The notes under the pieces are model-generated. The model saw only the letters and a program-made list of their open reading frames with translations, had not been told where the DNA came from and made no database searches. 44,056 nt of DNA, taken from contig DATMBA010000428.1 of assembly GCA_035559635.1 (NCBI GenBank), positions 1 to 44,056 on the forward strand. Reading direction: 5' to 3'. The position numbers and the translations under genes were made by a program. This DNA comes from Roseiflexaceae bacterium (GTDB taxonomy: Bacteria; Chloroflexota; Chloroflexia; Chloroflexales; Roseiflexaceae). Positions 1-44,056 of the stretch are shown one piece after another; within the stretch, counting starts at the first letter, position 1; each line of letters opens with the position of its first letter.

Positions 1-1912
1 CGCCCGCCGGCACGCGCGCCTCCGCCCGCCCGGCCGCGTCCGCCGCCACGCGCTCGACAGCCACGCCGCCGGGAGTGTAGCGCACCAGCCGCAGCTCCCA
101 GCGTTGCGGCAGCGCGCCGCGGGTACGCACGAAGCCCTCCGCCCGCCAGCCGCCCTCCCCCTCCTCCGCGCCATCGGCGAAGCCGATCTCCGGCACCCGC
201 ACGTCGTCGATCAGCATGCCCGGCCCGTTGATGGCCGTGTCGCTCACCAGCCAGAAGCGCAGCAGCACTGCCCGCCCTGTGTAGGGCGTGAGGTCCATGC
301 GCTCGTCCACCCACGTGCCGCGCACCCCCTCGCCCAACTCCGCGCCCGGCGCGCCGCTTATGCCGGTGAGGGCGTGGCCCAGGTTCTGGCCCTGCGGGTC
401 GTCGGCGGTGGTAGTGCGGCCGGGGAGCGTCTCCCAGGTAGCCCCGCCATCCGCCGAGACTGTGATGAAGGCGTAATCGAAGTGGCGCTCGATCTCGTGC
501 CATACTCGGAAGTGCAACGTCGCCTGCGCGACGCCGCTGAGGTCCAGTTCACGGGTGAGGGTCATTACGCTCTCGTCGCCGCGGTTGCTCCACCAGGCAT
601 AGTGGCCGCTGGCCGGCGGCGCGCCCACCAGACTCACGCTGTCCGCGCCGTCGAAGGCCAGCGCCAGCGGCCCCTGGAGCGGCCCGAGGTAGTCGGCGCC
701 GAACTGTCTGACGTCGGCGGATGCGCCGCCCGCCTCGGGCGGCGTGGGGACCACGAGGGCGGGCAGCAGCCGGTAGGCGTAGCGCCCGTCGCCCACCGCC
801 GGGTCGTTGAGCAGGTTGGCCACCGCCCAGTCGCCGAACAGCCCGACGAATCCGCCGACGTCCGGCCGGCGCCGCGCGGTGATGGCGGCGAAGGTCTGCG
901 GCAGCGCCTCGGGGGGCGCGGCGGTCAGCTCCCGCAGGCCGGCGTCCCCGGCGTACTGCTCGTGGACGTAGCGCAGGAATAGCCGCGACATGCCGTAGTG
1001 CGCGCCGGTGCTCTCCCAGTCGGTCAGCTGCAGGTCTGGCGCGGCGAGGTAGGCGGAGGCGGTGCCCTGGTTGACGTAGCCGTTCAGGTCCTCGGCCAGC
1101 CCGGCCATGCCCTCGCCCAGCCAGGCCGGGCTGCGGCGCTGAGTGTTCCACCCGATCATGTGCTGGAACTCGTGCGCGAGGGTGGCGTCGTAGCCGGGCG
1201 TGCCGATCGGGAAGGAGTTGAGGCCCATGACGAACATCTCGCGCCGGTTGCTGAAGCGGTTGCCGCCGAGCGCCGCGTCGTCCGAGGAGAAGTAGCCCCC
1301 GGCGCCGCGCAGGTTGGTGTTCAGCACCGTCAGGCGCGGGTCGCCGTCCACGCCGGGCGAGGCCTCGGCGCCGAACAAGGCGCGGGTGCGCGGGTAGATC
1401 GCCTGCTCGAACACGCGCGCCGAGCGCTCGATCGCATCCTGATCGACCGTAAGCTCCGTATCGATATACATCAGCACGATCGGGCCGGCGTAGCGCAGTT
1501 CGGCGTTGACCTGGACGTACGAGCCGCTGACCCTGTCCAGCACCCAGAACTGGGCGACGTCGCCGACGGCGGCCGGCGCGCTGGCCGTGGGGGCGGCGAG
1601 GTCCGCCGGTACACGCCGGAAGGCCGCCGCGAGCGCGGCCTGATCCCGGGGCGCTGGCACGGCTCCTGCAAAATACTGCGGGTCATCATGTGGTAGTTCG
1701 GCGGCGCTTGTGAGGGGCGCCGGAGCAGGATCGACGGGCGTGGGCGAAGGAGCGACGGCGGTGGGTGCGACGGGAGATGCTGGCCGAGGGGGCGTGGCCG
1801 TGGGGGCGGCGGCAGTCGGCGTGGGCGGCACGGCGCTGCCGCCGGCTGGCTGTGGCCGGACGCAGGCGCCGAGGGCGAAGGCCGCGGCCAGAACGAGCAG
1901 ACCCCGTAGCAC
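1..1912 (-). CDS. Zinc metallopeptidase lipoprotein (HExxH; M6/immune-inhibitor-A-like), C-terminal end lies beyond window start
   Basis: Continuous minus-strand frame with no in-window stop, so it is absent from the ORF track. GTG at 1912-1910 lies 8 nt after AGGAGG. N-terminus VLRGLLVLAAAFALGAC is a lipobox signal. HEFQH is encoded at 1174-1160. The C-terminal part (FDYAFITVSADGGATWETL ... LLRFWLVSD) resembles a protease-associated beta-sandwich. Listed ORFs 104..982(+) and 549..1151(-) are Arg/Ala-rich shadows. Confidence 0.75.
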   Translation of the reverse strand, partial: MLRGLLVLAAAFALGACVRPQPAGGSAVPPTPTAAAPTATPPRPASPVAPTAVAPSPTPVDPAPAPLTSAAELPHDDPQYFAGAVPAPRDQAALAAAFRRVPADLAAPTASAPAAVGDVAQFWVLDRVSGSYVQVNAELRYAGPIVLMYIDTELTVDQDAIERSARVFEQAIYPRTRALFGAEASPGVDGDPRLTVLNTNLRGAGGYFSSDDAALGGNRFSNRREMFVMGLNSFPIGTPGYDATLAHEFQHMIGWNTQRRSPAWLGEGMAGLAEDLNGYVNQGTASAYLAAPDLQLTDWESTGAHYGMSRLFLRYVHEQYAGDAGLRELTAAPPEALPQTFAAITARRRPDVGGFVGLFGDWAVANLLNDPAVGDGRYAYRLLPALVVPTPPEAGGASADVRQFGADYLGPLQGPLALAFDGADSVSLVGAPPASGHYAWWSNRGDESVMTLTRELDLSGVAQATLHFRVWHEIERHFDYAFITVSADGGATWETLPGRTTTADDPQGQNLGHALTGISGAPGAELGEGVRGTWVDERMDLTPYTGRAVLLRFWLVSDTAINGPGMLIDDVRVPEIGFADGAEEGEGGWRAEGFVRTRGALPQRWELRLVRYTPGGVAVERVAADAAGRAEARVPAG

Positions 1913-2292
1913 GTCAAGCGCCTCCTGTCGTCCTTCCCGCGGCCTAGGAACCCAGGCCCCTGCGCCGCGCCCGGCCATTATAGCCGAAGGGGCGGCGCCC
2001 GTAACCGAAAAGCGGGCCATGTTCGTTTTATCCATGAGCGGGCCGCGCCGTCCCGCCGGTCGTTAGTACCTGTGGCGAGATCGCGGCGGGAACAACGACA
2101 TGTTGTCACACCACGGCGCGCTGCGATACTGTTTGAGAAGTGGCGCGCACGGAGCAGTTCCGCGGTGCGCACATGCGCAGCAAGGCGGTGTGGGGGCGTA
2201 GCCCCCACGAAAACAGTTCTCCCATGTTGGCAATCCGGCAGGATAGCTCGATGCGCGCAGCGCATCAGACGTGTTCGACGGAGGCAGAGCTA

Positions 2293-2549
2293 TGGTAGTG
2301 ATGATCGTCCAGTTGGCGATTGTGGGGCTGTGGGGCTGCATTCTGATCACCCACACTCGCCGTCTGCTGCGCCTGGCGCAGGTGCAGGTGCCGCACCTCT
2401 GGAGCGCTCCGAGCCGGCGCACCAAGCTCGCGCGGCTCTGGTTCTGGCTGGGCCGCGAGGAATTCTGGCGCGCCGTGCAGGCCGACGGGCTGCGCTGCAC
2501 CCAGCTGACGCTCATGGTCTTCCTGATGGCTTGGGGGCTGCTGTCCTGA
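2293..2549 (+). CDS. Small hypothetical membrane protein
   Basis: ATG 2293 lies 7 nt after GGAGG, inside listed ORF 2271..2549. Hydrophobic N-terminus MVVMIVQLAIVGLWGCILI and hydrophobic C-terminus. No recognisable domain. Confidence 0.35.
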
Positions 2550-2644
2550 TCCGGTCATAGGCGATAGGCCATAGAGGGTGCTGAAGCCTCAGTCCTATCA
2601 CCTGTGTCCCATTGCGCGCATCAGCCGCGCAGGCCCGCCGCACC

Positions 2645-3010
2645 ATGAACGTTCGCTGGATGGCCGTGCTCACCGGCTTCGCCGTACACGCGCTGGTGAC
2701 GACCCTGGCGGGCGTGATCGCCGGCCCCTCCGTCGACTCGCTCCTCGCCGCCCCGGACCCCGCCCGTCCCGACCACCTGCTGCTCCTCGCCGCGAGCGTG
2801 CTCTCCACCGGTCTTGGCGGCTACGTCGCCGCACGGATGGCCATGCTCCGCCCCGCCCTGCACGGGCTGCTGGTGGGGGTGCTGAACGTGCTGCTGGCGC
2901 AGCTCGCCGCTTTGAGCGGCGCCGGGACGCCCCCCGCCCTCGTGCTGGCCGGCGCGCTCAGCTGCCTGGCCGGGGCGCTCGGGGGGCTGCTGGCCCGATC
3001 CAGGCGATAG
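2645..3010 (+). CDS. Hypothetical multi-pass membrane protein
   Basis: In-frame ATG 2645 of ORF 2612..3010. About four hydrophobic Gly/Ala/Leu-rich segments. Codon usage fits the GC-rich genome. Start codon uncertain. Confidence 0.5.
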   Translation: MNVRWMAVLTGFAVHALVTTLAGVIAGPSVDSLLAAPDPARPDHLLLLAASVLSTGLGGYVAARMAMLRPALHGLLVGVLNVLLAQLAALSGAGTPPALVLAGALSCLAGALGGLLARSRR

Positions 3011-3092
3011 GTGATAAGCGTAGCTCCTATTCCTATCACCCATCGCCTATCACCTCATCGCCTATCGCCTCATCGCCTGATAGCCCCTATGC
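3001..3092. repeat. Heptamer/octamer tandem array (CCTATCA/CCCATCG/CCTATCG/CCTCATCG words) preceded by an inverted partner (GGCGATAGGTGATA)
   Basis: Direct reading of 3001-3092, in the intergenic region just upstream of lon. A TATAAT hexamer follows at 3093-3098. Confidence 0.7.
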
Positions 3093-3139
3093 TATAATCC
3101 TCCCACTTCCACGGTTTCCACACTGATGCAGGTACCACC

Positions 3140-5620
<2,481 letters not shown>

Positions 5621-5632
<12 letters not shown>

Positions 5633-5687
5633 AGATTGCAGATTGCAGATTACAGGTGAGCTTGAACCTCACCTGTAATCTGCAATC
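5621..5687. terminator. Bidirectional terminator hairpin built from heptamer repeats
   Basis: ATTGAAG ATTGAAG ATTGCAG ATTGCAG ATTACAG runs from 5621. A perfect 20-bp stem pairs 5641-5660 with 5668-5687, with a 7-nt loop. It lies between convergent lon (stop 5630-5632) and the SH3 gene (stop 5686-5688). Confidence 0.8.
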
Positions 5688-6321
5688 ACTGGACGGGCTT
5701 GAGAAACTCCGCTGCAGCCCAGCCCTCGGCGCCGGATGCGTCGCGGACGCGCAGCCAGCTGCGGCCCTCGGCGGAGGTCGGCCCCTCGAGCACAGTGACG
5801 ACCGTGTCGTCCGGCAGGGTCTTGATCGGCTGGTTGTTGGTGCTCGGCGCCGGGCGCAGGAACAGGCCGAGCCCCTCGGTGCCGGTGACGCGCAGCTGCT
5901 GGCCGGCGGCGCTGGTGGGCGCGGCGGTGGGCGCGGGTGTGGCCGCCGACGGCGTCACCGTGGAGACCACCGGCAGGGTCGGCGCGGCCACCGGCTGCTC
6001 GACGGCAGGCTCCTCGCCGCCGAGCGGCAGGGGCGCGGGTGGCTGGCTCAGGATGTAGAGCGCGGCCGCGACCATGAGGATGGCGGCCGCCGCCAGCAGG
6101 AAGCGCCAGCCGCCGTACTGCAGCCAGAGCGCGAACTCCTGGCGCGAGAAGGGCATCGAGCGCGCGCCGCGCCCGCGCGCGCCGGGCCGATCGCTGCGCC
6201 AGTTCGGGTTGACCGGGTCGCCGTAGGCGCCGCCCTGGCCGAGCCGGTCCGTGGACGGCTGGTCGCGGCGCATCGTGCGCGTCGCCCGTGGGTCGGGCGG
6301 GGTCTGATCATCGTGCGCCAT
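5686..6321 (-). CDS. Membrane-anchored SH3b-domain protein
   Basis: ATG 6321-6319 lies 7 nt after AAGGAG (in-frame internal start of ORF 5686..6372). One TM segment (WRFLLAAAAILMVAAALYIL), an Ala/Pro/Thr linker, and a C-terminal SH3-like segment LRVTGTEGLGLFLRPAP...DDTVVTVLEGP...WLRVRD..GAEGWAAAEFL. Confidence 0.8.
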   Translation of the reverse strand: MAHDDQTPPDPRATRTMRRDQPSTDRLGQGGAYGDPVNPNWRSDRPGARGRGARSMPFSRQEFALWLQYGGWRFLLAAAAILMVAAALYILSQPPAPLPLGGEEPAVEQPVAAPTLPVVSTVTPSAATPAPTAAPTSAAGQQLRVTGTEGLGLFLRPAPSTNNQPIKTLPDDTVVTVLEGPTSAEGRSWLRVRDASGAEGWAAAEFLKPVQ

Positions 6322-6411
6322 CGCTTCGCTCCTTTCGCGCCGTGCTGCCCAGGCGGGAGCCTCCCTGCGCATATGGTAGCACGCTGGCGCGTTCTTTTCA
6401 ACACAAGTGTG

Positions 6412-7386
6412 TTACAGCCGCTCGCCGCGCACGCGCTCGCGCCAGTAGTCCAGCAACTCGTCCACGATCTGCGCCATGCCGACGCGCGGCGCCCAGCCGG
6501 TATCCCGCCGCAGCAGCGTGTTGTCCCCCAGCAGAATCGGCTCGTCCAGCGGCCGCAGGCGGGCCGGGTCCACGCGGACCTCGGCCGGGGCGCGGCCACG
6601 GGCGCGCACCATCTCGACGATGTCGCCGATGCGGGTGGCCTCGCCGGAGCAGAGGTTGTAGACCGCGCCGGGGCGCCCACGCTGCAGCAGGAGCCAGAGG
6701 GCGCGCGCCACATCGTTCACGTGGCTGAAGTCCCGCCGCGCCTCCAGGTTGCCCACCAGCAGCACCGGCGGCTGCAGGCCGGCCTCGACGAGCGCCATCT
6801 GGCGGCAGAACGTCTGGATGGAGCAGCGGTCCCCCTGGCGCGGGCCAACGTGGTTGAACGAGCGGGTGACCACCACGTGCAGCCCGTAGCTGTCGTGGTA
6901 CTGCAGGCCGAGCAACTCCTGGGCCACCTTGCTCACCCCGTAGGGCGAGGCCGGGCGCAGCGGGTGGGTCTCTGCGATCGGCACCTCCTCGGGGCCGACC
7001 ACGCCGTACTCGGCGCTGGAGCCGGCGATATGGACGCGCGCGCGCGGGGCGTGGGCGCGCACCGCCTCCAGCAGGTTGACGGTGCCCTCGACGTTCACAC
7101 GCAGCGTGGCGACCGGCGCGTCCCACGAGGCGGAGGGGTAGCTCTGCGCCGCCAGGTGGTAGACCAGGTCCGGCGCGGCGGCACGCACCGCCGCGGCCAC
7201 CGCGAACGGGTCCTCGATGTCGCCCTCGTGGATCGTGACGCGCCCGAACAGATGCTGGATCGGCCGTGGGTCGCTGCGCCAGCGCTTGAAGGCGTGCAAC
7301 TCTACGTCCGGCAGCGTCAGGAGCTCGTCCGCCAGGGCGCTGCCGACCGGCCCGGTGACGCCGGTGATCAGAATGCGAGTTGGCAT
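6412..7386 (-). CDS. NAD-dependent epimerase/dehydratase, extended SDR (GDP-sugar dehydratase/reductase-like)
   Basis: True start MPTRILITGVTGPVGS (Rossmann GxxGxxG) at ATG 7386-7384, after AAGGA. Catalytic YxxxK (PYGVSK). The listed 426-aa ORF over-extends upstream across a repeat region. Confidence 0.9.
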   Translation of the reverse strand: MPTRILITGVTGPVGSALADELLTLPDVELHAFKRWRSDPRPIQHLFGRVTIHEGDIEDPFAVAAAVRAAAPDLVYHLAAQSYPSASWDAPVATLRVNVEGTVNLLEAVRAHAPRARVHIAGSSAEYGVVGPEEVPIAETHPLRPASPYGVSKVAQELLGLQYHDSYGLHVVVTRSFNHVGPRQGDRCSIQTFCRQMALVEAGLQPPVLLVGNLEARRDFSHVNDVARALWLLLQRGRPGAVYNLCSGEATRIGDIVEMVRARGRAPAEVRVDPARLRPLDEPILLGDNTLLRRDTGWAPRVGMAQIVDELLDYWRERVRGERL

Positions 7387-7420
7387 GGATATCCTTCGGT
7401 GGAAACGGGGGTGGATTGCA

Positions 7421-7545
7421 GGGCGGGCGATGCGCTCCTGACCCTCCCACGCGGGAACGGGTTGGTTCGAGGGCGGGCGATGCGCTCCTGACCCTCCTAC
7501 GCGGGAACGGGTTGGTTCGAGGGCGGGCGATGCCCTCCCTGACCT
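7421..7545. repeat. 50-bp tandem repeat, about 2.5 copies
   Basis: The unit GGGCGGGCGATGCGCTCCTGACCCTCC(C/T)ACGCGGGAACGGGTTGGTTCGA starts at 7421 and 7471. A partial, diverged third copy starts at 7521. It sits in the divergent intergenic region upstream of the epimerase gene. Confidence 0.9.
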
Positions 7546-7758
7546 CTCGTATATAGTAGCCGACGGGCGGCATGTGCGCAACCAGGCCCGGGCGGCCGTT
7601 ATGGGCCGAGATACGCGGGATGATTGCAGAATCGCCGCGGATCTTCTACAGCGCCCCTGTTGCCTCGGCCTCGCCAACGCCCTATAATACACACGAGCTA
7701 TGCCCGGCGGCGCCCTCGAACCCCCATGGCGCGTCTCCGGCTCCGTATCTTTAGTGGT

Positions 7759-7853
7759 GCATCCGGTACGTCCCTTGACAGAAGGGGGAGGGCGAAGCCC
7801 TCCCGCACACCCACCCCTTCCGGCAGGTGTGTGTCAACACACGTGCCGGATGC
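7759..7853. repeat. About 95-bp imperfect palindromic element with GGAGGGCGAAGCCCTCC core
   Basis: Outer arms GCATCCGGTACG (7759-7770) and CGTGCCGGATGC (7842-7853) pair 11/12. The core hairpin is at 7787-7803. The same core recurs at about 13203-13219 and, inverted, at about 13439-13455. Confidence 0.65.
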
Positions 7854-7961
7854 ATCAGTTAGTCGTACGCTGGCAGTTATCTCTAGTTTGGTGGGGCCCG
7901 GTACCCCAACCCCGCTCTGATATCGGTTACGGATGGCGCGGCACTCCTCCGGAGGATCTCG

Positions 7962-9941
7962 ATGGCTTTGATCAAAAAGGCGGGCACGACGAAAGGGATC
8001 GGCGCCCAGCGCTCCCCCGGCGACGAGGCCGACCCGCAGGGCACCGCCACGCCTGGCGCGCAGCGGGCGGTGGCGCCGGTGATGCAGCCGGGCGTCGTGC
8101 TGCAGGAGCGCTACGCCATTGAAGGGACGCTAGGCATCGGCGGCATGAGCGTGGTGTACCGCGGGCGGGATCTGCGCTTCAAGGACGTGGTGCGGCTGTG
8201 TGCGGTGAAGGAGATGTACCAGAGCGCGCCGGACTCGGACACCCGCCTGCTGAACCTGAAGAACTTCGAGCGCGAGGCCGGCCTGCTCGCGACGCTGCAC
8301 CACCCGGCCATCCCAAAGGTGTACGACTTCTTCGAGGAGAACGGCCGGATCTACGTCATCCTCGAGTTGATCCCCGGCAAGGACCTGGAGACGGTGCTGG
8401 ACGAGGCCGGCGGGCCGCTGCCGGAGGAGCGGGTGGCCCGCTGGGCGGTGCAGCTGTGCGAGGTGCTCTCCTACCTGCACAGCCAGCGGCCGGAACCGAT
8501 CGTCTTCCGCGATATGAAGCCCTCGAACGTGATGGTCACGCCCGATGAGCGCATCGTCCTGATCGACTTCGGCATCGCGCGCAACCTGACGCGCGCCGAC
8601 CGCAAGGGGACGATCATCGGCACCGAGGGCTACTCGCCGCCCGAGCAGTACCGCGGCGTGGCCGAGCCGCAGGGGGACCTGTACGCTCTCGGGGCGACGC
8701 TGCATCACCTGCTGACCGGCAGCGACCCGCGGCTGGAGACGCCGTTCACCTTCCACGAGCGCCCGCTGCGCCAGCTCAACCCGGCCGTCTCGCCTGAGCT
8801 CGAGGCGGTGATCGCGAAGCTGCTCGAGTACGACATGACGAAGCGCTGGGGCTCGGCGGCCGAGGTGCGCGAGGCGCTGCTGCGCACGCCGACGCTGGCT
8901 GGCGATACGCCGGCGTCATCCGGCCCCGCCCGCGTCCCCGCGGCCTCCCCCGCCGCTGGCCGTGCACCCGCGCGGGCCAGCGGCACCGAACTGGTGTGGC
9001 GCTTCAAATGTGAGGACGAGGTGCGCTCCTCGCCGTGCGTGGCCGGCGGCACACTGTTCGTCGGCTGCTACGACACGAACCTCTACGCGCTGGACGCCCT
9101 GCGTGGCGAGTTCCGCTGGAAGCACGCCACCGAGGGCGGCATCTCCTCCTCGCCCGCCAGCTGGCACGACCTGGTGATCGTCGGCTCGGAGGACGGCGCG
9201 CTCTACGCGCTGGACCAGCGGCGCGGGTCGCTGCGCTGGTCGTTCCGCACTGGCAAGCCGGTGCGCTCGTCGCCGCGCGTCGAGGAGCGCGTGATCTTCT
9301 TCGGCTCGGATGACCAGCACCTGTACGCGCTGGACGGACTGCGCGGCACGCAGATCTGGAAGTACCGCACCTGGATGCCCATCCGCTCCTCGGTGTGCAT
9401 CGCCAGCGAGACGGCCTACTTCGGCGGGGGGGACGGCTACGTCTACGCGCTGAACATCAAGAACGGCGGCATCCGCTGGAAGCAGCGCACGCAGCAACCG
9501 GTGATCTCCTCGCCCGCCTACCAGGATGGCGTGGTGTACGTCGGCTCGATGGACAACTTCCTCTACGCGCTGGATGCCGAGGGTGGTTTCCCGGTGTGGA
9601 AGTTCCGCACCAACCACTACGTCAACTCCTCGCCCTGTGTGGCCGGCGGGCGCGTGTACGTGGGCAGCGTGGACGGCTGCATGTACGCCCTGGAGACGAA
9701 GAACGGCCGGCTGGCATGGAAGTACGAGACCGGCAGCCAGATCACCTCGTCGCCGCGGGTGGACGGCGGGCGGGTGTACTTCGGCGCGGTGGACGGCTTC
9801 GTCTACTGCCTGGACGCCGGCACCGGCGCGCTCGTCTGGAAGCACCAGACCGAGGCGCCGGTGGTGTCCTCACCGGCGGTGGTGGATGGGGTGGTATACA
9901 TCGGCTCGATGGACCACCACGTGTACGCGCTGCGTGCGTAA
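7962..9941 (+). CDS. Ser/Thr protein kinase with C-terminal PQQ-like beta-propeller repeats
   Basis: ATG 7962 lies after GGAGGA. Hanks kinase motifs are present (VKEM lysine context, FRDMKPSN, IDFGIA, GTEGYSPPE). A Pro/Ala linker follows, then eight or more repeats of about 40 aa with a recurring (L/V)YALD motif. Confidence 0.95.
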   Translation: MALIKKAGTTKGIGAQRSPGDEADPQGTATPGAQRAVAPVMQPGVVLQERYAIEGTLGIGGMSVVYRGRDLRFKDVVRLCAVKEMYQSAPDSDTRLLNLKNFEREAGLLATLHHPAIPKVYDFFEENGRIYVILELIPGKDLETVLDEAGGPLPEERVARWAVQLCEVLSYLHSQRPEPIVFRDMKPSNVMVTPDERIVLIDFGIARNLTRADRKGTIIGTEGYSPPEQYRGVAEPQGDLYALGATLHHLLTGSDPRLETPFTFHERPLRQLNPAVSPELEAVIAKLLEYDMTKRWGSAAEVREALLRTPTLAGDTPASSGPARVPAASPAAGRAPARASGTELVWRFKCEDEVRSSPCVAGGTLFVGCYDTNLYALDALRGEFRWKHATEGGISSSPASWHDLVIVGSEDGALYALDQRRGSLRWSFRTGKPVRSSPRVEERVIFFGSDDQHLYALDGLRGTQIWKYRTWMPIRSSVCIASETAYFGGGDGYVYALNIKNGGIRWKQRTQQPVISSPAYQDGVVYVGSMDNFLYALDAEGGFPVWKFRTNHYVNSSPCVAGGRVYVGSVDGCMYALETKNGRLAWKYETGSQITSSPRVDGGRVYFGAVDGFVYCLDAGTGALVWKHQTEAPVVSSPAVVDGVVYIGSMDHHVYALRA

Positions 9942-9951
9942 CCAGGGCCGA

Positions 9952-10007
9952 GTGCTGCGTGCTGAGTTGAATGGGCCACGCTGACACAGCACGCAGCACG
10001 CAGCACG
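9952..10007. repeat. Inverted heptamer arrays (GTGCTGC GTGCTG ... CAGCACG x3)
   Basis: 9952-9964 is the reverse complement of part of 9987-10007. It lies in the intergenic region between the kinase and phosphatase genes. Confidence 0.7.
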
Positions 10008-10019
10008 TGAGAGAGGCCG

Positions 10020-10934
10020 ATGCAGGAACCACACGACTCCGCCGCATCGCACGAGCCAGGGACGCGGCCGCTGCGCGAGCCTGAGCCGGCTGACCCGACG
10101 GGCGACGCGCCGGGCACAAAGCCGCTCGCGCGCGCCGGCGCGCGGGATGCGGGTGGCGGGCGCGGGCAGTTGGTGGCCGCGGCGCTCCGCGACATCGGCC
10201 GGGTGCGGCAGGTGAACCAGGACCACGTCTTCGCGCTGACCGCCACGCTGCCGCGTGAGGGCGGCGACCTGCAGATGGGGCTGTTCATCGTGGCTGACGG
10301 CATGGGTGGGCACGAGGGCGGCGAGGTGGCGAGCCGTATGGCGATCAGCGCCGCCGTGCGGCACGTTCTGGCCGAACTGCTCGTGCCGGCGCTGGACGAG
10401 TCGGTGAGCGCCGCCATCCGCCCCATGATCGTGGCGGCGATCCAGGAGGCGAACCGTGCCATCTGGGAGCACGCCCGCGCCATCGGCTCCGACATGGGCA
10501 CCACCTGCACGCTGGCGCTGCTGCTGGGCCATACCCTCCACCTGGGGCACGTGGGCGACACGCGCGCCTACCTGGTGTCGCCGCGGGAGATTCGGCGGCT
10601 GACGGAGGACCACTCGGCGGTGAGCCGGCTGATCGAGTTGGGGCAGCTCGATGCGGCGGACGCGCGTGAGCACCCGATGCGCTCGCAGCTCTACCGCACG
10701 GTGGGCCAGCAGCCGGAGGTGGCGGTGGACGTTGTGACCGCGCCGCAGGGAGATGCCACGCACCTGCTGCTGGCGAGCGACGGCCTGTGGAGCCTGGTGG
10801 ACGACGAGAGCATGCGCGCGGTGGTTATAGGCGCAGCGACGCCGCAGGCGGCCTGCGAGGAGCTCGTGGCGCGCGCGAACGCCGCCGGCGGGGACGATAA
10901 TATCTCGGCTGTGGTGGTGCACATGTCCTCATAA
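10020..10934 (+). CDS. PP2C-family (PPM) Ser/Thr protein phosphatase
   Basis: Motifs RQVNQDH, VADGMGGHEGGEVAS, LLASDGLW and GGDDNISAVVV. Confidence 0.93.
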   Translation: MQEPHDSAASHEPGTRPLREPEPADPTGDAPGTKPLARAGARDAGGGRGQLVAAALRDIGRVRQVNQDHVFALTATLPREGGDLQMGLFIVADGMGGHEGGEVASRMAISAAVRHVLAELLVPALDESVSAAIRPMIVAAIQEANRAIWEHARAIGSDMGTTCTLALLLGHTLHLGHVGDTRAYLVSPREIRRLTEDHSAVSRLIELGQLDAADAREHPMRSQLYRTVGQQPEVAVDVVTAPQGDATHLLLASDGLWSLVDDESMRAVVIGAATPQAACEELVARANAAGGDDNISAVVVHMSS

Positions 10935-10943
10935 TGTGAAGAC

Positions 10944-10982
10944 GAGGGTTTCAGGGAGGACTATGCCCTCCCTGAAACCCTC
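10944..10982. terminator. Strong hairpin between phosphatase and vWA genes (terminator/attenuator candidate)
   Basis: A perfect 16-bp stem pairs GAGGGTTTCAGGGAGG (10944-10959) with CCTCCCTGAAACCCTC (10967-10982), with a 7-nt loop. There is no clear U-tract. Confidence 0.55.
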
Positions 10983-11013
10983 CGACATTTCCTCTGGATG
11001 ATATGAGGTTGCT

Positions 11014-12291
11014 ATGGCCCCTGGCATTCGTCTCCAGCGCACCCTGAGCCGCGCCGCCGTCGGCGCCAGCGACGAGCAGCAGTTGGTGTATGTGCTGCTG
11101 GAGGCCACGCCGGAGGGTCTGCCGGCCCAGATGCCCAAGCTGCCGCTGAACCTGTGCCTGGTGGTGGACCGCAGCTCCTCCATGCGGGGCGAGCGGCTGA
11201 TGCAGGTGAAGGAGGCGGCGGGGCGGATCATCGACCAGCTCGGCCAGCATGACTTCTTCTCGCTGGTGGCGTTCAACGATCGGGCCGCGGTGGTGCTGCC
11301 GGCGCAGCGGGTGGTGAACAAGGCCGAGCTGAAGCAGGCGGTGGGCCTGGTGGAGGCCGCTGGCGGCACCGAGATGGCGACCGGCATGGCGCTGGCGTTG
11401 CAGGAGATCCAGCGCCCCATGCTGGCGCGCGGCGTGAGCCGGATCATGCTGCTGACGGATGGGCGCACCTATGGGGATGAGAGCCGCTGCGTGGAGATCG
11501 CGCGCCGGGCGCAGTCACGCGGGATCGGCCTGACGGCGCTGGGCATTGGGACCGAGTGGAACGAGGATCTGCTCGAAACCATGACGGCGAGCGAGAACAG
11601 CCGGGCGCGCTACATCACCTCTGCGCAGGAGGTGGTGGCGGTGTTCGCGGAGGAGTTGCGGCGCATGCACACCGTGTTCGCGCAGCGGGTGCGCGTGCAG
11701 CTCGCCGCACGGCCGGGGGGGTTGGTGCGCGCACTGGACCAGGTGCGGCCGTACATCGCCCCGGTGGCGATCGCTGAGGAGGCCGACCTGGTGTGGGCCG
11801 CGAACCTGGGGGACTGGACGGGCAGCGAGGTGGCGGCCTTCCTGCTCGAACTGGTGGTGCCGCCCCTCCCGGTGGGGGAGCACCCGGTGCTGAAGCTGTC
11901 GGTGCGGTACGACCTACCGGCGGCCAGTATGCGCGACCAACTCGTCGAGGATGTGGTGCGCCTGCGCGTGGTGCCGCAGAGTGAGGCGACGTACCAGGTG
12001 GACTCGACGGTGAAGCACTGGCTGGAGCGGCTGATGGCCTACCGGCTACAGTCCAGCGCCTGGCAGGCGGCGGAGGCCGGGCGGCTGGACGAGGCGACGC
12101 AGCGGCTGAAGATGGCGAGCACCCGGCTCTTCGACGCCGGCGAGGCCGCGCTGGCGCGGACGGTGGAGGAGGAGGCCACCCGGCTGCTGAACAGTGGGGC
12201 GGCGAGCGAAGAGGGGCGCAAGCGGATCAAGTTCGGCACGCGCGGGTTGGTGGGGGGCGCGGCGTTCGAAGAGCGCGAGACGAGTACGTAA
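11014..12291 (+). CDS. von Willebrand factor A (vWA) domain protein
   Basis: MIDAS-type DRSSSM (DxSxS), GGTEMATG and MLLTDGRTYGD, plus a long C-terminal helical region. Confidence 0.9.
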   Translation: MAPGIRLQRTLSRAAVGASDEQQLVYVLLEATPEGLPAQMPKLPLNLCLVVDRSSSMRGERLMQVKEAAGRIIDQLGQHDFFSLVAFNDRAAVVLPAQRVVNKAELKQAVGLVEAAGGTEMATGMALALQEIQRPMLARGVSRIMLLTDGRTYGDESRCVEIARRAQSRGIGLTALGIGTEWNEDLLETMTASENSRARYITSAQEVVAVFAEELRRMHTVFAQRVRVQLAARPGGLVRALDQVRPYIAPVAIAEEADLVWAANLGDWTGSEVAAFLLELVVPPLPVGEHPVLKLSVRYDLPAASMRDQLVEDVVRLRVVPQSEATYQVDSTVKHWLERLMAYRLQSSAWQAAEAGRLDEATQRLKMASTRLFDAGEAALARTVEEEATRLLNSGAASEEGRKRIKFGTRGLVGGAAFEERETST

Positions 12292-12350
12292 CAGGGAGCG
12301 CGGGCGATAGGCGGTAGGACGTCTCTTATCGCCCACCGCCGTTGAGGCTT

Positions 12351-12851
12351 ATGATTATCTGTAGCAACTGCCAGTCGAAGCAACTCGATGGTGCGATCTT
12401 CTGCCTGGAGTGTGGTGCGAGCCTGCTGGCCGGCGAAGGGCACGAGACCACGCGGCAGCTGCCGAACAGCGGCGGCGTGACGGTGGTGAGCGCGGCGGAG
12501 GCAGGTGTGCCGCAGCCGGCGGCGGGCGCGACGATCACGCTGTTAGTGGCGGCGAGCGGGCGGCGCATCACGCTCGACCTCATGGACGAGTTGCTGATCG
12601 GGCGGAGCGACGCGGCGCGCGGCATCCACCCGGACGTGGACCTGAGCCCGGATGGCGGCTACGACGCGGGGGTGTCGCGGCGGCACGCCATCCTGGCCTT
12701 CCGCGATGGCATCTGCACCGTCGAAGATCTCGGCAGCTCGAACGGCACCTTCGTGAACGGGAAGCGGCTCGCGCCGCAGGCGGCCGTGCCCCTGACGAAC
12801 GGAGACGAGTTGGTGTGCGGCACGCTGCGGCTGCACGTTCAGCTCCCCTGA
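12351..12851 (+). CDS. Zinc-ribbon + FHA domain protein
   Basis: N-terminal CSNCQ...CLECG zinc ribbon. C-terminal FHA signature (LLIGRSD..., VSRRHA, DLGSSNGTFVNGKRL). ATG 12351, with an alternative TTG at 12342. Confidence 0.9.
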   Translation: MIICSNCQSKQLDGAIFCLECGASLLAGEGHETTRQLPNSGGVTVVSAAEAGVPQPAAGATITLLVAASGRRITLDLMDELLIGRSDAARGIHPDVDLSPDGGYDAGVSRRHAILAFRDGICTVEDLGSSNGTFVNGKRLAPQAAVPLTNGDELVCGTLRLHVQLP

Positions 12852-12898
12852 TGGCGGCACGCATCGGCGCAACTACATCACACCGAAAGGAGTCCACG

Positions 12899-13144
12899 TT
12901 GGCCAAGACCGTGATCCTGCATATTGCGGGCGAGGACCCGGTGCTGGCGGACCTGGAGCAGGACCCGCAGCCGAGCGACATGTTCATCCGGGTGACGAAC
13001 ATGCGCAAGCGAGACGGCAAGGATGTGCCGTACCTGGCGCCTGGGGTGCAGAGCGTGATCTTCCCCTGGCACCGCATCACCTTCCTCGAGATTATGCCGA
13101 GCGTCGAGGAGCGCGACTCGGTGATCGACTTCTTCAGATCCTAG
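12899..13144 (+). CDS. Small conserved hypothetical protein (81 aa)
   Basis: TTG 12899 lies 6 nt after AAGGAG. The non-repetitive, balanced sequence AKTVILHIAGEDPVLADLEQDP...VIFPWHRITFLEI contrasts with the Arg-rich upstream part of listed ORF 12410..13144. Confidence 0.6.
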   Translation: MAKTVILHIAGEDPVLADLEQDPQPSDMFIRVTNMRKRDGKDVPYLAPGVQSVIFPWHRITFLEIMPSVEERDSVIDFFRS

Positions 13145-13147
13145 AGC

Positions 13148-13483
13148 CAATACGTTTCAAGTGCGCGGGTAGCGCCCGCGAACCCCTTCCCGGAGGGGGT
13201 GTGGAGGGCGAAGCCCTCCACACCCCCCGTATTTGACAGGAGTTACGCGGTCGCCCGCGAATCGGGGGCGCGGGGCGCAGCCCTCCCCGCAACATCCCTT
13301 CCCTCTACTTGTCAAACTAGGTTTGACGGACTACTAAAGCCAATACGTTTCAAATACGCGGGCGCTGCCCGCAGCGTGGGGGTGCGGGGGCCATAGGCCC
13401 CCGCGAACCCTCCCCCACACCCCCACCGGGGGAGGATGTGGAGGGCTTCGCCCTCCACATCCTCCCGTATTTGAAACGTATTG
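13148..13483. mobile_element. MITE-like non-autonomous element (tandem/composite, two copies) with 10-bp target-site duplication
   Basis: ATCCTAGAGC occurs at 13138-13147 and again at 13484-13493. The termini are CAATACGTTTCAA(G/A)T(G/A)CG at 13148 and the inverted CGTATTTGAAACGTATTG at 13466-13483. An internal second left end lies at 13340. Copy 2 (13340-13483) has near-perfect 18-19 bp TIRs. No ORF. Confidence 0.75.
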
Positions 13484-13486
13484 ATC

Positions 13487-15337
13487 CTAGAGCACGCCAC
13501 CACCAGGAGGCACAGCGGCGCGAGGACAGATGCGTTGACAGGAGGTGACAGCGTCGCTACAATGCACGCCGAGAGCGGATGTGGCCCGGTGGCCGTCCTC
13601 GTCTTCAAAACGAGTGGGCGGGGTGACGAGCCTCGCCGGTGGGTTCGACTCCCACGCGCTCTCGGACCCTACAAATTCACGAAATAGCAGATTTGCCGCG
13701 TCAGGAAGCCATACTTCGAGCGTGTACTGACGCGGTGCCTGCTTGGTGACCTCGATTCGCCTCACCATCAGCCGTAGCGCTCGCTGGAGCGCGGCGCGCA
13801 CGGCTGGCTCTCGCCACCGTTTCGGGTCCACATCCGCCTGCTGAAAAATCCGACTGACGTTGCGCGCCTGTGCGTCCAGCGTCTGGAGACCGGCGCGCAG
13901 CGTCTCCTGCTGGGTTTTCACCTCCGCAAGGCTCTGGACCACGGCCTCCGTGCGCTCCATCATCGCCTGACGGAGCAGCGGGGTGAGCGTCTTGTTACGG
14001 ACGAGTGTATCAAGCAGCTCGTCGCGCTGCTTCATCGCCTCGGCGACCTGCTCGTCGAGCGTGGTGAGCGCCCGCGTCAGCTCGCTGCGTCGGCGCTCCA
14101 CTGCCTCGTTCACCGCCCGGATCAGCGCCCGCGGCGCAACCCGCGATGTCTCGGCGAAGAGCACCTCCAGCACCGTCTGCTCCAGCTTGTCCGCGCTGAG
14201 GATCGTGAGCGTACACGAGCCGGGACGCGACGAGCGGCCGTTGCAGCGATACTTGCGATACTTGTAGCAGCGCTCCCCCTTGTACCGGCTCGTTGTATAG
14301 CCCGGCATCGTGCGTCCGCAGTGGCCACAATGCACGAGATGGGCGAGCAGGTACTCGTTGTGCGAACGCGGCTCGGATGGGCCTGTCCGCTCAGCTAGCT
14401 CCGCCGCTTGCACGCGCTGGAGCAGCTCCCCATCCACCAAAGGCCGGCCAGTGTCGACGATCACGGGGTGCTTGGGGTTGCCGTCCTCGTCTTCGTCGAA
14501 GCGGTTGGCCGTGTGGCCCCATTGTAAGATGCCGGCGTACACGCCGTCAACTGCCGCCTCACAGATCTCGCGGATCGTGTGCCGTTTCCAGGTGGTGTCG
14601 GGGATGCGCCGCTCGAGACGGATGATCTCCCCCGTCTCGGGGTCCTGGCGCTCCAGGTAGGGCTTGCGCAGGTACAGCCGCATACCGGGTGTAATGGGGA
14701 CGGCCGGCTCTTTCCCGTCGAGCGAGATGCCTGCGTTGAGGAGACGCGCGATGCGGTGGTGGCCCAGCCCTTCGGCGCGCCGCTCGAGAATCCAGCAGAG
14801 TGCGGCGTAGGTGTCGGGGTCCGACACGAACCAGCCGTCGCCGTCAGGAAGGAGGCCGTAGGGGATCGTGCCACCGCGCCACTTGCCCTTCTTGGCGCGG
14901 TACAGCTGGCGTTTGTAGGTGCGCTGGCTCGTCTCATCACTCTCGAGTTCAGCGACCACGCCACGCATATTGCGGTTAAACTTGCGGTACTGCGGTGCCT
15001 GCTTCTCCGGCTCGCCACTGTAGAGAATCTGGATCCCAAGCGTGCGGAGCTCATCCTCGAACTGCCGGCGCTCGGTATCATTGCGGTGGCCCCGGTCGAC
15101 ACTCTCAACACGCACGCGGTTGAACTTGCGCTGACGGGCGTCGCTGAGCAGCCGCTGGTATTCTCGCCGCTTCGCAGCACTGGTACCGCTTCGAGCCTGG
15201 TCGATGTACTCGCCGACGATTGTCTCGCTCGCCCTGCGCGCGTCATTCCGCAGACGGGCAAGCTGATCAGGGATACTGAAGCCGTGCTTGACCTGGTCCA
15301 CGCTGGAGCATCGCAGGTAGAGGGCTGTGCGAATCAT
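13487..15337 (-). CDS. Large serine recombinase (integrase)
   Basis: Resolvase-type N-terminus ALYLRCSSVDQ (catalytic Ser), a recombinase domain, a zinc ribbon CGHCG...YRCNG, and a long coiled-coil. The last ~58 codons (13490-13664) are antisense to tRNA-Sec (SESAWESNP = antisense T-arm). They are probably junction read-through rather than conserved protein. Confidence 0.9.
   Translation of the reverse strand: MIRTALYLRCSSVDQVKHGFSIPDQLARLRNDARRASETIVGEYIDQARSGTSAAKRREYQRLLSDARQRKFNRVRVESVDRGHRNDTERRQFEDELRTLGIQILYSGEPEKQAPQYRKFNRNMRGVVAELESDETSQRTYKRQLYRAKKGKWRGGTIPYGLLPDGDGWFVSDPDTYAALCWILERRAEGLGHHRIARLLNAGISLDGKEPAVPITPGMRLYLRKPYLERQDPETGEIIRLERRIPDTTWKRHTIREICEAAVDGVYAGILQWGHTANRFDEDEDGNPKHPVIVDTGRPLVDGELLQRVQAAELAERTGPSEPRSHNEYLLAHLVHCGHCGRTMPGYTTSRYKGERCYKYRKYRCNGRSSRPGSCTLTILSADKLEQTVLEVLFAETSRVAPRALIRAVNEAVERRRSELTRALTTLDEQVAEAMKQRDELLDTLVRNKTLTPLLRQAMMERTEAVVQSLAEVKTQQETLRAGLQTLDAQARNVSRIFQQADVDPKRWREPAVRAALQRALRLMVRRIEVTKQAPRQYTLEVWLPDAANLLFREFVGSESAWESNPPARLVTPPTRFEDEDGHRATSALGVHCSDAVTSCQRICPRAAVPPGGGVL
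13535..13563 (+). promoter_or_regulatory. Sigma70-type promoter of tRNA-Sec
   Basis: TTGACA (13535-13540), a 17-nt spacer, then TACAAT (13558-13563). The tRNA 5' end lies 7-8 nt downstream. Confidence 0.8.
13571..13664 (+). tRNA. selC: tRNA-Sec (anticodon UCA)
   Basis: Folded by hand. Acceptor GAGAGCG/CGCTCTC, with a possible 8th pair. 6-bp D-stem GTGGCC/GGCCGT with 4-nt loop CGGT, as in E. coli selC. Anticodon stem CTCGT/ACGAG with loop CTTCAAA (anticodon TCA). Long variable arm GGCGGGG-TGACGAG-CCTCGCC. T-arm GTGGG-TTCGACT-CCCAC. Discriminator G. CCA is not encoded. Confidence 0.88.
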
Positions 15338-15675
15338 CGCTTCCTCACGGTACGAAGCCGCTCCTCGATCTGCGCGAGGCGGGTACGCAGATCATCGGCA
15401 TTCGCCTCGAGCAGCTGCCGCTCAGAAGCGAACTGATGTGCGGCCGTGTTGATATTGTGCGCGAGGTTGAGCGCGGCGTCAAGTGCGGCATTCCCGTGGA
15501 GCAGGACGAGCGAGTCGGCGTAGGCCGCAAGGTCGAGCTGCGGGGGTGCGGGTTCGCGCTGCACGATGACGGTGTAGCGCTCGCGTTTTTTCGTTCGCTT
15601 GTTCCTCACGGCGGTTCCGGGTATGGGCTGGGGAACGACGCTGTTCCTCCAGCCCCTGGAGGGCGTACGTGCCAA
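15334..15675 (-). CDS. Small hypothetical protein translationally coupled to the recombinase (candidate accessory/directionality factor)
   Basis: ATGA overlap with the recombinase start at 15337-15334. Basic N-terminus (RNKRTKKRER) and a C-terminal coiled-coil-like helix. TTG start at 15675 is uncertain. Confidence 0.55.
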   Translation of the reverse strand: MARTPSRGWRNSVVPQPIPGTAVRNKRTKKRERYTVIVQREPAPPQLDLAAYADSLVLLHGNAALDAALNLAHNINTAAHQFASERQLLEANADDLRTRLAQIEERLRTVRKR

Positions 15676-15692
15676 TCACTCAATCGTGTGTC

Positions 15693-16445
15693 TCAGTCCA
15701 GGTCGTCCCAGGAGGCGGCGAATGGATCTTCGGCGTAGGTCGCCTGGTGCAGCGACAGATACTGGTTGATCGCGGCGATGGCGAGCATCGCCTGGAAGTA
15801 GAGGGGCTGCGAGTCGTGCGTGTGGCGTTCGATGTACTGGAGCCGGCGGATGGCCGATGCGAGTAAGGGAATACGCTGCTGATCAGGTGGCGCGGCGACG
15901 AGGTCCGCTGGCCGGAGAGGATGGGACGTGATGCGGCGCTCGGCGAGCTGGCGCCCGAGTGCGACGTGGTTGTCCGCCGCGAACACGATCGCAGCCACAT
16001 CCGCGCGCGGTACGTCGAGCAGGATCAGCGTGAGCAGGAGCGAGAACTCCGAGATCGCGCCCCGGCTCTCCAGGGTTTCCGTCAGGCCGAGGTCGGTGAG
16101 CAGCGCGCGGTGCGGCGGCGGCATCAGCTGGAGCATGGCCGTCCGGAGGGGTGTGATGCCGTCGATGTAGGTCGTCAGCGCATCGACGATGTTTTGCCGC
16201 CGCAGCATCTGGTCAAGGGTGACCTCGGTGTTGACGACGAGCTCACAGAAGCTCCAGGGCGATCCCCGCAGGATGGCGAGCGCACGCATGACGGTGGTGA
16301 GATCGGTGTGTTCATCGCCGGCCTCCATACGCCCTACAGTGTTGCGCGACACTCCGATGCGGATGCCGAGTTGCTCTTGCGTGAGCTTGCGGCGCTTACG
16401 GAGTGCGTGGAGATAGGCACGTTCGCGTGTGGTCGTCGTGGTCAT
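15693..16445 (-). CDS. XRE-family HTH transcriptional regulator with ~180-aa C-terminal domain
   Basis: N-terminal LRKRRKLTQEQLGIRIGVSRNTVGRMEAG is a Cro/C1-type HTH. It is the first gene of the minus-strand operon XRE - small ORF - recombinase. Confidence 0.88.
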   Translation of the reverse strand: MTTTTTRERAYLHALRKRRKLTQEQLGIRIGVSRNTVGRMEAGDEHTDLTTVMRALAILRGSPWSFCELVVNTEVTLDQMLRRQNIVDALTTYIDGITPLRTAMLQLMPPPHRALLTDLGLTETLESRGAISEFSLLLTLILLDVPRADVAAIVFAADNHVALGRQLAERRITSHPLRPADLVAAPPDQQRIPLLASAIRRLQYIERHTHDSQPLYFQAMLAIAAINQYLSLHQATYAEDPFAASWDDLD

Positions 16446-16621
16446 TGCTGCACCTTCTCAATCGGGCGGGCAGAGCACTGGCGAGATGGACGCTCATACG
16501 AGCGTGTCCTCGCATCGCCCGCCGTCTTGAGATGCCACACATATCTTAGCGACCTGCTACGAAAAAGTCAGCAGCACGGGTGGTGCATTTGCGACGAATT
16601 TTGCTCTGTACGAGCGCCATA

Positions 16622-16641
16622 ATGCACCACATGTGGTGCAT
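16622..16641. promoter_or_regulatory. Perfect 20-bp palindrome ATGCACCACATGTGGTGCAT (operator candidate)
   Basis: Read directly. A half-site GGTGCAT recurs at about 16581-16587. It lies about 180 bp upstream of the XRE gene start. Confidence 0.5.
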
Positions 16642-16980
16642 GTCGTTTGATACGACCGATTGGTGTACAATGTGAGCACGGATTTGTACGGATCGCGGTC
16701 TGTGACTCGCCTCCAGCCGCCGCATCACATGATCCAGTCGGTAGTCCCTCTCTGCAGATACGTCGGGCATCGTAAGTTGGCGGGAGAGACAGGGCACGGT
16801 CGATCTCCACAGGAGCGTCGCTCGACGAGCGGCGCGCGGCGCTGGCGCTGCTCACGCTCATCTACCCGCCCGCGCTGCCCGTTCTGCAGGCGATGATGAG
16901 GGCCGAGCTTGTCGTGCTGCGGTACATCTTCCGGCGGTAGCGATGGACGTAGCCCTGGAGCGCCAGGGGACGCCAGTTGT

Positions 16981-17012
16981 GCCAGAGGTGGAGGGATAAC
17001 CCCACCTCTGGC
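16981..17012. other. Hairpin, 11-bp perfect stem (GCCAGAGGTGG / CCACCTCTGGC)
   Basis: 16981-16991 pairs with 17002-17012, with a 10-nt loop. It lies in the non-coding control region. Confidence 0.6.
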
Positions 17013-17067
17013 AGTCGTCCGTGGCGAGTGCAGCGGGGCAGCCGCGTCTGCGTCGTGTTTTCAGAGC

Positions 17068-17107
17068 GAATACAAAGGGGTGGCAGGATGGCTACTCCTT
17101 TGTATTC
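17068..17107. other. Hairpin, 11-bp perfect stem (GAATACAAAGG / CCTTTGTATTC)
   Basis: 17068-17078 pairs with 17097-17107, with an 18-nt loop. It lies in the non-coding control region. Confidence 0.6.
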
Positions 17108-17222
17108 TGTGGCAATCAGGAGCGCGCTGCTGACAGGCGCGCAGAATACTCCCTATCTGGAAGCATAGTGCCCCACATAGTGACGGAGCGTAACATTGGA
17201 TGGATAGTCGTATCCAGCGGAT

Positions 17223-17362
17223 GTTACTCATCGTAACCATCGGTGGATCATTGTATCCTCTGAAAGTTACGCACCGTAACGTGCAGAGGATCATCGAGTG
17301 GCGTTCAAAACATATGTGCTTGACGCTGGCCGGTTATCTGGTATACTGTTACGCACCGTAAC
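17223..17362. promoter_or_regulatory. Three GTTAC-N5-GTAAC operator-like palindromes
   Basis: GTTACTCATCGTAAC at 17223-17237. GTTACGCACCGTAAC at 17266-17280 and, identical, at 17348-17362. The last abuts the -10 box of the promoter below. Confidence 0.65.
17320..17347 (+). promoter_or_regulatory. Sigma70-type promoter for the antirepressor-like operon
   Basis: TTGACG (17320-17325), a 16-nt spacer, then TATACT (17342-17347). An operator lies immediately downstream. RBS AAGGGGG lies 7 nt before ATG 17383. Confidence 0.65.
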
Positions 17363-17382
17363 ATTTCGAAAGGGGGTTGCGC

Positions 17383-18273
17383 ATGACGGACGACACGCAG
17401 ACGCCGCAGGAAATCGCGCAGGCTGCGACGCTCCAGACCGTCATCTTTGACAACGATACTCTGGTGGCGGCCGTTCTGGCCGGAGAGGGTGTCGCGGTGC
17501 CGCTGCTGATGATGTGTCAGCCGCTCGGCCTGGACACCTCCAATCAGGCTGACCGGCTTCGCGAGCACGCGGTGCTCTCGCGCGGGCTGCGCTACGTGCG
17601 CGTGCCGGTGAGAGGCCGGCTGCGATCTGTGCTGGCGATCCTCCACGACTACATCCCGCTGTGGCTGGCTACCATCACCCCGGCGAACGTGCGCGAGGAG
17701 GTGCGCGACAAGCTCATCCGCTACCAGGAGGAAATCAAGGATGTCCTGGCTGCGCTCTATGCGCCGCCCACGTCGGCGGTGCAGGAGCCGGAGAGCATTG
17801 TTGCGATGCGCGCCACGCTGGCGCGGGTGGTCAAGGAACTGCAGGCAATCCGCGAGCAGGCGATGGCGCAGCACGAGGAGGCGATCGAGCGCATCGACGC
17901 GCAGGATGTGCGAATCGCCGCGTTCGAGCAGGTGGTAGACGCGCGACTCGTAGACATCGCTCGTGACTTAGCGCAGCAGCAGGAGGTGATAGCTGATCAG
18001 AAGGCACTGATCGACGAGTATCTGCCGCTCGCCCCCGCGCAGCAGCAATACATCAAAGGCACGCTCCAGGCAATCGGGAAACGTCATGAGCGCGACCGTG
18101 GCGCGGACATCTACGGCAAACTCTTCGGCGAGCTCTGCTGGAAGTACAACGTGCCCCGCTACGATGCTATTCGCGCGCGAGACTATGAGGCGATCCTGAC
18201 CTGGCTGGCGGAGAAGGCCGCGGAATACGGTTACCCGGAGCTGGTGCAGACACAACAGCAGCGATTCTTATGA
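17383..18273 (+). CDS. Phage antirepressor-like protein (P22 AR N-terminal-like + ORF6C-like C-terminal region)
   Basis: The N-terminus VIFDNDTLVAAVLAGEGVAVPLLMMCQPLGLDTSNQADRL matches the antirepressor N-domain pattern. A central coiled-coil follows. The C-terminus is QQYIKGTLQAIGKRHE...IYGKLFGELCWKYNVPRYDAIRARDYEAILTWL. The functional call is from memory of domain patterns only. Confidence 0.6.
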   Translation: MTDDTQTPQEIAQAATLQTVIFDNDTLVAAVLAGEGVAVPLLMMCQPLGLDTSNQADRLREHAVLSRGLRYVRVPVRGRLRSVLAILHDYIPLWLATITPANVREEVRDKLIRYQEEIKDVLAALYAPPTSAVQEPESIVAMRATLARVVKELQAIREQAMAQHEEAIERIDAQDVRIAAFEQVVDARLVDIARDLAQQQEVIADQKALIDEYLPLAPAQQQYIKGTLQAIGKRHERDRGADIYGKLFGELCWKYNVPRYDAIRARDYEAILTWLAEKAAEYGYPELVQTQQQRFL

Positions 18274-18635
18274 AGCAGCAGTCGAATGTCGACGAGATAG
18301 TTGGCCAGCGCCTGCGGGAGCTGCGGCTTCGGCAGAACATCACGCAGGACGAGCTCGCGCGCATGCTCGGGACTTCACGCACCACCATCACTCACTACGA
18401 GGCCGGTCGGCGCCCGATGACTGTCAGCACCATCGTTGCAATCGCAGCAGCTCTCAAGGTGCCGCCCGCAGCGCTGCTTGGCGCGCTGGCGGGTCCAGGA
18501 GGCTCTGATGACATGGCGCTGCTCTCGGAGCCGGCACTCGCCCTTGCGCGCATCCTCTCCGATCACCCGAGGCTGGTACCAAGTGTGGTCGATCTGGTGG
18601 AGACGATCCTCGCACAGCAGACAACGAAGCCATGA
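18270..18635 (+). CDS. XRE-family HTH transcriptional regulator
   Basis: ATGA overlap with the upstream gene. LRELRLRQNITQDELARMLGTSRTTITHYEAGRR is a Cro/C1 HTH. Confidence 0.88.
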   Translation: MKQQSNVDEIVGQRLRELRLRQNITQDELARMLGTSRTTITHYEAGRRPMTVSTIVAIAAALKVPPAALLGALAGPGGSDDMALLSEPALALARILSDHPRLVPSVVDLVETILAQQTTKP

Positions 18636-19192
18636 CAGCTGAACGGGCTCCATCGCTCGCCACCCGTCGCGGCCCGCTGCCGCTCCCGGCCTATGTGCCC
18701 GCCGTGCGCCTCTCGCAGCGGCTCGACCGCCTCATCCGACCATACCTACCGCACATCGCGCACGCGGCGTGCTTGGGCATCTCGGGCGCGCGCGATCTGG
18801 CGCGTGGCGATGGCATCCCGCCGATGATCACCATGATTGCCCCAGGTGCGCTCGATGTCGGGGCGCGGCTGGAGCGCGGGGACGGCTACCACCGCGATCC
18901 GCTGTTGGCGCTCGCGGACGGCGAGCGCGTGCGCTGGCTCGACCTGGTGGACCTCCTCGAGCGCTACGCCGATGTTGGCGTTACCCCGACTGCGCCAATC
19001 CCGCCAAATTCCGGCGGGATTCCCGATTTCGTGGATCTGGTGGTCGAGCTGGCCTGCGTCACGGCCGACAACGTCCGGCGGCGCGACCTACCGCTCCTGG
19101 CCGCACAGTGCCATGCCTCGGTGTCGAGGCTGCCAGCGCGGCGCTCGCGCGGCTCACGCGCTCGTCGTTCGCTGGCTTCTGCCTGGACCTGA
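18632..19192 (+). CDS. Hypothetical protein (possibly the 5' part of a frameshifted ~308-aa gene)
   Basis: ATGA overlap at 18632. The sequence is protein-like up to about 19120 and then becomes Arg/Ser-rich. See finding. Confidence 0.5.
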   Translation: MTAERAPSLATRRGPLPLPAYVPAVRLSQRLDRLIRPYLPHIAHAACLGISGARDLARGDGIPPMITMIAPGALDVGARLERGDGYHRDPLLALADGERVRWLDLVDLLERYADVGVTPTAPIPPNSGGIPDFVDLVVELACVTADNVRRRDLPLLAAQCHASVSRLPARRSRGSRARRSLASAWT

Positions 19193-19557
19193 CGCCGCTC
19201 GCCGCCCATGAGGCCGCGCAGCGGGAGGTGGTCGCCCGGGCCCGCGCGACGGCGGGTGAGCGCGTGGTCGCCGCGCTGGGGCTGGAGCCATCGCCGGCGA
19301 CGCGGGACGCGCTCTACGCGGGGGGCCTGGATCTGATCATCGCCCGCGCCCCGCTCGCGCTGGCGGCCGAGGGGCGCGGCTGGGCTGACCCGACGTTCGT
19401 GCTGCCGGGCGGGCGTGAGGCGTCGGAGCCGGATCGGCTCCAGCTCGGGATCGTGAACCTGGCCGGCGCGACCGGGCGCGCCCTGCCGCTGTCAGCACAG
19501 GGTCGCACCTGGGAGGTGCTCGGGCGAGTGAGGAGAAGCCGGCGCAGCGCCCGATGA
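19108..19557 (+). CDS. Hypothetical protein (GTG 19108 start, or the 3' part of a frameshifted gene)
   Basis: This is the protein-like C-terminal part of listed ORF 18769..19557 (AASAALARLTRSSFAGFCLDLTPLAAHE...). The upstream part of that ORF is Arg/Gly-rich shadow. Confidence 0.45.
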   Translation: MPCLGVEAASAALARLTRSSFAGFCLDLTPLAAHEAAQREVVARARATAGERVVAALGLEPSPATRDALYAGGLDLIIARAPLALAAEGRGWADPTFVLPGGREASEPDRLQLGIVNLAGATGRALPLSAQGRTWEVLGRVRRSRRSAR

Positions 19558-19742
19558 AGGATGGCTCGCGCTCGCCCCGGTTCGCGCTGTGGACGGAGTT
19601 GGAGCAATTACACGAGCGCCTGGGCATGCCTCCACCGACGGCGACTTTGACGATTGAGGATTTGCAGGCCGAGGTCGAGCGCCTGTGCCGGGTTGTGGGC
19701 GGGGCGTCTGGCTCAGCCGCCGGTGAGGGAGGTGCTCCATGA
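19554..19742 (+). CDS. Small hypothetical protein (62 aa)
   Basis: ATGA overlaps at both ends (19554 and 19739) suggest translational coupling. No domain recognised. Confidence 0.5.
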   Translation: MKDGSRSPRFALWTELEQLHERLGMPPPTATLTIEDLQAEVERLCRVVGGASGSAAGEGGAP

Positions 19743-20254
19743 GCGAGCGACCGCCAGACCGCCCGCCTGATTCGGTGCTATACAGTGTTGAGCATCCACG
19801 AATAAACACTTTGGAGGACATGATGGCGATCTATCACCACGACAAAGTAGAAATGGCGCGAATCGCGGTGGGCACGTGCGATGTCTGCGGCCGGCGTGTG
19901 TGGGACGTGCGCTTTATCGGCGGGCCATGCAATGCGGAGCTGCCTGGGTACAGCTACGATCGTGACATGGGCCACTGCTCCGGCACGTACCGGGGGATCA
20001 ACGTCGGTGTGCTGATCGAGATGAACCCGAGGTCGACGACCGTCTTATTCCTGGTTCACATTATGTTGCTTCAGCACCGGGGCTCGACGCCCGAGCTGCG
20101 AGCGCGGGCCGAGGCGACCGTCCGCGAGTTCTCCCTTGCCGATGCGGTGCAGTTGCTCACACACATCTACATGGAGGTCATTCCGGTGAATGCGCAGGAG
20201 ATGGACGCCGCACGTGGCCTGCTTCGGCAGTCCGGATATACGATCGTCGAGTGA
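19739..20254 (+). CDS. Hypothetical protein (171 aa, Cys-containing N-terminal half)
   Basis: Coupled start. Visibly lower GC than its neighbours. CDVCGRR...GPCN...HCSG is a possible metal-binding cluster. No family recognised. Confidence 0.6.
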   Translation: MSERPPDRPPDSVLYSVEHPRINTLEDMMAIYHHDKVEMARIAVGTCDVCGRRVWDVRFIGGPCNAELPGYSYDRDMGHCSGTYRGINVGVLIEMNPRSTTVLFLVHIMLLQHRGSTPELRARAEATVREFSLADAVQLLTHIYMEVIPVNAQEMDAARGLLRQSGYTIVE

Positions 20255-20270
20255 CGGATGTGGAGCGTGA

Positions 20271-20309
20271 GGAGCGCGGGGCTGCTACCCGGTAGCAGCC
20301 CCGCGCTCC
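20271..20309. terminator. Bidirectional terminator hairpin
   Basis: GGAGCGCGGGGCTGCTACC (20271-20289) pairs with GGTAGCAGCCCCGCGCTCC (20291-20309), a 19-bp perfect stem. It lies between convergent genes ending at 20254(+) and 20323(-). Confidence 0.8.
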
Positions 20310-20322
20310 TTGTTGCGATGTC

Positions 20323-20694
20323 CTATCCTTGTTCGGCGAGGTTCCGCCGCGGCCGCCCTCGCGCGCGACGGTTCCGTCTTGCCTCCTCCGCCTTGGCGAG
20401 CCGCTGCTCACGCTCGGCGCGCGCTGCCCGGCGGGATGGGGCCAGATCGGCGTCAGGGACCTCGACGATCTCAAGCAGCCCATCCGGGCCACATAGCGGG
20501 CACGCCAGGTAGTCCGGTATCACCACCAGCGCCAACTCGGGGAACTCGGCGATGGTATTGCTATCGAGCGCCAGGACGGTCGAGTATGGGAGGCCCATCT
20601 CCTGTGCCGCGAGGCGGGGTGAGAGGTCCCGCCCCTCGCGTGCGGCCTTCTGCGCCAGCCGTTGGCTGAAATGAGACAGAAGCGTTGGAGGCAT
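20323..20694 (-). CDS. Putative HTH DNA-binding protein with basic AT-hook-like tail
   Basis: ATG 20694 is an internal start of ORF 20323..20760. LSPRLAAQEMGLPYSTVLALDSN is HTH-like. CPLCG motif. C-terminal RRNRRARGRPRRN. Confidence 0.6.
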   Translation of the reverse strand: MPPTLLSHFSQRLAQKAAREGRDLSPRLAAQEMGLPYSTVLALDSNTIAEFPELALVVIPDYLACPLCGPDGLLEIVEVPDADLAPSRRAARAEREQRLAKAEEARRNRRARGRPRRNLAEQG

Positions 20695-20785
20695 CGCGTA
20701 ACCTCGGATGGCCTGCAAGGAACCTGATGCCAGTGTAGCACGGATGGCGAAAAAATACAATAATCTTAAACATGTTATTTAAAGA

Positions 20786-20815
20786 TTGGCAGATTTATGG
20801 GGGATGGTGTATACT
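20786..20815 (+). promoter_or_regulatory. Sigma70-type promoter in AT-rich divergent intergenic region
   Basis: TTGGCA (20786-20791), an 18-nt spacer, then TATACT (20810-20815). It lies upstream of the CAP-domain gene. Confidence 0.5.
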
Positions 20816-20902
20816 CATCCGTGCGACGCTGCTCCAGCAGCGAAGCCCCGACAACGAAGCCTGCCCGGTTCCACCGGGTCGTCATAGCCAAAGGAACCTC
20901 CC

Positions 20903-21595
20903 ATGATCGCCTTCCGCCTCCCCCGCGCCCTCTGGGCCTCCGCTTGCCTCGGTGTGACCATCGCCGCCGTCCTGCTGCTGTCCCTCGCCACGCGCGCCCA
21001 GGCGGACGAGTCCGTGCCGCTGGCTGAGCCCTGGAAGGCTTCCGAGGTCGTGTCCGACACGGCTGCTCTGACGGATACAGCGCTGCTTGCCATCGTCCCG
21101 ACCGGGGACATCCAGCCCGTTTCCTACCTGCCCCTGGTGGCGAGGGACGGTGAGGCGACTGTCGAGCCTCCGACCGCTCCAGCTCCCTGCTCGCCGGACA
21201 ACCGCGCCTTCGAGGAGGAGATGCTGGTCCTCGTGAACATCGAGCGGGCGAAGGTCGGCGTAGCTCCGCTGCGTGAGAACGCCAGCCTGACCTGTGCGGC
21301 GCGCTGGTTTGCGAAGGATATGGCAACACACGACCTCCTTAGCCACGTCGGCTCAGATGGTTCGCAGTTCTGGGATCGGATGTTCCGAGAAGGATACACG
21401 GGTATCGATCGGGGTGAGGTTGCGGCTGTTGCGCGCCACACGCCTGCTGAAGTGGTGGCCGACTGGATGGCGAGTGCGCCGCATCGCGGAATCTTGCTCG
21501 ACCCGATCGCGAACGAGGCCGGACTCGGCTACGGCTACAGCGCCACGAGCCTGTACCACACAGGCTGGGTGATCGATACCGGCAAGGGCCACTAG
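20903..21595 (+). CDS. Secreted CAP/SCP (YkwD-like) domain protein
   Basis: Signal peptide MIAFRLPRALWASACLGVTIAAVLLLSLATRAQA. CAP-like core MLVLVNIERAKVGVAPL...AARWFAKDMATHDLLSHVGSDG...VVADWMASAPHRGILLDP. Confidence 0.85.
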   Translation: MIAFRLPRALWASACLGVTIAAVLLLSLATRAQADESVPLAEPWKASEVVSDTAALTDTALLAIVPTGDIQPVSYLPLVARDGEATVEPPTAPAPCSPDNRAFEEEMLVLVNIERAKVGVAPLRENASLTCAARWFAKDMATHDLLSHVGSDGSQFWDRMFREGYTGIDRGEVAAVARHTPAEVVADWMASAPHRGILLDPIANEAGLGYGYSATSLYHTGWVIDTGKGH

Positions 21596-21596
21596 T

Positions 21597-21633
21597 GGAC
21601 TTGCTCACATGACAGGGTCATGTGAGCAAGTCC
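21597..21633. terminator. Terminator hairpin (17-bp perfect stem)
   Basis: GGACTTGCTCACATGAC - AGG - GTCATGTGAGCAAGTCC, 2 nt after the CAP gene stop. Confidence 0.75.
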
Positions 21634-21654
21634 AGTCAGTAGCGGTACTTACCA

Positions 21655-21699
21655 CAGCAATCAACCCTGGCGGGAACTTTCCGCCAGGGTTGATTGCTG
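21655..21699. terminator. Second hairpin (19-bp perfect stem)
   Basis: CAGCAATCAACCCTGGCGG - GAACTTT - CCGCCAGGGTTGATTGCTG. Confidence 0.65.
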
Positions 21700-21866
21700 A
21701 ATCGCGCCTCAGTGCGTGAACACGGGAAGTTTTCCACACTCCTTTTTCCCATCCGGCGCTGGTACTGCGGGTGCGTGCGGTTCGGGCTAGACGATGCATT
21801 GAGGCCATCACTATCACGCGCTATACTTCGGGTGTAGCCCGACAAGGCACATCAAAACGTTAGTCT

Positions 21867-23116
21867 GGTTAGGGCTATCGCATCTTCAATTCCTGATAAC
21901 TGTGGTACAATCGCATGTTGTGTATCAGTGATTGGGAGGATGCGATGGAAACCCGGTTCGATATTTCCACGTCCACTATCGTCGAGCATTTTGGCGCCCT
22001 TGAAGATCCACGCATCGAGCGAACCAAACTCCACGTATTAATCGACATCGTCACGATAACCATTTGTGCCGTGATTTGTGGGGCTGATGGCCCGGTTGAT
22101 ATCGAACAGTATGGCAAGGAAAAGTACGACTGGCTCAAGACCTTCCTCACGCTCCCGAACGGCATTCCATCACATGATACCATTGGTCGTGTCCTGGCGC
22201 GTCTTGACCCAAAGCAGTTTCAAGCGTGCTTTCTTCGCTGGATGCAGGCGATATGTCACCTCACGGACGGGGAAGTTGTACCGATTGACGGAAAGACGTT
22301 ACGCCATTCGTATGATACGGCGCTCGACCAATCGGCGATTCATATGGTCAGTGCTTGGGCCGCCACCAATCGCATGGTGCTTGGACAATTGAAAGTGGCA
22401 GAGAAGTCGAACGAGATCACGGCCATTCCCGAATTGATTGATGCGCTCGACATCGCCGGTTGTATTGTGACCATTGATGCACTCGGCTGTCAAAAAGAGA
22501 TTGCTGACCGAATTATTGCAAAGGACGCCGATTACCGATTATATCCTGGCGTTGAAGGGTAATCACGAACACCTCTACGATGATGTCCAACGGCTGTTCG
22601 ATGTGCTGCTTCAGCAAGATTCGACGACATCGCCACTGGATTCTTACGAAACACTCGATGAACAGCATGGTCGAACCGAAGTGCGGCGCTATTGGACAAC
22701 CTCGACACTCGACACATTACGGACCAAAGATCAGTGGCGCGGGTTACGAAGCGTGGGCATGATCGAGTCAGAACGCAGTGTGAACGGCGAAACCACGACA
22801 GAGCGGCGCTATTATCTGTTGATTGGACCCAATAATGCGCAAGCGTTTGTGACATCCGTTCGGTTACACTGGGGCATCGAGAATGCCGTTCATTGGGTGC
22901 TTGACGTCGCATTTCGTGAGGATATGAGTCGCATTCGGGTTGACCATGGACCAGAGAATTTTGCCTTGGTTCGACATATTGCACTCAATTTATTACGCCA
23001 AGAAACATCGTTCAAGGGCAGTATCAAAACAAAACGTCTCAAAGCGGGTTGGAGCAATACCTACTTCGCCAAGATACTCTGTGGAGCCATGTGATGATGC
23101 GATAGCCCTATTAACC
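21867..23116 (+). mobile_element. ISAs1-family insertion sequence (decayed copy)
   Basis: The inverted ends are GGTTAGGGCTATCGCATC (21867-21884) and GATGCGATAGCCCTATTAACC (23096-23116). It has one transposase frame and visibly lower GC than its surroundings. I could not identify a clean target duplication. Confidence 0.75.
21945..23094 (+). pseudogene. ISAs1-family (H-repeat-associated) DDE transposase, frameshifted
   Basis: ATG 21945 lies after GGAGGA. The N-terminal part has FGALEDPRIERTKLH...ICAVICGADG. The C-terminal part, in the +1 frame, has RLHWGIENAVHWVLDVAFRED. The frame breaks at 22530-22543, where GATTACC/GATTATA is a 7-nt tandem duplication. Deleting one copy restores AKDADYILALKGNHE. 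Confidence 0.85.
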
Positions 23117-23646
23117 ATTGTTGCTAGTTCGTTGAGCTTGCATCGGCAGTCAATAAGGCATATAGGTTGACTTCTGAGCGAAAGAGCGGCCAACCCATAG
23201 GCGACCACGCATGCTCACGACCGCTAGCGTGTAGCTGTACTTGATGCGTGACATCACGTGACGGCGTTTCTCGCACCTTCGCCCCGATTCACGTTCATGA
23301 GCCGCTTCATGAACTAGCAACACTGGTTATTAGTCTGGTTGGGAACCATGTCGCTCAACCAACGCAGGGCCGCGACGCCTCAAACAGCGGAAGGGTCAGT
23401 CGACTTCATCTGATGGCGCTTTTTGGCGCTCGATGCGGTCGCTCTGCTTCAGGAGGATCAAGAACACCTCGCGCCGCAGTTGGCGCCAACACCGAGCGAC
23501 GGCCGCACGGCCTGAGCCTGCAAACCACATACCCCTGCAGCGGGGGGTAAACAGCGTCTGCTCACAGGGCGCCTGCGCGCCAGTGGTGGTGAGGAGCATG
23601 TCCTCACCGCACGGGCGCGCTTTTCTATGTCGGCACTGGAGGAACC

Positions 23647-24321
23647 ATGCACTTTCTCCTCACCTATCTCCGGTTCCATAGCGACAAAGTCCGGCTCTTC
23701 GGCCTGGCGGTGGTGCTCGTTCTGCTCGTCGCCCTGCTCGTGATGCTGCGCCCCGCCGCGGGCGGCCTCACGCCGCTTGGCGACGTGGGCGCGCCGCCCG
23801 CGGCCTCGGGCAACGCCACCGCCCCGTACGCCGCCGTCGCCCCTCCCGCGGTGCGTCCTGGGATGTACGACCTGCAAGCCGACCCTCGCAGCCGCGATGC
23901 AGCTGCGGCGGCTGCCCAGCCGGACCCGGAGCACCAGGACGCCGTGCTGGACGCACTCAACTGCGCGCGCGCCAGACAGAACCTGGCCGCGCTGCCACTG
24001 GACTCCGACCTCTCAGCGAGAGCCGCTGACCTTGGGCGCCTGCTGGCCGCTCACCCCGACACGTCCCTGGCCGAGTTGGCGGCTGCTGAACACTATGCGC
24101 TCGTTGTGGTGACCCCGCTCAGCTTCGCGGGCGCCGCCGATGAAGCGGATCCGGCCGTCCAGCAGCCGGCTGCCCCGAGTGGCCCCTGCGCCGTGGGCGG
24201 CTTCGACACCGCCCAGCTCGATCTTGCTGATGCCACTGCCGCGTTCGGCATCGCCGTCTTCCCCGACCCGCAGGGAGCGGAGGAGTGGGACGTCATGTCG
24301 GCAGTCATTCTCGCCAGGTAG
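23647..24321 (+). CDS. Membrane-anchored hypothetical protein (weak CAP/SCP-like motif)
   Basis: ATG 23647 lies after GGAGGA. TM segment LFGLAVVLVLLVALLVML. VLDALNCARARQNLAALPLDSDLSARA resembles the first CAP helix. First gene of the long plus-strand array. Confidence 0.65.
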   Translation: MHFLLTYLRFHSDKVRLFGLAVVLVLLVALLVMLRPAAGGLTPLGDVGAPPAASGNATAPYAAVAPPAVRPGMYDLQADPRSRDAAAAAAQPDPEHQDAVLDALNCARARQNLAALPLDSDLSARAADLGRLLAAHPDTSLAELAAAEHYALVVVTPLSFAGAADEADPAVQQPAAPSGPCAVGGFDTAQLDLADATAAFGIAVFPDPQGAEEWDVMSAVILAR

Positions 24322-24330
24322 CGCCACTCT

Positions 24331-26730
24331 ATGGGAGATGCCACGATGCAACGAACCGCTCATCCATCCCGCGCGGCGTTCTTCCTCCTCCTGCTGGCGT
24401 TGCTCGCCGGTGGGCTTTCCGCGCTTGCGCCACAACCACGGATCGTCGCAGCCGCCCCGCCGAGCGGCTGGGTGAAGGCTGACCGCGTGCGCGGTGGCTG
24501 CGACTCCGCCGGGCGCTGCAACAGTGACGTTACGCCGGGCAGCCCGACCCTCTACGAGTACCGTCCCGACCGGCAGGGCGTCGGCCGCGACTACAACGTC
24601 ACCAACACCCAGCTCGCCTATCACGGCGGACTGCCCACATTTGAGCACCGCGAGCGCTGCAACATCAATGGACGGGACCAGTACTGGTCCGCCGGTTCCT
24701 GGCACCACGGCGGCTACTGGACGCTGACCTACACCGCGAGCGGCGGTGAGCGCTGGATCGGCCCCTCGCGCGAGCACTGGGCGTTCTACCACAGCGATAG
24801 CTGCGATTCCGATCCCGCCGTTGATCGGACGGCAACGGCCATTGCGCGCGTTCCGACATCCACGCCGCCCGGCGGGGAGCTGACGCCGACAACCTGGCGC
24901 CAAGATGGAACAACGACGCCGACTTCTCCTCCTGTCATTCCAGGGACACGAACGCCAGCTCCTACCCTCACCCCGTTTCCCACCGCGACGGAAGTTCCCC
25001 CCTGCTTCGCGGAGCAGGCGCTGCCCACCGGCATGGGGATCGACGCCGTGCAGGGGAGCACCACGGTCAACTACCGCTCGCCGGTGGGCTACTACGTCTA
25101 CCCATCGTACTATCCCGACCAGCCTCCGGGCCTCTACGACGACGACGAGCCGCCGCCCTGGCCGCAGGACCGGGCGATGGCCCCCATCGCGGCAGGCCAG
25201 CCGCTTACCGTGCGCTACCACCTCAGCTCGGTGAGCATGAACAATCCGAAGGAAAACCCGCTGGAGCCCTTCACCCAGTGGGGCGCGGCCAAGATGTTCA
25301 TGTGGATCAAGGACCTGGGCGTCGACCTCGCCAGCAGCGCTGATGACCGCTACCTGTTCAACCTCGGCAGCGACGCGATCGGCCGTGAGGATGTCGAGAG
25401 CGGCAACACGATTGTCCAGGTGCAGCGCTGGGAGCTGGCGGACGGCGTCGAGGTGCTTGGGCCGCAGGAGTTCAGCAACTTCGATTGGGGCGCCGGCCAG
25501 TGGTGGGAGAAGTTGCACTCGCACGACCCGGGCCGCGGTGACTACGCGCCTGCCGACGACCAGCACTGGCCTGGGACGACGCCCATCCTGAACGGGAGCA
25601 TCCAGCGCGTCTACGTGCGTCATCCTGACACGATGGGTTTCCGCTTCGTGCCCGAGCCCGGCCACAGCTACGAGGTGATGTCGCGGGTCAATAAGAGCTC
25701 GTGCAGCTACTGGCAGTCGAACTACCGCCTGATGCGCCTCACCACGGTTGAGCCGATCGACATCGGCATCTCGATGAGTGTCCCGCGCATCACAACGCCC
25801 GGCTCCGCCATCACCTACCGGCTCACCTACGAGAACACGACCACTGAGCCCGGTAAGCCGTTCACGCTGACACACACGCTGCCGGACGGCGTGACGTTCC
25901 AGGATTCCAGCCGCCAGCCTACCCATCAGCGCGGGAACACGCTCACCTGGGACCTTCCCGCGCTGTATGGTCGCGACGATCCGCAGGGGCGCGTGTGGCG
26001 TGGCGAGATCATCGTCACCGCCACAGTTGTGCAGGGCGCGCCGGAGACGTTGCTGACCGTCGCCACCGTGGCGATGCCTGACGACAGCAACCCAACCAAC
26101 AACCGGGCCGAGGGTTCCACGCGCGTGGTGTACCTCCCGGCGCCGCAGGCGACGTTCCGCCTTCGCATCCATTCGGACCTCGACCCGCAGCACGGCATCT
26201 ATACCTCGAGCGGGACAGCGGTCAAGTGGCCGGCGAACGAGGTGATGGACTTCATGCCCGCCATCACGCTCGGGACACCCGCACAGCCCGCCGACGGCGC
26301 CTACCGGGTCACACACCGCATCGTTGCCTGGTCGCTCACGCAGGTGGGCAACACCCCCATCCGCGCCCCAGCGTGTAAGGCCGGCGCCGCGCCTTCCGGG
26401 TCCGACACGGCCGGCGCTGAGTTAGGCGGTCTGGAAGGATGCCACTACCGCTACATCTCCAACCCGACGGTAGCGGATATGCGTGGCATGGCGCACTCGT
26501 ACTGGTCCGAGACGCTGCCCGGCTCGATGCGGAGCGACGTGTATGTGTGGACGCCGCTGCCGCGCGGCCCGACGCAGTTGGTGCTCGCCTACGCTGTGCT
26601 GACGACGGCCCAGGAGAACGGGGTGGATGTGGACGGCGACGGCCGCACCAACTCGATCATTGCCCGCACCACCACCGTTACCGGCGGCGCGTTCCAGGTG
26701 ACTCTCCTCGCGCCCCGCAGCCGGCGTTGA
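24331..26730 (+). CDS. Large secreted protein with DUF11-like repeat domain (adhesin/pilus-associated candidate)
   Basis: Signal peptide AAFFLLLLALLAGGLSALA. Pro/Thr linkers. The segment ISMSVPRITTPGSAITYRLTYENTT...LPDGVTFQD...LTWDLPAL...ATVAMPDDSNPTNN follows the DUF11/CARDB-like pattern. Confidence 0.8.
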   Translation: MGDATMQRTAHPSRAAFFLLLLALLAGGLSALAPQPRIVAAAPPSGWVKADRVRGGCDSAGRCNSDVTPGSPTLYEYRPDRQGVGRDYNVTNTQLAYHGGLPTFEHRERCNINGRDQYWSAGSWHHGGYWTLTYTASGGERWIGPSREHWAFYHSDSCDSDPAVDRTATAIARVPTSTPPGGELTPTTWRQDGTTTPTSPPVIPGTRTPAPTLTPFPTATEVPPCFAEQALPTGMGIDAVQGSTTVNYRSPVGYYVYPSYYPDQPPGLYDDDEPPPWPQDRAMAPIAAGQPLTVRYHLSSVSMNNPKENPLEPFTQWGAAKMFMWIKDLGVDLASSADDRYLFNLGSDAIGREDVESGNTIVQVQRWELADGVEVLGPQEFSNFDWGAGQWWEKLHSHDPGRGDYAPADDQHWPGTTPILNGSIQRVYVRHPDTMGFRFVPEPGHSYEVMSRVNKSSCSYWQSNYRLMRLTTVEPIDIGISMSVPRITTPGSAITYRLTYENTTTEPGKPFTLTHTLPDGVTFQDSSRQPTHQRGNTLTWDLPALYGRDDPQGRVWRGEIIVTATVVQGAPETLLTVATVAMPDDSNPTNNRAEGSTRVVYLPAPQATFRLRIHSDLDPQHGIYTSSGTAVKWPANEVMDFMPAITLGTPAQPADGAYRVTHRIVAWSLTQVGNTPIRAPACKAGAAPSGSDTAGAELGGLEGCHYRYISNPTVADMRGMAHSYWSETLPGSMRSDVYVWTPLPRGPTQLVLAYAVLTTAQENGVDVDGDGRTNSIIARTTTVTGGAFQVTLLAPRSRR

Positions 26731-26806
26731 CCGGAACGACGGCGGCCGGGTTGCCCCCGGCCGCCGCCACACGAAGGACGACGTGTTCGAGGAAGGACAA
26801 GAGCCG

Positions 26807-27382
26807 ATGGTCTCACGTCTTCGCCACCACCGCGCCGCACCCGGACAGGCGCTTGTCGAGATGGCACTGACCTTCATGATCCTGATTGTGCTGATCTTCG
26901 GCGGCATCAGCGCGATGCAGATCCTGTCGGTGCAGTACACCGTCAATCAGGCGGTCCGCACCGCCGCTCACGAGGCGGCCCTGATGGGCTCGACCGGCGG
27001 CATGAAGCGCGGCCACGTCTACCTGCTCAGCGAGGCGCCCGGCCCGGTTGCCGAGGCCGCGCGCAACGTGCTCACGGGTGGCATCTTCACCACCGATCTG
27101 ACCAAGGCGACGATCACGGCCGGCTGCGACGCCGACCCTTGCCGGCGCTACAGCCCGATCACCGTGCAGCTGCGCTACGAGGACCAGACGATCGCTCCCA
27201 TTCCCGCCGTGCTCGAGCGCGTGGTTGCGGAGCGGGCCGCGACGCGCGCCTCCGAGAAGGACCAGCAAGCCGAAACGCTGAACGCTGAACGCTCAGGAAG
27301 GATCGTATGCGTGTGCCAACCAGACAAAGCTGTACGAACGACAAGCGCTCCGCACGGGAGATGGAGCAGTTGGACAGGATGA
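26807..27382 (+). CDS. TadE-like pilus assembly protein / pseudopilin
   Basis: ATG 26807 lies after GGAAGGA. The N-terminal motif GQALVEMALTFMILIVLIFGGISAMQI is a TadE signature. Its 3' end runs through a heptamer array. Confidence 0.8.
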   Translation: MVSRLRHHRAAPGQALVEMALTFMILIVLIFGGISAMQILSVQYTVNQAVRTAAHEAALMGSTGGMKRGHVYLLSEAPGPVAEAARNVLTGGIFTTDLTKATITAGCDADPCRRYSPITVQLRYEDQTIAPIPAVLERVVAERAATRASEKDQQAETLNAERSGRIVCVCQPDKAVRTTSAPHGRWSSWTG

Positions 27383-27440
27383 GCCTTCGGCGTTCAGCCT
27401 TTGACGTTCAGCGTTTAGCGTTCAGCCTTCAGCGTTCTGA
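27274..27440. repeat. Inverted heptamer arrays spanning the TadE-like gene junction
   Basis: AACGCTG AACGCTG AACGCTC at 27274-27294. The inverse CGTTCAG-type array lies at 27391-27440. They are about 95 nt apart. Confidence 0.75.
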
Positions 27441-27948
27441 CGGCCAGTCGCTCGTTATCCTGGCGCTCGTGTTGCCGTTCCTGGTCGCGCTGATCATGAT
27501 GGCGATCGAGGTCAGCACCCGGCTCCTGGAGGTCGCCGAGCTCGAGGATGCGCTGCGCCAGGCCTCCCGCTCCTCGGTGCAGCTGCTCGACTACGCGGCG
27601 CTCGCGGACAACGGGCAGCGTGTGGACGAGGAGCGTGTGATCGCCACCGCCAGAACGATGTTCCGCGTCAACCTGGGCAGCGTCCGTGGCCTGGATGAGC
27701 CGGTGGATGATCTGGTGGACCGTGTGTCGTGGCAGGTGCTCCCCGAAGGGGGCGCCTGCACGCTCCCTGGTGAGGGCGCGCTGGTCGCCGGACGGGCGCA
27801 GCGTGCGAACAACCAGTGGCAGGTGGAGTTCGATACACCCGCCGTCTGCGCCTCCGTTCGCCCGAAGCTCCACGGTCTGCTTGGCTGGGGCCAGTACATG
27901 CCGACGATCAACGCGGCCGAGACGCTCGATGTGCTGGTGGAGCCATGA
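27379..27948 (+). CDS. TadE/TadG-like pilus assembly protein
   Basis: ATGA overlap at 27379-27382. DGQSLVILALVLPFLVALIMMAIEV is a TadE/G-like N-terminal motif. An alternative ATG lies at 27361. Confidence 0.75.
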   Translation: MSLRRSAFDVQRLAFSLQRSDGQSLVILALVLPFLVALIMMAIEVSTRLLEVAELEDALRQASRSSVQLLDYAALADNGQRVDEERVIATARTMFRVNLGSVRGLDEPVDDLVDRVSWQVLPEGGACTLPGEGALVAGRAQRANNQWQVEFDTPAVCASVRPKLHGLLGWGQYMPTINAAETLDVLVEP

Positions 27949-28439
27949 GCGACACCCACGCCGCGATCGAGCGCCTGTACGACGCGGAGCGCCGCTCCAT
28001 GCTGGTGTTCCTGCGACGCATCGTCGGGAGCCCCGAGGCCGCCGAAGATCTGTGCCAGGACGCCTTTCTGAAGGCGCTCTGCGCCTGGCCGACGCGCGAC
28101 CCGCGGGCGAGCGTTCACGCCTGGCTGTACGAGATCGCCCGCAACGCGGCCTACGACTACCTGCGTGGCCAGCGCTACCGCCAGTCGCAGCCGCTCCACA
28201 CGCTCCCCTCGAGCGCGGCGGCGGTGCCATGGGACGAGCGCATCGTCGAGGCCGCGCCGGTCCACCAGGCGCTCGCCCAGATCCCGCCTGGCCAGCGTGT
28301 GCCGCTGGTCATGCAGGCCTGCGCCAATGCGCCCGTGCAGGACATCGCCCGCCGCCTGGGCTGCACCACCGGCACGGTTCACATGCGGCTGCAACGTGGC
28401 CGCGCCCGCTTTCGATCCGCCTTCGCCGCACTTAGCTAA
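27945..28439 (+). CDS. ECF-type RNA polymerase sigma-70 family factor
   Basis: ATGA overlap at 27945-27948. Region 2: EDLCQDAFLKAL...WLYEIARNAAYDYLR. Region 4: QRVPLVMQACANAPVQDIARRLGCTTGTVHMRLQRGR. Confidence 0.88.
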   Translation: MSDTHAAIERLYDAERRSMLVFLRRIVGSPEAAEDLCQDAFLKALCAWPTRDPRASVHAWLYEIARNAAYDYLRGQRYRQSQPLHTLPSSAAAVPWDERIVEAAPVHQALAQIPPGQRVPLVMQACANAPVQDIARRLGCTTGTVHMRLQRGRARFRSAFAALS

Positions 28440-28458
28440 CACGGAGGAACCAGCGGCC

Positions 28459-29439
28459 ATGTCGTTCGCATCGCAACCACTCTCCCAGGCGCTCACGCCC
28501 AAGAAGAGCAACCTCCCCATGGTCCTACTGCTCCTGGTCGGGCTCGTCCTGTGCCTCGGCGCGGCGGCCTACGGCTACGTAGAGAGCCGCCGCACCGAGC
28601 AGGTGGTCATCGCCGCCCGTGACATCCCCTACGGTCGCCAGATCGTCGCCGACGACCTGGCCGTGATCGAGCTGCCGCTGCACCGCCCGGTGCAGATCGC
28701 CGGCATCACCAACCCTGCGGCCATCATCGGCCAGTACGCCGCGCGCCAGATCGGCCCGAACGACATCGTGCAGGGCGCGATGCTGATGGCCGAGCCGCCT
28801 TCTGACCCGGTGTACCCGAACGGCGCGCGCCTCGGCCGCGACATGGTGCCGGTGCCCTTCGCGCTTGCCGCGCTCGGCCCGATCGCCGACCGCGACTTCG
28901 TGAACATCGGCTTCACGACGACGGACGCAACCCTCTGCGACCGCGAGCTGGCCGATGTGGTGCCCGGCACGGTGCTGCCGCCGCCCGTGCACATGGCCGC
29001 TGTCACCCAGCCCGGCGACGCGACCGCCGCTGGTGGCCCGCAGACACTGCCGCGCGCCTTTGCGTGTCGATTCATGTCGAACGTCCGCATCCTCTACATC
29101 GACGGCGACACAGCCTACCTGGAGATGACGCCGACCCAGGCACACGCGATGTGGGCGCTGAACGCCTCGGGTGTCTCGATGTGGGGCGAGCGCTACGGCT
29201 CGCACAGCACGCCGCTGCTGTACATGGACCGCCTGGATGCGGGCCAGATCACGCTGCCCGACATCACGCTCCCGGTCTCCGAGACGATCCGCATCGAGCC
29301 GGCGCTGGTCAATCCGGCCAGCGCCGAGACGACCGACGCGGCGGGCGCGGCGATCCCCGGCGCCACTACCCAGATCCCGGGCAGCGACGCGTCCGCTGAC
29401 GAGAGCGCGGACGGAACGAGTGACACCGCCGCGCCCTAA
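28459..29439 (+). CDS. CpaB/RcpC-like Flp pilus assembly protein (SAF domain)
   Basis: ATG 28459 lies 9 nt after GGAGGA. N-terminal TM, then VVIAARDIPYGRQIVADDLAVIELP (SAF-like). Ala/Thr/Asp-rich tail. Confidence 0.75.
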   Translation: MSFASQPLSQALTPKKSNLPMVLLLLVGLVLCLGAAAYGYVESRRTEQVVIAARDIPYGRQIVADDLAVIELPLHRPVQIAGITNPAAIIGQYAARQIGPNDIVQGAMLMAEPPSDPVYPNGARLGRDMVPVPFALAALGPIADRDFVNIGFTTTDATLCDRELADVVPGTVLPPPVHMAAVTQPGDATAAGGPQTLPRAFACRFMSNVRILYIDGDTAYLEMTPTQAHAMWALNASGVSMWGERYGSHSTPLLYMDRLDAGQITLPDITLPVSETIRIEPALVNPASAETTDAAGAAIPGATTQIPGSDASADESADGTSDTAAP

Positions 29440-29481
29440 CCGCCCGCCACGAACATCGCAGCACAGCATCGAAGGATACAC

Positions 29482-30699
29482 GTGGCTATGACCGTCGCAG
29501 ATCTCGCATCAACCACCCTCAGCGCCGCCGTTATCGAGCGACTGGAAGAGCTGAGGTTGCGCCAACAATCGGGGCGGCTTTGCCACTGGCAGCGTGGCGT
29601 CACGGAGACGCTGCAGCGCGCCGGGCTCGGTGAGGGCTACACCCTCGCGGAGTGGGCTGAGATGCCCTGGTATGGCCCGCTGGAGCAGTGGCGACACCCC
29701 GGCTCCGGCGTCTCCGACATCATCATCAACGGCCCCGAGCGGGACATCATCGTCGTGGAGCGCGGCAACCGCACCTTTACCGGCGTCACGCTCCACCCGG
29801 AGTGGGTGCAATTCGTGCAGCGCCAGCTCACGATGCGTGCGGGCTTCACAACCCCGCAGGCGCCCGACGACTGGCGCACCCCAACCGGTGGCGTCACGCA
29901 CGCGCTCATCGGCTCGGCCGATCGTCGGCTTCGATTCGCCGTCACACGTCCCCCAGCGACCCCGGACGGCGCGACCGTCTCGATCCGCATCCTGCCCGAC
30001 CGCTGGCGTACGCTCGACGACCTGGTTCACCAGGAGAGTGGCATCATGCCCCGCCAGGCCGCCGAGTTGCTCGTCGCGGCGGTGCTGGGCGGCGCGACCG
30101 TGCTGGTCGCCGGCGACACCGGGAGCGGAAAGACCACGCTGACGGCGGCGCTGCTCCAGGCGGTAGGCGAGCACAAGCGGGTCATCATCATCGAGGACGC
30201 CCGCGAGTTGCCGCCGGTCGCGGACAGCATCTCGATCGAGGTGCTGCACAGCGGGATGAGCTTTGTAGAGTGCGTGCGCCTGACGCTGCGCCAGCGCCCG
30301 GACCTGATCGTCTGCGGCGAGGTGCGCGGCCCGGAGGCGCTGGCGATGCTCCAGGCAGCCGCCACCGGCCACCCCGGCATCTGTACCATCCACGCCCCCG
30401 ATGTGCAGACGGCGCTCCGCAACCTGGAGCGCCACGCGGCCAGCTCCGGTGAGGTTCCGCCCCAGATGGTGCGTGGCCTAATGACCTCTGGCGCGGTGCC
30501 GCTTGTGGTCTGTCACGTCGGCGTCGTGAACGGTCGCCGCACCGTAACCAGTATCGATGAGGTCATCACGACCGGCGGCTGCGGGAACGTCGGTGACCGG
30601 TACACCGTGAACCCACTCTACGGTTTCAACCCGGCGTCGGGCCGGGTGGAGAAGCATCGCAGCACCGTCCAGGGCGCCTGGGCCAAAGGGCGCTTCTAG
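29482..30699 (+). CDS. CpaF/VirB11-family secretion ATPase (T2SSE)
   Basis: Walker A VAGDTGSGKTT. Asp box IIIEDARE. Walker B/His box RQRPDLIVCGEVRGPEA ... TGHPGICTIHA. Confidence 0.92.
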   Translation: MAMTVADLASTTLSAAVIERLEELRLRQQSGRLCHWQRGVTETLQRAGLGEGYTLAEWAEMPWYGPLEQWRHPGSGVSDIIINGPERDIIVVERGNRTFTGVTLHPEWVQFVQRQLTMRAGFTTPQAPDDWRTPTGGVTHALIGSADRRLRFAVTRPPATPDGATVSIRILPDRWRTLDDLVHQESGIMPRQAAELLVAAVLGGATVLVAGDTGSGKTTLTAALLQAVGEHKRVIIIEDARELPPVADSISIEVLHSGMSFVECVRLTLRQRPDLIVCGEVRGPEALAMLQAAATGHPGICTIHAPDVQTALRNLERHAASSGEVPPQMVRGLMTSGAVPLVVCHVGVVNGRRTVTSIDEVITTGGCGNVGDRYTVNPLYGFNPASGRVEKHRSTVQGAWAKGRF

Positions 30700-30761
30700 A
30701 AGCGCATTGTCGTTGCCTGCGCGCTGCCCGTCAGCGCGCCACGCAGAAAGTAGAACCACGC

Positions 30762-32027
30762 ATGGCTACGGAACTGCTCATTGTGAGCACCACGAGCGGG
30801 CTGCAGGAGGCGCTCATCGGCTACGAGGGCCTGACGGTCCTCCAGGCGCCCGGCCTCAGTCGCGTCAAGAGCCTGATCGTCAGCGAGCAGCCGCCCGAGG
30901 CGATCTACCTCGAGGACACGCGCGGCACACTGGAGGAGATCTGGGAGATCATCCGCCAGGCGCAGAGCCGCCGCATCCCGGTGCTGCTCGGCCTCCAGAG
31001 CGTCGGCATCGTCCACCGCGCGGACTTCGCGGACGCCGGCATCCCGGTCATCACGGAGACCCGCGCCGCGGCCGATCTGGCTGCCTGGGTCGCACAGCAG
31101 CTCGGCGTCCGGCGCCGCGCGGCCGCCACGGGTCAGGTAACGATTGCCGTGGGCGGCGCCAAGGGCGGCATCGGCAAGAGCCTGGTCGTGGCGATGATCG
31201 CCGAGGGCATGCGCCGGCGCGGTCTGCGCGTCCTGGTGGTGGACGGCGACCTGTCGAACTCCGGCGTGGTGCCGACCTTCCGCATCCCATCCGGCTACCC
31301 TTCGTTCCTATATCTGAAGCAGGAGGGGATCTCTGCCTTCACCCCGGAGAATGTCCGGCGCTACATCTACAAGCACTCGAGCGGCATTGACTTCCTGCTC
31401 GGCAGCGAGGAGACCGCCAGCGCGCTCGACCTCGTGCTCCCCGAATGGCAGGCGCTCATGCAGGCCGTGCGGTCGCTGGAGGGCTACGACCTGGTGCTGA
31501 TCGACACCGGCCCGGAGATGAAGAAGCGCCCCTACGCGCTCGATGCGGCGCGCAACGGCGGCTGGGTGGTGCTCCCCGCGCCCCCCGGACGCAAGGAGCG
31601 CACCGGCGTGGGCTACGCCCTGTCGTACTTCGCACAGCAGATGCCCGACCTGACCGAGCGGTGCCTGGTGCTCTTTATGGAACCGGAGCGGGGCGTGACC
31701 GTGACGATCCCCCAGGTGGCCCCGCTGTTCGGGCGGCAGTTCCCCCGCGCCCGCACGCTGGGGTCGCTGCCCCGTGCCACACGGCAGATCAGCCTGGCTG
31801 ACGAGATGGCCGACCGCTACCTCTCGCCGCTCGACGTGGCCCCGCACAGCACGTTCTCGCGGGCCGTCCATGAGATGGTCGAGACCCTGTGCGGCACGGT
31901 GGGCCTGAAGCCGCCGCTGCCGATGCCGAAGTCCTCGTTCTGGCAGCGCCTGCGCGGCGAGAAGGTCGTCACGCTGCCCGCCGCCGCGGCCCTCGCCGGC
32001 GTGCAAGAGATTGAGGTGGGTGTATGA
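30762..32027 (+). CDS. CpaE/TadZ-like ParA/MinD-family ATPase with N-terminal receiver-like domain
   Basis: Deviant Walker A GGAKGGIGKS, VVDGDL, LIDTGP. The N-terminal ~120 aa have a CheY-like alternation without an obvious phospho-Asp context. Confidence 0.85.
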   Translation: MATELLIVSTTSGLQEALIGYEGLTVLQAPGLSRVKSLIVSEQPPEAIYLEDTRGTLEEIWEIIRQAQSRRIPVLLGLQSVGIVHRADFADAGIPVITETRAAADLAAWVAQQLGVRRRAAATGQVTIAVGGAKGGIGKSLVVAMIAEGMRRRGLRVLVVDGDLSNSGVVPTFRIPSGYPSFLYLKQEGISAFTPENVRRYIYKHSSGIDFLLGSEETASALDLVLPEWQALMQAVRSLEGYDLVLIDTGPEMKKRPYALDAARNGGWVVLPAPPGRKERTGVGYALSYFAQQMPDLTERCLVLFMEPERGVTVTIPQVAPLFGRQFPRARTLGSLPRATRQISLADEMADRYLSPLDVAPHSTFSRAVHEMVETLCGTVGLKPPLPMPKSSFWQRLRGEKVVTLPAAAALAGVQEIEVGV

Positions 32028-34087
32028 CCTGGGGACTACCGAACACCCTCACCGTCGAGGAGGACGGCGGGATCTCCTCGCTGATGGGTAGTGCTCCGAT
32101 GACGCTGACCCGTGACGCCGCGCTCGGCGACGGGGCGATCCTCGCGGCGGCGAGGGACGCGTTGCAGGCATCGTTCGCGGCCGACGAGCGCAAGCACTTC
32201 ATGGACCCGTTCGCGCCGGCGGCCGAGCGGAATGCTGAGGTCGTCGGGGTGCTGCGCGATGCCGTGTCGCAGCACCGACAGCGCGGGGGCCTCCTCGCGC
32301 GCGTCCCGACCGACGATGAGACGCTCCTGGCGCTGTTCGCCGCCACCATCGGCTGGGGGCCCGCGCAGCGCTACCTCGACGACCCCCGGGTGAACGAGAT
32401 CAAGATTATTGGCACGCGGATGCGCGTGCAAGAGGCCGGGAAGCCCTTCGTCACCGTCCCCGAGCGCTTCAACAGCGTTGACGAGGTGATGTCGCGGGCG
32501 ATGCTGCTGGCACAGGTGCTCGGGGTCAAGCTCGACGCGAACCTGCCGCAGTCGACGCTCCCGGTCGCGCACGGCACGCGCATGCACGTCACCATCCCGC
32601 CGCGCGTGCCGAAGGACAACACCCTGGTCTGCATCCGCCGCGGGCGGCGCGAGTGCTGGGACATCGACGACGTGCTGAAGCGCGGCACCGTGGACCGGGC
32701 GCTCGCCGACCTGCTGCGCCTGCTCAGCCGCGCCCGCTGCTCGTTCCTGATCGTCGGCCGCACCGGCAGCGGCAAGACCGGCATGCTGGAGGCGCTCGCG
32801 AACTCCTGGCCGGGTGAGCCGCACATCGTGACGATCGAGGACCACACCGCCGAGATCGGCATCCGCCGCACTGACCTCTGGACGCGCGAGCACGTCAACA
32901 CCGAGCACGACCCGCTCGTGTTCGGCCGTGTGGCGAAGGAGGCGATGCGTCAGACGCCGGACCTGCTGCTGCCAGGCGAGACACGCGGCAATGAGGCGGG
33001 CGCGATCCTGGCGATGGTGCTCTCCGACCACCCGGTGATGACCACACTCCACGCCCGCTCGTGCCTGGAGGCGGCGCAGCGCTTCGCGTCCTTTGCGGCG
33101 ATGCCCGGTGCCTACATGTACGAGGGCCGGCGGGACGACGCGCTGCGCGACACGTGCCTCGGCTTCGATGTGGTGATCAAGATGGATGTCTGGGAGGATC
33201 TGGGCATCCGTCTGATTACCGAGGTTGCCCTGCTGGATGGGTCCGAGTACCGGCGCGGCAGCGTGCTGGAGCCGCGAGTCATCCCGCTCGCCGCCGTGGA
33301 GGTGCAGCCCGACGGGCACATCACCTGGCGGCTGATGGCGCGCGCCGGCGTGGGCGGGATGCTCGAGTGGGTCGAGGGGCAGGACCAGACGCCGCAGAAG
33401 CTGCGCGAGAAGCTGGTGCGCGCCCGCGCGATGGCGCAGATCCGCACCGCCGCCACCTCGCTCGACCTCGTAGCCGAGGCCATCAGCCGCGCCTCCCGGC
33501 ACCTGCAGGCGAACGAGGCCGCGCGCGCGCTGGCCACACTGCGGGGCGCCTGGGTGCAGCGCCGCGACGGGCGGCTCATCGCGAGCGCGCAGCAGGCGCT
33601 TGCGCACCTGCCGGGTGGCTTTACGGAGGAGCGCGCGGCGGCGACGGCGCGCCGTGCCGATCTGGACCGGCTGCTCCAGGGCCAGCGCTGGCGCGCGGCG
33701 CGTCAGCACTACGATCTGCTGATAGGCGATCTGGTGTTCGCCGCGGTGGCGGTGCCCACCGGCGGTTGGAGCACGATCGAGACTCAGATCACTGCCGGGC
33801 TGGCGCTGGAGGCCGAGGCCGACGAGGCCCGGATCGAGGCGGAGTTGGCGCTGGGCCAGCACCAAGCGCGTGTAGCCGTGGACATCCTCTCGCGCTTCAC
33901 CGTGACCGAGCTGTCGGTCGCCGTGGCACTGCCGCTCATCTGCGTGCGTGAGGCGGCGATGGAGCAGTTGATGGCGCTGGGCGAGGGGTCGGAGGCCGCG
34001 CTATCGAGCGTCCGGGCGCAGCGGATGGCGCTGGAGCGGGCGCTTATGACCGAGCAGCAGGACGATGTGGAACGGAGGGCGGCGTGA
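32024..34087 (+). CDS. Second CpaF/VirB11-family ATPase with ~270-aa C-terminal helical extension
   Basis: ATGA overlap. Walker A VGRTGSGKTG, IVTIEDHTAE, RQTPDLLLPGETRGNEAG and HPVMTTLHA. An Ala/Arg/Leu-rich helical tail starts at about residue 410. Confidence 0.88.
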   Translation: MTWGLPNTLTVEEDGGISSLMGSAPMTLTRDAALGDGAILAAARDALQASFAADERKHFMDPFAPAAERNAEVVGVLRDAVSQHRQRGGLLARVPTDDETLLALFAATIGWGPAQRYLDDPRVNEIKIIGTRMRVQEAGKPFVTVPERFNSVDEVMSRAMLLAQVLGVKLDANLPQSTLPVAHGTRMHVTIPPRVPKDNTLVCIRRGRRECWDIDDVLKRGTVDRALADLLRLLSRARCSFLIVGRTGSGKTGMLEALANSWPGEPHIVTIEDHTAEIGIRRTDLWTREHVNTEHDPLVFGRVAKEAMRQTPDLLLPGETRGNEAGAILAMVLSDHPVMTTLHARSCLEAAQRFASFAAMPGAYMYEGRRDDALRDTCLGFDVVIKMDVWEDLGIRLITEVALLDGSEYRRGSVLEPRVIPLAAVEVQPDGHITWRLMARAGVGGMLEWVEGQDQTPQKLREKLVRARAMAQIRTAATSLDLVAEAISRASRHLQANEAARALATLRGAWVQRRDGRLIASAQQALAHLPGGFTEERAAATARRADLDRLLQGQRWRAARQHYDLLIGDLVFAAVAVPTGGWSTIETQITAGLALEAEADEARIEAELALGQHQARVAVDILSRFTVTELSVAVALPLICVREAAMEQLMALGEGSEAALSSVRAQRMALERALMTEQQDDVERRAA

Positions 34088-35052
34088 GCAGTGCAAATGG
34101 GATCCCGATCCCCACAACCCCCACGATCACCCACCCGGAGACGGCGTGGGTCGCGCAGGCCGTGCCGGTCTTTCTGACCATCGGCACGATCCTGCTCATC
34201 ACCCTGCTGCTGCGCGGGAAGCGGCGTGCGGCGCTCGGGGCGATGCTCCTGCGCCGTGCCGCCAGCCAGCAGCGGGATGTCGTCGATCCCGTCCTGGTGT
34301 GGGCCGTGCCCATCACGAGCGAGACGACGCTGCTGGGCATCTGTCTCGTGACCGCATGCACGCTCGTGGTCGTGCTGACCGGCCTGGCTCCGTTCTTCGT
34401 CGCCCTCGTGTTGGCGGGACCGCTCACGGCGGTCATCGTGTGGGGCGCGCTCTGGGCCATGGAGCGGCGCTACGTCGCCGCGCTTGACGCGGCGCTTCCG
34501 GCCGCCGTCGGGCGGCTGCAGGCCCAGCTGCGCGCCGGCAGCGGCTTCCAGCACGCGCTCCAGAAACTACTCCGTGATATGCCAGCCGGACCGCTCATGG
34601 CGGAGTGGTCGTTCTTGCAGGCCCGGCTCGGCGCGCCGCTCAGCGGCCCGCATGGCGCCCTGGCCACGCCGCAGGTGCTTGCGGCGGCGCTGCTCGCGCA
34701 GACGCCCTCGCAGCGGCACGCGGCGTTCCTCGCGCATCTTGAGGTGGCGCTCGGCCAGCCGCACGACGTCCTGGTGCAGCGCGTCCAGGCGGCGTACGAG
34801 GCGCTCCAGCACGCCGAGCAGCGGCGCAGTGCGGCCAACACCGAGCTCTCCCAGATGCGCTACAGCGGCATCGCGATCTCGCTCGCGGGCCTGACGATGG
34901 CGCTCTACCTGTTCGCCACCCAGCAGGAGCGGTTTCAGACAGCCTACCAGGGTGCGCTCGGCGCCATCGTCGGCTGCGTGGTGGTGGCCGCGCTGCTGCT
35001 TCCGCTCGTCGGCGGCTTCTTCCTCTCACAAGCGGACGATCTCGACTATTAG
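34084..35052 (+). CDS. TadB-like T2SSF-family inner-membrane platform protein
   Basis: GTGA overlap. N-terminal TM pair, a cytoplasmic helical domain (LPAAVGRLQAQLRAGSGFQHALQKL) and C-terminal TMs. Confidence 0.75.
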   Translation: MSSANGIPIPTTPTITHPETAWVAQAVPVFLTIGTILLITLLLRGKRRAALGAMLLRRAASQQRDVVDPVLVWAVPITSETTLLGICLVTACTLVVVLTGLAPFFVALVLAGPLTAVIVWGALWAMERRYVAALDAALPAAVGRLQAQLRAGSGFQHALQKLLRDMPAGPLMAEWSFLQARLGAPLSGPHGALATPQVLAAALLAQTPSQRHAAFLAHLEVALGQPHDVLVQRVQAAYEALQHAEQRRSAANTELSQMRYSGIAISLAGLTMALYLFATQQERFQTAYQGALGAIVGCVVVAALLLPLVGGFFLSQADDLDY

Positions 35053-35081
35053 CGCGGCGTGCCGCTGAGGAGTGGATAGCG

Positions 35082-35897
35082 ATGGAACCTACACCGATGA
35101 ACCCCCTGCTCTCGCCAGGCGCGCCCTTTGTGGCGCTCAGTCTGGCAGGAGCCCTCCTGGCCGCGTTCGCCCTGTCGCAGCTGGAGCGCACGCGCGTCCT
35201 CATCGCCGGCGTGCGCCAGATTCCGAACCAGCGCGGCATGGCCGGGCGGATGGTGATCGGGCAGGCGGCTGGCATCCCGCTCGCCATGCTGCTGCTCGCG
35301 ATCGCCATTGCCGGCGGCACGAGTGGTATGGTGCGGCTGCTGCTGTTCGCCCTGGCGCTCGGCGTGTACCTGTATGTGGGTATCGTGCTGCCGCGCAAGC
35401 CGATCGTGCAGGCCCAGCAGGAGCGGCACACGCTGCGCCTGCTCACGCCCGGCTTCGTGGCCTATGTACGCGTGGCGCTGGCCGGCTTTGACTCGCCTGT
35501 GCAGCTGCTGGAGCGCTACGTCGCCCGCCCCCGTGAGCGGCTCCTGCCGATGCAGCAACTCGTGGCCGAGGCGCTGACGCTGATGAGCGAGAGGCGCATG
35601 CTGCCCTTTGCGGCGGTGCAGACGGTCGCGCGGGCGCGCGGCTGCCAGGAGCTCACCGACGTGGCCGATGCGCTGGCCCAGGCCGAGTCTGAGGGTACCA
35701 ACCCGCAGCAGGTGCTCGCTGCGCACCAGGCGACGCTGGAGATCATTCTCAAGGACGAGTTCCAGCGGATGCTCAAGCGCCGCACGATGTACCTGCTGCT
35801 GATGGTGGCTATCTCGCTGGTGGTCGGCATCCTCGCGAACCTGCTCTGGGTCATGGTCAGCGGCAGCGGGCTGCTGGGTGGCGGGCTGGGGGTGTAG
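35082..35897 (+). CDS. TadC-like T2SSF-family inner-membrane platform protein
   Basis: ATG 35082 lies after GAGGAG. It has the same TM - helical domain - TM layout and is paralogous in architecture to the preceding gene. Confidence 0.72.
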   Translation: MEPTPMNPLLSPGAPFVALSLAGALLAAFALSQLERTRVLIAGVRQIPNQRGMAGRMVIGQAAGIPLAMLLLAIAIAGGTSGMVRLLLFALALGVYLYVGIVLPRKPIVQAQQERHTLRLLTPGFVAYVRVALAGFDSPVQLLERYVARPRERLLPMQQLVAEALTLMSERRMLPFAAVQTVARARGCQELTDVADALAQAESEGTNPQQVLAAHQATLEIILKDEFQRMLKRRTMYLLLMVAISLVVGILANLLWVMVSGSGLLGGGLGV

Positions 35898-35899
35898 CC

Positions 35900-36334
35900 A
35901 TGCCCCGCCGTGGACGGCCGCCGCAGGAGCGCGCGGCAGAGGCCCTGGCGCTGCTGGAGCAGCGGGGCGGGGCGGAGCGTTTGCCGGCGGTGCTGACGTC
36001 ACGCGACGTGACACCGCTCATCGGGCGGTCATGGTTCTCCGTCGCGCTGCGACTGTCGGTCTTGCCCGGCTTCCGGGTCGTGGCTGGCGGGATATGGCGC
36101 TGCGACCGCGACACGTTCGTGCAATGGCTGATAGAGGTGCGCGATGGGAAAACAGCCCCGATGTCGCGTGTTGCCGACGAGTCAGACCTGGGTGTCACTC
36201 ACGGAGGCGGCGGCGCTGTACCGGGTGTCGACGCGGACGATGAGCGACTGGGTGATCGGGCGGGGGTGGATGCCATACGTGCGCCGGGGCAGATGCGTAC
36301 TGGTGCCGCAAGCTCCGCTCGTCGCAGCGCTTAA
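35900..36334 (+). CDS. Excisionase/MerR-type HTH (HTH_17-like) protein; 3' extent doubtful
   Basis: LTSRDVTPLIGRSWFSVALRLSVLPGFRVVAGGIWRCDRDTFVQWL fits the excisionase-type HTH pattern. After about 36150 the frame turns Gly/Ala/Arg-rich and overlaps the next ORF. Confidence 0.55.
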   Translation: MPRRGRPPQERAAEALALLEQRGGAERLPAVLTSRDVTPLIGRSWFSVALRLSVLPGFRVVAGGIWRCDRDTFVQWLIEVRDGKTAPMSRVADESDLGVTHGGGGAVPGVDADDERLGDRAGVDAIRAPGQMRTGAASSARRSA

Positions 36335-36362
36335 GCGCATGCCCGGAGATCCTGAGCGATGA
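36144..36362 (+). CDS. Second excisionase-type HTH (HTH_17-like) protein
   Basis: WVSLTEAAALYRVSTRTMSDWVIGRGWMPYVRRGRCVLVPQAPLVAAL. ATGA-coupled to the next gene at 36359. The start is uncertain (ATG 36144 or an in-frame GTG near 36190). Confidence 0.6.
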   Translation: MGKQPRCRVLPTSQTWVSLTEAAALYRVSTRTMSDWVIGRGWMPYVRRGRCVLVPQAPLVAALKRMPGDPER

Positions 36363-37060
36363 GGACGCAGCGACCGCGCATCCGACGCCGCCAGAGCGAC
36401 ACGGCTGCGGTCGAGACCACGCCAGAACCCACCGCCACCTTAACCGGCCTGGTGGTGGAGTGGCTGGCCTCCCGCCCGGTGGTCGATCGGATAGCTGCAG
36501 CGCTGTTGCGTTACCCGCGCGTGCTGATGGCCATGGCGGGGGTGCTTGGCGCACTGCTGGTCATCGGGGCGCTGCTGCCGCTGCTCGCCCCAGCTGCGGC
36601 GCCGCGCCCGGCCGCTGGCGTTGCATCGGTGGCCGCGTCTCCCGTCACGCCAACGCCACCTGCCGCGCCCGATGCGCAGCGGGCGGTGCTGGCGGTCATC
36701 ACCAGCTACAACCAGGCGAGTATCTCGGCGGGGCTGCTGATGCGCCCCGATCTGCTGGCCCCCTACCTGGCCCCCGATGGTGAGGCGTGGATGGCGGTGC
36801 AGGCCGAGTACGAGCGGCGGCAGGCCCGCGGCGAGACGGCTGACGCCGCGCTCACGCGCTGGGGCGTGCTGCAGATCCAGGTTGCGGATGACACGGCTAC
36901 GGTGGTGACGCAGGAGCAGTGGGACGTGGTCACGAGCGTGGGCGGCGAGGTGATCAGCAGTCGTCGCGGGGTGCTCACCCGCAACGCCTACCGGCTGCGC
37001 CGCTCGCCGACCGCCGGGTGGCTGATCGTGTCGGTCGAGTCGATGACCCTTGTGGCATGA
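36359..37060 (+). CDS. Bitopic membrane protein with NTF2-like (DUF4101/IMS-like) C-terminal domain; VirB8-analogue candidate
   Basis: TM VLMAMAGVLGALLVIGALLPLL, a Pro/Ala linker, then AVLAVITSYNQASISAG...YLAPDGEAWMAVQAEYERRQARGE...VLQIQVADDTATVVTQEQWDV. Confidence 0.7.
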   Translation: MRTQRPRIRRRQSDTAAVETTPEPTATLTGLVVEWLASRPVVDRIAAALLRYPRVLMAMAGVLGALLVIGALLPLLAPAAAPRPAAGVASVAASPVTPTPPAAPDAQRAVLAVITSYNQASISAGLLMRPDLLAPYLAPDGEAWMAVQAEYERRQARGETADAALTRWGVLQIQVADDTATVVTQEQWDVVTSVGGEVISSRRGVLTRNAYRLRRSPTAGWLIVSVESMTLVA

Positions 37061-39776
37061 GGAAGCATTGCAGCATCGTTTCACACACCGTCTCCTCGCG
37101 ACGCTGGCCCTGACGCTGGCGCTCCTGACCATGCTCCCTGCGCCGCAGGCGTTTGCAGACGCCCCCGGCACGCGTGGGGACGACGATCAGCCCAAAGGCA
37201 GCACGACCCAGCCCGCTGGCGATGCGGCGAACGTGGGTGGCCAGGGGAGCATAGGGGGTGCTACCGGATGGCAGGGGGTGCAGATGCTCCCGCCGCCGTC
37301 CGCGTCCCTTGCCCCAATCGGCGCGCCGACCCGCTACGCCCCGCTCGCGCAGGACGCAGGTAGTGACCGCAGCCTCCCCTGGCTCAGCCGGGAGCTGAAC
37401 CCCGGCAACTGGATTCTCGACGCTGGCATGGGCATCTTCACGGGCCTGGTGGCCGCCGGCGGCGAGATGCTGCAGCACCTGGTCGCCTCCACGCTGGGTG
37501 GCGGGGATAGCTCCGCGGCCAAGAGCATGGGGCCGCCCACGTCCGACCAGTGGTCGGTCATCCCTTCGAGCTGCGCCGACGGGGCGGCGCAAAACTTCGT
37601 CTTCTGCACCCCGCCAAGCCTGACCTACCAGCACCCGGGCATCAAGAACGTCTGGGGCGTGCTGCGCGCCGTCGCCACGGCCCTCGTCACGGTGCTGTTC
37701 CTGGTGCGGATCGGCCGGATGATCGGCGAGGGGCCGCGGGCGCTGGCGCAGGAGGGCAAGCCGCTCGTGATGACCTTCGTATTCGTGATGCTGTTCGTCC
37801 AGTCCACGGAGTACACCTGCGGCTTCCTCATCGACCTCTTCAACGCCATCAGCAGCAGCATCCTGGCCAACGCGAGCTTCTCCTTCCCCGCGGTGAGCGA
37901 CACGCCGTTTGAGTTCGGGGCGCGGTTCATGGGCGCCTTCTTCTGGCTCCTGATGCTCTTCCTGATGCTCAAGAGCTTCTTCCGCATCGTCAACATCGCC
38001 GTGCTCATCGGTGTGGCGCCGCTCGCGGGCGCGCTGCTGATGGACAAGGCGACGTCGAGCCGCTTCCGCTCGTGGCTGGACAAGCTGATCGAGTCGCTGC
38101 TGGAGCAGATCGCGGTCATCATCGTCTTCACAGTCGCGACGGCGATGCTCGCGCCGATCCAGGGCGCGGGCGGCGGCGACATGATGGTGCAGTTTCTCAT
38201 GGGCTCGGCGACGATGGTGATGGCGCTGTTCGGGCCGAGCGCGATGATCGGCATCGCCAGCAACGTCAGCGGCGGCTACCTGGCCTCAATGCTCCAGATG
38301 CGGATGATCGGCGGGGCGCAGAAGGTGGCGAAGGCCGGAGCTGTGGCGGGCACCGCGGCGGCGATCGCCGGCGTGCGTGCGGCGTCCAGCGCCATCCGGG
38401 CCCAGGGCGGCGACCCGACCCTCAGCGCGGCCGCCAAGCGTATGGCGGACACGGTGGGGCTGCGCGTCGGCAAGGACGACGCAGGTCGCCAGAACCACGT
38501 CGCGTTCCGTATGCCCGAGATCGAGACCTCCCGTGGTGGCAGGGAGAACGCCACGCTGGCGCGCTACGAGCGCGCCCGCCAGGTCGGGGGCGAGGACGCC
38601 ATGCGGCAGCGGGCCGGGATCCGGGCGCGGGCCATGCTCGCGCAGGCCGATGGCCTCTCGCGCGCCGGCCATCACGACGCGGCGAACCGGATGCGTGGCC
38701 GGGCTGGACTCCAGCGGGCGTTCGCCAACGGCCAGGACATCAGCCGCACACCGCGCTGGGGGACCGGCCGCCGCGACCTGGCCACCGGCCGGTTGGCCGT
38801 CTCCGCGCGCGGGGCGGAGCGCCGCGCGATCTACGCCCACGCGCTCGAGGAGACGAAAGCCCGGCACCTCGCCGAGCAGGGCACGCTCAAGGACTCCATC
38901 GCCGCCGATCAGAAGATCCTGGCGGCCGAGGCACAGCCGGGGACCGAGGCGGACCGCCGCGCCGCGGCCGAGCGCGTGCGCGCGAACCAGGCCCGTCTCG
39001 CGTCCCTGACCCAGACGAAGGACGGCGCGGGGAACAAGCTGAGCGTGGCGCCCATCACCCGCCGCGAGGCTGCGGCGCTGGCCAAGGAGCGCTGGGCGCA
39101 GCGCGAGGCCGCACGCCCAGCGCGCTCCTCGATCACCACGCGCCGCTCTCCCGCACAGACGGCCGCTGGGGGGCGGCCCACACTGCGTCGCGTACCGCGC
39201 TCCACGACCACGCGTCCGGCGCTGACGCGAGGGGGCGCGGGCGGGGGTAGCCCACAGGTGGCATCGGCCCGCGCCCAGCGGAACGGCAGCGGCTCAGCTA
39301 TGCCCCTCAGCACCGGGGTGGCGCGTATCCAGGCGCGGGCGGGTGCGGTCGCCGCCCACCACCAGCAGCGCGCAACTGACGCCGCCGCGCGCATGCGTGC
39401 GCTGGGGCAGCAGGCGCGCGCAGTCGAGCCGACGGACGCTGCCGGCGCCGCCGAGCTTCGCCGGCAGATGTTCGAGGTGCGGCGACAGATGCGGCGGCAC
39501 GAGGCGCTGCGCTCCCGAGCGGCCGGCATCGCTGGCGACGCCTCCTGGCAGCGCCCGTCGTCGGGACGCACGCCCGACGAGTTGGCCCGCCGCCGCGAGG
39601 CGTTCAAGGCCATCCGGTCGGAGGTCCGCGACATCGCCGCGCGCGGCAACCTGCTCCCCGAGACGGCCGCAACGCCGGAGGAGCGGGCGCGCCGGGCCGA
39701 GTTGATGCGGCAGTCGATACGCCACCTGGCGCACGAGCGGCTGGGCGACCTCGCCGAGCCGACCAAGCGGTCGTAG
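37050..39776 (+). CDS. VirB6/TrbL-like polytopic membrane protein with long basic low-complexity C-terminal tail
   Basis: Signal-like N-terminus LLATLALTLALLTMLPAPQAFA. Six or more TM segments (e.g. FFWLLMLFLMLKSFFRIVNIAVLIGVAPLAGALL). The tail from about residue 440 is Arg/Ala-rich. Confidence 0.7.
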   Translation: MWHEEALQHRFTHRLLATLALTLALLTMLPAPQAFADAPGTRGDDDQPKGSTTQPAGDAANVGGQGSIGGATGWQGVQMLPPPSASLAPIGAPTRYAPLAQDAGSDRSLPWLSRELNPGNWILDAGMGIFTGLVAAGGEMLQHLVASTLGGGDSSAAKSMGPPTSDQWSVIPSSCADGAAQNFVFCTPPSLTYQHPGIKNVWGVLRAVATALVTVLFLVRIGRMIGEGPRALAQEGKPLVMTFVFVMLFVQSTEYTCGFLIDLFNAISSSILANASFSFPAVSDTPFEFGARFMGAFFWLLMLFLMLKSFFRIVNIAVLIGVAPLAGALLMDKATSSRFRSWLDKLIESLLEQIAVIIVFTVATAMLAPIQGAGGGDMMVQFLMGSATMVMALFGPSAMIGIASNVSGGYLASMLQMRMIGGAQKVAKAGAVAGTAAAIAGVRAASSAIRAQGGDPTLSAAAKRMADTVGLRVGKDDAGRQNHVAFRMPEIETSRGGRENATLARYERARQVGGEDAMRQRAGIRARAMLAQADGLSRAGHHDAANRMRGRAGLQRAFANGQDISRTPRWGTGRRDLATGRLAVSARGAERRAIYAHALEETKARHLAEQGTLKDSIAADQKILAAEAQPGTEADRRAAAERVRANQARLASLTQTKDGAGNKLSVAPITRREAAALAKERWAQREAARPARSSITTRRSPAQTAAGGRPTLRRVPRSTTTRPALTRGGAGGGSPQVASARAQRNGSGSAMPLSTGVARIQARAGAVAAHHQQRATDAAARMRALGQQARAVEPTDAAGAAELRRQMFEVRRQMRRHEALRSRAAGIAGDASWQRPSSGRTPDELARRREAFKAIRSEVRDIAARGNLLPETAATPEERARRAELMRQSIRHLAHERLGDLAEPTKRS

Positions 39777-39779
39777 GCC

Positions 39780-42700
39780 ATGAGCGAGGAGCGCCAGCCA
39801 GCAACGGACCGTGCTGCACAGGCCGCAGCACGGGCTGCCGCGCAGCACGCGGCGCGCCAGGTGAGCGAGCACGTCGCGCGCAGCGCGATGTCGCGGCTCG
39901 CCAGCACGGCCGCGGCGCGCGGTCTCTCAGCCCTGCTGTTCAAGGCAGGCGGTGTGGCCGGCGCGAAGGTGATCGCCATCGGCGCGATCATTGCCGTGGT
40001 GATGGTGCTGGTGGTCGGCCTGATCTTCCTCATCCTCAGCGCCATCGGCGCGGGGTTTCAGGCCACGACGGCGGTGTGGCCGGTGCCTGCCGATGTGCGT
40101 GAGGACGGCACCTACCGGGCGGGGGGGTGGGCGATCTCCAGCCGGTTCGGCTGGCGCACCGGCCCCTTCACACAGCAGGCCGAGTTTCACGACGGGATCG
40201 ACATCGTGAACCCGAGTGGCGGCTGCCCGTTCGGCCACCGCTGTGCGCTGCCCGCAATGTTCGACGGCGTGGTGGAGTACGTCGGCTGGGACCAGACCGG
40301 CACGGGCGACCCAGCCACGATGGGCGGCGGGCAGATCGTCATCGTCGAGAACGGGCAGGAGGACCACAAGACGCTCTACGCGCACCTGGAGCCCTACCGG
40401 CTGCACGTCCAACTCCAGGGCAAGATCGAGGACGACTACGGGCGCTACGACGACTTCGCCGGCTACCAGGCCATCGGGCAGGGCGATCTCACGCCCGACC
40501 TGGACAACGGCGGGATCGAGATGTGGTGCGCGCTGGAGATGCCAGGCTTCCGCCCGACCCGGACCGGCCCCGGCACCGTCACCTTCGAGTACGACCGGCC
40601 GGCGCAGTGCCGCACCTCCGTGGTGTGGGGCCAGAAGGGCGACGGCTGGGAGGGCTGGACGGCTGACGACCCGCCCGCCGACGCGAAGGGCCGCGCGACA
40701 CTCGCCTGGCAGACTCCTGTCGAGACCGGGAAGCGAGCCGGGGACGTGGCGCTGCGCTTCCGCGCCCACCTCGTGCCGCCCCCGCCGCCGCCCACCAACG
40801 TCCCCACGCCGGGCGTGGGTGTGCCGGGCGACGGCGCGACGGACCCCGGCTCACCCGGCGACCAGGGCAATGGGCCACAGGGCCGCGCGCCGCCCACTGG
40901 CGGGCGGGGCGGAGTCGCGCACGGCTGGAACCAGCGCGCGCCCGGCGCAGCGCACACCGGGCAGCCCGCGCGTTGCGAGCGCCAGACTAACGGCGTGCGC
41001 TGTGTGTGGCGGATCGCGGACATCCCGACCGCGGCCGAGCGCGCGGCGCAGGCAGCGCCGGCTGCGACGCCGGTGGCAGAAGCGGGGGGCGTCACGTCGC
41101 GCGACGTGGCGTTCCAGCAGGCGCTGACGCCGACCAGCACGGTCGTGTCCGCCTCGCCGACGCCGGCGGCGACCCGCACCCCGGTCCTGATGCTTGCCTC
41201 CACGGCCTCGCGCACGAGCCTGCCGACCGGCGGGCGCTTCAGCGTCTCGGTCTCAGTCTACAACGATGGGAGTGGGACGGCGACCCCGGTCACGGTCAGC
41301 GGCGAGGGGGCGCTGACCGTGCTGGGGGCAACCGCGTCGAATGGGACGTGTACGGCCGGCGGCGCATCGGCGAGCTGCACCGTCAGCGCGGGCGCGGGCA
41401 TGCCGGCGACGATCACGGTCTCCTTCGAGGTGCTCCCCGGCAACCCGGCGTATGCTCGGCTCGCGATCACGGGGCAGGCGACAGCGGGGGCGCGGCACGC
41501 GCAGACGCGGGTGTTCATCGAGGTGGCGCCGTACGCGGTGACGCCGGGGCCCTGGCCACCGCCGCCCCCGCCCCCGCCCCCGACCTGGACGCCGTTCCCG
41601 ACGAGCGAGCCGGTGTGGCCCACGATCGACCCGAACGCGACGCCGCTCCCCAACGCCACGCCGACGCCGATCCCGCCGGGCGAGGGGCCGGGCAGCAGAC
41701 CAGTGAGCTGCGCGCCGCAGGCGCTGGTGCAGCTGCCGAACGTGGTCAACGCCTACGGGCGCACCGATACCACGCGGCTGATCAGCCCGGCCGCCGCCGC
41801 CTTTCAGGAGGCGCGGATGGAGATCATCGGGATGACCGGCCAGGACCCGCTCGCGCGGCTGGCGGACGCCCTGCGCGCCCCGGAGTTTCGCACCGACAAG
41901 CCGGGCGTCGCCCGCATGTCGTGGCATATGACCGGGCGGGCCATCGACCTGAACACCGGCTATCCATGGCGCCGGGTGCCGGAGGGCCGCTACTGGCGGC
42001 TCTACCTGGGCGCGGTGGACGCGACGGCGATCTTCGCCCGGCACGGCTTCACGCGCATCCCCGATCGCTCGGACTCCACAGAGTGGTGGCACTACGAGTA
42101 CCGCGTGGACGGCATCTCGTGGGCGAGCGCGATGCTGCAGGTCTACCCCACCCAGCGCCTGATCGCCGCGTTCCCCGACGTCGCCTGGGCGAGCATCGGC
42201 TGCCAGCGCGGCGGCGACGGCGCCGTGATCGCGCCGCTGCCGGGCGACCTGGACATGTGTGTGGCTGGCTCGCCGTCGTTCGGCTCGGCCGTCGAGGAGA
42301 TCTCGGGCTGCGGCCCGCCGGTCCACGCCGGCGACAAGGTCTACACGCTCGACAGCACGCTCGGCTTCGTGGGGATGACTGGGCAGACGACTGGCCCGCA
42401 CCTGCACCTCGGGCTGCAGGTCAAAAGCTACGACGGGATATACCGCCAGACCGACATCTGCACGCCCGAGTGGCTCCAGGGGCTCACGCCCCCGCCCGAC
42501 GCCAACTGCTGGACGGAGATGGCCGACCCGGAGGCGTTCCTGCCGCACGCTCCGCCGCCGGAGGCCGTCGCCGGGAGCGAGAAGGCGCTCCCGGGGAGCA
42601 CCCCGACGGCGGTCATTCCCGAAGGAGCGCCCTACCAACTGCCGCCGCCGAACTACCCCGGCTCGCTGCTCGAAGAGCCGGCGCCGAACGCAACGCCCGT

Positions 42701-42821
42701 TGGCCAGTACTGGTCGCCGTTCGAGGACGGCGGGCAGTATGGCGGTGGCGGCGCCCTGGAATGGTTTACCAACACCACCTGTGGGGCCTGGTCCGGCTTC
42801 CCCTGGTGCGCCAATCGCTAG
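39780..42821 (+). CDS. Membrane-anchored multidomain cell-wall hydrolase (M23-like + M15/VanY-like LAS peptidase modules, DUF11-like domain)
   Basis: TM at about residues 60-90. M23 N-terminal motifs SSRFGWRTGPF...FHDGIDI...LYAHL (HxxxD at 40188-40202). Poly-Pro linkers. DUF11-like segment FSVSVSVYNDGSGTATPVTV. M15 motifs SWHMTGRAIDL (41919-41951) and EWWHYEY. M23-type GMTGQTTGPHLHLG (HxH at 42399-42407). Confidence 0.85.
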   Translation: MSEERQPATDRAAQAAARAAAQHAARQVSEHVARSAMSRLASTAAARGLSALLFKAGGVAGAKVIAIGAIIAVVMVLVVGLIFLILSAIGAGFQATTAVWPVPADVREDGTYRAGGWAISSRFGWRTGPFTQQAEFHDGIDIVNPSGGCPFGHRCALPAMFDGVVEYVGWDQTGTGDPATMGGGQIVIVENGQEDHKTLYAHLEPYRLHVQLQGKIEDDYGRYDDFAGYQAIGQGDLTPDLDNGGIEMWCALEMPGFRPTRTGPGTVTFEYDRPAQCRTSVVWGQKGDGWEGWTADDPPADAKGRATLAWQTPVETGKRAGDVALRFRAHLVPPPPPPTNVPTPGVGVPGDGATDPGSPGDQGNGPQGRAPPTGGRGGVAHGWNQRAPGAAHTGQPARCERQTNGVRCVWRIADIPTAAERAAQAAPAATPVAEAGGVTSRDVAFQQALTPTSTVVSASPTPAATRTPVLMLASTASRTSLPTGGRFSVSVSVYNDGSGTATPVTVSGEGALTVLGATASNGTCTAGGASASCTVSAGAGMPATITVSFEVLPGNPAYARLAITGQATAGARHAQTRVFIEVAPYAVTPGPWPPPPPPPPPTWTPFPTSEPVWPTIDPNATPLPNATPTPIPPGEGPGSRPVSCAPQALVQLPNVVNAYGRTDTTRLISPAAAAFQEARMEIIGMTGQDPLARLADALRAPEFRTDKPGVARMSWHMTGRAIDLNTGYPWRRVPEGRYWRLYLGAVDATAIFARHGFTRIPDRSDSTEWWHYEYRVDGISWASAMLQVYPTQRLIAAFPDVAWASIGCQRGGDGAVIAPLPGDLDMCVAGSPSFGSAVEEISGCGPPVHAGDKVYTLDSTLGFVGMTGQTTGPHLHLGLQVKSYDGIYRQTDICTPEWLQGLTPPPDANCWTEMADPEAFLPHAPPPEAVAGSEKALPGSTPTAVIPEGAPYQLPPPNYPGSLLEEPAPNATPVGQYWSPFEDGGQYGGGGALEWFTNTTCGAWSGFPWCANR

Positions 42822-42884
42822 TTTCGCACCGCACGGTGCATCGCCGCTACGTCGTCGCAGGACATCGAAGGAGACACTACCGCC

Positions 42885-43193
42885 ATGCACGCCCTCACCC
42901 TTATCGCCAACATGCTGCCGCACGTCGATCTTGCCAGCAGCCTCCCGCTGTTCCACGTGTTCGCCGGCCCGCCGATCAACCCGGACAAGATGATCATCGA
43001 GATCGCCGACTGGCTGGTTAAGATCCTGGCGGCGGTCGGCTTCCTGTTCCTGATCATCGACCTGTTCAAGCACGTCGTCTCGTCGCCGCGCGACCTGGGC
43101 GCGGCTGGCAAGGACATCTTCGTGATGTGCATCCTGCTGGCCGTCGCAGCGAGGGCGCAGGACATCGTCACCTGGGCGCAGGGCCTGCTGTAG
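42885..43193 (+). CDS. VirB2/TrbC-like small membrane protein (pilin-like candidate)
   Basis: ATG lies after AAGGAGA. 102 aa with two hydrophobic helices (ILAAVGFLFLIIDLF; IFVMCILLAVAA) after a leader-like N-terminus. Confidence 0.5.
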   Translation: MHALTLIANMLPHVDLASSLPLFHVFAGPPINPDKMIIEIADWLVKILAAVGFLFLIIDLFKHVVSSPRDLGAAGKDIFVMCILLAVAARAQDIVTWAQGLL

Positions 43194-43204
43194 CGGAGGC
43201 CCCG

Positions 43205-43576
43205 ATGCTGCAGGCATACATCCCCCGCAACCTGCGCGTTCGCGCGTCGGTCCAGATCGCCAGCCAGCGTGTCCCGGCCAAGGGGTTCATCCTGGTCGCT
43301 GGCGTCGTGTTCATCGGTGGCATGCTGGTCGTCTTCGGCACGGATCTGGAGCGGGTCGTGTGGGTGGTCGGGATCATCGTGGCCATCGGCCTGATCGTCA
43401 TCGAGGGGCGGCTGTGGGGCCGCTCCTCGCAGGAGATCGCGCGGATCGTGATGCGGCACTACCGTCGCTCGCGCCGCCTCCGACGCGCGCCCATCACCCT
43501 CACGCTGCCTCCTGAGGCTGCCAGCACGAGCGTCGCCGCCCGCCGGCCGCGCTGGATGGAAGAAGGTTCATCATGA
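43205..43576 (+). CDS. PrgI/VirB3-like small membrane protein
   Basis: ATG 43205 lies after GGAGG (internal start of ORF 43127..43576). The N-terminus YIPRNLRVRASVQI...KGFILVAG is followed by two TM helices, and the gene sits directly before a VirB4-like gene. This is the typical PrgI layout. Confidence 0.55.
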   Translation: MLQAYIPRNLRVRASVQIASQRVPAKGFILVAGVVFIGGMLVVFGTDLERVVWVVGIIVAIGLIVIEGRLWGRSSQEIARIVMRHYRRSRRLRRAPITLTLPPEAASTSVAARRPRWMEEGSS

Positions 43577-44056
43577 GCGATGTCGAGCTGCGCAGGCTGT
43601 TCCCAACGCAGATTATCCGGGGGGCGCTGCTGCGGCCGGATGGGGGAGCAGTGGGCCTGGTGACGGGCGGGGCGCCGGCCTGGGATCTCCTGGCCCTGGA
43701 GGCGCGCGACCAGGCCGGGGCCGACTACCACCGTCTGCTGCTCGCCCTGGACACCCCGGTGGATGTCTACGTGGTGGATCACCCCCCGGACCTCACCGGG
43801 GAGATCGCGACGCTTCACGAGCGGCAGCGCCGGGCCACGCACCCGCTGATGGCCGACGTGCTTGACGAGATCGCCGGCTACCTGGCCGAGCTGGCCCAGC
43901 AGACCGGGAGCCGCGCCAAGCAGGTGGTCTGGACGGTGACGGCGGGTGGCAGCGCGGCCGCGACGGCGGCCCGCGGCGTCGGCGGGCTTGATCTGACGGC
44001 GCTGCTCCAGCGCGGCGGCCCCGTGAAGGCGACCGGCCCTTCGCCGGCCGGGCGCG
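43573..44056 (+). CDS. VirB4-like conjugation ATPase, N-terminal fragment (continues beyond window)
   Basis: ATGA overlap at 43573. The frame stays open to the window edge, so it is absent from the ORF track. GLVTGGAPAWDLLALEARDQAGADYHRLLLALDTPVDVYVV matches the N-terminal pattern of monoderm VirB4/TrsE proteins. The Walker motifs would lie downstream, outside the window. Confidence 0.5.
   Translation, partial: MSDVELRRLFPTQIIRGALLRPDGGAVGLVTGGAPAWDLLALEARDQAGADYHRLLLALDTPVDVYVVDHPPDLTGEIATLHERQRRATHPLMADVLDEIAGYLAELAQQTGSRAKQVVWTVTAGGSAAATAARGVGGLDLTALLQRGGPVKATGPSPAGR

Follow-up and report, generated by a model that had tools for sequence, protein, structure and literature searches.

Background

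Serine integrases are prized in genome engineering for their short att sites and their independence of host factors. [quoted passage not shown] The known LSRs and this family also appear to have in common short, imperfectly palindromic att sites beside int and a very short core. The target, however, is a tRNA-Sec gene in this family, whereas that of the known phage and element LSRs is a protein-coding gene, and, unlike in the known LSRs, the P arm and core lie within the int ORF, so that the C-terminus of the protein would change on integration. Neither an LSR at tRNA-Sec nor an LSR attP inside int was found described in the literature searched.

In Enterobacteria, tRNA-Sec (selC) is an integration hot spot for islands with P4-like tyrosine integrases; these differ from the present locus in recombinase class and in the orientation of int, and are not known to read through the tRNA. 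Archaeal integrases of the SSV1 type have attP within the integrase ORF and a tRNA gene as target, but they are tyrosine recombinases whose gene is split by integration into two large parts, whereas the present family would exchange nothing but an unfolded tail after residue 559. In lambda, sib lies past the stop codon of int and the protein is unchanged. The likeness is that integration alters the sequence 3' of int and could alter the fate of the int mRNA; in the window, however, it is the coding sequence itself that changes, and any consequence for the RNA is speculative.

In BPs, Brujita, Charlie and the M. abscessus prophage clusters, attP lies inside a gene and the C-termini of the viral and prophage proteins differ, and in some mycobacteriophages attB overlaps the 3' end of a tRNA gene, adding a few host-encoded residues (PMC3694055, PMC8092301). 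In mycobacteriophage integration-dependent immunity, which involves a repressor gene and a tyrosine integrase, integration shortens the protein, which loses an ssrA-like tag (PMC3694055, PMC8092301). A sequence-only reading of the window had drawn the analogy with these phages, but it is a loose one, since attP there lies in the repressor gene of phages with tyrosine integrases (PMC3694055, PMC8092301). In the window the core lies in int, with an XRE-type regulator 2 kb away, the enzyme has serine recombinase domains, and integration would lengthen the integrase through a whole tRNA gene instead of truncating it; any tag function is putative.

A recombinase ORF reading through tRNA-Sec

The features of the window are listed in Table 1. 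By domain content, the 616-aa protein is an LSR (serine integrase) with predicted recombination activity. Its N-terminal catalytic domain, with the serine nucleophile, corresponds to the Resolvase domain (PF00239, residues 5-153, E 1.9e-19, Pfam); the R9/S11 motif is almost invariant among the homologues, and in the family profile this region matches the catalytic domain of TP901-1 (3bvp). Zn_ribbon_recom (PF13408) was found at residues 330-393 (E 1.3e-11), with four cysteines (C337, C340, C365 and C375) invariant across the family, and the zinc ribbon has an inserted coiled coil, seen as long helices at 382-447 and 453-499 in the AlphaFold model. The recombinase domain PF07508 scored 18.2 bits, under its cutoff of 21.1, and over query positions 240-524, where the AlphaFold model is confident, the family profile matches the SPbeta integrase (9dxh). 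This match stops at position 524-526, and the last elements of the model (alignment A1) are strands at 527-534 and 537-543 and a short helix at 547-551. All residues invariant across the family are present in the intact window protein, and a candidate promoter lies upstream of int.

Table 1. Features of the window around tRNA-Sec and the recombinase gene
Feature	Position	Strand	Remarks
LSR ORF, integrated state	13487..15337	-	616 aa; stop codon 13487-13489
Element-encoded part of LSR ORF, residues 1-559	13661..15337	-	predicted fold ends near residue 551
Host-encoded LSR tail, residues 561-616 (56 codons after core)	13490..13657	-	antisense to tRNA-Sec and its promoter
tRNA-Sec promoter TTGACA-17-TACAAT	13535..13563	+	convergent with int
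tRNA-Sec (selC), intact	13571..13664	+	ARAGORN; Rfam RF01852 13571-13663
7-bp common core	13658..13664	.	GCTCTCG on +, CGAGAGC in int orientation
P arm within last int codons	13665..13682	-	+ strand TCACGA 13677-13682, 12-nt spacer 13665-13676
Variable island beside tRNA-Sec	13665..26837	.	GC 0.51-0.66 (lower) from 13 to 24 kb
113-aa ORF abutting int start codon	15334..15675	-	ORF listing
XRE-type helix-turn-helix regulator	15693..16445	-	HTH_31, HTH_3; PHROG transcriptional repressor/regulator families
Anti-repressor Ant, P22_AR_N	17377..18273	+	PF10547 E 5.9e-20; phrog_524 E 3.4e-28
IS with DDE_Tnp_1 / DDE_Tnp_1_assoc transposase	21870..23110	+	19-bp inverted ends; Pfam; inside island

The sequence-only reading had noted that the recombinase frame is stop-free to position 13487 and antisense to tRNA-Sec and its promoter. 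The ORF listing, ARAGORN and Rfam all agree with this: the body continues to 13487 without an in-frame stop, and the 3' end of the ORF is antisense to the whole of tRNA-Sec and the promoter, the peptide ESAWESNPP being, as had been proposed, the antisense of the acceptor/T-arm. The RF01852 match to tRNA-Sec scored 71 bits, above the gathering score of 47. Its promoter matches 11 of the 12 consensus positions (0.3 such sites expected in shuffles), and no terminator-like site was seen between the int and tRNA-Sec genes. Read-through as such is unremarkable: in each of the 41 tRNA-Sec copies compared, antisense reading meets no stop in two frames, and the third is closed solely by a TGA opposite the anticodon. 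An error in a single assembly does not explain the junction, since an independent Logan contig spanning 13615-27800, possibly from the same sample, shows zero differences from the window.

The proposed attachment site within int

About 70 homologues of the LSR, with 50-86% identity, were found. A tRNA-Sec gene lies directly antisense at the 3' end of the LSR gene in 15 of the 27 genome-contig loci, most of the others being cut by contig ends. The sequence TCGTGA-N12-CGAGAGC followed by antisense tRNA-Sec occurs in 26 Chloroflexales loci, the window and metagenome loci counted in, and this junction is the same base for base across different genera. Long spurious ORFs are common at ~65-70% GC, and it might be supposed that the adjacency is coincidental or a gene-calling artefact, the recombinase ending before a tRNA that is not its target. 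Given the stop-free body and the recurrence of an identical junction at those 26 loci, we regard this as highly improbable. The strict motif was found at the 3' end of 36 LSR genes, and in none of the 36 does a stop codon precede the core; the read-through arrangement itself could thus be under selection.

The core corresponds to the discriminator base of tRNA-Sec together with the final six bases of its acceptor stem, and is identical in the 26 tRNA-Sec junctions and in a second kind of site, the palindrome TCGTGA-N12-CGAGAGC-N16-TCACGA (P-core-P'), which was identified in four relatives (L031, near position 11659; L074, near position 1179; L057 and L071). These attP-like sites probably represent attP. 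Those of L057 and L071 are junctions within tandem arrays; a terminal overlap was looked for in the contig that holds L031 (C58), and none was found. Beyond the core the four relatives have differing tails of 18-23 aa, and comparison of L031 with L041 shows agreement up to the core and divergence immediately beyond it. Thus the C-terminus does depend on the sequence beyond the core, as had been suggested for the window.

Since the tails of L031, L074 and L057 part right after the core, the crossover is placed in the core, with a predicted position within codon Ser560 (13658-13660). Residues 561-616 would consequently be host-encoded and the C-terminus context-dependent. The host-encoded tail of the sequence-only reading therefore stands, but its length of ~62 codons is corrected to 56 residues plus the crossover codon, and the last bases of the tRNA-Sec in the window would, by inference, be supplied by the core copy of the element. 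A distance of 35 nt separates the inverted TCGTGA motifs, which are centred on the sixth core base (L031, L074, L057, L071, L063 and L069); with this odd spacing, either AG or GC could be the crossover dinucleotide. For genome engineering, the family would add a defined class of site at the end of a conserved RNA gene, tRNA-Sec, with a core of 7 bp, a clearly palindromic attP and many natural examples of attP and attL.

The tail as a shadow of the tRNA gene

In the window the tail reads backwards across tRNA-Sec and both promoter hexamers (-10 and -35) and on through some 45 nt of upstream DNA. Subfamilies enter tRNA-Sec in two different reading frames, and their stops lie 30 to 131 codons past the core. 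Diversity at codon positions 1, 2 and 3 is 0.325, 0.254 and 0.477 in the LSR body, a coding signature, versus 0.119, 0.087 and 0.043 in the tail, which is without it; the minimum at the third position of the tail indicates constraint on the tRNA and not on the protein. In the AlphaFold model pLDDT is below 50 over residues 553-616; from residue 553 onward the values are 27-34 and secondary structure is absent, even though the alignment included shared tails, and the tail is accordingly predicted to be disordered. With its two frames, variable length (30-131 codons), third-position minimum and predicted disorder, the tail bears no sign of protein-level selection; the tRNA-derived tail is probably a tolerated by-product and not a functional module.

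A shared tail of ~30 aa among homologues was considered as a conserved protein motif and rejected, since conservation of the tRNA accounts for the sharing: all homologues that share these residues sit at tRNA-Sec, and none was found with the same tail in an unrelated context, in line with the context dependence first proposed. A residual "DCS...CQ" likeness among the homologue tails arises because both promoter hexamers are read in antisense. A "conserved C-terminal motif" (SAWESNPP...) in database homologues thus reflects an antisense tRNA gene and no domain of the protein, which should be borne in mind in annotation.

Proposed mechanism

We propose that the window carries an integrative element from a family spread across Chloroflexales, that the LSR of this family uses the tRNA-Sec 3' end as its target, with the core inside int, and that integration gives the same folded enzyme with swapped unstructured tails (probability roughly 0.7). 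Under this proposal i) the P arm and the 7-bp core are int coding sequence with no stop ahead of the core, ii) recombination at the core would regenerate tRNA-Sec, iii) integration would replace the sequence that follows the core in a free or tandem form (the P' arm, 18-23 codons in the relatives) with antisense tRNA-Sec, promoter and upstream DNA, and iv) the integrated and non-integrated forms would have the same fold (residues 1 to ~551) but different unstructured C-terminal tails. If the element does both integrate and excise, both protein forms have to work. An enzyme that rewrites part of its own gene by the reaction it catalyses would amount to a natural tolerance experiment; a C-terminus that takes up 18 to 131 unrelated residues after the final strands of the zinc ribbon could be useful to know of when fusions are designed.

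The tail swap might instead be a built-in integration sensor that alters the stability or directionality of Int, or the int mRNA, with a 3' portion complementary to tRNA-Sec over its full length and a strong promoter converging on it, might be silenced or cleaved only in the integrated state. Serine integrases would then have an equivalent of lambda sib retroregulation or integration-dependent immunity. The stop-free core kept at all 36 strict-motif loci across 50-86% protein identity agrees with such a function, as do the near-consensus convergent promoter and the apparent lack of a terminator between the two genes. The tails in the P' context also resemble one another in length, three types having 23 aa, and the type of L057 and P0004 ends in -AA, comparable with ssrA-like C-terminal tags (PMC8092301), whereas those of L031, L074 and L071 do not. 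An attP within a gene whose product carries a degradation tag at the C-terminus has precedent (PMC3694055, PMC8092301). Nevertheless, we consider a sensor unlikely: the tail shows no coding constraint, is read in two frames with lengths of 30-131 codons and is predicted to be disordered, and the likeness of the P' tails is explicable by conservation of the P' arm at the DNA level. If the tail swap or convergent tRNA transcription did prove regulatory, integration-dependent switches would extend from tyrosine-integrase phages to serine integrases.

The island in the window

The lower-GC island beside tRNA-Sec extends to the point (~26838) where synteny with same-genus genomes resumes, the DNA of the right flank not being conserved. 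The 113-aa ORF abutting int, which had no Pfam or PHROG match, is by its position a candidate regulator or directionality factor. The anti-repressor gene ant is transcribed divergently from the XRE regulator gene, and the transposase of the IS, which may have disrupted the right part of the island, is apparently frameshifted. No structural or transfer genes were found in this small island with Pfam and PHROG.

A search of the window from 15.4 to 30 kb found no attR-type site (TCGTGA-N15-17-GCTCTCG), and the GCTCTC sites that are present lack a P' arm; a whole-genome search for the pattern gave one match, equal to the control count, and a repeat search of the window yielded nothing usable. The window copy may thus be an immobile remnant. 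A fuller form of this explanation holds that the element has decayed, that the long ORF is a fossil of a past integration, neither expressed nor used any longer, and that there is no excised form. The missing attR, the frameshifted IS and the small size of the island without structural or transfer genes are consistent with it, as is a relative (L003) with a P-arm scar but without any LSR gene. The contigs of the one DNA run held no empty-site or circle junction and no core joint with a credible flank, a result that fits a remnant but is uninformative on excision or expression. On the other hand, the 616-aa ORF is intact with its family-invariant residues, and the candidate int promoter and the regulator/anti-repressor module are present. 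We therefore give decay an appreciable but minority chance; it would in any case bear on this copy only and not on the mechanism of the family, and is compatible with the swapped-tail proposal.

Genomic context of the relatives

In the viral contigs searched, a single relative of the LSR was found (37% identity), and it is without tRNA-Sec. Three relatives (L005, L008 and L012), with conserved stretches of ~215, 147 and 46 nt after the tRNA, were considered as empty sites (attB) and dropped, since the conserved post-tRNA stretch recurs as a module end in L057. This last locus, the contig of homologue P0024 from the metagenome scan, contains ~4-kb cargo modules without int, bounded by att-like sites and arrayed beside the LSR gene. 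A wider proposal would be that the core in int and the convergent tRNA-Sec promoter form a selected integration sensor, the new tail and an anti-tRNA-Sec mRNA switching the level or directionality of Int, and that the same enzymes may build cassette arrays such as that of L057, giving a serine-recombinase cassette system at tRNA-Sec; we hold this to be less likely still than a sensor by itself.

The left flank of the window is syntenic with two other genomes (G001 and G002) up to tRNA-Sec, and the contigs of both break at tRNA-Sec, where different LSR P arms begin. In another relative (L006), tRNA-Sec is followed by a tyrosine-integrase-like ORF.

The recombinase gene and tRNA-Sec

The large serine recombinase (LSR) gene of the element adjoining tRNA-Sec, int, meets its first in-frame stop only at 13487, so that its last codons are antisense to the entire tRNA-Sec, to both promoter hexamers and to ~45 nt beyond. 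The sequence-only reading had claimed that the recombinase ORF stays open, antisense, through tRNA-Sec and its promoter, and the ORF call, ARAGORN, Rfam and the position of the promoter bear this out (see the table). The 616-aa product is classed as an LSR by its domain content, with predicted catalysis. From 13615 to 27800 the window agrees, with zero differences, with a Logan contig of a public run. Palindromic repeat elements occupy 13138-13493, just upstream of the tRNA promoter, and the ORF stop sits at their edge. They are very multicopy in the metagenome containing the window (summed contig depth of 180-610 vs ~16-20 for the island).

Features of the window and att-like sites of the L057 array
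Feature	Location	Strand	Remarks
LSR ORF (int)	13487..15337	minus	616 aa; Resolvase and Zn_ribbon_recom domains
tRNA-Sec	13571-13664	plus	ARAGORN; Rfam concurs (71 bits vs gathering score 47)
tRNA-Sec promoter, TTGACA-17-TACAAT	13535-13563		seven bases upstream of tRNA
113-aa ORF			island next to tRNA; abuts int
XRE regulator			island
Ant-type anti-repressor			island; divergent from XRE regulator
CAP-domain protein			island
IS with frameshift	21870-23110		island; 19-bp inverted ends; DDE_Tnp_1 transposase in two frames, with the break near 22535
L057 att-like sites	10171, about 14350, 18266		metagenome contig Ga0272446_1003282

Read-through in related elements

A protein collection search returned ~70 homologues at 50-86% identity, every one from Chloroflexota sources. 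Most of those aligned have a conserved body followed by the same ~30 residues (ESAWESNPP...HRATSAL), past which only traces, 'DCS' and 'CQ', are held in common. Read off the sequence, the shared residues are tRNA-Sec antisense, and the two traces correspond to the -10 and -35 hexamers read in antisense. Among loci taken from genome and metagenome contigs, the LSR 3' end directly meets an antisense tRNA-Sec, according to ARAGORN, in 15 of the 27 genome loci, most of the others being cut by contig ends. The carriers include Kouleothrix, Chloroploca, Roseiflexus, Chloroflexus, Oscillochloridaceae and related MAGs. By strict pattern count, 26 junctions, the window among them, consist of TCGTGA, 12 nt (together the P arm), the 7-bp core CGAGAGC and antisense tRNA-Sec. 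The read-through junction is thus a family trait and not peculiar to the window. In the same-genus genomes G001 and G002 the left flank is syntenic as far as tRNA-Sec, where the contigs stop and the P arms of other LSRs begin. In the metagenome loci L081 and L082 (about 840-900), the usual P arm and core lead into DNA that is neither tRNA nor P' arm, with the ORF continuing for 133 codons.

attP-like sites and probable position of the crossover

The same P arm and core were found with no tRNA next to them at four loci (L031 at 11659, L074 at 1179, L057 at 10171 and L071 at 11432). In each the core is followed by 16 nt and TCACGA, which makes the whole site an imperfect palindrome: TCGTGA occurs twice, in inverted orientation and at a distance of 35 nt, and the midpoint is the sixth core base. 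L063 and L069 have P-core-P' sites of the same type. The sites of L057 and L071 are junctions within tandem arrays, which read the same as an attP, and any of the contigs with such sites would be only a putative free form; the contig carrying L031 (C58) gave no sign of circularity. L031 and its integrated sibling L041 have the P arm and core in common and diverge right after CGAGAGC, and identity with the tRNA reaches 13 bp in L071 and L063. Serine integrases recombine at a dinucleotide in the middle of att sites that are short and roughly symmetric (PMC3783163), which would place the crossover in the last three core bases. By this comparison it probably falls at 13658-13660 of the window, in codon Ser560, and residues 1-559 would be encoded by the element and 561-616 by the host. 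The last bases of the tRNA would come from the element's copy of the core, leaving tRNA-Sec intact.

Context-dependent C-terminus

In relatives with a P' context the ORF ends 18-23 codons after the core, in sequence unrelated to the tRNA-derived tail; three tail types occur, one of them ending in -AA. In integrated relatives it ends 30 to 131 codons past the core, at the first stop encountered upstream of the tRNA. Since these natural tails differ, the earlier suggestion that integrated and non-integrated forms have different C-termini is supported.

Four tests count against a role for the tail as protein. First, subfamilies read the tRNA in two frames (...SAWESNPP... vs ...GSRTHRR...LVLKT...). 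Second, in 41 of 41 copies tRNA-Sec read in antisense is closed in just one frame, by a TGA opposite the anticodon, and the other two frames stay open, so that no selection is needed for read-through. Third, the tail (31 codons, 20 distinct sequences) has a diversity of 0.119/0.087/0.043 at codon positions 1/2/3, vs 0.325/0.254/0.477 in the 84 codons of the body just upstream; the body evolves as a protein and the tail as a tRNA. Fourth, in an AlphaFold model built with the family alignment, two strands (527-543), then a short helix (547-551), complete the fold, pLDDT is 27-34 from residue 553 onward, and the alignment of the profile with the solved SPbeta integrase stops at position 524-526. 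A mobile element would need activity from both forms, since the non-integrated form integrates and the integrated form excises. The tail is best read as a tolerated by-product that comes with packing int and att so closely together. The tail swap or the convergent tRNA could nonetheless act on RNA or on stability, given that in all 36 loci carrying the strict P-arm-plus-core motif the frame is open up to the core and that int faces a convergent, consensus-strength tRNA promoter with no terminator in between.

In integration-dependent immunity, attP lies within a gene and the viral and prophage proteins differ, and in this respect the LSR family is alike; however, in that system attP sits in the repressor gene, a tyrosine recombinase serves as integrase, and the protein is truncated and loses a tag on integration (PMC3694055, PMC8092301), whereas here the gene is the serine int itself. 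Our literature search found no description of an LSR targeting tRNA-Sec, or of an LSR attP within its own ORF. Looser parallels to an LSR with attP in int can be seen in SSV1-type integrases and in lambda sib. In sequence terms LSR read-through at tRNA-Sec is well documented, and any function of it is putative.

The island, cargo modules and other elements at tRNA-Sec

GC content is reduced from 13 to 24 kb, and synteny with same-genus genomes picks up again at about 26838. The int ORF is intact in the window; no attR-type site was found for this element and no empty site on any contig, and the element is perhaps stranded. Besides the 19-bp ends of the IS there is a 30-nt inverted repeat (23108-23137/23304-23333). 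Between the low-GC island and the resumed synteny, 23647-26730 holds a 224-aa ORF (no family match) and a gene for a 799-aa DUF11 protein; since same-genus genomes show no DNA-level conservation of either, the variable stretch beside tRNA-Sec may be a composite.

Tandem arrangements occur in relatives. L057:10100-20177 has three att-like sites downstream of its LSR gene, ~4 kb apart. The modules between them carry no integrase, their cargo including DUF4241, an IS3 transposase and a PIN protein, and the core-adjoining end (~200 nt) of each is 78-79% identical to the DNA directly after tRNA-Sec in L005 and matches in part that in L012 and L008. The L057 arrangement resembles a series of cargo modules at tRNA-Sec that lack int. 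In a second tandem case, an LSR gene from the other-frame subfamily is followed downstream by two core-plus-P' sites (L071:11432 and L071:20821) with a spacing of 9.4 kb. At L063:2785-3990, the LSR ORF stops four codons past the 13-bp core in a P-core-P' site and tRNA-Sec follows ~1.1 kb beyond; the DNA in between, 86% identical to that after the L071 site, may constitute a small module separating int from the tRNA.

In L003, on the complete 11.3-Mb chromosome of G015, a P-arm-like motif (CAAATTCACGA) follows tRNA-Sec with no LSR gene and a LuxR-type gene beyond, and is probably the scar of a lost element. L006 (G030) has a tyrosine-integrase-like ORF downstream of tRNA-Sec, so that this tRNA serves elements from both recombinase classes.

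Follow-up and report, generated by a model that had tools for sequence, protein, structure and literature searches.

The window analysed here, the whole 44,056-nucleotide stretch of the Roseiflexaceae bacterium contig DATMBA010000428.1 (assembly GCA_035559635.1), contains about 19 co-directional genes running from position 23647 to its right edge (Table 1). Start and stop codons of neighbouring genes overlap as ATGA at 27379, 27945, 32024, 36359 and 43573, and as GTGA at 34084. The array lies where the original prediction from sequence had placed it, and all six overlaps (6/6) were found. The claim that a monoderm-type T4SS-like block stands in line with a Tad-like block, with tight spacing, is supported. 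The two blocks are probably parts of one predicted transcription unit.

Table 1. Features of the cluster and its left flank, by position in the window.
Feature	Coordinates	Strand	Evidence or remark
Large serine recombinase	13487..15337	-	Pfam Resolvase 1.9e-19, Zn_ribbon_recom 1.3e-11
tRNA-Sec gene	13571..13663	+	Rfam RF01852, 71 bits, E 1e-12; ARAGORN agrees
CAP/SCP-domain secreted protein	20903..21595	+	Pfam CAP 3.8e-13
Frameshifted IS4-type transposase pseudogene	21915..23094	+	DDE_Tnp_1_assoc and two DDE_Tnp_1 halves, two overlapping ORFs
Membrane-anchored protein, no family assigned	23647..24321	+	one predicted TM segment
Secreted DUF11-repeat protein, 799 aa	24331..26730	+	Pfam DUF11 9.4e-8
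TadE-like (pseudo)pilin	26783..27382	+	Pfam TadE 1.4e-8; class-III-type signal
Second TadE-like protein	27379..27948	+	Pfam TadE 1.5e-3, weak, below cut-off
ECF-type sigma factor	27945..28439	+	Sigma70_r2 6.8e-17, r4_2 3.3e-11
CpaB/RcpC-like SAF-domain protein	28459..29439	+	Pfam SAF 2e-9; NCBIfam pilus_cpaB (TIGR03177) 3.7e-9, below cut-off
TadA/CpaF-type ATPase (T2SSE superfamily), 405 aa	29482..30699	+	T2SSE 4.2e-33
ParA/MinD-type ATPase, TadZ/CpaE-like	30762..32027	+	AAA_31 3.6e-8, CbiA, ParA; CpaE_hom_Actino 1.4e-5
Second TadA-type ATPase, 687 aa	32024..34087	+	T2SSE 3.8e-25; C-terminal extension ~300 aa
TadB-like inner-membrane platform, GspF/PilC fold	34084..35052	+	AF2 model pLDDT 88.6
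Polytopic membrane protein, TadC position	35082..35897	+	last Tad-block gene
ORF overlapping next ORF	35900..36334	+	no Pfam match
Small HTH_17 (MerR/excisionase-type) DNA-binding protein	36144..36362	+	HTH_17 4e-4, weak
Bitopic membrane protein, first T4SS-block gene	36359..37060	+	one TM segment; conserved alignment
TrbL/VirB6-like polytopic membrane protein	37050..39776	+	TrbL 1.4e-3 (window protein)
Membrane-anchored cell-wall hydrolase	39780..42821	+	M23 6e-9, DUF11, M15_4 weak; TM 49-100
Small protein, leader and two hydrophobic helices	42885..43193	+	VirB2/TrbC-like topology; conserved alignment
Small two-TM protein, PrgI/VirB3 position	43202..43576	+	TM prediction, alignment; ORF opens 43127
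VirB4 N-terminal-domain gene, first 161 codons	43573..44056	+	separate ~225-aa gene

In relatives, CAP homologues mark the 5' end of the cluster: tblastn located them upstream of the DUF11 gene in loci L020, L022, L023, L026 and L034. In the window, the IS4-type pseudogene (local GC 0.51) interrupts the cluster between the CAP gene and the remaining genes. The label "CAP-like" had initially been given to the protein starting at 23647, which has no match in Pfam or NCBIfam; the real CAP-domain gene is the one at 20903. The protein starting at 23647 is 28% identical to a 245-aa protein of L020 (E 2e-8), and its gene is a conserved early member of the cluster. The next gene encodes a secreted DUF11-like protein, as predicted, and relatives retain it ahead of their TadE genes, its position being taken in L048 and L049 by a SdrD_B/CLIPPER (PF01345) adhesin of more than 1400 aa. 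The 799-aa product is a candidate for a surface adhesin or a tip protein.

For the Tad block, profile and fold searches bear out the initial assignments of two TadE-like proteins, a SAF protein of CpaB type, two ATPases of TadA/CpaF type, a ParA/TadZ-like protein and a TadB-like protein. The signal of the first TadE-like protein, G/QALVEM followed by a hydrophobic helix, is the sole such motif on the cluster strand; the gene for the second is kept in relatives. The CpaB-like ORF opens at 28165 and its exact start is uncertain. The 405-aa ATPase matches the NCBIfam families TrbB_P (7e-39) and TIGR03819 (5e-36), and the plasmid homologues closest to it carry the annotation CpaF family. The 687-aa ATPase, which also matches TIGR03819, "TadA family conjugal transfer-associated ATPase" (1e-32), is common to the clade with this cluster and to a more distant clade with a Tad block only. 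The TadB assignment holds at the level of family and fold only: the protein has no Pfam T2SSF match, many of its homologues are named TadB by JGI, and the top nine Foldseek PDB matches of its model are cytoplasmic domains of EpsF/OutF/PilC (probability 0.94-1.0, TM 0.66-0.73), but every E-value is at least 0.3. For the protein in the TadC position, at which the Tad block of the distant clade stops, there is no Pfam match, and hhalign with an Embleya T2SSF protein covered 155 columns at 6% probability. Neither a Flp-type major pilin nor a prepilin peptidase was found in the cluster.

The ECF sigma factor was likewise correctly predicted. Its gene has no tblastn match in the other loci and its position is not conserved; in locus P0052 a sigma gene lies at the junction of the Tad and T4SS blocks, between a 235-aa gene and the TrbL gene. 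Two excisionase-type HTH proteins had been proposed for this junction. The second of them is retained on its HTH_17 match and is probably a regulator, whereas the first has no Pfam match and could be another small HTH gene, an uncertain call. HTH_17 genes occupy the corresponding junction position also in L048 (4e-5) and L049; L049 has two, at the position of the ORF starting at 35900. The movable ECF sigma factor and the small HTH_17 proteins are likely regulators of the cluster. Junction genes of L003 and L004 overlap or are separated by gaps of at most 15 nt, and the inserts tolerated here in different loci comprise an HD-domain gene, a methyltransferase, a sigma gene and HTH genes.

For the T4SS block, profile and fold searches bear out the TrbL/VirB6-like protein, the wall hydrolase (M23/M15) and the splitting of VirB4. 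The first gene always adjoins the TrbL-like gene in related loci; its product, originally labelled NTF2-like, has a conserved extracytoplasmic domain of ~125 aa and is a VirB8-like candidate. The VirB6/TrbL-like assignment was upheld at the family or fold level only: TrbL_4 was matched by 11 of 22 homologues (best 5.5e-7) and TrbL by 9 of 22; the matches of the shorter homologues from L048 and L049 are not marked weak or faint, and the window protein has a long Arg/Ala-rich C-terminal extension. The hydrolase was correctly described as M23 plus M15, the M15_4 match being weak. Its M23 domain is interrupted by an insertion with DUF11 and M15_4: profile positions 2-58 correspond to aa 136-211, and positions 57-90 to approximately aa 848-882. 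Of the two small proteins that follow, both of fitting topology, the VirB2-like candidate has no family match in Pfam or NCBIfam scans, and hhalign of the PrgI-like candidate with two PrgI proteins was negative.

The last ORF had been considered the start of a VirB4-like gene. The homology to VirB4, namely to its N-terminal domain, was confirmed, but a long VirB4 gene was rejected: the ORF belongs to a separate conserved protein of ~225 aa with 171 homologues, nearly all of 210-250 aa. In every relative with enough contig this gene is followed by one for a VirB4-like ATPase of 617-631 aa, which matches conju_CD1110 (1.4e-61), PDB 4ag5 (E 1.3e-14) and, weakly, the DNA import protein CedB (2.2e-6). 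On a fused VirB4 of 938 aa, a profile of the ~225-aa family aligns over residues 16-209; hmmsearch against 1.84 billion proteins gave E 9.6e-4, and hhalign a probability of 94.6% with E 7e-8. Judging by these alignments, VirB4 is here encoded by two genes, one for the N-terminal domain and one for the ATPase, the latter predicted past the window edge.

More than 25 loci from Chloroflexota share this gene order, at 36-80% identity (identical order in L001, L003, L004, L008-L015, L020-L028, L034, L048 and L049), and such agreement among more than 25 independent loci exceeds chance. Distance matrices of the Tad and T4SS blocks are correlated (r = 0.91; Mantel 0/2000). The two blocks are kept as a unit in many Chloroflexota loci; their co-divergence is not proof of coupling, being expected for any two vertically inherited neighbours. 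The blocks are also modular. The Tad block stands by itself in a more distant clade (L031-L033, L037-L040), where unrelated genes follow it, and in the variant of L017 and L018 the genes from TrbL through the ~225-aa gene are missing. Of the proteins compared between related loci, VirB4 shows the highest conservation. DNA downstream of the VirB4 gene is seen in four loci and in a group of Roseiflexus-type loci; there the cluster ends after VirB4, possibly with extra genes (a small one of 97-105 aa, or two of 432 and 635 aa of no known family), and the next genes are unrelated (Rex, SnoaL/MOSC, histidine kinase, nSTAND, VanW).

We are somewhat inclined to regard the cluster as two head-to-tail modules conserved in Chloroflexota: a secretin-less Tad-type (type IVc) pilus machine (Module 1, ~20.9-35.9 kb, with the CAP-domain and DUF11 proteins as its surface proteins) and a minimal monoderm-type T4SS (Module 2, from 36.36 kb to past the edge). 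It is possible, though rather unlikely, that these are two functionally independent long-standing neighbours, a Tad pilus serving in adhesion or motility and a relaxase-less, possibly decaying T4SS-like remnant. The solitary Tad block of the sister clade, the loss of most of the T4SS block in L017 and L018 and the variable junction inserts fit such independence; against it stand the strict collinearity down to ~36% identity, the overlapping or near-abutting junction genes and the co-divergence of the blocks, and the 68-95% identity of VirB4 between related loci argues against decay of the T4SS block. A relaxase-independent machine for DNA uptake or cell-to-cell exchange, with the Tad pilus catching DNA or a partner cell and DNA passing in or out by way of the VirB4/VirB6 channel, appears very unlikely. 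Its analogues would be H. pylori ComB or the archaeal Ups pili with the Ced importer; the strong conservation of VirB4 despite the lack of a relaxase and coupling protein, the CedB match of the ATPase, and the requirement of Tad/Flp pili for Micrococcus luteus transformation, as cited in PMC5696575, speak in its favor. However, the argument is one of analogy alone, the CedB match is far weaker than those to conjugative VirB4, and the competence genes ComEC, ComEA and DprA were not seen in the cluster.

The original prediction interpreted the cluster as a mating-pair-formation apparatus on a recombinase-bearing integrated element. The tRNA-Sec gene, a likely integration site, is real and bounds on the left a stretch of ~10 kb with lower GC (13.6-23.6 kb), in which GC falls to the right of the tRNA; the stretch contains the large serine recombinase, whose ORF tail lies antisense over the tRNA, together with regulators and the IS remnant. 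A copy of the tRNA 3' end was sought and not found in the window, so any attR must be further right. The relaxase and coupling protein of an integrative conjugative element could likewise lie beyond the right edge, and the Listeria island LGI1 (PMC2834635) and an Embleya plasmid carry a mixed locus with both T4CP and relaxase, while pXO1 has an FtsK-type translocase and a replication-relaxation family protein. We nevertheless consider this explanation improbable. The recombinase and neighbouring genes have no tblastn match in L001-L041 and the recombinase is outside the conserved cluster, whose GC (0.68-0.75) is like that of the left flank (0.67-0.74) and unlike that of the 13.6-23.6 kb stretch; the downstream flank is partly shared among Roseiflexus MAGs, and unrelated genes follow VirB4 in relatives. 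The location on an integrated element is not supported. Neither the Pfam tables nor our own scans of the related loci examined revealed a relaxase or coupling protein, so that, as the evidence stands, it would be unjustified to class the cluster as a conjugative mating-pair-formation system.

The claim that no described class has this composition was overstated. Loci that mix Tad/T2SS-like with T4SS-like genes have been reported from pXO1 and LGI1 (PMC2834635) and from Cutibacterium acnes plasmids (PMC5696575); in our analysis they are also visible in pXO1 and the Embleya plasmid. Such loci are already known, then, from plasmids and islands of other single-membrane bacteria. For the two-module cluster of Chloroflexota, functional coupling of the Tad block with the T4SS block is plausible: the Tad filament would contact a surface or another cell, the hydrolase would then open the cell wall, and the VirB4/VirB6 channel could then move a macromolecule through the envelope.

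The Tad-like and T4SS-like gene blocks at the right end of the window form a collinear, co-inherited architecture. About 19 co-directional plus-strand genes run from 23647 to the window edge, and all six start/stop overlaps of the original prediction are present. The window has a GC content of ~70%, and the sequences nearest to it come from Roseiflexus, Roseiflexaceae and other Chloroflexota, as metagenomic or MAG data. Conserved synteny of the two blocks was confirmed by tblastn searches of the window proteins against loci from three collections. The conserved order starts with an unknown protein and a CAP-domain protein (both not always included), followed by DUF11, two TadE proteins, SAF, an ATPase, ParA, a second ATPase, a TadB-like protein and a membrane protein; it continues across the block boundary with the 233-aa protein at the VirB8 position, a TrbL-like protein, a hydrolase, two small proteins, a ~225-aa protein and VirB4. 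This order is kept wherever the contig allows (related loci L001, L003, L004, L008-L015, L020-L028, L034, L048 and L049), with proteins 36-80% identical to those of the window. At the junction of the blocks (35897-36359) the genes are tightly spaced: they overlap in the window and in L004, and in L003 they are 15 nt apart.

Features of the window, with coordinates
Feature	Coordinates	Strand	Remarks
Ordinary chromosomal genes	1-13144		Lon protease, Ser/Thr kinase, PP2C, VWA protein
39-nt sequence, two copies	13141-13179, 13334-13372		82% identical, 193 nt apart, just 5' of tRNA-Sec
Large serine recombinase	13487-15337	-	directly right of tRNA-Sec
tRNA-Sec	13571-13663	+	Rfam 71 bits, E 1e-12; ARAGORN call too
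HTH regulators and P22 antirepressor-like gene			in the lower-GC stretch of ~10 kb
CAP-domain gene	20903-21595		
IS4-type transposase	21915-23094		frameshifted, two overlapping ORFs, GC 0.51
Gene predicted to be CAP-like	23647-24321	+	no CAP match
14-nt tandem repeat	27382-27437		~4 copies, at start of second TadE-like gene
ECF sigma gene	27945-28439	+	between second TadE and SAF genes
405-aa ATPase	29482-30699	+	
687-aa ATPase	32024-34087	+	
TadB-like gene	34084-35052	+	
Second membrane protein	35082-35897	+	
VirB8-position gene	36359-37060	+	233 aa
Hydrolase	39780-42821	+	M23 + DUF11 + M15_4, N-terminal TM segments
Small two-TM protein	43202-43576	+	
~225-aa protein	43573 to edge	+	last ORF of the window

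The pairwise distance matrices of the Tad and T4SS blocks are correlated (r = 0.91, 16 loci; Mantel 0/2000), a co-divergence that does not prove coupling, because any vertically inherited neighbours would correlate too. Separate phylogenies of the two blocks, which would have spoken against the original prediction, are thus not observed. A consensus scan was uninformative at the junction, where nothing resembled a promoter and terminator-like sites were no more frequent than by chance. Among GTDB species, each represented by a single genome, the cluster family occurred in only nine MAGs, assigned to Roseiflexus, Roseiflexaceae or Chloroflexota.

Pfam and NCBIfam uphold the following of the predicted family calls: DUF11, TadE, ECF sigma, SAF/CpaB-like, the two T2SSE ATPases, ParA/TadZ-like, the hydrolase and, weakly, HTH_17; NCBIfam matches in the Tad block all lie below the curated cut-offs. 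The CAP-like call at the start of the array is not supported, and the true CAP gene is located upstream of the claimed range. Two proteins match the Pfam TadE profile, one strongly and one weakly, and one TadE-domain protein has a class-III signal, G/QALVEM. The tandem 14-nt unit (AGCCTTCGGCGTTC-like) of the second TadE-like gene codes for a repetitive 'SAFDVQR'-type N-terminus, which the homologue in L020 has too. The CpaB/RcpC-like protein matches SAF (2e-9) and pilus_cpaB (3.7e-9), and the TadZ/CpaE-like protein matches AAA_31/ParA and CpaE_hom_Actino (1.4e-5). Both assembly ATPases are identified by the Pfam T2SSE profile (4e-33 and 4e-25) and by TIGR03819, 'TadA family conjugal transfer-associated ATPase' (5e-36 and 1e-32, below cut-off). 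Plasmid homologues nearest to the 405-aa ATPase carry the CpaF family annotation, and the 687-aa ATPase has a ~300-aa C-terminal extension. An ECF sigma gene is found inside the cluster in at least two lineages and at different positions; in the P0052 locus, one of the related loci, it lies between the VirB8-position and TrbL-like genes.

The AF2 model of the TadB-like protein (38 homologues, pLDDT 88.6) supports its assignment as a putative platform protein of the GspF/PilC/TadB type. The best nine PDB matches in Foldseek are cytoplasmic domains of EpsF/OutF/PilC (probability 0.94-1.0, TM 0.66-0.73, with weak E-values of 0.3-1.6), and many homologues are named 'TadB' by JGI. PDB profile searches were empty for this protein and for the second membrane protein, the TadB-like protein had no Pfam T2SSF match, and its hhalign comparisons with the second membrane protein and with TadB of an Embleya plasmid were negative. 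Neither a Flp pilin nor a prepilin peptidase was found inside the cluster: no small Flp-like major pilin ORF was found in the window or seen in L020, and no A24 prepilin peptidase (TadV/CpaA) was matched among the window proteins scanned or in the Pfam tables of related loci. The TadE-like protein may be the pilin itself, and the peptidase could be encoded elsewhere in the genome.

In the T4SS block, the TrbL/VirB6-like assignment is made at the family level. The window protein alone gives a weak TrbL match (1.4e-3); among 22 homologues, 11 match Pfam TrbL_4 and 9 match TrbL, and the shorter homologues in L048 and L049 have matches that are not marked as weak or faint. The VirB6-like protein ends in an Arg/Ala-rich tail of ~500 aa. 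In relatives, the hydrolase combines M23 with NlpC/P60. In the window, its M23 domain is split (profile positions 2-58 at aa 136-211 and 57-90 at ~aa 848-882) by an insertion of ~640 aa that holds the DUF11 repeat and the M15_4 domain; in L001 the hydrolase is called as two ORFs of 389 and 638 aa. The TadC, VirB8-like, VirB2-like and PrgI-like candidates gave no statistical match, and the calls for the VirB8 and PrgI/VirB3 positions, like the others, fit by size, position and membrane topology. An hhalign comparison of the small two-TM protein preceding the last ORF with PrgI proteins was negative.

The last ORF of the window had been taken for the start of a VirB4 gene. It is a separate gene and not the beginning of a long VirB4, and in substance the assignment holds, as the gene product corresponds to a VirB4 N-terminal domain. 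Nearly all of the 171 homologues of the ~225-aa protein are stand-alone proteins of 210-250 aa. Where the contig of a relative is long enough, the gene is always followed, often with an overlapping start, by a gene for a 617-631-aa ATPase, which matches the CD1110 family (conju_CD1110, E 1.4e-61, model positions 184-735 of 752), TraC, VirB4_CagE and PDB 4ag5 (VirB4 C-terminal domain), and more weakly CedB (2.2e-6). When 1.84 billion representatives were searched exhaustively with the profile of the ~225-aa protein, only 56 relatives of it came up. One relative is a 938-aa protein whose residues ~16/17-209 match the small-protein profile and whose residues 296-849 are VirB4-like, and hhalign aligned the small-protein family with the fused VirB4 over 183 columns (94.6% probability, E 7e-8). 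Since the ~225-aa protein matches the N-terminus of this fused VirB4 and a separate ATPase follows, the predicted VirB4 of the cluster is encoded by two genes, one for the N-terminal domain and one for the ATPase. Only the former, cut by the right edge, lies in the window, the ATPase domain being outside it. Comparisons of the ~225-aa protein by hhalign with an XF1762 protein and with two Gram-positive VirB4 N-termini were negative, and its AF2 model (pLDDT 54) was too poor for a search.

The cluster had been proposed to serve mating-pair formation on an integrated element. No relaxase family was found in the window proteins scanned, which stop at the right edge, or in the related loci, and the window, the Pfam tables for related loci and scans of downstream proteins gave no coupling protein (VirD4/TcpA/FtsK-like). 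None of these results gives evidence of a conjugation apparatus on an integrated element. Where downstream DNA is seen, the cluster ends after VirB4; a 97-105-aa gene or, in Roseiflexus-type loci, 432-aa and 635-aa genes without a family assignment may come next, and then unrelated genes. As to integration, the tRNA-Sec, the recombinase and the drop in GC look like an island at selC, and the recombinase beside tRNA-Sec does indicate an integrated element. The cluster may be cargo of that element, though the recombinase and its neighbours have no match in loci L001-L041, the GC of the cluster (0.68-0.75 from 23647 to the edge) matches the host flank, and a direct-repeat search found no attR-like copy of the tRNA-Sec 3' end in the window. 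The lower-GC stretch (0.60-0.66) covers only ~10 kb right of the recombinase, at ~13.6-23.6 kb. Downstream flanks are partly common to Roseiflexus MAGs, and one relative has ligA and tRNA-Asn upstream. Since the IS4-type transposase lies between the CAP-domain gene and the remaining cluster genes, and the relatives have the order unknown protein, CAP, DUF11, the window also shows local rearrangement. The last ~60 codons of the recombinase ORF overlap tRNA-Sec antisense, and GC falls immediately to the right.

The Roseiflexus-type loci (L003 15079-18281; L005, L008-L015) have two more conserved genes after VirB4. The first encodes a single-TM protein of 432-462 aa; the product of the second, 635-934 aa, has N-terminal TM helices and a conserved C-terminal domain with the motifs 'GGKA' and 'LLIVLVEPD'. 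No family or structure match was found for these genes, and both are lacking in L004 and the P0052 locus, to which the window is most closely related. The 635-aa protein was considered as a degenerate FtsK coupling protein and rejected, with no support from Pfam, PDB profiles, tblastn against plasmids or hhalign against the pXO1 FtsK.

The reading of the cluster as one hybrid machine is limited by the modularity of the blocks and by the failure to find a Flp pilin or peptidase in the cluster. A more distant, Tad-only clade (L031-L033, L037-L040) has the whole Tad block, with ~50% identity in the long ATPase, and ends after the second membrane protein, where unrelated genes follow, e.g. opposite-strand GT87, PASTA and VanW. 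Insertions at the junction differ from locus to locus. The window, L048 and L049 have HTH_17 genes there, L004 has an HD-domain gene, L001 a methyltransferase gene on the opposite strand, and the P0052 locus the ECF sigma gene. L017 and L018 have lost part of the T4SS block, from the TrbL gene through the ~225-aa gene. In these two loci (3990-6772), the VirB8-position gene is directly followed by a truncated VirB4 ATPase gene, the TrbL-like, hydrolase, two small and ~225-aa genes being missing. In L031-L033 and L040 an extra 1.5-2.5 kb with 480-566-aa ORFs, which have no Pfam match, lies between the gene of the 687-aa-type ATPase and the TadB-like gene.

As a rule, Tad pili and T4SS are regarded as distinct machines. 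The claim of an undescribed composition is overstated, as mixed Tad-like and T4SS-like loci were already reported for pXO1, LGI1 and C. acnes plasmids. LGI1 of Listeria monocytogenes contains virB4, virD4, virB11, virB5 and virB6 with cpa and tad genes, as well as a hydrolase, an adhesin and an ECF sigma-24 factor, and was likened to the pXO1 system (Gilmour et al., PMC2834635). The linear plasmids of C. acnes have a conjugation-like VirB4/TcpC/FtsK locus directly upstream of a tad locus (PMC5696575). In pXO1 of Bacillus anthracis, an AAA ATPase, CpaF/VirB11 and a membrane protein are followed ~13 kb on, on the same strand, by PrgI, a hypothetical protein and DUF87/VirB4. The closest plasmid homologue of the VirB4 is on the Embleya plasmid NZ_CP108778.1, which encodes PrgI, VirB4, T4CP and a replication-relaxation family protein, with a complete Tad locus ~5 kb after the PrgI/VirB4/T4CP genes. 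As in these mixed monoderm loci, CpaF/VirB11-type and ParA-like ATPases, platform and TadE genes share a strand with VirB4-like, VirB6-like and hydrolase genes and the candidate PrgI-like gene; LGI1 resembles the cluster further in its ECF sigma-24 factor, adhesin and hydrolase. The known loci differ in lying on plasmids or islands and in having, for the most part, a coupling protein of the VirD4 or FtsK type; on pXO1 and the Embleya plasmid there is in addition a replication-relaxation family protein, and the blocks of these two are 5-13 kb apart, whereas here the blocks abut with overlapping genes. Unlike the mixed loci, the Chloroflexota cluster has no relaxase or T4CP found, a split VirB4, two TadA-type ATPases, of which one is much extended at its C-terminus, and a downstream flank partly conserved among Roseiflexus MAGs. 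Sequence identity to the known mixed loci is low, at 22-29% for VirB4, and the literature on T4SS and Tad in Chloroflexi and Roseiflexus contained no description of this cluster.

Compared with Tad/Flp (type IVc) loci (Aggregatibacter tad, Caulobacter cpa, actinobacterial Tad), the cluster has in common the TadE proteins and their G/xxxxE-type signal, the SAF protein resembling CpaB, a TadZ/CpaE-like ParA, TadA/CpaF and a GspF-fold platform. It differs in that no Flp major pilin, TadV/CpaA prepilin peptidase or secretin was found in it, in its two ATPases (one with the ~300-aa tail), and in platform proteins too divergent for Pfam T2SSF. Gram-positive T4SS (CD1110/CD1112-family; pCF10 Prg, pIP501 Tra, ICEBs1 Con) are similar in the VirB4, closest to the CD1110 family, the TrbL/VirB6-like protein, the membrane-anchored wall hydrolase and the small two-TM proteins just 5' of VirB4, and the gene order resembles VirB6, PrgI, VirB4, hydrolase of Gulosibacter and C. 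botulinum plasmids. Unlike them, the cluster showed no VirD4/TcpA or relaxase, encodes the VirB4 N-terminal domain in its own gene, has a ~500-aa VirB6-like tail and a split hydrolase M23, and its PrgI and VirB8 homology is not demonstrable. H. pylori ComB, a diderm system, and archaeal Ced consist of a VirB4-family ATPase with polytopic and small membrane proteins, without relaxase or T4CP, and in Sulfolobales the importer acts with a type IV pilus (Ups). The cluster is alike in component types, with the CedB match weak. In the IncI1 plasmid R64 (thin type IVb pilus and Tra/Trb T4SS) and the PAPI-1 island, one element encodes a type IV pilus and a T4SS, and the pilus is a mating-pair stabiliser or adhesin; these are diderm systems with a type IVb and not a Tad pilus, separate operons, and conjugation proven with relaxase and T4CP. 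Such use of a pilus for a T4SS was the functional model of the original prediction; the R64 thin pilus is cited in PMC4027160.

The collinear and co-inherited Tad and T4SS architecture is real. The evidence does not establish 'mating-pair formation', an 'integrated element' or an 'undescribed composition'. What sets the cluster apart, within a kind of locus already known but uncharacterised, is that the blocks abut and overlap, that DNA-processing genes were not found, that VirB4 is split, that there are two TadA-type ATPases, and that the host belongs to the Chloroflexota. We regard it as unlikely that the two modules would form one relaxase-independent machine exchanging or importing DNA or another macromolecule between filamentous Chloroflexota cells, in which the Tad filament would make contact and the split-VirB4/VirB6 channel would be the conduit. 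If true, bacteria would have an equivalent of the Ups-plus-Ced pair of archaea, with both parts in a single operon; ComB would be another analogue. For more than 15 years, mixed Tad/T4SS loci have been known from pXO1, LGI1 and C. acnes plasmids, in papers that left the link between the gene sets open. The Chloroflexota family is the cleanest natural case found, since its blocks abut, overlap translationally and co-diverge deeply, with no relaxase or coupling protein found nearby; the Tad-only sister clade and the variant with part of the T4SS block lost provide a natural comparison set. If the modules work together, they would illustrate how, in a cell with one membrane, a minimal T4SS channel recruits a type IV filament, and they would hint at a role for T4SS beyond classical conjugation.
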